DNA of 62,572 nucleotides from Selaginella moellendorffii (taxonomy: Eukaryota; Plantae; Lycopodiophyta), in the NCBI RefSeq assembly GCF_000143415.4, contig NW_003314459.1:9348-71919 (forward strand), given 5' to 3'. A program made the position numbers and the translations under genes. The first letter of the stretch is position 1, and each line of letters opens with the position of its first letter. Below the pieces are notes generated by a model. The model saw nothing but the letters and a program-made list of their open reading frames with translations, made no database searches and was not told the DNA's origin. Shown here piece after piece: positions 1-62,572 of the stretch.

Positions 1-922
1 TATATTATATTAAACCTTTCTATATACCATTCATGAATTTTCTGATATATTATAGTTCTAGCATAACCATTCATTTATCATCATAAAATTTCAGCATTCA
101 TAACAGTGCTATAAAGCCTTAATTATAAATATAAATACATGAATATAGGGAGATAATAATCTTATTTCAGATTTATAAAAACAACTACAGAAATAATGTT
201 TATGATATATAATAGAATACTTTCTATTTTAGATATTACTCTCAAAATGCATGAATATAAATATTAGGTAAAAAAGGAACATCAATGATAAATATGTAAA
301 ATATTATAATTTTATAAAAGAAAATATAACACATAAAGCTAACGTCTTTCACTTATTGTTATGCAATTCCAGAACTTTCAGTCTGAAATGATGAAAAGAG
401 AAACTCCATAACAATGTTTATATTTTTTAAATTTAAAAGATGTATGCACTTTAGGTGAGTTTTTAAATATATATTAAATATATTTTTAACATCATTATAA
501 TTGAGTGTACCTAAGTAACACATACTTTATTAAGAGGAGAAATTATATAGTTTAATAAATCATGAAATAATAAGATTTTTATCACTTATATAGAGATTTC
601 AAATAAAAGATAAAATTAGTTAATAAAAAATGACTCATCTGAGCATTGGATCCCACAGTGAGAAATTCCATTTATAGAATATCCAAGACTTCAGTCAACA
701 ATCAGAATTTTAAATATGATATAATGTACTGAGTTATATTTATTATGTTATGATGTTTGTTGGTAATGGAGTCAATTGTTGAAGATATTTTTAATATAAA
801 TATTATGTTATGTTTAACTATATATCTTATAATTATGATTATGTTAAAAATTACACTCTTTGAAATTATTAAAATATCAGAAATAAACACAATGCTCCCA
901 GCGTAGCTGGGACTTTTGCTAG
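1..922 (+). mobile_element. 3' end of a Helitron-like element (AT-rich subterminal module, hairpin, CTAG)
   Basis: Hairpin TCCCAGC-GTA-GCTGGGA at 896-912, then CTTTTG and CTAG at 919-922. The AT-rich module upstream recurs at ~30190-30640 and ~46600-47259. Confidence 0.85.
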
Positions 923-1124
923 TACTCCCTTATTTAAACGTGCTATTGGCATATGGCATCCGGCGTCTTTTATTCCATTTTTAGAATATTATTTATACAG
1001 TTCAAATTCAAAAACTTCAAATAGACGGCATAGATCAAGTGCCAAAGGGGTGGCAACGCTTCAATGTGATTTTAATGACGTTCCAAATCAAGGAAATTTT
1101 TAGGGCAGATTGTGAGCTGCAAGC

Positions 1125-1179
<55 letters not shown>

Positions 1180-3407
1180 ACTTGGCTGCAGGACTCTCCT
1201 TCCATGCTATAAGTTGGTATATGGAAGGTAAGCTTTTCTGGATTCCACTTCAGCCTCCATTGTTTGTTCTTGTGCGATGTCTTCAAATTCCAATGCCCTG
1301 GATTGAGCTGGCCATTGTGTACTATTCTTCTGTCAAAAGGAACATCCTAGAGAGGCGAGAACTGGCTGGTTTGCATGTGGTCAACAAGCTCAGCACTCCA
1401 TACCAGAGCACTGACGAGCATCCTGCAGAACCTTTTTATTTGCCAAGGACAGTGAGTTGCATATGCCAAGTTTGAAAAGAGCCAGGTGATACGTTCACCA
1501 TCAGCAGCTGATCAGGTTTAGGAGGTAAGTAACTCTCCTCAAGTGTGTTTGACAGGCTGTTTGTTTCCTTGGTCGTTTCAATAAAAAAAGAAAGTGGACT
1601 ATTGCAGGAAGAGGCTCTCCTTGGGTTCCATGAGAAAGCTCTGGAAATTAGCAGGTAACTCCTCAGGTTTTGTGTTCTTTCGGGTGATCTGATCTTGTCT
1701 CATGCCACTCAGGCCAGGAAGCACCCGGCACTGGCCGATGCAGTGGGTCAGCAATTAGAATTTATCTGCTTGACCCAGGGGGAAGGACTGGTAATTTTAT
1801 TTCATTTTGTATTTGTTCTTGCCTTGGTGAAAAGCTTAGTTTCAGTTGCTCAATCCTTGACGTGATTCCATCTGAATAGCATACCAATTTTCTTATGTGC
1901 CAGAACGTAGCTGGTTCAAACTGTTCTCAGCTGTGGTGAGTTGCTGATTCAATCTTTCAAAGTAACAGTAAAACCAAATGATGAACAGAATGTGGTAGAA
2001 GTTGCAAAATCCTGCAATCTCTTTAGGCGAGAGCTGGACGGAAATTGGGCTTGCTGGCCTTAGTGGCAGTGAAACCTTGGCGGCGCCAATGATAAAACTA
2101 CTGGACGAGGCCTTTTGTTGTCCTCCTCTTGTGAGTATGCCAGGCCAGCAAGGGAACGCTTGGATTCACTTGCAAACACAAGTACAGAACTCCAACATTC
2201 GTTCTTGCTTCCTCTTGGTATTGCTCTCATGTTTTCCATTGCTTTCACTAATGCTCTTTTTTATTAGTGTGGCTTTATAATGGAGACGGTCCTTCTCAGT
2301 CTGAATAACACCAATGATATTTGTCATTCATGAAGAAAGTAGCATTTATCTCGACAAACATCATTACTTTTGAGCTGAGTCCCAGTCCGAGTGAAGATGG
2401 CAGCGATGATCCAACAGCAATTCTATAATGCAAGCAGCCTGATCGAGGTGGGGCCTCTAGGATTGATGTTGGCATGGACACTTTTGCTGTGTCATCGAGC
2501 TCACCAGGTATGTGTGCCTTTACATTCTCAACTCCTTTCATTTGCTCACTTTGTGTATGTTTCAGAGAGAAAGATGACAAGTCATGTTTTTCTCGATCAA
2601 ATGAGTGAGGTAAGAGATGTCTCTTCCCTTTTGTGCCATTGTAAACTACACATCCAGTCTTGTGATTATTTTTACAAACTGCTGTGGCATTCAAGCTAAT
2701 GGCTCACAATCAATACAACTATTCTTTTTATTGTTATTGACTCTGATATCTTTGTGGCACTTTTCTTTCTCATTGATGTGGATCACTTACTGATGTTTGA
2801 TGTTTCTGTAGGAGAAAAGATGGATCGGAGAATGAAGATGTAAAAATGTGAAAATGAAGTAATCTCAGCACATAATAGTAAGGATTGCAGGTTTAATCAA
2901 CCTTAAACTCATGACACTATGTCCAGGTAATTTATGGTAAAGTAGAATATGTCGAATTCTAGAAAAAGTAGTTGTTCTTATTTGCAATGAATGAGCTTTT
3001 GGAGGTGCTTGTGTGTTTTACAGCCTGGTTTTCCTATTGCAGATCTCCCTTCTTATTCCCAGGAGTGGCAAAAAGGCTGGGATTTATTTATTTTGGTTCT
3101 TTTGATTGGAAACTCCTGAGATTCAGTGTTGAGCTCTAATAATGAAAGGCAGAGAATTTATGGTTGCCATATTCTTGCAGTGGGGATACAATCCTGAAAT
3201 TTTGTGTTTACAGTTTTGGAGCCGATCAAAATATCCGAAATTTCCCAACGAGGAGTGCACTGCCAATACAGCAGTGGTGCTCTCGAGTTATCGTCACTGG
3301 AGCCACTAATATGAACGTGACTGGCTGCTCAATTAATCAGACGCCATAGTTGAGTGCCAACGCTGTACCATTATGGGGTTCTTCCTCCTCTATCACTGGA
3401 AAGCAAC

Positions 3408-4410
3408 ATGGCAGTGACTGCTTTGCCGACATTCTCGAGATTTTTACACAAGTGGTACTATGAGCCGGTGCTAAAGCCGGGACAGCCTCCACTTCCACCG
3501 GGTCCGCTTGGATGCCCGTCTTTATCAACATGGCTGCTTTTCTCAGAGCCTTCAAGTCTGGATTACCATACTCTTTCATGGGTCACTTCTTGGTTTCAGG
3601 TATAATCGAGTGGGTTTTACAAGGCATTTCTGTTCTAGCAGCCCACCGTCCTGGTTGCCACAGGCATGCAAATTCGTGCTCTCCAAAGACAGCTTTGAGA
3701 CAGGATGGCCAAAGAGCGCTGTTGTGCTCATTGGACGAAATCTGTTTGCGAGATTAACTGAAGAGAGCTACTTGAAGCTCCAGAAGCTTACTGAGTCACT
3801 GTGAACAATCCCAAAGCTCTTAAGCAGTACGTGCCCCTACAACAGCATGCCTTGCAAGGTGGCCTACGGAGCATAAGATTGTTCTTCTTACCGAGATGAG
3901 AAGGGTAAGTGATGTTTACTTCCTGTCTGTCTTATTTTCTCGTTGATACTGGTTTTTTCTGATATGACAGTTCACGTATCTAACTGTCCTCTACATTTTA
4001 TATAGGAAAGACTCCAGTCTCGATGTGGATGAGATTTTCTCCTTGTACTACATTGTCAACCAAGGCATTCAGGCTTTCCCCATCAACTTCCCCAACACTG
4101 CCTACAACAAAGCCTTGAAGGTCCAAGCCATATGCATTGTCTTACATAGTTATGTGATGTTTTCCCATTCTCAGGCCAGGTGTAAGGTCATCAAGCTTAT
4201 CCAGGACCTGATCAACCAGCGAAGAGCTTCTAGAAAGACACAGGAAACAAGCATTCTTTTGTTGCTCATGGATGAGCTGGATGACAAAGGAGAGTCTCTG
4301 GAAGTGCTGAAATCATAGACATGCTCAACATGTACATAAACGCTGGTCACAACTCGATGGCTGATGGTTTTCTAAAGCAAAATCCTGATGTGCTCGAGAA
4401 AGTGAAGATA
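3408..4410 (+). pseudogene. CYP88A: Cytochrome P450 pseudogene fragment, CYP88A / ent-kaurenoic acid oxidase-like (N-terminus to I-helix)
   Basis: Pieces WYYEPVLKPGQPPLPPGPLG, NMAAFLRAFKSG, CKFVLSKDSFETGWPKSAVVLIG, QAFPINFPNTAYNKALK and DMLNMYINAGH match remembered KAO motifs (LPPGDLGWP..NMWSFLRAFKS; MYLNAGH). Frameshifts, stops and short introns; no heme-binding region. Confidence 0.8.
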
Positions 4411-4980
4411 AACATTTACAATTTCATACAAACTTTCCTTCATACAATCTTTCTTCTTTAGGTCACATCCAGACTATTCTGTAAAAGTTTCAAACTTCTG
4501 TAATTATAAAAGAAAAAGTATTCTACTGAATTGTACTTCATACAAGATGATATCCTATGTATTCTCATGCCTCCATTATTCTAATTCATCCCTGTCACTT
4601 CTGTATTTGGAAGGAAATGCTATTTATGAAAGCTCTGCATTTATGTTTACCCTTTGCTCCAATGGACCTAACGAAGACATGTTCAAGACAGATGCAAACT
4701 GGCAGGTATTCTTAAATAACCATAGAACTGCACATCATCTCTTTAAGGGAAATTTATAAGGTGCTTGTAAGGCTCTAAAGTGTTAACCTCCTCTGGATAT
4801 CTTTCAATAACAGAAAAAAACTTTTAAAACATGAATGGTACTTTTTCACTGCTTTATTGATGTTTTATGGTAGTCAAGTTACAACTTCTAGAATTCTACG
4901 AGCAGCATTTGAGGAATGTCTAGGGAATGAGAAACTGTAAGGTGTAGCATGATATTTTCTTGCTCTAATAAATATTTAAA

Positions 4981-5564
4981 TAGAAGCTGCCTGAGTTTGG
5001 ACTTTCTGGGAGGTCACCTAGCCTAGTACTATTCAAACCCAAGGACATTTAACCCTAAATATCCCAAGACCCTTAACCAATTAGAAAAGGGGGTGCACTT
5101 TTGTTCATGGGCCCTTTCCCTCTATATTTGAACTCTATGGATCGTTTCTCGAGTCGTTCTCTTCAGTTGTTTACAATCCACCATGCTTCCTTGCAAATTC
5201 ACGCCCTCATGAACGGAAGCTGAGAGCCACAGCTCTCCCAAGAGCCCTGCTCTCTTGACACCCTACCCCTCGAGTCGAGCCTAGCAAGAGCAAACTGGAC
5301 CAGCTAGATATCAATCAACTTGTGGTGTGATTCCCTTACCCAACCAACAGAGTCGGACCCGAGACCCCTCTGATACCAAATGTAAAGTCTTGAATTTGGA
5401 CTTCCCGAGAGGTCACCCAGCTCAGTACTATTCAAACCCAATGACGCTTAACCCCAAATATCCCAAGACCCTTAACCAATTGGAAAAGGATGTTCATGGG
5501 CCCTTTCCCTCTATATTTGAACCCTATGGATCGTTTCTCGAGTCGTTCTCTTCGGTTGTTTACA
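4981..5564 (-). mobile_element. Cassandra-type TRIM (short LTRs containing a 5S rRNA-like domain)
   Basis: Direct repeats at ~4981-5175 and 5381-5564; the latter has TGTAAA...TTTACA termini. Minus-strand PBS TGGTATCAGAG (5368-5378, tRNA-iMet type) lies 2 nt from that LTR. Purine-rich tract on the minus strand at 5176-5190. Non-coding interior of 205 bp. The left boundary is degraded and no TSD was found. Confidence 0.85.
5398..5453 (-). promoter_or_regulatory. 5S rRNA-derived pol III internal promoter domain in the TRIM LTR (second copy at 4999-5053)
   Basis: Reverse complement GGTTAAGCGTCATTGGGTTTGAATAGTACTGAGCTGGGTGACCTCTCGGGAAGTCC aligns by eye with plant 5S rRNA GTTAAGCGTGCTTGGGCGAGAGTAGTACTAGGATGGGTGACCTCCTGGGAAGTCC (A-box to C-box). 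Confidence 0.85.
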
Positions 5565-8500
5565 CCTTTGTGGCTTTGCTTAACTACAAACAAATGCTTA
5601 CAAGGTCAAAATGACACAAGGAGATATTCATAAAGATGTATTGTATTTTGCTATTTAGAGAAATCTTTGGAGATGTTTATATTCCAAACATGCAATTCTT
5701 AAGAACATCTCAAAAATATCATTATTTTTGTAGAAAACTCTCCTCTTGAAGACTTAAGAAAATTATTCTCACTCATAAAAATCCTCAACAAATATCACAC
5801 TTAAAATTAATATAAATCAAAGCTATATATGTGAATTGTAAGTTTTTTAAAGAAATTTATTTAAGAAATACTTTAAAGTATATATTATATGTTAATAATT
5901 ATATTATGTTATACTTTAAAAAGTAAAAATGTCATTATATTATTCTTGTATATTGTAATATGTTAGATCTAAGTTTATATATTTATTTTTATGTTCTTTA
6001 TAATGAACATACCAACAATAAAATTTAAGAGAATGAAGAATTTGAAACTTTATTCACAAATGATAATGTTGAAACAACAATACATATTATTTTAAAATAA
6101 AATAAAATTAAAATAAACTTTGTGAGTGCTTGGAATATGGAAAGGGAATACAGAAATGTGCATATGAATTAGCCCAAAAGTGAGTGGTCCAGATTGAAAC
6201 CAATCCGACATCTACCAAAATCCCACTACGCTAATATTAGTATACGGCATCATAGCCATACACTTGGGCCCTCACAATTTCAATTTTAATATCTTTTGAG
6301 AATATTATTATATTATATTAAATATAGTACTAAAAAAATATAATTATATAAATATGAATGTGCTAAATAGAAGTTTATAATAAAATTATTAATATTTCTT
6401 TTAATCTAAGTTTGTTTATAATAGTGTTCTCCTTTAGATAATTGTTGAATAGTAAGCATTTTTAAATAATCTAATAGTAATTTTATATTTAAATTAAACT
6501 TTCCAAGATTTTTAGCTATATATGATTTGAAATCCTTTGGTAAGACACAATCTTGCAGAATATTTTTAAAATTTTCAAAGTTCCTTAGAAATATTAAAAT
6601 TATAACTTCTAGCATGATATTACCTAAATATAATCCTAATGAACTGTAGTTTATAATTTTTAACTTTAAGGGTTACAATCTAGATATTTAATTTTAAAGT
6701 TGCTCTACTAATTTTTAACCTAAATCACTTTTCATGAGAATTTCATATAGACCAGTCTTTTTAATATATAAAATTTTATTTCTATTAAATTTCTTTCTTC
6801 TTATTCTAAGTTTTTCTTTCTCAAATATTTTTTCTCTTCATCATTTAATTTTTGTAGTAGTTATCTTATATATTATAAATTATAAAATGTGTTACATACA
6901 CTCGATCTATTAATAACTTATATTCTGGTTAGAAAGGTTTTACACATGTATTAATATTTTTTAAAAAATATCTAATATAAATATTTAATAAAATAGATTT
7001 TCTATCTTTACTAGCTGAGTTGTATTTTTCTCACAAATGTGACATATAATTTTACTCTATTTCGAAAACATTAACGTTTTTTATAAAATACTTAATTACC
7101 ATTTGAACTAACACGATATTTTCCTTATGCCTATGTATGGGTTGATATAATACAAAATTAAAACAAAAAATAAAGCTCATGTAAAGTTTTAAGACAAACC
7201 TGTACTAATGCTTTATAATAAAATTATGCATTCATGTCTCATTAATAACATGGTATTTAATATGGTATAAGCTATCTCATACATATTGAAAGATCAAATC
7301 CATTTCTTGATTATATCTTAGTTATATGAAGATTTAAAATAAAATAAAACAATAGTTATTAGCTGAAAGAATAACATAAAATTATAAATTATAACATTAC
7401 ACTAATGAGTTTGATAAAAATTATATTATATTAAAATATTCATAAGAACATATTCTACTATTATTGTGGATTTGTAAAGAAAGAAGATATATTTAAGAGT
7501 AAATTAAACTATTTTTATATATACTGAATCAATAAAAAATCAAACCAAAATCAAATAGTCTTATCTGAAAATAAATATTTAAAAAAATAAAAAATAATTA
7601 TGAGTTTAGGTGAATTTTCAGTAAGAGTATATTCAAAGAATAAAAAACAATATTTTATTATCTTCTGCATTATATTATTTAGCTTTATTTATCTAATAGA
7701 AATTTTACAAGTGATTTAAAAGTTAAATTAATCAGCTTGAAACTTACAATTTTATATTATGGATTACAACTATAAATTAATCTACACGATTATAATAATT
7801 TAACTTATGGATAGATTTAATTATGGTTTAATGTTTCATGAAAATAAATTAGTCACTTTTAATAAAAGAACATATATAAAAGAAAAACCCAAAATATGAA
7901 TAAAAATGAATAACATATGTTTCAAATTATTAGCTTGGATGGATCATTAGTAAGTTGTGGTAAAAATTATATGCTCTTTTGAAGAAGTCTCATTTTTGAA
8001 GTGTATTCTTGATGTTCCTACTGTTTGACCTCGGAAACAAAAGAAATCCACAAGAAAGTCCCATAGGATTTACTAGGTTAACATATTTGCATGATAGGGT
8101 TTTGAAGAAGATATCATCTAGGAAGTCATGTCACTAACTTGAGTGATGGCTAAATAAGAAATCAAAACTCAAACACTTACAGTTTTTTTTTTCTCAAGGA
8201 TATTTTTCTCATATGAAGTTCCCTTACTTTACTTTAATATAGCCCCTATTTCAAAATATATATTCTTGGTAACAGTTTTTCAATTTGGCTTTACTTGCTG
8301 GAATTAAGCTTAATAGTTGATAAACTACTTTGGAAAGGTATTCTTTTTTACTAAAGTGAACCTATGATAGAGGGTAAACATATCTCACAAGTGTGCTGCT
8401 AATATTATGTATTAATTGGAAGAAGGAATCATTGGCACAAGAGGGCATTCTTTTAGATTTGCAACTATAAAGAGTAAAAGGGTGTAATTGATGGGACAAG

Positions 8501-8989
8501 TGTTACTTCTTAGAGAGGAGTGAAACAAATATTCAGTAACAAATAATGACTTCCTAATGCACTATGTGCTCATCACATTTTATCCTATAACAACAGGTGT
8601 TTTATATAAGTTCAAGTACCAACTTAGCATAGTTGCTAGCACTTTTTGAAGTCAAAGGAATCCCTCCCTTTTCTAATAGCATTTAAAAAACAGAATGGCA
8701 CATGATAGCTGTAGCAATGAAACTCACAACTTCATAAACAATTCAAAAATATGGTATAGGGGATTGTCTTGATATATAAAACTTAGTCAACATAGTTTCC
8801 CATGATAAATTATTTCAATAGCTACAACAAATTAACACACCATTAGTTGTCATTGAATAAATATATGTCATTATTCTTGCAGACTATCAAGGAGTTAAAT
8901 AGATTGAATGCACTATTTGCATTAAATAAGGATGTCCACTGTGTTTAGCTTATATATGAATGCCCTTGAGAGTTTAATGTGGCATTAAA

Positions 8990-10475
8990 ACTTTTTGGAG
9001 ATCCATATAACTGACCACTTCATTCTCACAATAAAATCTGTGGAAGGTAGTCTGCATTGTAGTTAGATCTATTAGGGTCAAAATTTTCCATGAACCTGTC
9101 ATTCCTTGTGATCATCAAGGTATGCAGCACACAGCAAGACATGATGTTGTTCGCAAGGATGCCTAGATGTCCTCTAAATCCCTTCTAACCAAGCAATTTC
9201 CATTGCCTCTTTAAAATTCCAAAAGATTGCTTGACAACAATCCTCATAGAAGAATGAAAAAAGTTGTATTGCTCTTTGCCATGAAACTTGTTTGGATATA
9301 AGACCAAAACCAGTAAAGCACACTCTTATCCTCTGTCAGCAATGATATACAATGGAATGTCCCCAAACTCTGTATGGTACACTGGACCACATAAACACTT
9401 CTTCTCTATCTATGCCTTCTTCAAACCACTAGAATTCCAAACTTGTCTATCTGGAACACTACCTACTATCCTTATTGTTATGTAAAGGAATGAAGTCTTA
9501 CTGTCTACCACAACTTGAACTACCATTGAGTAGTACTTTTTTCCCTAGCATACCAATCTATTGCATCTTCTGATCCTCGGAGCTCGATTGCCATATGAGT
9601 GCAATCCATTGCACCACAACAATTTGGGAATCCATGCGATCTCTAAAAGCATGCTATAACTTCATTTATTCCCTCCTCATCTGCCAATGGATCATTAGTC
9701 CTTCTTGCTCAAACAATGAATACCTGAATCAGCATAGACAAGCTTGAGTGCATGAAGCCACTCTAAATGCATCACCAATTATTTTCCATGTGTCCCCGAA
9801 TGCCAAGCATTTCAAAGCAATATGCTTTGAAATAGCTAAATGCTACTTTGGTATTTTTGCCAAACCTGGAGGAGGCCTCCTAGCCAATTTTCGAGCAAGC
9901 TCGTCACAAAGAAAAGTGAATGTAGATACTAAAAAACTTCTCTGAATCTTTGTGGATTTATATAGAGAACCTAAAACTCTGTTTGATACCACTAGTGGAG
10001 ACTTCTTGGCTTGATGTAATCCACACTGATCAATAGCCCTAGGAGCTCCTTTTTAGTGATCACTTTTTCAATAAATGAAGTTGCAGTAGGACATGGCATA
10101 GAAAGCACTATAGCAATTGCTTCCTCCACCATTCGAATGAACAAAAGCTTTCTTGAAACTGGAACTAAGATCATGTCCTCCTCTAGAAAGAACAACTCTA
10201 CCAAATTTAAGTACCTCATCACAATTTCTACAACATGGGAAATGATTGCCAAAGAAGAATTGCCAAGCTATGGCATGCTATACACTCAATTTAGGGTAAA
10301 AAAAAATGGCACCCTAATCCATTATGATGTGGAAAAAAAGAAGCAGCCTTATGTGGCATATAAAAAAGAGGGTTACATGTAATGTAACCATTAAAAAACA
10401 AAGGAGGGGAAAGTTTTTTTTGGAGGGGAGGGGTGAGGAGAAATTTCCAGGTGGGTGGAGCATGGAACCCCACCC
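8990..10475 (-). mobile_element. Degenerate PIF/Harbinger transposon (DDE transposase pseudogene ~9070-9960, one putative TIR)
   Basis: Minus-strand fragments TFTFLCDEL, CLAFGDTWKIIGDAF, HGFPNCCGAMDCTH (9596-9636), LYIIADRG* and SCCVLHTL are Harbinger transposase motifs. Minus-strand TTA-GGGTGGGGTTCCATGCTC at 10478-10458 looks like TSD plus TIR. Other end not found. Confidence 0.8.
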
Positions 10476-10855
10476 TAAGGGAACTACTCCTTATTCACAT
10501 GGGTATAAATTAAAAATGCCTTGAGATGGAAAATGCTTTGTAGTCTATTGCTCAACCCCAATGAGCTTATAGAAGGTGATGAACCTGATCTAGAATGCCC
10601 AAATAATATACCAAATTGAGGAATATGATTAAGCCACCTTTTCATGTGTTGAATAATTCTTTTAAGATTTGAGTCCAAGCTTGTATTATTCTATTCCAGT
10701 AAACCATTTAAGAAATAGTGTTTGGTTGCAATCACTAAGTAAAAACTAAATAAACCAAGTGCTTGTTACATATTGAACCTAAGCAAGTTTTAATAAATTA
10801 TTCTCTTTTTAGAATTAGCATCTAACTATCCCAGCGGAGCTGGGTTCCCTGCTAG

Positions 10856-13800
10856 TCATACTCATATATTTAAATGAAAGAGCCTGTATAATAATAGCAT
10901 ATACTGGCGACACTTATTCTGGGCATATGCCAAAATCTAACGGCTGACATTAAACAATGGAGAGTCGTGACTTTTGGGATCATAAAAAATTTCAAATAGC
11001 TTTTAGGGCAGGGAGGAAAGCGACGAGCGTTGGTAGCAGGAAGGCTCTCTTTCTCTCTCTCCTTTGGAATCATGTGCCCTGGATTGATTCAGGGCCCGAC
11101 CTTGTTTATTTTTTATCCTGGTATAAGCAATTCTCTTTTTCTGGGCTGGTATTTTATCTTTCCTTATGTATCGAGCCCAGCAGTGAAAGCTTGGCATGTT
11201 TTCGGCCATAAGGTACGCATTTTTTACTCAGCATCCCGGTTTGGTTTTGTGATATGTTGTGCACAAGCTCTGTTGATTGTTGAGATCTCTTCCCAGAAAG
11301 TATTGCAGCATTGATAAAACGAATCCCTCTTTTCATGTTCTTGAGTTGATCATATTTTCTCCCAGCAGCATTGCAGCTTGTCCAGCAGATGGCTGCCAGT
11401 AGTCACCACAATTTGCAGGGATTTGCTCTTGAGCCCCAGAGGATCCTGGTGGCTACGCCCTTACTCTTACCATTGCCCTGGCGCAGATCCATCCAATCCA
11501 TCAGCATCCGCTGCAGTACCATGCTCAGGGCATCTTGTCAAACACCTCAAATGGGGTCAGTGCTTGCCATAGCCAAGAGCACGACATTTTAAGGCACAAT
11601 GTCCAAGGAAGAAAACTTGAGCAGTTCTACGAATTGCAGACTGGAGTTGTGGACTGGTTTTTTCATGTAGTCCCTCGTGGTTTCTTCTTCTGACTCTTGG
11701 TAACATAATGTGTTCTTCTTGGCGATCTTAGTATTCTTTTCCAGAGAACTTGTAGTCCTGGAGCTTTCAAGACTGTTGATTCAACAAAGGAGGAAGTATG
11801 TGAAGATTGCTATTTGGATGGAATTGAGAGCGATGGCACTCCCAATTGATGTGAATGTGAGAGATGAGTCTTTGTGTGCATGTATTCCTAATTTGATAAT
11901 TCTTTCAGATTGTTTACTTTGATGCATTGAGGCTGTAATCAACTGGTTTTTCTCACGCTTGAGTCGTCAATTGTACTCCTACAGTTGGGACACAATGGAC
12001 GATTACACTTTAATTGTACTTCTGTGACACAATGGTGATTACACTGCAGACCAGGTTAGCCACCTCTTCTTTTCTTATGATTTTGTCTTTCCTAAACTGG
12101 ATAAACGTTTTTTATTTTGCTTTTAGATGCTTCCACATTGTCAAAAATGATGTGATTGGAGGTACTGAGACTCACAAATAATGCCAAAGAAAATAGTTGT
12201 GGATTCGATAAATTATTGTTTGCATACAAACCTGATTTTTGCTTGCAAACAAACGTACCAGATCACAAAGCGAGGTCCAGACCTGGTCCTGAAAATCCGA
12301 GGACAGCTTTGGAGCGTACTTCATCACGTGTGGAGCTGTATCCGGCTAAGCAAAGCATTGAGCCTCCATGCCAACAGCAATCAAAACTGTCACATGGAAC
12401 ATAAAGTGATGTGAGATTTCTACAAGACAAACTTAAAATTTATTCCATATCATGGAAACTTATCACCTGAACCATTTGTGTTTGGGCATACACAAAAACG
12501 CAAAAAAAAAATTACATGGAATGAATGAAGCTATTAAAATAAATGCTGAGACACCAACCAGAAACTTTGTCGGCCTTCCTCAACCTCACACTCAAATAAT
12601 ACACTTAAATTATAAAAGAAGAATTCAAGAAGCTACAAGTTCATCGTTTGTAAGCAACATTCTTACGTGCATAAAAGAAAATCACCATCTTTAGAAGCTG
12701 AAATGCGTTATGTGCACAAGAATCATTACATATAGCCTGTTGGTCAGAGTTTACTTCTTTTCAGCTTTTCAGTCACTTCTGTACCAGTGACCACATTTTC
12801 AATTATCACCACTTAGGAACTTCTCCTACATCTCATGTCCAGAAACTTAGCCATAGTCTCTGAAACTGGTCATCATGTATAATAGACAGTGACAGTGGCC
12901 AAGGCAGTGCTTGCCTTCCATTTGAAGTCCCAGAATCATCAGAGAGCTTCAAGACTGCTATGAATCCCAGAGGAGATGCAGCCTCCAAAGGAAAACATCT
13001 GGAGCCCAAGTTGGGCTGGATGAAAATATAACTTGAGAAACTTGTAGATAATAGCTTCATGATGATGGGACATGCATAACACTCTACATAAGAAATGGAA
13101 AATTAAGCTCTAATCACCATTGAGGGCTTTGCCTGCTGAAAGAATGTCAATTTAACTATTTTATGTTGAACTCATGCTACTGATTCTTGGGTATGGGCAT
13201 CAAGAAGAATGCAAGAGAGACATTGAATAGAGGTAAGTGGTGCTAGACCCTGGTCATCCCATCACCATCGCCACCCATTGCACACTTCATGGATCAATCC
13301 ATTTACTATTAACCTCAAAGAAAAACTGCCTACCTGATCATTGCCTTAGCTTTCTTAATGTTGATTGCCAAAGAACTGTTATAGCAAGAGGAAGGTTTGT
13401 CATGCCTCTTGAATTCAGGGCAAATAGGTCCCTTAACCATGGCAACAACAGCACTAATTCCCAGATTAGATGATGATGTTACATACCAATACCTCTTGCA
13501 ATTCCCACTACCAGCCCATGGTAAATTGAATGTGTTTGCAAAAGAACAGGTCAGGAGTACTGGGAAGATGAAGGCATTGAAGAAAAAAAGCCAGCATGCA
13601 GGCAAATGATGTCGCTTACAGGTATCAATATACTGCCGTGTTAGCAGTGTTTACATTTATCCTTTCATCTTGATTACAGAGTGGAACCTGATATCTATTC
13701 TTTTTGGAGAAAGTCAGTGAATATCTTGGGATACAGGTAAACATAGTGCTTTGTAAGTTTTGCTATCAAAGCTAGAGGAAGTTCTTCGGTTGGGGTATTG

Positions 13801-16800
13801 TTTTGTTACAGTTTTTTACGGCAGTATGGTGACAGAAAGGCTATCTAGAAGTCCCAATGGTAGAGTCGACTTAATGCTACAGGTAAGTCTTGCTCTTTGC
13901 TATCACGTCGTGTGGATCCAGGATACAAAATTTAAGCACCACTACATATCGCTATCTGATCAACGACAGCAGTGGCTGGAGAGAGAGAGGAGATTTGCAG
14001 TCGGAATTACAGCAGTAGCAGCAGCAGCATCACCAGTGAGAAGATCTCAAGGCCATGAGAATCCTCCACCAGTTTGGGATCAGTCACATGTACGTAGCGG
14101 CCAGGTGAGAAGGGCAGTGCGAGGGACAGGGACGAAGATCTCACAAGGGACAGGGATGAAGATCTTACAGGGTCCGTCATCACCCAGGAGCAGCAGAGAT
14201 TGATGAGGTCCTGGTTTGCTCTATCACTTTGGAGTCATTTCTGAGTGGCAAGGTGAGCTTCAACGTGGTGGCAGTGATCCAGAGCAGCAGCTCTAGAAGT
14301 GGTAATGATGACCATGCGTTTCTCTACAGGGACACGGTGCTGTACAAATCCAATTACTATCAGCATCACATGTCTGAGGACAAATTAAGTGAAGTGGTGC
14401 CAGATTCAATTGTATTTGTGTTGTAATACTACATTTTATATAAGGTGTCTCCTACCCTTGACTGGCTACAAAAAATAGCAAATGTCTTTCCCTCTTTGCT
14501 CTAAGTGAGCACTCTGACCAACACACATAACAGTAACATATGTGTTGAGAAGGCCAAGTACAAGCCCACTGCTCAGTTCAAGCTCAAAGTCACCTTGCTT
14601 CTCTACATTTATATCAACAGCTCCTCTACATAATCAGGCTGTGTACTCCACATGAACCATGGAGCCTATAGTTGGCCTGTCGCAAGATGTCTCTTCTCCT
14701 CCGGTATTCCTGTTGAAGCACTAAGCAACAAGTAAGCAATACAAACCTTACACCATATCACTCACGGTCACTTTCGCAAAAGCTTACTTAAATTCCACGC
14801 TTGCGCAGAGTCAGAATCATGTAAATATGAGCGCACACTCGCAGTTATGCTCGCTGTCCCAGTACAGAATTTTCCTCCTCTTTAGTGCTACTGATATCAG
14901 CACATGGAACTGCACACTCACTAAAGAGAATCCATTCACTGCGAAGAGGAACCCACCAAAAAAAATCCCTCCCGTGCTGTTTAGAACTCTCATAGCAGGC
15001 GGAAGATAGGGCTTCACGCATTCTTCCAGGGCTTGAGCATGGAGTTGGGGCGGTAGCATTCTCTGTGGTAGTGCCATTGCTAGGGATTTCAATATAACAT
15101 GTTCTTGGGGCCTAGATCGAGAAGCTTTATAGAACCACTCCACTGGAATCATCTCCAGATGGTGGGGTAGCCTCGAGCAGATTGTTATGATGATCCCTAT
15201 TTGTCTTTGTCTTTCCTGCATATGATGTGGTGGAGAACACAAGGACAACAACAACATTGGCTTTGAATAATCAGCCTCTGGGAAAGTCCTGCAAACAGTT
15301 CCATACGGTTCTCAACTATTTGCGGCGTATGGATCACAGATGTGGTGACTCTTGTACTCAGTGTGCTGCCTAACTCTTCACTTATTTCCTCTGGGAATGA
15401 TCAGAAAGTAATAACTTGAACAATGTTTTCTCTGCTTCTAAATTTCCAGGCACTTCCACTCTTGTATGATCCTGATGATAATGAGAATGTGGATAATGTG
15501 GACTTATCACACGAGCACGTACTGTGGCAGACTTTCTCAAGAGAACTAAACTAATACAAGATGCAGATAGGTTCATCAAGAGAATGTCATTCACTTCTTA
15601 GTGACTGCTTAGTGCCTGTAAAGTTCACGAGGACTTGGAGAGATGATCAAAAGGTGGCGATGGATATGCTTAAGTGTGTGAAATGTGAGCATATGAGTTC
15701 TGTGCTTTGTAGGAGCTTCATTATTGCCGAGACTTGAATTCAAACTATCTCTTTATTTTCTATCTAAGTCACGTGTATATGCACTGTTAGCACAACTATT
15801 ATATAGAAACTGAATAAGAGTTTTGATGGATGGCTCAAAAGAAGTTAGGTTGATTCAAACGATACCTCTCCAAATTTTTTAAGAGATGGAGAATGATAAC
15901 TCCACAATGGTGAGATGTGATGGTAAGAATTAAGGACTAATGCTTAACATAAACATGAAGTTTACCTATGTATGTATTAAGCTTCTAAGCATAAAAAGTG
16001 GCAAGAGGAAGATGGATAAAGACAATAAATTCTACACAACCAACCATGCAAACAAACCGTCAAGTAGGCAACAATCAAAAGTAAAAGCAAAATAAGTGTT
16101 AGATAAAATGCAAAACATCATGGATGAGTTGACAAAAACTTGTTAAGTGAAATGCTGATGAAGCACAAGCAAATGTTCTCGAAAAATCACAAATCATATT
16201 GCTGATTTTATTATTTCAATACTTATTTACCATACTTATTTCTGCTGCTTAAGCAGTATCTAAAATATATAACTGTGAATAAACCAATATTATAATAAAC
16301 TTGTCCATGTATTTTAAAATAATAAGGGCCACCTACTGCAATCTCTTCAATGTTTGCACCTATTGATGCAAATACTAATGCACTATTATAATTTAGTATT
16401 AATACACATATAGCTTTTTTGACTGCAGATATTATATTAGAGAATAAATTTAAGCACTTATAAAAATGTATAAATGCGAAGTATGAAAGTGTGGATGTAC
16501 TTCAACATCATAAATTATACAATCTGCTATTCTTTTCATGAGTAACCTTTTTTACTTGAACTCTGAAACAAACAGTGAATCTAACTGAAAGAAACACAAG
16601 GTTGTTTCTTGTATTTTTTTCTCTCAACGCATTATCATGTTCTTCTCCTTTGCATTTTTTCTCAATGGAAAGCAGACATTGTGATGACAAATATCTTTGG
16701 AAAATTGTTTCCAATGCGGAAGCTCTACATGCGGGACTGGCCATTTGAACACTACATTGATATGTGGGCTAAGATATATTTTCTTTATCTAGCCAGGCAT

Positions 16801-17426
16801 TAGGGTAATTTAGGGCTGATTAGCTTTTTTGAAGCTTGATAGTGATGAGGATCTGATAGAGATTCAAGATGTAATGCTGCCACAATGTGCCAACTTGTCA
16901 TGGAGAAAAAAAGTGATGTATGCTCATATCCAAGTTATTAGGGTGACACCATCCAGCCAGCACTATTGCAAGCTAGCATTAGACAATAAGAGTGAGTCAC
17001 ATCTATTTCTTGTTGATCATGTAGATAGAATAGGAAATTTATTTGTATTCCACACTTTGACAATGCATGCATGGGCTTCTGGTTACACAAATTATACTAT
17101 AAATTATAAGTTAAGATATTAATAACTTATTCTATAATATTTTAATATCATAAAAATCATGATACTAAATTTTTTATATATACATTATAATATAGCATGT
17201 TATAAAATAATAATAATTTATATATTAAGCATATATATAATTGTAAACATATATTAAACATATATTATGTAAAAGGATCTTTCATTATAAATATTATATT
17301 TTTTTTATCTATGTATGTTATTAATATAAATATGTTAAAAATTACAATTATGATTACAACTCTTTGAAATTACTAAATCATCAGAAATAAATATGATGCT
17401 CCCAGCGTAGCTGGGACTTTTGCTAG
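10856..17426 (+). mobile_element. Helitron-like unit B1 (~6.6 kb)
   Basis: Starts TCATACTCATATATTTAAATGAAAGAGC. Hairpin at 17400-17416, CTAG at 17423-17426. Interior repeated in B2, B3 and E. Confidence 0.85.
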
Positions 17427-17618
17427 TACTCATATATTTAAACAAAAGAGCCGGTATAATAATAGCATATACTGGGGACACTTATTCTGGGCATATTCCA
17501 AAATCTAACGGTTGAGATTACATAATGGAGAATCGTGACTTTTGAGATCATAAAAAATTTCAAATGCCTTTTAGAGCAGGGAGGAAAGTGACACACAAGG
17601 AGCGTTGAGCGGGAAGGT

Positions 17619-17649
<31 letters not shown>

Positions 17650-20600
17650 TTTGGAATTGTGTGCCCTTGATTGATTCAGGGTGCAACCTTGTTTATTTTT
17701 TATCCTGGTATAAGCAATTCTCTTTTTCTGGGCTGCTACTTTATCTTTCCTTATGTATCGAGCCCAGCAGTGAAAGCTTGGTATGTTTTCGGCATGAAGA
17801 GTTCATAAGGTACACATTTTTCGCTCAGCATCCCGGTTTGGTTTTGTGATATGTTGTGCACAAGCTCTGTTGATTGTTGAGGTCTCTTCCCAGAAAGTAT
17901 TGCAGCATTGATAAAACGAATCCCTCTTTCGTGTTCTTGAGTTGATCATTTTTTATCCCAGCAGCATTGCAGCTTGTCCAGCAGATGGCTGCCAGTAGTC
18001 ACCACAATTTGCAGGGATTTGCACTTGAGCCCCAGAGGATCCTGGTGGCTACGCCCTTACTCTTACCATTGCCCTGGCACAGATCCATCCAATCCATCAG
18101 CATCCGCTGCAGTACCATGCTCAGGGCATCTTGTCAAACACCTCAAATGGGATCAGTGCTTGCCATAGCCAAGAGCACGACATTTTAAGGCACAATGTCC
18201 AAGGAAGAAAACTTGAGCAGTTCCATGAATTGCAGACTGGAGTTGTGGACTGGTTTGTTGATGTAGTCCCTCGTGGTTTCTTCTTCTGACTCTTGGTAAC
18301 ATAATGTGTTCTTCTTGGCGATCTTAGTATTCTTTTCCAGAGAACTTGTAGTCTTGGAGCTTTCAAGGCTGCTGATTCAACAAAGGAGGAAGTATGTGAA
18401 GATTGCTATTTGGATGGAATTGAGAGCGATGGCACTCCTAATTGATGAGAATGTGAGAGATGAGTCTTTGTGTGTATGTATTCCTAATTTGATAATTCTT
18501 CCAGATTGTTTACTTTGCTGCATTGAGGCTGTAATCAACTGGTTTTTCTAACGCTTGAGTCATCAATTGTACTCCTACAGTTGGGACACAATGGACGATT
18601 ACACTTTAATTGTACTTCTGTGACACAATGGTGATTACACTGCAGACCAGGTCAGCCTCCTCTTCTTTTCTTATGATTTTGTCTTTTCTAAACTGGATAA
18701 ACGTTTTTTTTTTTTTTCCTTTTAGATGCTTCCACATTGTCAACAATGATGCGATTGGAGGTACTGAGACTCACAAATAATGCCAAAGAAAATAGTTGTG
18801 GATTCAACGGAAAGAGGTAACATTCGATAAATTATTGTTTGTATACAAACCTGATTATTGCTTGCAAACAAATGTACCAGATCACAAAGCGAGGTCCAGA
18901 CCTGGTCCTGAAAATCCGAGGACAGCTTTGGAGCGTACTTCATCACGTGTGGAGCTGCATCCGGCTAAGCAAAGCATTGAGCCTCCATGGCGACAGCAAT
19001 CAAAACTGTCACATGGAACATAAAGTGATGTGAGCTTTCTGAATGCTTTGGAAATGAGTATGTATGTGATTTACAGTCTTTGCAACGTAAGTTGAATGTG
19101 TTTGCAAAAGAACAGGTCATGAGTACTTGGAAGATGAAGGCATTGAAAAAGAAAAGCCAGCATGCAGGCAAATGATGAACATATTTCACCCATATGATCC
19201 TGTCGCTTACAGGTATCAATATACTGCCGTGTTAGCAGTGTTTACAATTATCCTTTCGTCTTGATTACAGAGTGGAACCTCTGATATCTATTCTTTTTGG
19301 AGAAAGTCAGTGAATATCTTGGGATACAGGTAAACATAGTGCTTTGTAAGTCTTGCTATCAAAGCTAGAGGAAGTTCTTCGGTTGGGGTATGGTTTTGTC
19401 ACAGCTTTTTACGGCAGTATGGTGACAGAAAGGCTATCTAGAAGTCCCAATGGTAGAGTCGACTTAATGCTACAGGTTAGTCTTGCTCTTTGCTATCACG
19501 TCATTCTTGTGTGGATCCAGGATACAAAATTTAAGCACCACTACATATCGCTATTTGATCAACGGCAGCAGTGGCTGGAGAGAGAGGAGATTTGGAGTCG
19601 GAATCACAGCAGTAGCAGCAGCAGCATCACCAGTGAGAAGATCTCAAGGCCATGAGAATCCTCCACCAGTTTGGGATCAGTCACATGTACGTAGCGGCCA
19701 GGTGAGAAGGGCAGTGTGAGAGACAGGGACGAAGATCTCACAAGGGACAGGGATGAAGATCTTACAGGGTCCGTCATCACCCGATTGATGAGGTCCTGGT
19801 TTGCTCTATCACTTTGGAGCCATTTCTGAGTGGCAAGGTGAGCTTCAACGTGGTGGCAGTGATCCAGAGCAGCAGCTCTAGAAGTGGTAATGATGACCAT
19901 GCGTTTCTCTACAGGGACACGGTGCTGTACAAATCCAATTACTATCAGCATCACATGTCTGAGGACAAATTAAGTGAAGTGGTGCCAGATTCAATTGTAT
20001 TTGTGTTGTAATACTACATTATATATAAGGTGTCTCCTACCCTTGACTGGCTACAAAAAATAGCAAATGTCTTTCCCTCTTTGCTCTAAGTGAGCACTCT
20101 GACCAACACACATAACAGTAACATATNNNNNNNNNNNNNNNNNNNNNNNNNNNNNNNNNNNNNNNNNNNNNNNNNNNNNNNNNNNNNNNNNNNNNNNNNN
20201 NNNNNNNNNNNNNNNNNNNNNNNNNNTAAATTCCACGCTTGCGCAGACTCAGAATCATGTAAATATGAGCGAGCGCACACTCGCAGTTATGCTCGCTGTC
20301 CCAATACAGATTTTTCCTCCTCTTTAGTGCTACTGATATCAGCACATGGAACTGCACACTCACTAAAGAGAATCCATTCACTGTAAAGAGGAACCCACAA
20401 AAAAAAAATCCCTCCCGTGCTGTTTAGAACTCTCATAGCACGCCGGAAGATAGGGCTTCACGCATTCTTCCAGGGCTTGAGCATGGAGTTGGGACGGTAG
20501 CATTCTCTGTGGTAGTGCCATTGCTAGGGATTTCAATATAACATGTTCTTGGGGCCTAGATCGAGAAGCTTTATGGAACCACTCCACTGGAATCATCATG

Positions 20601-22899
20601 GTGGGGTAGCCTCGAGCAGATTGTTATGATGATCCCTATTTGTCTCTGTCTTTCCTGCACATGATGTGGTGGAGAACACAAGGACAACAACAACATTGGC
20701 TTCGCATAATGAGCCTCTGGGAAAGTCCTACAAACAGTTCCATACGGTTCTCAACTATTTGCGGTGTATGGATCACAGATGTGGTGACTCTTGTACTCAG
20801 TGTGCTGCCTAACTCTTCACTTATTTCCTCTAGAAAGTAATAACTTGAACAATGATTTCTCTGCTTCTAAATTTCCAGGCACTTCCACTCTTGTATGATC
20901 CTGATGATAATGAGAATGTGGATAAGGTGGACTTATCACACGAGCACGTACTGTGGGAGACTTTCTCAAGAGAACTAAACTAATACAAGATGCAGATAGG
21001 TTCATCAAGAGAATGTCATTCACTTCTTAGTGACTGCTTAGTGCCTGTAAAGTTCACGAGGACTTGGAGAGATGATCAAAAGGTGGCGATGGATATGCTT
21101 AAGTGTGTGAAGCGTGAGCATATGAGTTCTGTGCTTTGTAGGAGCTTCATTATTGCCGAGACTTGAATTCAAACTATCTCTTTATTTTCTATCTAAGTCA
21201 CGTGTATATGCACTGTTAGCACAACTATTATATAGAAACTGAATAAGAGTTTTGATGGATGGCTTAAAAGAAGTTAGGTTGATTCAAACAATACCTCTCC
21301 AAATTTTTGAAGAGAGGGAGAATGATAACTCCACAATGGTGAGATGTGATCATATGAATTAAGGACTAATGCTTAACATAAACATGAAGTTTACCTATGT
21401 ATGTATTAAGTTTCTAAGCATAAAAAGTGGCAAGAGGAAGATGGATAAAGACAACACAACCAACCATGAAACAAACCGTCAAGTAGGCAAAAATCAAAAG
21501 TAAAAGCAAAATAAGTGTTAGATAAAATGCAAAACATCATGGATGAGTTGACAAGAACTTGTCAAGTGAAATGCTGATNNNNNNNNNNNNNNNNNNNNNN
21601 NNNNNNNNNNNNNNNNNNNNNNNNNNNNNNNNNNNNNNNNNNNNNNNNNNNNNNNNNNNNNNNNNNNNNNNNNNNNNNTTCAATACTTATTTACCATACT
21701 TATTTCTGTTGATTGAGCAGTATTTAAAATATATAACTGTGAATAGACCAATATTACTGTAAATTTATCCATGTATTTTAAAATAATAAGGGCCACCTAC
21801 TGCAATCTCTTCAATGTTTGCACCTATTGATGCAAATACTAATGCACTATTATATTTTCGTATTATTACACATATAACTTTTTTGACTGCAGGTATTATA
21901 TTAGAAAATAAATTTAAGTACTTATAAAAATGTATAAATGCGAAGTATGAAAGTGTGGATGTACTCTGAACACTTCAACATCATAAATTATACAATCTGC
22001 TATTCTTTTCATGAGTAACCTTTTTTACTTGAACTCTGAAACAAACAGTGAATCTAACTGAAAGAAACACAAGGTTGTTTCTTGTATTTTTCCTCTCAAC
22101 GCATTATCATGTTCTTCTTGTTCGCATTTTCTTTCAATGGAAAGCAGACATTTTGATGACAAATATCTTTGGAAAATTGTTTCCAATGCTCTACATGCGG
22201 GACTGGCTATTTGAACTCTACATTGATATGTGGGCTAAGATATATCTTCTTTATCTAGCCATGCATTAGGGTAATTCAGGGCAGGGTAGTGAGCTGATTA
22301 GCTTTTGTGAAGCTTGATAGTGATGAGGATCTGATAGAGATTCAAGATGTAATGCTGCCACAATGTGCCAACTTGTCATGGAGAAAAAAGGTGATGTATG
22401 CTCATATCCAAGTTATTAGGGTGACACCATCCAGCCAGCACTATTGCAAGCTAGCATTAGACATAAGAGTGAGTCACATCTATTTCTTGTTGATCATGTA
22501 GATAGAATAGGAAATCTATTTGTATTCCACACTTTGACAATGCATGCATGGGCTTCTGGTTACACTATAAATTAAAGTTAAGATATTAATAACTTATTCT
22601 GTAATATTTTAATATCATAAAAAACATGATATTAAAAAGAAAAAATTTATATATACATTATAATATAGCATGTTATAATATAACAATAATCTATATATTA
22701 AGCATATATTTAATTGTAAACATATATTAAACATATATTATGTAAAAGGGACTTTCAATATAAATATTAAATTATGTTTAATTATGTATGTTAAAATAAT
22801 GATTATGTTAAAATTTACAATTACAATTACAACTCTTTGAAATTACTAAAACATCAGAAATAAACACGATGCTCCCAGCGTAGCTGGGACTTTTGCTAG
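17427..22899 (+). mobile_element. Helitron-like unit B2 (lacks B1 ~12416-13524)
   Basis: Starts TACTCATATATTTAAAC. Hairpin at 22873-22889, CTAG at 22896-22899. Collinear with B1; contains two N gaps. Confidence 0.85.
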
Positions 22900-23089
22900 T
22901 CATCATACTCATATATTTAAACGAAAGAGCTAGTATAATAATAACATATACTGGGGACACTTATTCTGGGCATATCCCAAAATCTTACGGTTGAGATTAA
23001 ATAATGGAAAGTCGTGACTTTTGGGATCATAAAAAATTTCAAATGGCTTTTAGGGCAAGGAGGAAAGCGACGAGTGTTGGTAGCGGGAA

Positions 23090-23140
<51 letters not shown>

Positions 23141-26100
23141 CTTTGGAATCATGTGCCCTGGATTGATTCAGGGCCCGACCTTGTTTATTTTTTATCCTGG
23201 TATAAGCAAATTCTCTTTTTCTTGGCTGCTATTTTATCTTTCCTTATGTATCGAGCCCAGCAGCAAAAGCTTGGCATGTTTTTGGCCATAAGGTACGCAT
23301 TTTTCGCTCAGCATCCCGGTTTGGTTTTGTGATATGTTGTGCACAAGCTCTGCTGATTGTTGAGATCTCTTCCCAGAAAGTATTGCAGCATTGATAAAAC
23401 GAATCCCTCTTTTCGTGTTCTTGAGTTGATCATATTTTCTCCCAGCAGCATTGCAGCTTGTCCAGCAGATGGCTGCCAGTAGTCACCACAATTTGCAGGG
23501 ATTTGCTCTTGAGCCCCAGAGGATCCTGGTGGCTATGCCCTTACTCTTATCATTGCCCTGGCACAGATCCATCCAATCCATCAGCATCCGCTGCAGTACC
23601 ATGCTCAGGGCATCTTGTCAAACACCTCAAATGGGATCATAATTCTTCCAGATTGTTTACTTTGATGCATTGAGGCTGTAATCAACTGGTTTTTCTCACG
23701 CTTGAGTCGTCAATTGTACTCCTACAGTTGGGACACAATGGACGATTACACTTTAATTGTACTTCTATGACACAATGGTGATTACACTGCAGACCAGGTC
23801 AGCCTCCTCTTCTTTTCTTATGATTTTGTCTTTTCTAAACTGGATAAACGTTTTTTATTTTGCTTTTAGATGCTTCCACATTGTCAACAATGATGCGATT
23901 GGAGGTACTGAGACTCACAAATAATGCCAAAGAAAATAGTTGTGGATTCAACGGAAAGAGGTAACATTCAATAAATTATTGTTTGTATACAAACCTGATT
24001 ATTGCTTGCAAACAAATGTACCAGATCACAAAGCGAGGTCCAGACCTGGTCCTGAAAATCCGAGGACAGCTTTGGAGCGTACTTCATCACGTGTGGAGCT
24101 GCATCCGGCTAAGCAAAGCATTGAGCCTCCATGCCAACAGCAATCAAAACTGTCACATGGAACATAAAGTGATGTGAGATTTCTACAAGACAAACTTAAA
24201 ATTTATTCCATGTCATTTATTACCTGAAATATTTGTGTTTGGGCATACACAAAAATGCAAAAAATAAATTACATGGAATGAATGGAGCTATTAAAATAAA
24301 TGCTGAGACACCAACCAGAAACTTTGTCGGCCTTCCTCAGCCTCACACTCAAATAATACACTTAAATTATAAAAGAAGAATTCAAGAAGCTACAAGTTCA
24401 TCGTTTGTAAGCAACATTCTTACATGCATAAAAGAAAATCACCATCTTTAGAAGCTGAAATGCGTTATGTGCACAAGAATCATTACATATATCCTGTTGA
24501 TCAGAGTTTACTTTTTTTCAGCTTTTCAGTCACGTCTGTACCAGTGACCACATTTTCAATGATCACCACTTAGGAACTTCTCCTACATCTCATGTCCAGA
24601 AACTTAGCCATAGTCTCTGAAACTGGTCATCATGTATAATAGACAGTGACAGTGGCAAAGGCAGTGCTTGCCTTCCATTTGAAGTCCCAGAATCATCAGA
24701 GAGCTTCAAGACTGCTATGAATCCCAGAGGAGATGCAGCCTCCAAAGGAAAACATCTGGAGCCCAAGTCGGGCTAGATGAAAATATAACTTGAGAAACTT
24801 GTAGATAATAGCTTCATGATGATGGGACATGCATAACACTCTACATAAGAAATGGAAAATTAAGCTTTAATCACCATTGAGGGCTTTGCCTGCTGAAAGA
24901 ATGTCAATTTAACTATTTTAAGTGTTGAACTCATGCTACTGATTCTTGGGTATGGGCATCAAGAAGAATGCAAGAGATACATTGAATAGAGGTAAGTGGT
25001 GCTAGACCCTGGTCATCCCATCACGATCGCCACCCATTGCACACTTCATGGATCAATCCATTTACTATTAACCTCAAAGAAAAACTGCCTACCTGATCAT
25101 TGCCTTAGCTTTCTTAACGTTGATTGCCAAAGAACTGTTATAGCAAGAGGAAGGTTTGTCATGCCTCTTGAATTCAGGGCAAGTAGGTCCCTCAACCATG
25201 GCAACAACAGCACTAATTCCCAGATTAGACGATGATGTTACATACCAATACCTCTTGCAATTCCCACTACCAGCCCATGGTAAATTGAATGTGTTTGCAA
25301 AAGAACAGGTCAGGAGTACTGGGAAGATGAAGGCATTGAAAAAGAAAAGCCAGCATGCAGGCAAATGATGAACATATTTCACCCATATGATCCTGTCGCT
25401 TACAGGTATCAATATACTGCCGTGTTAGCAGTGTTTACAATTATCCTTTCGTCTTGATTACAGAGTGGAACCTCTGATATCTATTCTTTTTGGAGAAAGT
25501 CAGTGAATATCTTGGGATACAGGTAAACATAGTGCTTTGTAAGTCTTGCTATCAAAGCTAGAGGAAGTTCTTCGGTTGGGGTATGGTTTTGTCACAGCTT
25601 TTTACGGCAGTATGGTGACAGAAAGGCTATCTAGAAGTCCCAATGGTAGAGTCGACTTAATGCTACAGGTTAGTCTTGCTCTTTGCTATCACGTCATTCT
25701 TGTGTGGATCCAGGATACAAAATTTAAGCACCACTACATATCGCTATTTGATCAACGGCAGCAGTGGCTGGAGAGAGAGGAGATTTGGAGTCGGAATCAC
25801 AGCAGTAGCAGCAGCAGCATCACCAGTGAGAAGATCTCAAGGCCATGAGAATCCTCCACCAGTTTGGGATCAGTCACATGTACGTAGCGGCCAGGTGAGA
25901 AGGGCAGTGCGAGGGACAGGGACGAAGATCTCACAAGGGACAGGGATGAAGATCTTACAGGGTCCGTCATCACCCAGGAGCAGCAGAGATTGATGAGGTC
26001 CTGGTTTGCTCTATCACTTTGGAGTCATTTCTGAGTGGCAAGGTGAGCTTCAACGTGGTGGCAGTGATCCAGAGCAGCAGCTCTAGAAGTGGTAATGATG

Positions 26101-29100
26101 ACCATGCGTTTCTCTACAGGGACACGGTGCTGTACAAATCCAATTACTATCAGCATCACATGTCTGAGGACAAATTAAGTGAAGTGGTGCCAGATTCAAT
26201 TGTATTTGTGTTGTAATACTACATTATATATAAGGTGTCTCCTACCCTTGACTGGCTACAAAAAATAGCAAATGTCTTTCCCTCTTTGCTCTAAGTGAGC
26301 ACTCTGACCAACACACATAACAGTAACATATGTGTCGAGAAGGCCAAGTACAAGCCCACTGCTCAGTTCAAGCTCAAAGTCACCTTGTTTCTCTACATTT
26401 ATATCAACAGCTCCTCTACATAATCAGGCTGTGTACTCCACATGAACCATGGAGCCTATAGTTGGCCTGTCGCAAGATGTCTCTTCTCCTCCGGTATTCC
26501 TGTTGAAGCACTAAGCAACAAGTAAGCAATACAAACCTTACACCATATCACTCACGGTCACTTTCGCAAAAGCTTACTTAAATTCCACGCTTGCGCAGAG
26601 TCAGAATCATGTAAATATGAGCGCACACTCGCAGTTATGCTCGCTGTCCCAGTACAGAATTTTCCTCCTCTTTAGTGCTACTGATATCAGCACATGGAAC
26701 TGCACACTCACTAAAGAGAATCCATTCACTGCGAAGAGGAACCCACCAAAAAAAATCCCTCCCGTGCTGTTTAGAACTCTCATAGCAGGCGGAAGATAGG
26801 GCTTCACGCATTCTTCCAGGGCTTGAGCATGGAGTTGGGGCGGTAGCATTCTCTGTGGTAGTGCCATTGCTAGGGATTTCAATATAACATGTTCTTGGGG
26901 CCTAGATCGAGAAGCTTTATGGAACCACTCCACTGGAATCATCTCCAGATGGTGGGGNNNNNNNNNNNNNNNNNNNNNNNNNNNNNNNNNNNNNNNNNNN
27001 NNNNNNNNNNNNNNNNNNNNNNNNNNNNNNNNNNNNNNNNNNNNNNNNNNNNNNNNNGAGAACACAAGGACAACAACAACATTGGCTTTGAATAATCAGC
27101 CTCTGGGGAAAGTCCTACAAACAGTTCCATACGGTTCTCAACTATTTGCGGCGTATGGATCACAGATGTGGTGACTCTTGTACTCAGTGTGCTGCCTAAC
27201 TCTTCACTTATTTCCTCTGGGGATGATCAGAAAGTAATAACTTGAACAAAGTTTTCTCTGTTTCTAAATTTCCAGGCACTTCCACTCTTGTATGATCCTG
27301 ATGATAATGAGAATGTGGATAATGTGGACTTATCACACGAGCACGTACTGTGGCAGACTTTCTCAAGAGAACTAAACTAATACAAGATGCAGATAGGTTC
27401 ATCAAGAGAATGTCATTCACTTCTTAGTGACTGCTTAGTGCCTGTAAAGTTCACGAGGACTTGGAGAGATGATCAAAAGGTGGCGATGGATATGCTTAAG
27501 TGTGTGAAATGTGAGCATATGAGTTCTGTGCTTTGTAGGAGCTTCATTATTGCTGAGACTTGAATTCAAACTATCTCTTTATTTTCTATCTAAGTCACGT
27601 GTATATACACTGTTAGCACAACTATTATATAGAAACTGAATAAGAGTTTTGATGGATGGCTCAAAAGAAGTTAGGTTGATTCAAACAATACCTCTCCAAA
27701 TTTTTGAAGAGATGGAGAATGAAAACTCCACAATGGTGAGATGTGATGGTAAGAATTAAGGACTAATGCTTAACATAAACATGAAGTTTACCTATGTATG
27801 TATTAAGTTTCTAAGCATAAAAAGTGGCAAGAGGAAGATGGATAAAGACAACACAACCAACCATGAAACAAACCGTCAAGTAGGCAAAAATCAAAAGTAA
27901 AAGCAAAATAAGTGTTAGATAAAATGCAAAACATCATGGATGAATTGACAAAAACTTGTTACGTGAAATGCTGATGAAGCACAAGCAAATGTTCTCGAAA
28001 AATCACAAATCATATCGCTGATTTTATTATTTCAATACTTATTTACCATACTTATTTCTGCTGCTTAAGCAGTATCTAAAATATATAACTGTGAATAAAC
28101 CAATATGATAATAAACTTGTCCATGTATTTTAAAATAATAAGGGCCACCTACTGCAATCTCTTCAATGTTTGCACCTATTGATGCAAATACTAATGCACT
28201 ATTATAATTTCGTATTAATACACATATAACTTTTTTGACTGCAGATATTATATTAGAGAATAAATTTAAGTACTTATAAAAATGTATAAATGCAAAGTAT
28301 GAAAGTGTGGATGTACTTCAACATCATAAATTATACAATCTGCTATTCTTTTCATGAGTAACCTTTTTTACTTGAACTCTGAAACAAAACAGTGAATCTA
28401 ACTGAAAGAAACACAAGGTTGTTTCTTGTATTTTTTTCTCTCAATGCATTATCATGTTCTTCTCCTTTGCATTTTTTTTCAATGGAAAGCAGACATTGTG
28501 ATGACAAATATCTTTGGAAAATTGTTTCCAATGCGGAAGCTCTACATGCGGGACTGGCCATTTGAACACTTCATTGATATATGGGCTAAGATAAATTTTC
28601 TTTATCTAGCCAGGCATTAGGGTAATTCAGGGCAGGGTAGTGAGCTGATTAGCTTTTTTGAAGCTTGATAGTGATGAGGATCTGATAGAGATTCAAGATG
28701 TAATGCTGCCACAATGTGCCAACTTGTCATGGAGAAAAAAAGTGATGTATGCTCATATCCAAGTTATTAGGGTGACACCATCCAGCCAGCACTATTGCAA
28801 GCTAGCATTGGACAATAAGAGTGAGTCACATCTATTTCTTGTTGATCCTGTAGATAGAATAGGAAATTTATTTGTATTCCACACTTTGACAATGCATGCA
28901 TGGGCTTCTGGTTACACAAATTATACTATAAATTATAAGTTAAGATATTAATAACTTGTTCTATAATATTTTAATATCATAAAAATCATGATACTAATTT
29001 TTTATATATAAATTATAATATAGCATGTTATAATATAATAATAATTTATATATTAAGCATATATATAATTGTAAACATATAATAAACATATATTATGTAA

Positions 29101-29184
29101 AAGGAACTTTCATTATAAATATTATATTTATAATGAGTGTACCTAAGTAACACATACTTTATTAAGAGGAGAAATTATATAGTT
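22900..29184 (+). mobile_element. Helitron-like unit B3 (3' terminus falls in gap 29185-29284)
   Basis: Starts TCATCATACTCATATATTTAAACG. Collinear with B1 apart from a ~340 bp deletion at ~23640. Runs into the shared AT-rich 3' module just before the gap. Confidence 0.8.
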
Positions 29185-29284
29185 NNNNNNNNNNNNNNNN
29201 NNNNNNNNNNNNNNNNNNNNNNNNNNNNNNNNNNNNNNNNNNNNNNNNNNNNNNNNNNNNNNNNNNNNNNNNNNNNNNNNNNNN

Positions 29285-29438
29285 GCATATGCCAAAATCT
29301 AACGGCTGAGATTAAACAATGAAGAGCCCTGACTTTTGGGATCATAAAAAATTTCAATTCTCTTATAGGGCGCGTGAGCATGAGGAGAGAGCGTCAATCA
29401 CCGCTTGCGAGAAGGCACTCTCTCTCTCTCTCTCTATG

Positions 29439-29473
<35 letters not shown>

Positions 29474-30640
29474 TTGTTTCTCTGTTTGGAAAGGTTTGAG
29501 AGGCTCACGGCTTTCTCTGTGTCACCATAGTTGTGCTCGATGATCAGCGAGAACAGGCTCGACGCCTTCCAGACTTACGCGGGGAACAAATCCGCCAGCA
29601 TCCGCCTGCGCAGGTGCATTTGGTAGATCGACGTCGGAAATGTGATGAGGATTGGGAGTGAAAGGCGAAGAGGCTCTGATGGAGCGCACGACAGGGACGA
29701 CGTCTCAGACAACGAGGGGATTCACGTTGTCATCGACGACTAGAATCAAGGTTCTTCACTCTCTTGCTCGTCGCTATTCTTTTTTCGAGTCTCTGTTTGT
29801 TCCAGGTTCTCGAGGCTGGAACCACGACTAGAATCAAGGTTTTTCACTTTCTTGCTCTTCGCTATTCAACCGAAAATATGGTTTTGATCATGTTTTGGTG
29901 GGATCGTGCAGGGACGTACACCTGGAGCAAGCCTGTGATGAAAAGAACGCACCCTTCTCCTCGGGACAGCCACAGCTCCACGGCCGTCGGGTCTAAGCTC
30001 TATGTGTTTGGTGGTACTGATGGAACCAGCCCGCTAGACGATCTCTTTGTTTTGGATACTGGTAAGCGAGTTCTATCGATTTTTTTTTTCTGTTTCTTAT
30101 CTTCCGATGCAGCTACCAACACCTGGGGGAAACCTGACGTTTTTGGTGATTATAATAAACATATATTATGTAAAAGGAACTTTCATTATAAATATTATAT
30201 TTATAATGAGTGTACCTAAGTAACACATACTTTATTAAGAGGAGAAATTATATAGTTTAATAAATCATCAAATAATAAGATTTTTATCAATTATATAGAG
30301 ATTTCAAATAAAAGAAAAAATTAGTTAATAAAAAATGACTCATCTGGCCATGGGATCCCACAGTGAGAAATTCCATTTATAGAATATCCAAGACTTCAGT
30401 CAACAATCAGAATTTTAAATATAATATAATGTACTGAGTTATATTTATTATGTTATAATGTTTGTTGGTGATGGAGTCAATTGTTGAAGATATTTTTAAT
30501 GTAAATATTATGTTATGTTTAACTATATATCTTATAATTATGATTATGTTAAAATTTACAATTACGCTTACAACTCTTTGAAATTATTAAAATATCAGAA
30601 ATAAACACAATGCTCCCAGCGTAGCTGGGACTTTTGCTAG
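29285..30640 (+). mobile_element. Short Helitron-like unit C1 (internally deleted relative of C2)
   Basis: The shared 5' module resumes after the gap. A kelch exon joins abruptly to the 3' module at ~30150. Hairpin at 30614-30630, CTAG at 30637-30640. Confidence 0.8.
29911..30150 (+). pseudogene. Kelch-repeat gene fragment
   Basis: TYTWSKPVMKRTHPSPRDSHSSTAVGSKLYVFGGTDGTSPLDDLFVLDT, then an intron and TNTWGKPDVFGD; truncated. Confidence 0.85.
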
Positions 30641-30836
30641 TCATCATCATCATACTCATAAAGAGCCAGTATAATAATAGCATATACTGGCGACACTTAT
30701 TCTGGGCATATGCCAAAATCTAACGGCTGAGATTAAACAATGAAGAGCCCTGACTTTTGGGATCATAAAAAATTTCAATTCTCTTTTAGGGCGCGTGAGC
30801 ATGAGGAGAGAGCGTCAATCACCGCTTGCGGGAAGG

Positions 30837-30872
<36 letters not shown>

Positions 30873-31308
30873 GTTTCTCTGTTTGGAAAGGTTTGAGAGG
30901 CTCACGGCTTTCTCTGTGTCACCATAGTTGTGCTCGATGATCAGCGAGAACAGGCTCGACGCCTTCCAGACTTACGCGGGGAACAAATCCGCCAGCATCC
31001 GCCTGCGCAGGTGCATTTGGTAGATCGACGTCGGAAATGTGATGAGGATTGGGAGTGAAAGGCGAAGAGGCTCTGATGGAGCGCACGACAGGGACGACGT
31101 CTCAGACAACGAGGGGATTCACGTTGTCATCGACGACTAGAATCAAGGTTCTTCACTCTCTTGCTCGTCGCTATTCTTTTTTCGAGTCTCTGTTTGTTCC
31201 AGGTTCTCGAGGCTGGAACCACGACTAGAATCAAGGTTTTTCACTTTCTTGCTCTTCGCTATTCAACCGAAAATATGGTTTTGATCATGTTTTGGTGGGA
31301 TCGTGCAG

Positions 31309-32431
31309 GGACGTACACCTGGAGCAAGCCTGTGATGAAAAGAACGCACCCTTCTCCTCGGGACAGCCACAGCTCCACGGCCGTCGGGTCTAAGCTCTAT
31401 GTGTTTGGTGGTACTGATGGAACCAGCCCGCTAGACGATCTCTTTGTTTTGGATACTGGTAAGCGAGTTCTATCGATTTTTTTTTTCTTGTTCTTATCTT
31501 CCGATGCAGCTACCAACACCTGGGGGAAACCTGACGTTTTTGGTGATGTTCCTGCTCCGAGAGAAGGACATAGCGCATCTCTCATCGGTGACAACCTGTT
31601 CGTGTTTGGGGGATGTGGGAAATCCAGCGATCCCTCAGAGGAGGAGTACTACAACGACCTCCATGGTTTGAACACGAGTAATATCCTGTTATCTTTCCTG
31701 GTTTTCTTCTAAACTCTTTTTTTTCCTGTAGATACTTTTGTCTGGAAGAAGATTTCTACCACTGGAGTCTTGCCTATTCCTTGGGATATCCATACCTACT
31801 CTTCCTATAAGAACTGTTGCATTGTCATGGGTGGTGAGAACGGTGGTAATGCCTATCTATATGACATTCATATTCTGGACACAGGTACATACATTGTGCT
31901 GGTTTTAAACTTGCGAATTCATTTGTGTTTCCAGAAACAATGGCATGGCAGGAGGTAAAGACGACTGGTGCCGAGCTGATGCCAAGAGCTGGTGAACGCA
32001 GAGCGAGGCATATTATTCTTCTATGGGGGATGTAACGAAGAGCTTGAAGCTCTGGATGACATGTATTTCGTCGACACAGGTTGGCTTCTTCTTTTATTGA
32101 CATTGCTGCTGACAATATGGTTGCCGTTTTTCTGTGAAAAGATGATGAGGGAGAAAGATCCATCAGAACCAAAGCTACCCATGCGTAAGGAACTTAAGAG
32201 ATCGTGCCACGCCATTCGTGCTAGACAAGCAACGGGATGCGGACAAGAGCTTGGTTTCATCTCACGGAGGTATCTGCAGAAAACCTTGGACCTCTCCAAA
32301 TTTTCTCTGTCAAACTCATGCTACAGAGTTTCAAGCTCACATTCAGCCACTAGGCAAGAAAATGTTCGAGGCTAGAGTAAGCGACGTATTCAACTACGGA
32401 TACACGTAGAAGCCTCCATCGATGGGAAGCT
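31309..32431 (+). pseudogene. Kelch-repeat (galactose oxidase/kelch superfamily) gene fragment, several exons with introns
   Basis: PRDSHSSTAVGSKLYVFGG, PAPREGHSASLIGDNLFVFGGCGK, CIVMGGENGGNAYLYDIHILDT, FYGGCNEELEALDDMYFVDT and C-terminal KKMFEARVSDVFNYGYT. Internal deletion at ~31993. Confidence 0.85.
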
Positions 32432-32839
32432 NNNNNNNNNNNNNNNNNNNNNNNNNNNNNNNNNNNNNNNNNNNNNNNNNNNNNNNNNNNNNNNNNNNNN
32501 NNNNNNNNNNNNNNNNNNNNNNNNNNNNNNNNNNNNNNNNNNNNNNNNNNNNNNNNNNNNNNNNNNNNNNNNNNNNNNNNNNNNNNNNNNNNNNNNNNNN
32601 NNNNNNNNNNNNNNNNNNNNNNNNNNNNNNNNNNNNNNNNNNNNNNNNNNNNNNNNNNNNNNNNNNNNNNNNNNNNNNNNNNNNNNNNNNNNNNNNNNNN
32701 NNNNNNNNNNNNNNNNNNNNNNNNNNNNNNNNNNNNNNNNNNNNNNNNNNNNNNNNNNNNNNNNNNNNNNNNNNNNNNNNNNNNNNNNNNNNNNNNNNNN
32801 NNNNNNNNNNNNNNNNNNTCCTTCCTAATCGACTCTCTT

Positions 32840-33310
32840 TTGCAGAGTGGGTGCTAATACATGGTCCCTACTTTACACTTCTATAACGCAAAAGCTACAG
32901 GCTTGCCACAAAGAGGGGTATAAACTGGTGAAGTGCAATGATTTCCCTCCTCGGAAACGGTAGTGTGGTTGCTCTAGGATCTGACTGGCCTGTAAGCCTG
33001 TCAAATACTTTTTCTTCGGCGTTACATGAATGGTTTGTCTCAAGGTGGTAGCAGTGAATCCACTTGGAGGAATCCACACAGCCGTGGAGAGAACACTTCA
33101 GGCTGGAGTCATCCCAAGGAAAGGATTTCTGCATGGGACGTAGTGGCAGGGTAAGAGATAACAGATGAGAAACTGAAATGCAGTTTTTGTTTTTGGATTC
33201 ACAGGTACACATCCTCGGCTGTGTATGCAGCTGCATTAGAGGATTTGGTTGGGTCGCTGACGCCAGGAAAGTTTGCTAACTTTGTGGTATTGTCCGAGTC
33301 TCCTTTTGGA
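32840..33310 (+). pseudogene. Amidohydrolase-family (plant LAF3-like) C-terminal exons
   Basis: ALGSDWP followed by a GT donor, VNPLGGIHTAV, and YTSSAVYAAALEDLVGSLTPGKFANFVVLSESPF, typical amidohydrolase-3 C-terminal motifs; frameshifted. Confidence 0.75.
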
Positions 33311-35512
33311 CAGGGCACGGGCATTTTTCCTCCAGTGGTTGTGTTCGTTGGTGGAAATTTTGCCTTCCCTTCTTAAGGCGTTATTCCATAATTATTTGGT
33401 CTTTTAAATATAGCATATTTGCGAAAAGATTGGTGATCATTGTCCTAAGATTGCGAGGACACCAAACATTTTCAAAGAAAAGCAACAAAGGCATCGGAAT
33501 CTCACTTTGTTAATGAAATAGATAAGGTATTTGGTGTAAATTTGTGAGAAACATAAATTAAATTTAAGCTAACTCAAAATCTGATGATTTCCAGAATGTA
33601 AAATCACAAATAGCAGAGTTTCTATTTAGAAAAAAAACAGACACTGAGATCACCTCCACACTGAAAGATGCTCAGCCAATACATAACTTCCCTAAACTAG
33701 CTACATTGAGGGAACTATCACTGAAGTACGTATGAATTGTATCTATTTCTGACTTTAAATTTCCATTTCAGAGCGGAGGCACATCTAAAAATGGCAGTTG
33801 CTGAAAACCCAAAAGAATGTACTTGATCTTCCTCTAATCCCTCTCAGATGATTTTGTATATTTTGAGCTGTATTTGTTATTATTACAGATTCAACAGCTG
33901 AACGGAATGATAAGTCTTATCAAGCGGTGGGCTATTCAATGAGCATGACAAATATTAAAATAAGATTGAGAAAAAGGAAAAACATCGTGTCTTACAGATA
34001 TTAAAAAATAGATTGAGAAAAAAGTTTTAATCTATACTATGGTCCTCTCATCATTAATTAGAATGATGGTATAAAACAAATTTCAAATTGCCAGAAAATA
34101 AACTAAATAAATCCAAATAATACAGCTCATCCAGCCGAACCAGATAGCAGCCCCCATGGAAGAGGAAGTCCATGTACGTATGGATGAGCTCCACCTGTGT
34201 AACAGACCACACAACATAGTTCCTCTCCTCGGGTGAGTGTGAAGGGTTTGGATTTGGCACACCAGCTTCTGCTTTAAAGGCAAAACCCAGCAGCAAACTT
34301 TGTTGAAAGGGAACCAATTTCTTAGCTTTGAAAAAGTAGCACTGGCTTTTGCATCGTAATTTTTAAATATTACAGCTCTTCAACGATGGTTTGCAATAGT
34401 TCCCATTACTCTACTTGGTAGATAGAAATATTGCTCTGCTGAATTACAATCATTTGGAACCTGCATAAAAAAAAGGCTTACACTTGACTTTTGTGTTTCT
34501 GGATTACACAACATCAACTTCTAGCATACAAGACACGGAAACAAGCATTCTTTGTGCAGAAAAATCATCCAGCACAAGACGATTATCACAGTCATACACT
34601 AGCAACCATGAGGAAACCAGGAGGAAGAGCGATACAGTATGGAAGAAAATGCGAGATAACTGACACAGTTCAATCAGTGTACATGGATGAGAGCGGAAGA
34701 GGTGCAGCAGTACAAGGACTACCGTCCACAACAAGCCATACAGATAGCAACAGCAATTTTGTATGATTGTTTATGTCTGGTGCTGCTACAGGTCGAGCAT
34801 TTGACACGGGGTACCAGGGTGGTGGAGTAGACATTCTTTATGATGCCCGACTGAATTTTCACGTACCATTTGTCTCTTCCAGCTTAACGGCTGGGGTAGG
34901 ACGAGGGTGGTTCGAGAGTTACATCGGAATCAGGTGTGGATCTTTTACTTGTCGCTGGGTTCTAACACCTGTTATCTTCAGCCTTTAGATTTTTGAAAAG
35001 ATTTCCTTAACCGTGCAAGACAGCCACCGGGAAATGGAGATTACGCAGGCCAACTCACATGCATGCCCTACTGTCTGGCTTATTGGATCGCATGCTTTGA
35101 GCAGCTGGTTGGAGCTGGTTGGATTCGTCTGATTTTCAGACGAAGAATCAGATGAAAAAAAAGAAAAGGAAAGTGTTTTTCCTGGGAGTTGTTTCCCTTC
35201 GCACACGCTTGCCCTATAAAAGCTTAAGAATGCATCAAGTTTCTACACTACAAATAAACGAAGATCAAACTGTTTCGCTTGTGGATCAAAATGGTGTTCA
35301 GTAGTTGCGTTCATAACCAGCAAGTGTAGATGGAATTCGAGTGTTGGAAGATGCATCAGACACAATTTTGTGCTTATCTGGACGCAATCCGTTTCCGTGG
35401 GCGTTGTAATCCTCTTTGGTCCTTAAAACCTTGGTAACAAAAGGGAAAGACCTAGAAAAACGCCTGTGACTAGACATGGATCATACTGTGTAGGTTCTCT
35501 GTGATTTCAGTC

Positions 35513-37403
35513 ATGGAACTCCATCATCAGCNNNNNNNNNNNNNNNNNNNNNNNNNNNNNNNNNNNNNNNNNNNNNNNNNNNNNNNNNNNNNNNNNNNNN
35601 NNNNNNNNNNNNNNNNNNNNNNNNNNNNNNNGAGACTCGTGTTGCGTGTGACAAATAAGATTCAAAGCCTGGTCCTCTGACCAAGAAGTTCTCGGTCACG
35701 GATGACAGAGAAATACTCGAGGCAATTGCATCACACCAAGTTTCAAGTTTAATAGATTCATGTGGTGCCCGTCTGAATTCGTTTGTAAAATTCCTGGACT
35801 ACGCGTTCCTTGAGACAAATGGGAAACAGTAAGTGTATTTTCCTTTTGACAGAGCATTTTAAACTCCAAAATATTCTGTAGGTCATTGATTGTTTCGGAT
35901 GCATGCTTCCTGGATGGTGGAGTATGGAAGCGCACACACTCAAACCCTATCCTTCAAGATATGAAAGTGGTAAGTCCTTTCTTTGGTTTTAATTCTAAAA
36001 TAACTGCTACAATTGAACTTGCCAGGGTCAAAAACGAGCCCAGGAGTCCATGGAAAAGGTATTTCACGTCTAAACCAGTTTATTCAATTTGTTCCCTTTG
36101 ATACAGGGAGAGAGCTCAAAAAAGGCCGTCATAAAAGAGGTGTTCATCAAAGAAATCAGTGACCGTTCTTACAGGTGGTCCTTCCGTGCAAGAGTCACAC
36201 ACAAGAACAAGTTGATACATTTCAACACGAAAAGATCTGGATGCATAATGTCATTTGACGTTGTCGATGTCCAGGGAACAGAGATTAGAATTATTGGCTC
36301 CGACGATTGTGCCTTGGTTTTGTCAGATAAGATTGTACAGGGTACAGTGTATTCATTTTCTGGTAGTGGTGGAATACGACGTTCCAATCAGGCATACACA
36401 CCATTTGAAGCGACATGGGAGATTCAGGCTAACAAAGGTATGGAGTTTACAGCTTTGGATGAGGATGCAACGTTCCCAAGAATTGTCTTGGCAAAAACAA
36501 GCATATTAAGTGCGTGTCAGAAGGAAAGGGACTCTTTTGTCGATGTGGTTGGTATCGTAATATGGATTGGTACAATTACAGTAACATCTCGTGACAGTGG
36601 AACTTTTGTGAAGAAGAGAACATTGTGTCTAGGTGATGATTCAGGCCACAGTGTTGATCTATGTCTCTGGGATTTAAAAGCAGAAGAAGAGGGCTCATAT
36701 ATACAGGAGCGGATAGACAGTGGAGTTCAGCCAATAATATGTGTCAAGGGTGGAAAAGTATCGGACTACAATGGTAAATCACTTTCAGCAATTGGTGTGA
36801 GCACCATTCTTATTGAACCGGAAATGGAAGCAGTGGCTGATTTGAGAGAATGGATGACATTGTACTACAATGTCACTAACTTCATACATTTGAGCACTTC
36901 ATCATCCAGACAGACTGTTAGCTGCACCACTACTTTATCAGAGATATCAAACATGCAGTTAAAGGTGTTAGAGAGTTCCCCTATCTATAGAGTGATAGCT
37001 ACTGTGAAGGAAATGAAGACAGATGAGTTTTTACTATAATGCATGCATCAATGTCGTGAATGCACGGCAATGTGGCAAAAAAACTACCCGAACAGCAGAT
37101 GGTTGGTTCTGCAATTATTGCAATTTTGAGTCTGCCAACATGGAGTTCAAGTATGCTCTAAAGATGTGCATCGAGGATAGTAGCAGTCATGTGTGGGCCA
37201 TTGCATTTCAAGAGGCTACACAGGAAATAGTGGGAATGTCAGCAAAGGAACTAGCTACAATGTGAGATGAGAACTACCCTGCATTTTCACTACTTATCGA
37301 TGGTATCCGCTCAAAGATTTACAAATTCAAAATCCGGAGCAAGCTTGAAAAATACCAAGACATGGAGAAGCTAAGGTTCTATATACTTGGACTTGACACC
37401 TAA
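35513..37403 (+). pseudogene. RPA1: Replication protein A 70 kDa subunit-like pseudogene (Helitron-type RPA)
   Basis: ORF 36089-37039 has OB-fold motifs (WSFRARVTHK, VDVVGIV, VDLCLW, VKGGKVSDYNGKSLS). After a frameshift at ~37030 come a C4 zinc finger (C..CGKK..WFCNYC) and KYALKMCIEDSSSHVW. Premature TGA at 37263, end TAA at 37401-37403. An upstream exon (35641-35828) resembles the RPA70 N-terminal OB fold and contains a stop. Confidence 0.88.
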
Positions 37404-38630
37404 GGTATGCAGATTCCATTCTAATCTTTTACACGTTGATATATTTATCTGTGTTTTGTTTTGTAGTTACATGGAACTTGCAAAAACAAATAAAATAAAA
37501 CACACCTCCTAGCAAACATCAGCTCTGTTTGATGGTTATCTGTAGCAAGAAAGGAATGTCAAGATACAAAAACTAAAAAAGGGAAAGAACAACACATGAT
37601 TCTCAAGTGGACAATAAATGACAAATGCATCAACTGTATCAGAATTTAGCATGTTATAATGAACAAACACATAGACCACCAGAAAATACAGTCATTTATA
37701 CTTCAATACACATCGCTTGCTTGCAAATGCAAAACCAGCCATTCTATACCAAAAAACCCTTTACCATACCATCCCATTAACTACTCTTACCTCTAGAATG
37801 CCCAAATAATATACCAAATTGAGGAATATGATTGAGCCACCTCTTCATGTGTTGAATAATTCTTTTAAGCTTTGAGTCCCAGCTTGTATTATTCTATTCC
37901 AGTTAAACATTTAAGAAATAGTGTTTGGTTGCAATCACTTNNNNNNNNNNNNNNNNNNNNNNNNNNNNNNNNNNNNNNNNNNNNNNNNNNNNNNNNNNNN
38001 NNNNNNNNNNNNNNNNNNNNNNNNNNNNNNNNNNNNNNNNNNNNNNNNNNNNNNNNNNNNNNNNNNNNNNNNNNNNNNNNNNNNNNNNNNNNNNNNNNNN
38101 NNNNNNNNNNNNNNNNNNNNNNNNNNNNNNNNNNNNNNNNNNNNNNNNNNNNNNNNNNNNNNNNNNNNNNNNNNNNNNNNNNNNNNNNNNNNNNNNNNNN
38201 NNTGACGAAACCGTTGTCAATGGCCACGTGCCGGAAAATGACAATCTTTTTTTGAGTCTCTCAAGTCCCTGTTTGTTCCAGGTTCTCAAGGCTGGAACCA
38301 CGACTAGAATCAAGGTTTTTCACTCTCTTGCTCTTTGCAATTCTCTTTCGAGGCTTAAAGTTCCTGTTTGTTCCAGGTGCTCGAGGCTGGAACCAAGAGA
38401 AAAAAAAAAAAAATTTCGCCCACGGTTCACTTCAGTGGCTACGGCCGGGACGAGTGCCAGACCAATGATGTTGCCAGACCAACGATGTGCACATATTCGA
38501 CTTTGGTATAAATTTCCTCTTCTTCCTCCACAGCCGTCGAAAGTATCTCGCTTGTAGGTAGATTTGTTTCCTGTTGGTCTCTCATGTGGCTTTTTCGTAT
38601 TTTGTAGCGACTGGTGTTTGGGCGACTTCA

Positions 38631-38713
38631 AATCCCTCTGGTTCCAGGCCTTCTCTTCGAATCCCTCTGGTTCCAGGCCTTCTCTTCGAATCCCTCTGGT
38701 TCCAGGCCTTCTC
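38631..38713 (+). repeat. 29-bp tandem repeat x~3 (AATCCCTCTGGTTCCAGGCCTTCTCTTCG), also in D2 and D3
   Basis: Units start at 38631, 38660 and 38689. Confidence 0.9.
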
Positions 38714-39970
38714 AATCTCTGGTTGCAGGAGATTCTGTGGACGCAGAGCGAGGCATATTACTCGTCTATGAGGGATGTAACAAAGAGCTTGAAGCTCTGG
38801 ATGACATGTATTTCCTCGACACAGGTTGGCTTCTTCTTTTATTGACATTGCTGCCATTCTTGACAATATGGTTGCTGTTTTCCCGTGAAGAGATACTGAG
38901 GGAGAAAGATCCATCAGAACCAAAGCTATCCATGCGTAAGGAACTTAAGAGAAGGTGGCAAAGAGTATCGTGCCACGCCATTCGTGCTAGACAAGCAACG
39001 GGGATGCGGACAAGAGCTTGGTTTCATCTCACGTAGGTATCTGCGGAAAACCTTGGACCTCTTCAATTTTTCCCTGTCAAACTCATGCTACAGAGTTTCA
39101 AGCTCACGTTCAGCCGCAAGAAGATGTTCGAGGCTAGAGAAAGCGACGTATTCAACTACGGATACATGCTAGAAGCCTCCATCGATGGGAAACTCTTCCG
39201 TGGGCTGCTCTTCTAGTACAGGCCTGGCTTTGCTCAGGCAGTGCAATCTTACATGGCGAGGTTTGTTTCGTTTGATCCTCAGTTACTCTCTAACGCCAGG
39301 AGAGTGTCCTTTTGGACAGGGCACGGGCATTTTTCTTCGAGTGGTTACGTTCGTTGGTGGAAATATTGCCTTCCTTTCTTAAGGCATTATTCCATAATTA
39401 TTTGGTCTTTTAAATATAGCATATTTGCGAGGAGATTGGTGAGGAGAAAGCAGCCAGAATCATCAAGCAGCTGGTTAAGACCAATAGACTTATTGGAGGG
39501 GCATGGTACACCAGGATCTCAAGCTCGACAACATTCTTTCCAAACTAAACATGCGCGACAAAGTGGTGATCAACACCTTTAGGAGATATCACCACAGCGT
39601 AGTACATGGCAGCTGAGGTGGTGGAGAACAAGGTTTGGAGCTCTACATGGCAGCCTACTCAACTTTCTTACAGACAAAGCCATGAACTGTTTTAAAAAAA
39701 TCCAACTGGACTTGATTAATTGGGTGGGAGTCCATGCTCACTCCCACCCAAGGCCCCAATCTCAACCTCAAATCAATACTCATATATTTAAACGAAAGAG
39801 CCTGTATAATAATAGCATATACTGGGGACACTTATTCTGGGCATATGCCAAAATCTAATGGCCGAGATTAAACAATGGGGAGTCGTGACTTTTGGGATCA
39901 TAAAAAATTTCAATTGTCTTTTAGGGCGCGTGAGCACGAGGAGAGAGCGTCGATCATTGCTTGCAGGAAG

Positions 39971-40005
<35 letters not shown>

Positions 40006-41882
40006 TGCCTCTGTGTGTGTGTGTGTGTGTGTTTGATGAGGTCTTCATTGCAGAGCACCTCAGAGCTACAGTCAGCTGTACGTGAAGATTTGAAGCTGCC
40101 ACCGGTTCAAAAGCTGAGGAAACCGTTGTCAATGGCCACGTGCCGGAAAATGACAATCTTTTTTTGAGTCTCTCAAGTCCCTGTTTGTTCCAGGTTCTCA
40201 AGGCTGGAACCACGACTAGAATCAAGGTTTTTCACTCTCTTGCTCTTTGCAATTCTCTTTCGAGGCTTAAAGTTCCTGTTTGTTCCAGGTGCTCGAGGCT
40301 GGAACCAAGAGAAAAAAAAAAAAAATTTCGCCCACGGTTCACTTCAGTGGCTACAGCCGGGACGAGTGCCAGACCAATGATGTTGCCAGACCAACGATGT
40401 GCACATATTCGACTTTGGTATAAATTTCCTCTTCTTCCTCCACAGCCGTCGAAAGTATCTCGCTTGTAGGTAGATTTGTTTCCTGTTGGTCTCTCATGTG
40501 GCTTTTTCGTATTTTGTAGCGACTGGTGTTTGGGCGACTTCAAATCCCTCTGGTTCCAGGCCTTCTCTTCGAATCCCTCTGGTTCCAGGCCTTCTCTTCG
40601 AATCCCTCTGGTTCCAGGCCTTCTCAATCTCTGGTTGCAGGAGATTCTGTGGACGCAGAGCGAGGCATATTACTCGTCTATGAGGGATGTAACAAAGAGC
40701 TTGAAGCTCTGGATGACATGTATTTCCTCGACACAGGTTGGCTTCTTCTTTTATTGACATTGCTGCCATTCTTGACAATATGGTTGCTGTTTTCCCGTGA
40801 AGAGATACTGAGGGAGAAAGATCCATCAGAACCAAAGCTATCCATGCGTAAGGAACTTAAGAGAAGGTGGCAAAGAGTATCGTGCCACGCCATTCGTGCT
40901 AGACAAGCAACGGGGATGCGGACAAGAGCTTGGTTTCATCTCACGTAGGTATCTGCGGAAAACCTTGGACCTCTTCAATTTTTCCCTGTCAAACTCATGC
41001 TACAGAGTTTCAAGCTCACGTTCAGCCGCAAGAAGATGTTCGAGGCTAGAGAAAGCGACGTATTCAACTACGGATACATGCTAGAAGCCTCCATCGATGG
41101 GAAACTCTTCCGTGGGCTGCTCTTCTAGTACAGGCCTGGCTTTGCTCAGGCAGTGCAATCTTACATGGCGAGGTTTGTTTCGTTTGATCCTCAGTTACTC
41201 TCTAACGCCAGGAGAGTGTCCTTTTGGACAGGGCACGGGCATTTTTCTTCGAGTGGTTACGTTCGTTGGTGGAAATATTGCCTTCCTTTCTTAAGGCATT
41301 ATTCCATAATTATTTGGTCTTTTAAATATAGCATATTTGCGAGGAGATTGGTGAGGAGAAAGCAGCCAGAATCATCAAGCAGCTGGTTAAGACCAATAGA
41401 CTTATTGGAGGGGCATGGTACACCAGGATCTCAAGCTCGACAACATTCTTTCCAAACTAAACATGCGCGACAAAGTGGTGATCAACACCTTTAGGAGATA
41501 TCACCACAGCGTAGTACATGGCAGCTGAGGTGGTGGAGAACAAGGTTTGGAGCTCTACATGGCAGCCTACTCAACTTTCTTACAGACAAAGCCATGAACT
41601 GTTTTAAAAAAATCCAACTGGACTTGATTAATTGGGTGGGAGTCCATGCTCACTCCCACCCAAGGCCCCAATCTCAACCTCAAATCAATACTCATATATT
41701 TAAACGAAAGAGCCTGTATAATAATAGCATATACTGGGGACACTTATTCTGGGCATATGCCAAAATCTAATGGCCGAGATTAAACAATGGGGAGTCGTGA
41801 CTTTTGGGATCATAAAAAATTTCAATTGTCTTTTAGGGCGCGTGAGCACGAGGAGAGAGCGTCGATCATTGCTTGCAGGAAG

Positions 41883-41885
<3 letters not shown>

Positions 41886-41968
<83 letters not shown>
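41886..41968. repeat. (CT)n microsatellite followed by (GT)n; longest of the per-unit tracts
   Basis: 83-nt CT tract, versus 29 nt (39974-40002) at the same position in D2. Confidence 0.95.
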
Positions 41969-41971
<3 letters not shown>

Positions 41972-44323
41972 TGCCTCTGTGTGTGTGTGTGTGTGTGTTT
42001 GATGAGGTCTTCATTGCAGAGCACCTCAGAGCTACAGTCAGCTGTACGTGAAGATTTGAAGCTGCCACCGGTTCAAAAGCTGAGGAAACCGTTGTCAATG
42101 GCCACGTGCCGGAAAATGACAATCTTTTTTTGAGTCTCTCAAGTCCCTGTTTGTTCCAGGTTCTCAAGGCTGGAACCACGACTAGAATCAAGGTTTTTCA
42201 CTCTCTTGCTCTTTGCAATTCTCTTTCGAGGCTTAAAGTTCCTGTTTGTTCCAGGTGCTCGAGGCTGGAACCAAGAGAAAAAAAAAAAAAATTTCGCCCA
42301 CGGTTCACTTCAGTGGCTACAGCCGGGACGAGTGCCAGACCAATGATGTTGCCAGACCAACGATGTGCACATATTCGACTTTGGTATAAATTTCCTCTTC
42401 TTCCTCCACAGCCGTCGAAAGTATCTCGCTTGTAGGTAGATTTGTTTCCTGTTGGTCTCTCATGTGGCTTTTTCGTATTTTGTAGCGACTGGTGTTTGGG
42501 CGACTTCAAATCCCTCTGGTTCCAGGCCTTCTCTTCGAATCCCTCTGGTTCCAGGCCTTCTCTTCGAATCCCTCTGGTTCCAGGCCTTCTCAATCTCTGG
42601 TTGCAGGAGATTCTGTGGACGCAGAGCGAGGCATATTACTCGTCTATGAGGGATGTAACAAAGAGCTTGAAGCTCTGGATGACATGTATTTCCTCGACAC
42701 AGGTTGGCTTCTTCTTTTATTGACATTGCTGCCATTCTTGACAATATGGTTGCTGTTTTCNNNNNNNNNNNNNNNNNNNNNNNNNNNNNNNNNNNNNNNN
42801 NNNNNNNNNNNNNNNNNNNNNNNNNNNNNNNNNNNNNNNNNNNNNNNNNNNNNNNNNNNNNNNNNNNNNNNNNNNNNNNNNNNNNNNNNNNNNNNNNNNN
42901 NNNNNNNNNNNNNNNNNNNNNNNNNNNNNNNNNNNNNNNNNNNNNNNNNNNNNNNNNNNNNNNNNNNNNNNNNNNNNNNNNNNNNNNNNNNNNNNNNNNN
43001 NNNNNNNNNNNNNNNNNNNNNNNNNNNNNNNNNNNNNNNNNNNNNNNNNNNNNNNNNNNNNNNNNNNNNNNNNNNNNNNNNNNNNNNNNNNNNNNNNNNN
43101 NNNNNNNNNNNNNNNNNNNNNNNNNNNNNNNNNNNNNNNNNNNNNNNNNNTGATCCTCAGTTACTCTCTAACGCCAGGAGAGTGTCCTTTTGGACAGGGC
43201 ACGGGCATTTTTCTTCGAGTGGTTACGTTCGTTGGTGGAAATATTGCCTTCCTTTCTTAAGGCATTATTCCATAATTATTTGGTCTTTTAAATATAGCAT
43301 ATTTGCGAGGAGATTGGTGAGGAGAAAGCAGCCAGAATCATCAAGCAGCTGGTTAAGACCAATAGACTTATTGGAGGGGCATGGTACACCAGGATCTCAA
43401 GCTCGACAACATTCTTTCCAAACTAAACATGCGCGACAAAGTGGTGATCAACACCTTTAGGAGATATCACCACAGCGTAGTACATGGCAGCTGAGGTGGT
43501 GGAGAACAAGGTTTGGAGCTCTACATGGCAGCCTACTCAACTTTCTTACAGACAAAGCCATGAACTGTTTTAAAAAAATCCAACTGGACTTGATTAATTG
43601 GGTGGGAGTCCATGCTCACTCCCACCCAAGGCCCCAATCTCAACCTCAAATCAATTTAAAAGCACTATTGAATCTCAATATCCCTAATCCCTACTATACT
43701 TTTGAAACCCTAAACACCCCCTCCCCCCCCCTTAAAAAAAGCCATTTCTGAAGGAATAAGACAGTATTAAATAAACTGTTGTGTATGTACGTGTTTATAG
43801 ACACAACTTTGAAGCCATGAGCTTGGTTTGATTTGGTGTACATTAACTCAGGGCATATAAATGATTACTATGTTTGATTTTATTTAGTGTTTTGCTCTCT
43901 CTCGTAAAGCTTTTAGGTAAAAAACAAAATGTCTATGTCGTTCCAGATCACAATCCTAAAAACGCTTTAGACATTCAAAAGGAAGCGTGCAGGCAGAAAA
44001 AAGTTCAGAAGAGTGACCTGCACATACAAGAATCTCATTCTATTGTGCTATTGCTATGTTTGCTCTGAGTCGGGATCACTTTAGAAGGGACAGGCCAATG
44101 GCAGACAGTCTGAAGAGCACGAGCTCCAGCTCCGTGACGACTTCCCCACTGGTAATCGCTCCTTTTATCGCACCTTTGGTTTGCAATAATCTATGAAAGA
44201 GCAATCGCAGTCTCTTGATCTTCCAAAGTCATGTCAAACAATGACATGACCACTGAGTGAGTATAAATATCCTTCCTTCGACAAGACTGTATGGCACACA
44301 CAAACTTTGTCATTGTTTTGTCT

Positions 44324-45500
44324 CTAAACATTTTTGCTGTGTGAAGGCTGGATCCTATCCCTGTATTTCTCATCCGGCCAGATTCCAAAGCCTCTGCAAT
44401 CCACAAACGTTCTCCAGGAGCTGGCTGTGAGGTGGAAGAAGCAACGCGTCCACAAACTCCACGGCATCCTCCACAATCTCCTCGATCTTCTTTTTGATGG
44501 CTTCCAACTCCGCCTCACTGGCCAGTCTTTCTTCCAGCAAGTACTTCTTGAAAGAAGGGGGATGGGATTGCGAGCAGCATACTTGCTCGTTTGCTCTGAC
44601 AGAAAGAAGAACAAAGTTTAGCTTCCAAAGAACCAGAAGAGAGCGAAGAACAAAGCGAGGCACTTGCCAGGCTTCCAGAGCTCGTCCAGATCGATGAGAG
44701 AATGACCTCTATATACCGATAAGTTTCACACTCCACTAATGTCGGGCTGTCACCCCTCCAAGCTCTCGCAATGGCTTCCTTGGCCACCTCACTGACTTTG
44801 AGCACGTCCATTCCATCGACGTGAACTCCATGCATACAAAAGCCTCTCTTTTCTTCCAGATATCCAGCACTGACGTAGCTCGAAAGTGGTCCATGCCGAT
44901 CGTGCAGAGGTTGCGTGGACAATTGGCAGCTTCCATGTCCAAGCACTCCAAGAACTGCCCATTGTTGCAAGTCCCATCCCCGAAAACACCAGCGTCACTG
45001 CGTTCACACTGAGATCCTTGAGAACTTCCCGCAAGAACTTGGTTGAGAAGGCTGCTCCAGTCGCCACGGGGATCCCATTACCGATGAAAGCAAATCCTCC
45101 CAGCAGCGGAGAACATATGCATGGATCCACCTTGGCCGTGCCCAGCCAGTGGATTTGCTGAAGAGCTCGCTCATCACTTGCCTGGCAGGGACACCTTTTC
45201 TCAGCGCGTGGATGTGATTGCAGTAAGTGCTGCAAATGTAGTCCTCCTTGAGTGCCTTGACAAATCCCATGGACACGGCCTCCTGTCCATTGCTGGACAA
45301 ATACAAACATCTTGCTCCTATAATACATCTGACCAGGGATCATGTCCTCGTAGAGCCCCAATCACTCCTCCCTTGTCACGAGCTGGAGAGATTCCTTGGC
45401 AGGGGCCGCTGTGGGGGGCGGCAGCAGCACAGCTGATCCATGGAAATCCTGGCCCTCACATTGACGCTGCTCTACCACGCTGGAAGATTGCATATAAGAA
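44324..45500 (-). pseudogene. PDH-E1 ALPHA: Plastid pyruvate dehydrogenase E1 alpha subunit pseudogene
   Basis: [97 protein letters not shown] and GFGIWPD, spread over all three frames with deletions. Confidence 0.92.
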
Positions 45501-47259
45501 TGTCTGCCAAACCATCCATAGCAGCATATCAGCCGCGCTACCTTTCTCCTTTTAAAGCTGATGGTTTTTGCAATGTATTGAAAATACCTGTAGTTATAAA
45601 AAGAACTTCGAAAGCTTTTATACATATGAATTCCTCAAAAGCACTGCTGCAAGCTTAGAGTGCTAACAGGGAAACTATGGGTATCCATTTGGTAAGTTAT
45701 TTTAATGCTTTTATTATTAGTTTTTTTTAGGTCTATTAGGTTTTGATCTGGTCTACAAACCTATTCGGCTTTGGGTGCAGGTTCATTTAAAAAAGGTCTG
45801 CAAGGGGAGCTTGGGTGGCTGCTACGGATCTCTGAGTGAATCGGACGAGTAAAAGACTGAGCGAAGGCTGGGCTTTTATGTAAGGTGCCTTTCTGGTATC
45901 TTCATCTGCTTTTCAAGTTCATCAGTCACTCAACTTGATTCAAAATGCAGGAAAAGCTGGGCAGAAAAATGTGTATAATGAATAAAGCACTGATCTGATC
46001 TCTTCTCCAGCATCGCCGAATCTTCTCCCCTGTGCACAACGAAGTGGAGCTCACATATTTGCTAAGTGCGTGTCTTGGGCCAGGCACTGTATCACAATAT
46101 CGTCACCATCTCAATGCTTTCGTACAAGATGTGAGACAATGAGAGAAAGAACCTCAAGAAAACATGGCTTTCGGTGGATCTTCAATGTAGAAAGTAGATT
46201 AAATGCAAATGGTCAGCATGGGCTTATACAAGCTTGATGATTCCCACATTGTCTTGTGGAATTCATCGAGAATCTGAGCAAACGTGGACTGCATCTTTGC
46301 TGTTCAGTGCTTGGCACAATCTTCGTATGGCAACCTTGGGTTCTTGCTTAACTTGCAAGAGTGTTTTGGAGGGCTAACCTAAGTACATTAAACCTATTGC
46401 CGACTGGATTACCAGCCGGCCATCATTGTATATACAATAAAGTCTCCTGGCTAACAAGCCCTTGTCTCCTTTCCAATGTCTTGTATTAATAATTTTTTAT
46501 CTTATTTCAGATGTCCTACGAATGTTATTTCCAAAGAAATGTGTCTGTCTGGGTTTGGGCCTTGGTCTTGGTTAATATATACATGAAAAATGTTTAACAT
46601 AAAATAAAGAATACTTCTATTTTTAAATATTAATCTTAAAATACATGAATATAAATATTAGGATAAAAAGGAAATATGAAATATAAATATGTAAATTATT
46701 ATAAGTTATGAAAATAAAATATAACACTATAACAATATTTTATTTTGTAAATTTACAAGATGTATGTAGTTGTAGTGAGTTTTAAATATATATTGTTTAA
46801 CGTCATTATGTTTTAGGCTTTTTAAGTAATATATAATTCATTAAGAGGAAAAATTGTAGAGTTGAATGAATCATCAAGAAATAATATTTTTTTAATAAAT
46901 TTTATAGATTTCAAATAAAAGAAAAAATTAGTTACCAAAGCTGAATCTCTAAATGACTCATCTAGCCATGGGGTTCCATAGAGAGGAATTCCATTTATAA
47001 AAGATTGAAGATTTTGCTCAACAATCAGAGTTTTAAATGTGATTTAATGTTATGAGTTATATTTATTATGTTATGATGTGTGTTGGTGATAAACTCAATT
47101 GTAGAAGAGATTTTCAATATAAAGATTACATTATATTTAACTATGTATGTTATCATTATAATTATGTTAAAAAATTACAATTATGATCACAACGCTTTGA
47201 AATTACTAAAACATCAGAAATAAACACGATGCTCCCAGCGTAGCTGGGACTTTTGCTAG

Positions 47260-47465
47260 TCATCATCATACTCATATATTTAAACGAAAGAGCCCGTATA
47301 ATAATAGCATATACTGGGGACACTTATTCTGGGCATATGCCAAAATCTAACGGCTGAGATTAGACAATGTAAAGTCGTGACTTTTGGGATCATAAAAATT
47401 TTCAATTGTCTTTTAGGGTGCGTGACCACAAGGAGAGAGCATCGATCATCGCTTGTGGGAAGGTA

Positions 47466-47496
<31 letters not shown>

Positions 47497-50400
47497 CCTC
47501 TGTGAGTGTGTGTGTGTGTTTGATGGAACGATTTAGAAGGCTACAGTCAGCTGTACATGATGCCACTGGTTGGTTCATTCTCGAGTTCAAAAGCTCACGC
47601 ACCGGAAAATGACAATCATTTAACCAACGCCGAAGCGTTCTTCAACAGGAGAATTATCCAGTTCGTGAAGAAACGAGTCGCACTTATGGAAAAAGTACTA
47701 ACGCAGAATATCATCTGGTAAAAGAGTCTCGACCCCCCTATTGTCGTCCCTGCGATTCTAGCTTGAGATGTTCCAGGATGACCAAGATATTACGGCCAAT
47801 CGCAGCAACGGTGGCATCAAGCCTGGCGAGGGACCAAAAACCTCCTACCAAAAGCCGCAACCCGCATTTGTTCCTTATCCAACACCTTTGAGTGAGTTCC
47901 TTCGATTTAGACACTAGAAAAAACTCTAATGCGTTCGTTTTTGGACAGCTCCGGAAGAAGTCCTGGGAACAGCACTGGATAACGATCCTAAGCGGCTGAA
48001 AGCTCCAGCCTATTACAACGAGGTTGTGTTTGTTTCTCCATTTGCAAAGGTTTGAGAGGCTCACGGCTTTCTCTGTGTCGCCATAGTTGTGCTCGATGAC
48101 CAGTGAGAACAGGATCGACGCCTTCCAGACTTATGCGGGGAACAAATCCACCAGCATCCGCCTGCGCAGGTGCATTTGGCAGATCGACGTGCTCTGCCCG
48201 GAAATGCGACGAGGATTGGGAGTGAAAGGCGATGGAGCTACGACAGGGACGACGTCTCGGACAATGAGGGGATTCACGTTGTCATCGACGACTAGAATCA
48301 AGGTTCTTCACTCTCTTGCTTGTCGCTATTCTTCTTTCGGGTCTCTCAAGTCCCTGTTTGTTCCAGGTTCTCAAGGCTGGAACCACGACTAGAATCAAGG
48401 TTTTTCACTCTCTTGCTCTTCGCTATTCTCTTTCGAGGCTTAAAGTTCCTGTTTGTTCCAGGTCCTTGAGGCTGGAACCAAGAGAAAAAATAGAAATTTT
48501 TGTCCACGGTTTGCTTCCTTGTTCTTCAGTTTTGCGTTTTTAAAGCATTGAGAGGGATTTCTATTTTGCAGCGCTATAAACCCTGTAGTCTCTACATGGA
48601 TAGTCATACGGGACAGCCATACATGGTGCTCTTCAGTTTATGACAAGTTCTCTTGAGGAAATGTTGGCAGTCAAGCACAAAAAAACTGGCTTGAAGGACA
48701 TGATGGAATACTCTCTTATAACAGTTATGGCTGTTCATATCTGAGGGTTTCATGTCTGACTCTCTCTCGTGTCACTTTGCAGCATTAGGAACGAAACAAG
48801 GAGAGCGAGCTCCTTGATTCTTCACTGTTGATAAGTTTCTTTCTCGCATTTTTTGCAGTTGTCACTGTTTCTGAGTCTCCACAATGAATGCTTTGGAAAT
48901 GGGTATGTATGTGATTTACAGTCTTTGCAATGTAAGTTGAATGTGTTTGCAAAAGAACAGGTCATGAGTACTGGGAAGATGAAGGCATTGAAGAAAAAAA
49001 GCCAGCATGCAGGCAAATGATGAACAAACATATTTCACCCATATGATCCTGTCACTTACAGGTATCAATATACTGCTGTGTTAGCAGTGTTTACATTTAT
49101 CCTTTCGTCTTGATTACAGAGTGGAACCTCTGATATCTATTCCTTTTGGAGAAAGTCAGTGAATATCTTGGGATACAGGTAAACATAGTGCTTTGTAAGT
49201 TTTGCTATCAAAGCTAGAGGAAGTTCTTCGGTTGGGGTATGGTTTTGTCACAGCTTTTTACGGCAGTATGGTGACAGAAAGGCTATCTAGAAGTCCCAAT
49301 GGTAGAGTCGACTTAATGCTACAGGTAAGTCTTGCTCTTTGCTATCACATCATTCTCGTGTGGATCCAGGATACAAAATTTAAGCACCACTACATATCGC
49401 TATCTGATCAACGACAGCAGTGGCTGGAGAGAGAGAAAGGAGATTTGGAGTCTGAATCACAGCAGTAGCAGCAGCAGCATCACCAGTGAGAAGATCTCAA
49501 GGCCATGAGAATCCTCCACCAGTTTGGGATCAGTCACATGTACGTAGCAGCCAGGTGAGAAGGGCAGTGAGAGGGACAGGGACGAAGATCTCACGAGGGA
49601 CAGGGATGAAGATCTTACAGGGTCCGTCATCACCCGATTGATGAGGTCCTGGTTTGCTCTATCACTTTGGAGCCATCTCTGAATGGCAAGGTGAGCTTCA
49701 ACGTGGTGGCAGTGATCCAGAGCAGCAGCTCTAGAAGTGGTAATGATGACCATGCGTTTCTCTACAAGGACATGGTGCTGTACAAATCCAATTACTATTA
49801 GCATCACATGTCTGAGGACAAATTAAGTGAAGTGGTGCCAGATTCAATTGTATTTGTGTTGTAATACTACATTATATATAAGGTGTCTCCTACCCTTGAC
49901 TGGCTACAAAAAATAGCAAATGTCTTTCCCTCTTTGCTCTAAGTGAGCACTCTGACCAACACACATAACAGTAACATATGTGTCGAGAAGGCCAAGTACA
50001 AGCCCACTGCTCAGTTCAAGCTCAAAGTCACCTTGCTTCTCTACATTTATATCAACAGCTCCTCTACATAATCAGGCTGTGTACTCCACATGAACCATGG
50101 AGCCTAGAGTTGGCCTGTCGCAAGATGTCTCTTCTCCTCTGGTATTCCTGTTGAAGCACTAAGCNNNNNNNNNNNNNNNNNNNNNNNNNNNNNNNNNNNN
50201 NNNNNNNNNNNNNNNNNNNNNNNNNNNNNNNNNNNNNNNNNNNNNNNNNNNNNNNNNNNNNNNNNNNNNNNNNNNNNNNNNNNNNNNNNNNNNNNNNNNN
50301 NNNNNNNNNNNNNNNNNNNTTAGTGCTACTGATATCAGCACATGGAACTGCACACTCACTAAAGAGAATCCATTCACTGCGAAGAGGAACCCACCAAAAA

Positions 50401-53400
50401 AAATCCCTCCCGTGCTGTTTAGAACTCTCATAGCAGGCCGGAAGATAGGGCTTCACGCATTCTTCCAGGGCTTGAGCATGGAGTTGTGACGGTAGCATTC
50501 TCTGTGGTAGTGCCATTGCTAGGGATTTCAATATAACATGTTCTTGGGGCCTACATCGAGAAGCTTTATGGAACCACTCCACTGGAATCATCTCCACATG
50601 GTGGGGTAGCCTCGAGCAGTTTGTTATGATGATCCCTATTTGTCTCTGCCTTTCCTGCACATGATGTGGTGGAGAACACAAGGACAACAACAACATTGGC
50701 TTCGCATAATGAGCCTCTGGGAAAGTCCTGCAAACAGTTCCATACGGTTCTCAACTATTTGTGGCGTATGGATCACAGATGTGGTGACTCTTGTACTCAG
50801 TGTGCTGCCTAACTCTTCACTTATTTCCTCTGGGGATGATCAGAAAGTAATAACTTGAACAATGTTTTCTCTGCTTCTAAATATCCAGGCACTTCCACTC
50901 TTGTATGATCCTGATGATAATGAGAATGTGGATAATGTGGACTTATCACACGAGCACGTACTGTGGCAGACTTTCTCAAGAGAACTAAACTAATACAAGA
51001 TGCAGATAGGTTCATCAAGAGAATGTCATTCACTTCTTAGTGACTGCTTAGTGCCTGTAAAGTTCACGAGGACTTGGAGAGATGATCAAAAGGTGGCGAT
51101 GGATATGCTTAAGTGTGTGAAGCGTGAGCATATGAGTTCTGTGCTTTGTAGGAGCTTCATTATTGCCGAGACTTGAATTCAAACTATCTCTTTATTTTCT
51201 ATCTAAGTCACGTGTATATGCACTGTTAGCACAACTATTATATAGAAACTGAATAAGAGTTTTGATGGATGGCTCAAAAGAAGTTAGGTTGATTCAAAAA
51301 ATACCTCTCCAAATTTTTTAAGAGATGGAGAATGATAACTCCACAATGGTGAGATGTGATGGTAAGAATTAAGGACTAATGCTTAACATAAACATGAAGT
51401 TTACCTATGTATGTATTAAGTTTCTAAGCATAAAAAGTGGCAAGAGGAAGATGGATAAAGACAATAAATTCTACACAACCAACCATGCAAACAAACTGTC
51501 AAGTAGGCAACAATCAAAAGTAAAAGCAAAATAAGTGTTAGATAAAATGCAAAACATCATGGATGAGTTGACAAGAACTTGTCAAGTGAAATGCTGATGA
51601 AGCACAAGCAAATGTTCTCAAAAAATCACAAATCATATCACTGATTTATTATTTCAATACTTATTTACCATACTTATTTCTGTTACTTGAGTAGTATCTA
51701 AAATATATAACTGTGAATAAACCAATATTATGATAAACTTGTCCATGTATTTTAAAATAATAACATCTACTGTAACCTCTTCAATGTTTGCACCTATTGA
51801 TGCAAATGCTAATGCACTATTATAATTTAGTTTTAATACACATATAACTTTTTTGACTGCAGGTATTATATTAGAAAATAAATTTTAGTTACTTATAAAA
51901 ATATATAAATGCGAAGTATAAAAGTGTGGATGTACTCTGAACACTTCAACATCATAAATTATACAATCTGCTATTCTTTTCGTGAGAATCCTTTTTTACT
52001 TGAACTCTGAAACAAACAGTGAATCTAACTGAAAGAAACACAAGGTTGTTTCTTGTATTTTTTCTCTCAACGCATTATCATGTTCTTCTCCTTTGCATTT
52101 TTTTTCAATGGAAAGCAGACGTTGTGATGACAAATATCTTTGGAAAATTGTTTCCAATGCAGAAGCTCTACATGCGGGACTGGCCATTTGAACTCTACAT
52201 TGATATGTGGGCTAAGATATATCTTCTTTATCTAGCCAGGCATTAGGGTAATTCAGGCCAGGGTAGTGAGCTGATTAGCTTTTTTGAAGCTTGATAGTGA
52301 TGAGGATCTGACAGAGATTCAAGATGTAATGCTGCCACAATGTGCCAACTTGCCACGGAGAAAAAAAAGTGATGTATGCTCATATCCAAGTTATTAGGGT
52401 GACACCATCCAGCCAGCACTATTGCAAGCTAGCATTAGACAATAAGAGTGAGTTATATCTATTTCTTGTTGATCATGTAGATGGAATAGGAAATCTATTT
52501 GTATTCCACACTTTATGACAATGCATGCATGGGCTTCTCGTTACACAAAATAAACTATAAATTATAAGTTAAGATATTAATAACTTATTCTATAATATTT
52601 TAATATCATAAAAATCATGATACTAAAAAAACAAAAAATTATATATACATTATAATATAGCATGTTATAATATAACAATAATTTATATATTAAGCATAAA
52701 TATAATACAATTCAGTAGAATACTTTTTTCTTTTATAATTACAGAAGTTTGAAACTTTTACAGAATAGTCTGGATGTAGCCTAAAGAAGAAAGATTGTAT
52801 GAAGGAAAGTTTGTATGAAATTGTAAATGTTTATCTTCACTTTCTCGAGCACATCAGGATTTTGCTTTAGGAAACCATCAGCCATCGAGTTGTGACCAGG
52901 GTTTATGTACATGTTGAGCATGTCTATGATTTCAGCACTTCCAGAAACTCTCCTTTGTCATCCAGCTCATCCATGAGCAACAAAAGAATGCTTGTTTCTT
53001 GTGGCTTTCTAGAAGCTCTTCGCTGGTTGATCAGGTCCTGGATAAACTTGATGACCTTTCACCTGGCCTGAGAATGGGAAAACATCACAAAACTATGTAA
53101 GACAATGCATATGGCTTTTACCTTCAAGGCTTAGTTGTAGGCAGTGTTGGGGAAGTTGACGGGGAAAGCCTGAATGCCTTGGTTGACAATGTAGTACAAG
53201 GAGAAAATCTCATCCACATCGAGACTGGAGTCTTTCCTATATAAAATGTAGAGGACAGTTAGATACGTGAACTGTCATATCAGAAAAAACCAGTATCAAC
53301 GAGAAAATAAGACAGAGAGGAAGTAAACATCACTTACCCTTCTCATCTCGGTAAGAAGAACAATCTTATGCTCCATAGGCCACCTTGCAAGGCATGCTGT

Positions 53401-53723
53401 TGTAGGGGCACATACTGCTTAAGAGCTTTGGGATTGTTCACAGTGACTCAGTAAGCTTCTGGAGCTTCAAGTAGCTCTCTTCAGTTAATCTTGCAAACAG
53501 ATTTCGTTCAATGAGCACAACAGATATTTATTACATTTATATTACATTTATTGGGATCATACAATGTAAAAGGGACTTTCAATATAAATATTATATTATG
53601 NNNNNNNNNNNNNNNNNNNNNNNNNNNNNNNNNNNNNNNNNNNNNNNNNNNNNNNNNNNNNNNNNNNNNNNNNNNNNNNNNNNNNNNNNNNNNNNNNNNN
53701 NNNNNNNNNNNNNNNTTTGCTAG
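47260..53723 (+). mobile_element. Chimeric Helitron-like unit E (C/D-type 5' part, B-type body, inverted P450 insert)
   Basis: Starts (TCA)3-TACTCATATATT. ~48045-48480 matches C/D modules and ~48886-52700 matches the B body. TTTGCTAG ends at 53723, right after a gap. Confidence 0.8.
52706..53523 (-). pseudogene. Inverted copy of the CYP88-like fragment
   Basis: Reverse complement of ~3719-4535 and ~56846-57663. Confidence 0.9.
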
Positions 53724-53941
53724 TACTCCCTTATTTAAACGTGCTATTGGCATATGGCATCCGGCGTCTTTTATTCCATTTTTAGAATATTATTTATGAA
53801 TATGCTTATAATCTAACGGTTCAAATTCAAAAACTTCAAATAGACGGCATAGATCAAGTGCCAAAGGGGTGGCAACGCTTCAATGTGATTTTAATGACGT
53901 TCCAAATCAAGGAAATTTTTAGGGCAGATTGTGAGCTGCAA

Positions 53942-54003
<62 letters not shown>

Positions 54004-54010
54004 TCTGTGT

Positions 54011-54572
54011 CACAACTTGGCTGCGGGACTCTCCTTCCATGCTATAAGTTGGTATATGGAAGGTAAGCTTTTCTGGATTCCACTTCAGCCTCCATTGTTT
54101 GTTCTTGTAGATGCAAGAATTGGCTGCGATGTCTTCAAATTCCAATGCCCTGGATTGAGCTGGCCATTGCGTACTATTCTTCTGTCAAAAGGCTGGTTTG
54201 CATGTGGTCAACAAGCTCAGCGCTCCATACCAGAGCACTGACGAGCATCCTGCAGAACCTTTTTATTTGCCAAGGATCTCTCTCTCTCTCTCTGTCTGTG
54301 TCTGTGTCACAACTTGGCTGCGGGACTCTCCTTCCATGCTATAAGTTGGTATATGGAAGGTAAGCTTTTCTGGATTCCACTTCAGCCTCCATTGTTTGTT
54401 CTTGTAGATGCAAGAATTGGCTGCGATGTCTTCAAATTCCAATGCCCTGGATTGAGCTGGCCATTGCGTACTATTCTTCTGTCAAAAGGCTGGTTTGCAT
54501 GTGGTCAACAAGCTCAGCGCTCCATACCAGAGCACTGACGAGCATCCTGCAGAACCTTTTTATTTGCCAAGG
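54011..54572 (+). repeat. 297-bp tandem duplication inside A2
   Basis: CACAACTTGGCTGCGGG...TTGCCAAGGA starts at 54011 and again at 54308, each preceded by a CT/GT microsatellite. Confidence 0.9.
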
Positions 54573-56528
54573 ACAGTGAGTTGCATATGCCAAGATTGAA
54601 AAGAGCCAGGTGATACGTTCACCATCAGCAGCTGATCAGGTTTAGGAGGTAAGTAACTCTCCTCAAGTGTGTTTGACAGGCTGTTTGTTTCCTTGGTCAT
54701 TTCAATAAAAAAAGAAAGTGGACAATTGCGGGAAGAGGCTCTCCTTGGGTTCCATGAGAAAGCTCTGGAAATTAGCAGGTAACTCCTCAGGTTTTGTGTT
54801 CTTTCGGGTGATCTGATCTTGTGTCATGCGACTCAGGCCAGGAAGCACCCGGCACTGGCCAATGCAGTGGGTCAGCAATTAGAATTTATCTGCTTGACCC
54901 AGGGGGAAGGACTGGTAATTTTATTTCATTTTTTATTTGTTCTTGCCTTGGTGAAAAGCTTAGTTTCAGTTGCTCAATCCTTGACGTGATTCCATCTGAA
55001 TAGCATACCAATTTTCTTATGTGCCAGAACGTAGCTGGTTCAAACTGTTCTCAGCTGTGGTGAGTTGCTGATTCAATCTTTCAAAGTAACAGTAAAACCA
55101 TATGATGAACAGAATGTGGTAGAAGTTGCAAAATCCTGCAATCTCTTTAGGCGAGAGCTGGACGGAAATTGGGCTTGCTGGCCTTGGTGGCAGAGAAACC
55201 TTGGCGGCGCCAATGATAAAACTACTGGACGAGGCCTTTTGTTGTCCTCCTCTTGTGAGTATGCCAGGCCAGCAAGGGAACGCTTGGATTCACTTGCAAA
55301 CACAAGTACAGAACTCCAACATTCGTTCTTGCTTCCTCTTGGTATTGCTCTCATGTTTTCCATTGCTTTCACTTATGCTCTTTTTTATTAGTGTGGCTTT
55401 ATAATGGAGACGGTCCTTCTCAGTCTGAATAACACCAATGATATTTGTCATTCATGAAGAAAGTAGCATTTATCTCGACAAACATCGTTACTTTTGAGCT
55501 GAGTCCCAGTCCGAGTGAAGATGGCGATGATCCAGCAGCAATTCTATAATGCAAGCAGCCTGATCGAGGTGGGGCCTCTAGGATTGATGTTGGCATGGAC
55601 ACTTTTTCTGTGTCACCGAGCTCACCAGGTAGGTGTGCCTTTACATTCTCAACTCCTTTCATTTGCTCACTTTGTGTATGTTTCAGAGAGAAAGATGACA
55701 AGTCATGTTTTTCTCGATCAAATGAGTGAGGTAAGAGAGGTCTCTTCCCTTTTGTGCCATTGTAAACTACACATCCAGTCTTGTGATTATTTTTACAAAC
55801 TGCTGTGGCATTCAAGCTAATGGCTCACAATCAATACAACCATTCTTTTTATTGTTATTGACTCTGATATGTTTGTGGCACTTTTCTTTCTCATTGATGT
55901 GGATCACTTACTGATGTTTGATGTTTCTGTAGGAGAAAAGATGGATCGGAAAATGAAGATGTAAAAATGTGAAAATGAAGTAATCTCAGCACATAATAGT
56001 GAGGATTGCAGGTTTAATCAACCTTAAACTCATGACACTGTGTCCAGGTAATTTATGGAAAAGTAGAATATGTCAAATTCTAGAAAAAGTAGTTGTTCTT
56101 ATTTCCAATGAATGAGCTTTTGGAGGTGCTTGTGTGTTTTACAGCCTGGTTTTCCTATTGCAGGTCTCCCTTCTTATTCCCAGGAGTGGCAGAAGGGCTG
56201 GGATTTATTTATTTTGGTTCTTTTGATTGGAAACTACTGAGATTCAGTGTTGAGCTCTAATAATGAAAGGCAGAGAATTTATGGTTGCCATATTATTGCA
56301 GTGGGGATACAATCCTGAAATTTTGTGTTTACAGTTTTGGAGCCGATCAAAATATCCGAAATTTCCCAACGAGGAGTGCACTGCCAATACAGCAGTGGTG
56401 CTCTCGAGTTATCGTCACTGGAGCCACTAATATGAACGTGACTGGCTGCTCAATTAATCAGACGCCATAGTTGAGTGCCAACACTGTACCATTATGGGGT
56501 TCTTCCTCCTCTATCACTGGAAAGCAAC

Positions 56529-57535
56529 ATGGCAGTGACTGCTTTGCCGACATTCTCGAGATTTTTACACAAGTGGTACTATGAGCCGGTGCTAAAGCCA
56601 GGACAGCCTCCACTTCCACCGGGTCCGCTTGGATGGCCCGTCTTTATCAACATGGCTGCTTTTCTCAGAGCCTTCAAGTCTGGATTACCATACTCTTTCA
56701 TGGGTCACTTCTTGGTTTCAGGTATAATCGAGTGGGTTTTACAAGGCATTTCTGTTCTAGCAGCCCACCGTCCTGGTTGCCACACCAGAGGCATGCAAAT
56801 TCGTGCTCTCCAAAGACAGCTTTGAGACAGGATGGCCAAAGAGCGCTGTTGTGCTCATTGGACGAAATCTGTTTGCGAGATTAACTGAAGAGAGCTACTT
56901 GAAGCTCCAGAAGCTTACTGAGTCACTGTGAACAATCCCAAAGCTCTTAAGCAGTACGTGCCCCTACAACAGCATGCCTTGCAAGGTGGCCTACGGAGCA
57001 TAAGATTGTTCTTCTTACCGAGATGAGAAGGGTAAGTGATGTTTACTTCCTCTCTGTCTTATTTTCTCGTTGATACTGGTTTTTTCTGATATGACAGTTC
57101 ACGTATCTAACTGTCCTCTACATTTTATATAGGAAAGACTCCAGTCTCGATGTGGATGACATTTTCTCCTTGTACTACATTGTCAACCAAGGCATTCAGG
57201 CTTTCCCCATCAACTTCCCCAACACTGCCTATAACAAAGCCTTGAAGGTAAAAGCCATATGCATTGTCTTACATAGTTTTGTGATGTTTTCCCATTCTCA
57301 GGCCAGGTGAAAGGTCATCAAGCTTATCCAGGACCTGATCAACCAGCAAAGAGCTTCTAGAAAGACACAGGAAACAAGCATTCTTTTGTTGCTCATGGAT
57401 GAGCTGGATGACAAAGGAGAGTCTCTGGAAGCGCTGAAATAATAGATATGCTCAACATGTACATAAACGCTGGTCACAACTCGATGGCTGATGGTTTCCT
57501 AAAGCAAAATCCTGATGTGCTCGAGAAACTGAAGA
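56529..57535 (+). pseudogene. CYP88A: CYP88A/KAO-like P450 pseudogene fragment, second direct copy
   Basis: WYYEPVLKPGQPPLPPGPLGWPVFINMAAFLRAFKSG in one frame, with stops downstream. Confidence 0.8.
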
Positions 57536-59066
57536 TAAACATTTACAATTTCATACAAACTTTCCTTCATACAATCTTTCTTCTTTAGGCCACATCCAGA
57601 CTATTCTGTAAAAGTTTCAAACTTCTGTAATTATAAAAGAAAAAAGTATTCTACTGAATTGTACCTCATACAAGATGATATCCTATGTATTCTCATGCCT
57701 CCATTATTCTAATTCACCCCTGTCACTTCTGTATTTGGAAGGAAATGCTATTTATGAAAACTTTGCATTTATGTTTTCCAATGGACCTAACAAAGACATG
57801 TTCAAGACAGATGCAAACTGGCAGGTATTCTTAAAGAACCATAGAACTGCACATCATCTCTTTAAGGGAAAGTTATGAGGTGCTTGTAAGGCTCTAAAGT
57901 GTTAACCTCCTCTGGATATCTTTCAATAACAGAAAAAAACTTTTAAAACATGAACGGTACTTTTTCGCTGCTTCTTTCATGTTTTGTGGTAGTCAAGTTA
58001 CAACTTCTGGAATTCTACGAGCAGCATCTGAATAGTAAGCATTTTTTAATAATCTAATAGTAATTTTATTTAAATTATACTTTTTGAGATTTTTAGCTAT
58101 ATATGATTTTAAATCCTTCAGTAAGAGACAATTTTGCAGAATTTTTTTCACATTTTTAAAGTTCCTTAGAAATTTTGAAATTATAACTTCTAGCATGATA
58201 TTACCTAAATATAATCCTAATGAACTGTAGTTTATAATTTTCAAATTTAAGGGTTACCATCTAGATATTTAATTTTAGAGTTTCTCTACTAATTTTTAAC
58301 CTAAATCACTTTTCATGAGAATTTCATATAGACCAGTCTTTTTAATATTTAAAATTTTATTTCTATTAAATTTCTTTCTTCTTATTCTAAGTTTTTCTTT
58401 CTCAAATATTTTTCTCTTCATTATTTAATTTTTGTAGTAGTTATCTTATATATTATAACTTACAAAATGTATTACATACTCTTGATCTATTAGTAACTAA
58501 TATTCTGGTTAGAAAGGTTTTACACATGTATTAATATTTTTTATAAAATATCTAATATAAATATTTAATAAAATAAATTTTCTATCTTTACTGGCTGAGT
58601 TGTATTTTTCTCACAAATGTGATTTATAATTTTACTCTATTTTAAAACCATTAACTTTTTTTATGAAATACTTAATTTACCATTTGAACTAACACGATAT
58701 TTTCCTTATGCTTAGATATGGATTGATATAATACAAAATTGAAACAAAAAATAAAGCTCATTTAAAGTTTTAAGACAAACCTGTACTAATGCTTTATAAT
58801 AAAATTATGCATTCATGTCTCATTAATAACATGGTATCTAATATGGCATAAGCTATCTCATACATATTGAAAGATCAAATCCATTTTTTGATTATATCCC
58901 AGTTTTATGAAGATTTAAAATAAAATAAAACAATAGTTATTAGCTGAAATAATAACATAAAGTTATAAATTATAACATTACACTAATGAGTTTGATAAAA
59001 ATTATATTATATTAAAAATATTCATAAGAATGTATTCTACTATTATTGTGGATTTGTAAAGAAAGA

Positions 59067-59484
59067 TGGAGAAGGGAGAAAAAGACAAGCTCGAGGATTC
59101 AAGCTTAGGAAAGTAAACTTGAGAGGTTCAAGGTTAGGACTGTATTCCTAACCTTGACGTGAGCAGTAGCGACTATAAAAGTAGGACTTAGAATGTTTTT
59201 AGACTTATCCCTAATACAAAATACATTGCAATACATCGTCATTCTGCCTATCTCTTTGGCTATTCACAGCAATGTCTTACTTACCCACCGCCTTCAAGGG
59301 ATCAAAGGCATGGGACTAGCACCTTCAAGCACATGTTCACAGTCTCTATTTGGCTTGGCTCAAGCAGGTAAGTGCATTCATTTTGTAGTGTAGTTTTAGA
59401 GTTAGGGACTAGATTAGATTTGAAACTCCTAGGAAGATCTCGTGTGGACGTTTCCTCCCAGTTTAGAGATTCCAGGAGTTTTCA
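59067..59484 (+). repeat. 5' LTR (418 bp)
   Basis: TGGAGA...TTTTCA termini, TATA-like CTATAAAA at ~59173, directly followed by the PBS. The 3' LTR is outside the window. Confidence 0.75.
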
Positions 59485-59485
59485 C

Positions 59486-59502
59486 TGGCGACCACGGTGG
59501 GA
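59486..59502 (+). other. Primer-binding site, tRNA-Arg type
   Basis: TGGCGACCACGGTGGGA, 1 nt after the LTR-terminal CA. Complementary to the remembered 3' end of plant tRNA-Arg(UCG) (..UCCCACUGUGGUCGCCA) with one G:U pair. Confidence 0.75.
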
Positions 59503-59863
59503 TGAGAGAGGCGTGAAGAGCTCATGGAATAGAGCAGACCAAGACGCTCATTTCCCCCAAAACTTCAAGGAAAACAGACCAAAGACGCACAAGAAAATGG
59601 CATAGGAAGAAAAAGCCCCAAAAATCAAGAAAAACAAGACCGTAAAACAAAAACGGTGGAAGAGCATGAAGGAATGAAGAAAAAAATGGAGCGTAAGACC
59701 AAAAGATGAAGAACACATGAAGATTGAAGCCACCCAAGTCGTGGAAAACTTGGAGCGTACGCGTAACTGTTTTTGGCGAGAGGTTGAAGAAAGCGAATAT
59801 TCCAAGAATCTGCGATAAGGAAACGACCAAGGGAAAATTCTAGCGGCTGGAGATGGAGGAAGA

Positions 59864-60193
59864 ATGAAAAAGCACGACTGCCCATTTGGAGACACAAGCT
59901 GTACAAGATACGAAGACTGCCTTTTGTGTGGTTTCAGAAATTGTGCAAAACCGTACAAGGAATGCTATCCAAAATGGCGATGTGACACTTGCAAGCAAGC
60001 AAAAGCTAGACTCCGAATCAAGGATGAGAATGCCACAGCGGGGGAGAGAAGAAAACGAGAAGAAATAGCCCAAGAAAACGACACTAAAAAGAGAGACGAT
60101 AGTATAGAACAAGCAGCAAAACAAAGCTTTAGTTGTTTACAAAAACTTCAAGAAACGATTCTGCGACTCTTCTACAAATTGTCTAGCAAATAG
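59864..60193 (+). CDS. Cys-rich small ORF in the retrotransposon leader (109 aa)
   Basis: HDCPFGDTSCTRYEDCLLCGFRNCAKPYKECYPKWRCDTC followed by a charged, coiled-coil-like tail; no homolog recognised. Confidence 0.35.
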   Translation: MKKHDCPFGDTSCTRYEDCLLCGFRNCAKPYKECYPKWRCDTCKQAKARLRIKDENATAGERRKREEIAQENDTKKRDDSIEQAAKQSFSCLQKLQETILRLFYKLSSK

Positions 60194-60274
60194 GAAGGAT
60201 GCAAAAATGAGGAAATGTTGAAAGAAAAATATGTTTACTTCGATTTCTTTGCAACTTGAAGAATCCTGACTTGG

Positions 60275-61072
60275 GTGTATCGCGGACACCTCTTTCAACA
60301 AACAATTGTCGAATTCCTAGGCATACACAAACATGAAACTTTTCAACCATTAACGCTTGCTTTCAACACTAATTTGACGAGAGTCATAGCAGCAACAGAG
60401 TGTGGAACCTTTGAACCACAAGTTCGTTGGTTTGTGGACACTCTTAGATTTAGAGATTTCGAAGAGAACGCGGAATTACTTTACCGACTTCTTCAAAGTC
60501 CTCTTCGTGTAACACTACCAACAAGCACTCTTATCGAATTATATACTATAGCATATTGGCACCGTTTAGGACGGACGAGAATAGCTGGAGAATTAAGAAA
60601 TCAAGGACAAGGCCATCAACAAAATCGAATTCGGAATTCGAGATTAAGAAACCGACGGGACCCTGAGCTTGAGTCAAGTTCAAGGGAACGACTTGGAAAC
60701 TCGAGGATAACAAGTCGAAGGAGGAGAAATTTAAGACAGGATCACAATAGGCCAAGATTAAATACAGTACCAAACTTCAACTTTGACACCGAAGTCCAAC
60801 GTCGAAACCCCAGCCTAGAGCGACATATCACTCGCAACCAACAAGGAAGAGTGCGTCCAAGCAGTCTCAACATTTTAAGGAGTATTTTAGGAGATCCTGC
60901 ATCAAGGATTCAAACTTATAATGCAAGAGTATTAATTGAGACTATCCCTTGGGAAGTTTGTGAAGCAATCGACTCTGATTGTGAAAGAGAACGTGCTATA
61001 CGACAGAGGGAAGTAGAACACCACCGGCAAGAACAGCATCAGGGAAATGCACCATCACAAAATCAACCATAG
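60275..61072 (+). CDS. Extra ORF upstream of gag (265 aa, unknown function)
   Basis: Long open frame (non-ATG start as called) with a globular-looking N-half and an Arg-rich C-half, on the same strand as gag. Confidence 0.45.
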   Translation: MYRGHLFQQTIVEFLGIHKHETFQPLTLAFNTNLTRVIAATECGTFEPQVRWFVDTLRFRDFEENAELLYRLLQSPLRVTLPTSTLIELYTIAYWHRLGRTRIAGELRNQGQGHQQNRIRNSRLRNRRDPELESSSRERLGNSRITSRRRRNLRQDHNRPRLNTVPNFNFDTEVQRRNPSLERHITRNQQGRVRPSSLNILRSILGDPASRIQTYNARVLIETIPWEVCEAIDSDCERERAIRQREVEHHRQEQHQGNAPSQNQP

Positions 61073-61769
61073 GGAAAAGCGCGCTGGATAAACCCGCGCA
61101 CACATAGGCTTAAAGCAACAAGAATCTGTTGGAAACTATACTGTGACGTGTGGACGTCATTAGAGACTAGAAACATACAAGAATTAGGACATTAAAATAC
61201 AACCACTGCTGTATTTAGCATTTTCAAATACTACCAACGACTGGGAAACACAAACGCTCATAGTGAGAGCTCGCATTCCAGTACAACCAACATATTGTAA
61301 GAGACCAAAACAATTGTTCAAGAATTTAGATAAGATTGGACTCCTAAAGAGAGTTGCAATCGTTTGCATACCTGCTCGATCCCAAACTTGGAGAGCAGCA
61401 CCAAATCTCACTAGCGAACAGCTACATCGATCAATATATGACACAACCAACCTCCTTCCACAAACAAAATCGTACTTACTTACACCACCAGATTTTTCAA
61501 ATACAAGACCTTTCCTAAGCTAGACTCAGGAAAGTGACCTCGAGAAGAAACTCGGGAAGAATCGAGAAAGAGAAACTCGATTGAAGACTCAAGACACAAG
61601 AGCTTGACTTCACATTTCTACTACAAAAACAAACTTGCAAAAGACTCAAGACATAAGAGCTTGACTTTGCAATCTATGAAGAACAACATTTGACTCCAGA
61701 CAACTTAGGCAAAACATAAATTCAGGAAACTTACCTCAACATTCAAGTTGAGAAGACTCAGCAAACTGA

Positions 61770-62572
61770 ATGTACAAACACAAACCAGACCCAATCAAGA
61801 TCCGGGAAAGAGATCTTCGACAAAAGAATCGAGAAGTGAAAAAGGAAGAGATAGGAAAAGAGAAACTAGAACAACAACAGCAACAAATTTTAGAAACAAT
61901 ATTAGAGAAGTATGACAAGGAGGATAAAGAAATTCAAGTTGCCAAGTCAAGCAACTCAGCCAACAATAACAAAGAACTAAATAGTGAAGACGCCCCAAAG
62001 TTTGAGGCATTTAAAGAAGCCAAATACATAGCACCAAAGTTTTACTCCAATCCAAATTCACCAGAACAACAACTTCACCAACAAAGTCTACAATTTCAAA
62101 TGGCAATCATCAACCCAGCGACAGCCATAGGGAACATGATTTCCTATCCCATTTTTACTGGTGGAAAAACCGAAGATGCAAACCAGCATCTTAAACAATT
62201 TGATCAAATTGTAAAGATGAACAAACAGGAAATGCATCGGGAAATACTTTTCCCATACACACTTAAGGGAAAAGCACTCGATTGGCATAATACACTCGAT
62301 GATGCTTTGACCCATGATGAAAAGGTCACACAATTCAAGGAGCAATTCCAGACTGGTGGAACTCCAGAAGAACACTATGAGATCATCAAAAACTTCAAGC
62401 AAAAATCACGTGAAGGAATTCAAGATTACACTCGACGATTTAAGTTTCATGCAAAGCGCTGCAAGGATTTGATAACAGATAAAGGAAAGAGCTTATCCTA
62501 TATCCAAGGACTCAAAGAAATCTATAGAAACATGGTAGCAATTGCTGCTGCAACAGAGAATCCAGATGATGA
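61770..62572 (+). CDS. gag: Retrotransposon Gag (runs off the window end)
   Basis: ATG at 61770, open to the end. YPIFTGGKTEDANQHLKQF..LFPYTLKGKALDWHNTL..FKEQF..FKQKSREGIQDYTRRF..YIQGLK is the Retrotrans_gag/MHR pattern. Absent from the ORF track because it has no stop. Confidence 0.9.
   Translation, partial: MYKHKPDPIKIRERDLRQKNREVKKEEIGKEKLEQQQQQILETILEKYDKEDKEIQVAKSSNSANNNKELNSEDAPKFEAFKEAKYIAPKFYSNPNSPEQQLHQQSLQFQMAIINPATAIGNMISYPIFTGGKTEDANQHLKQFDQIVKMNKQEMHREILFPYTLKGKALDWHNTLDDALTHDEKVTQFKEQFQTGGTPEEHYEIIKNFKQKSREGIQDYTRRFKFHAKRCKDLITDKGKSLSYIQGLKEIYRNMVAIAAATENPDD

Follow-up and report, generated by a model that had tools for sequence, protein, structure and literature searches.

A polarised stack of about ten different Helitrons in Selaginella moellendorffii, probably built by serial insertion into resident 5' tips

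On the usual view, Helitrons insert at AT sites without much additional preference, and their tandem arrays are mostly ascribed to rolling-circle concatemers. A stretch of 62,572 nucleotides of the Selaginella moellendorffii genome (contig NW_003314459.1, positions 9,348 to 71,919; hereafter the window) raises the question of how a long head-to-tail row of such elements can arise when the neighbours in the row are different elements. The reading favoured here is that about ten non-autonomous elements of the Helitron1 type were probably stacked by serial and independent insertions into the 5' tips of resident elements.

Seven junctions carrying CTAG, at 919, 10852, 17423, 22896, 30637, 47256 and 53720, had been listed in a preliminary description of the window and are confirmed, as a co-oriented head abuts each of them without any spacer. 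At all seven, a T and the conserved head motif directly follow CTAG. A motif scan of the window located six tails and nine heads on the + strand and none on the - strand; the tail motif gave six matches in the window versus zero in 100 shuffles, and zero in a scan of metagenomes. A GC hairpin with a stem of 6-7 bp and a 3-nt loop lies 7 nt before CTAG in 6/6 readable ends, the hairpin of the 53720 end falling inside an assembly gap. The earlier recognition of a hairpin plus CTRR as the Helitron 3' signature is thus borne out by six hairpins and by CTAG at seven ends. The 5' ends begin with TC, and intact heads begin TCATACTC. Moreover, the insertion context is that of A followed by T, with A before 3/3 free genomic heads and T after 15/15 CTAG ends. 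Target-site duplications are not visible at the junctions as assembled. In their ends, hairpin and A/T flanks, the elements match the canonical definition of Helitrons (PMC5876387; PMC4778049). On the evidence of the sequence, a Helitron identity is supported by the TC...CTAG ends, the hairpin, the A/T flanks, a RepHel remnant and an RPA70-like gene.

Self-comparison of the window resolves ten units in the order E, B1, A1, A2, A3, D', C, D, A4 and B2. The row had been counted as about 12 heterogeneous Helitron-like elements; the heterogeneity stands, while the number falls to about 10 non-autonomous elements with 9 junctions, of which 7 are visible. All units lie on the + strand. Element E (1-922) is represented by its 3' part only, with the hairpin at 897-911 and CTAG at 919-922, its head lying outside the window; it is akin to positions 8761-9588 of another genomic locus, L007. 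Element B1 (923-10855) combines a type B head with a type 2 tail and holds a TRIM-like insert, and its 3' part matches L003 (16817-19290) at 94%. It is followed by A1 (10856-17426, type A head), A2 (17427-22899, with two internal gaps that are both colinear with paralogs) and A3 (22900-29184), the 3' end of which is hidden in the gap at 29185-29284. The short unit D' (29285-30640) consists of a kelch piece and a tail, its head being hidden in the same gap. Element C (30641-37940) carries kelch and RPA70-like cargo and has its 3' end in the gap at 37941-38202, and element D (38203-47259), the first 1,912 bp of which are present three times, carries a fragment of the pyruvate dehydrogenase E1 type. 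Element A4 (47260-53723) is chimeric, with a C/D-like 5' part on an A-type body, and its hairpin lies in the gap at 53601-53715. Lastly, B2 (53724-59066) is cut off by a Ty3-type LTR retrotransposon on the + strand (59067-62572), which lies outside the train proper and shows an LTR at about 59067-59484, a primer-binding-like site at 59486 and gag at 61770-62570. Position 59066, formerly given as the end of the train, is therefore not a terminus, the LTR starting at 59067; since the retrotransposon interrupts B2, the train may extend past the window.

An N-terminal remnant of a Helitron transposase lies antisense to A1 (16226-16501, - strand), with copies at 28042-28317 and 51657-51884. It has 53 hits at E<=0.001, the Atlas lead agrees, and PF14214 was found downstream of the match in 3 of 10 hits scanned; the similarity is thus to the part of Helitron transposases that precedes PF14214. 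The window yielded no intact transposase, only this short antisense remnant in the A copies. RPA-like genes are known Helitron accessories, and element C contains an RPA70-like gene (36089-37509, + strand; PF16900, PF08646) that is frameshifted near 37030. Proteins of Selaginella moellendorffii match its ORF at 36089 with identities reaching 100%, and the gene is multi-copy in the genome. In two other loci, L001 and L004, MORC cargo lies beside RPA, outside the portion shared with element C. Captured fragments of host genes are confirmed in two cases, namely a kelch-repeat fragment with introns (31275-32075, + strand; Pfam kelch), which is 54-53% identical to the angiosperm proteins P0023 and P0026, and a dehydrogenase E1 fragment (44518-45361, - strand; PF00676) broken into several frames. 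Positions 3354-3754 and 56475-56822 have what we take to be a P450-like appearance, an identity unsupported in Pfam, PDB, Atlas and homolog searches. The notion of a cassette-like array with a function finds no support, and a functional gene cassette was rejected, as the cargo that could be named is fragmentary or frameshifted.

The row had also been called gap-free, which holds for the visible junctions only, as the region contains ten assembly gaps. Six of these are bridged colinearly by paralogs, with implied lengths of 247, 55, 65, 619, 390 and 155 nt. The gap at 53601 fits a missing 3' end (a subterminal piece), that at 32432 has no paralog bridge, and that at 37941 needs about 460 nt versus an estimate of 262. 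The gap at 29185 is bridged by the duplicate copy 30257-30706, which is 448 nt long and has a junction inside. The two junctions suspected to be hidden at 29185 and 37941 are both kept in the count. Positions 39776 and 41688, by contrast, had been taken for non-CTAG element junctions and instead bound a 1,912-bp local tandem repeat with three copies and 0-2 mismatches. Similarly, 29078-29184 is identical to 30151-30257, and 29285-30150 has 4 mismatches to 30706-31547; D' probably arose when 1,397 bp spanning a junction were duplicated in tandem. The copy numbers of the 1,912-bp unit and of D' could be assembly effects.

Among the four A copies, which are 1.3-2.9% apart, A1 groups with A3 and not one informative site separates A1+A2 from A3+A4. 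As the A copies are this far apart and neighbours are not the closest relatives, single-template concatemers and simple tandem duplication are both excluded. A single-template rolling-circle concatemer is also contradicted by the adjoining of different elements and by the varying register of the joints, which upholds the earlier remark that such concatemers do not explain these neighbours.

Heads read (TCA)n-TACTC, and the seven visible junctions give, in window order, n = 0, 1, 0, 2, 4, 3 and 0 for the heads of B1, A1, A2, A3, C, A4 and B2. Seven other loci (L001-L007) were taken from GCA_000143415.2, chosen by cargo rather than by ends. Outside the window, four of eight tails abut a head (L003 twice, L006 and L007) and four are unjoined (L001, L002, L004 and L005). 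The rough chance of such adjacency is at most 1e-7, an estimate made on generous assumptions with an assumed genome size, as many as 20,000 heads and ends that are partly non-independent. The L002 tail is an exception to targeting at the tip, as it sits within another head on the opposite strand, about 90 nt in. Because unjoined heads and tails occur in these loci, the possibility that hairpin-CTAG and TACTC are always linked, as the interior of one larger repeat, was rejected. In all three heads without a preceding tail, the base before the head is A, and n is 3, 2 (one mismatch) and 1. The type B register varies, being 0 and 0 in the window and 1, 2 (one mismatch) and 1 in L003, L006 and L007. 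Heads with n=0 were found solely after CTAG or at the D duplication; they start with TAC, and the reading is that an insertion took their TCA away. After each of the four unjoined tails comes a T, but in no case TCA. Over 11 junctions, n=0 and n=1 occur four times each and n=2, n=3 and n=4 once each; comparison of n=0 with the free heads gives no significance in these small, non-independent samples (Fisher P=0.51).

Serial insertion into 5' tips would account for this register as follows. RepHel supplied in trans may bind its own 5' end and use a nearby A/T as target; Helraiser binds and cuts within its terminal 40 nt (PMC4778049). The head TCATACTC offers two sites between A and T, namely the boundary between host A and resident T, and a second site 3 nt inside, between TCA and T. 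Insertion at the boundary would give CTAG-TCATAC (n=1). Insertion at the inner site would give CTAG-TAC (n=0) downstream and leave the TCA of the resident before the newcomer (n=2), and repeated insertions there would give n=3 or 4. Some stubs were probably carried along when an element was copied from its outermost TC. On this scheme free heads should have n>=1 and free tails should lack TCA after them, which held in 3/3 and 4/4. The order of the insertion events would follow from the same scheme. A simulated stub ledger predicts n=0 at 50%, n=1 at 18%, n=2 at 20%, n=3 at 9% and n=4 at 2.5%, and the observed counts fit it only loosely: P(sum>=10) is 0.14 for trains of at least 15 members and 0 for exactly 10. 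Counts within the window, outside which the first head of the train lies, are unbalanced, as A4 and B2 carry three stubs for two elements; this excess requires that further elements lie beyond the LTR, that some were lost, or that stubs are inherited, as proposed in Fusarium. The TCA number might, in addition, have been altered by replication slippage. The loci compared include no empty-site allele and no autonomous element with matching ends. Insertion at the terminus of a resident element, one of two origins proposed earlier, is thus favoured and narrowed to the 5' tip at an A/T site, whereas the other, in which circles are joined serially, is less likely, since alone it makes no TCA stubs on free heads.

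Three other explanations were weighed against insertion. It is very improbable that the long train is mostly an artefact of assembly, with repeats and two haplotypes scaffolded together. The ten gaps, the near-identical duplications beside some of them, the mismatch between the 37941 gap and its estimate, and the fact that none of the run contigs crosses the stretch speak for such an artefact, but it could alter copy number and order and leave the junctions unaffected. Three junctions lie within the first gap-free contig (20,126 bp) with at least 900 nt on either side, and three further ones have more than 1,200 nt of contig on both sides, the junction at 53720 having only 4 nt before CTAG. 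Additionally, contigs of four public runs were aligned to 22300-23088 as an independent check. Run X1 joins a tail to a B-type head without TCA (75+112 nt) and, in a second joint (65+92 nt), an A-type head to a tail of a third type; in two contigs of run X4 the 6 nt of TCA are missing. Run X15, which carries the label of another organism (B), has unrelated DNA ending in A and then a head with two TCA, and two more run contigs start at 22902, implying A and then one TCA. As judged from these alignments, the independent runs confirm the junction types, the order of the locus lying outside their reach. Assemblers, furthermore, do not invent varied TCA registers. Mis-assembly of the junctions is therefore unlikely, and the full order of the train rests on the scaffolded assembly.

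The remaining two explanations are both unlikely, if less remote than an artefact. Rare junctions might have been amplified later through composite Helitrons (by bypass of a 3' end), local or segmental duplication and TCA slippage, with no strong targeting. Local duplications of 1,397, 1,912 and 297 bp do exist, one of which crosses a junction; elements are mosaic, as seen in A4 and in recombinant sites among the A copies; and the 919 joint type is seen again at 53720 and in run X1. Yet the repeated joint type has tails from different elements (E and A4), adjacent copies are not sisters, and the joints bring together three types of tail and four of head in several different combinations. Barely less plausible is the formation of heterologous concatemers before integration, in which the 3' end of one displaced strand or circle is joined to the enzyme-bound 5' end of a different element with a variable TCA register and the multimer is integrated as a block. 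For Helitrons, both tandem arrays and circles that carry head-to-tail joints are established (PMC5876387), co-orientation and zero spacers would result, and the D duplication joins an internal A/T to the inner head site, suggesting that this site can serve as a donor end. Such a process requires many different templates active together, however, and creates no extra TCA on free heads, where n=2 and 3 are seen; from a permuted circle one would expect n=0 on free heads and CTAG-TCA on free tails, seen in 0/3 and 0/4.

Under serial insertion, landing on the 5' tips of older Helitrons appears to be routine in the Selaginella moellendorffii genome. For maize and Fusarium the basic event has been published before, and what is new is how often it occurs and its footprint of 3 nt; the literature searched, which was mostly without subscription journals, yielded no report from Selaginella of long mixed stacks or of TCA stubs. 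With about half of the sampled ends on the 5' tip of another element, target choice becomes a countable test, in which the number of stubs predicts the site used and the neighbour that was there first. Stacking also offers an easy way for Helitrons to become chimeric and rich in cargo, and to cluster in safe havens of a compact genome. A bolder and still tentative proposal, which we consider possible while holding it doubtful, is a Helitron clan with a built-in preference for its own 5' origin, growing polarised arrays singly, with TCA stubs as the log. If true, this preference would represent programmed self-targeting by a eukaryotic HUH transposase, and the stubs would record insertion history at single-event resolution.

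Several known systems resemble the Selaginella train in part. The telomeric HeT-A/TART/TAHRE arrays of Drosophila are polarised, head-to-tail and mixed, each element being added at the previous 5' end. They are retrotransposons at chromosome ends with a host function, whereas no such role or location is shown for the Selaginella train (these arrays are mentioned in PMC11934779). Rolling-circle Helitron arrays of plants and bats, as cited in PMC5876387 and PMC6591975, are likewise head-to-tail and in one orientation, but they repeat one template, whereas Selaginella neighbours are non-sister and differ in ends and cargo. In Fusarium, when FoHeli inserts into a resident 5' end, a duplicated 5' stub remains, which can later move together with the newcomer, and up to five 5' termini on one copy are ascribed to self-insertion (PMC5148889; PMC13342296). 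Self-insertion would place the stub of the resident before the newcomer and the remainder after its 3' end; in Selaginella both TCA stubs on heads and n=0 remainders are seen, with counts that are unbalanced in the window. FoHeli is non-canonical, has stubs of 31-85 nt and is not reported as long stacks of whole elements, in contrast to the canonical ends and 3-nt stubs of Selaginella. A further parallel is the maize r1 region, where adjacent heterologous Helitrons of differing cargo likewise show CTAG and then the next 5' end (Du et al. 2008, PMC2267711). The maize pair is read as consecutive insertions, one option being an A/T site made of host A and resident 5' T (PMC2267711). Maize offers one pair, whereas in Selaginella about ten elements follow one another and half of the ends sampled at other loci are joined as well, and use of a second site, 3 nt into the head, leaves stubs of TCA.

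The 1,912-bp repeat of element D, the element whose first 1,912 bp occur three times, has its joins and boundaries at window positions 39776, 41688 and 43656. At the join, an internal A|T site is fused to the A|T site lying 3 nt inside the head, the (TCA)n-TACTC 5' end of the elements; the join was either made by transposase between two A|T sites or arose as a duplication at 2-nt microhomology. An 818-bp piece of element B is found at 3719-4535, 52706-53523 and 56846-57663. The copy near the 3' end of element A4 is inverted and 98% identical, and has no obvious terminal repeats. Additionally, B2 carries a 297-bp tandem duplication (53980-54573), which starts within the CT microsatellite located after heads. 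A Ty3-type LTR retrotransposon occupies 59067-62572; in it, gag is preceded by an ORF at 60275-61072 that encodes 265 aa and is of unknown family.

Variant termini occur at other Selaginella moellendorffii loci. A tail, or 3' end, with the hairpin followed by AATCACTAA-T in place of CTAG is recurrent, being found at L003 (581-606, minus strand) and in loose read ends at window position 22893; in the reads, a second hairpin-like motif seems to come next. Two additional head types are located at L006 16329 and L007 9588, one beginning TCCTTC in the n=0 register (no TCA units) with its TC native, and the other beginning TCAAAC without the inner A|T site. L002 (11790-11997) shows a tRNA-Ile(AAT) gene followed, about 20 nt further on, by the start of a head carrying three TCA units; a C-type tail in opposite orientation sits about 90 nt inside this head. 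Relatives of element C hold MORC-family gene pieces (L001, 5206-6932; L004, 4694-6474) upstream of an RPA70-like gene; these pieces are absent from C itself.

Element B1, unlike B2, contains a TRIM-like insert (window 4992-5564) whose two direct repeats are 86% identical and each about 180 nt long. One of them weakly resembles 5S rRNA, its match of 33.5 bits falling short of the gathering score (38). Cassandra elements also show 5S rRNA likeness.
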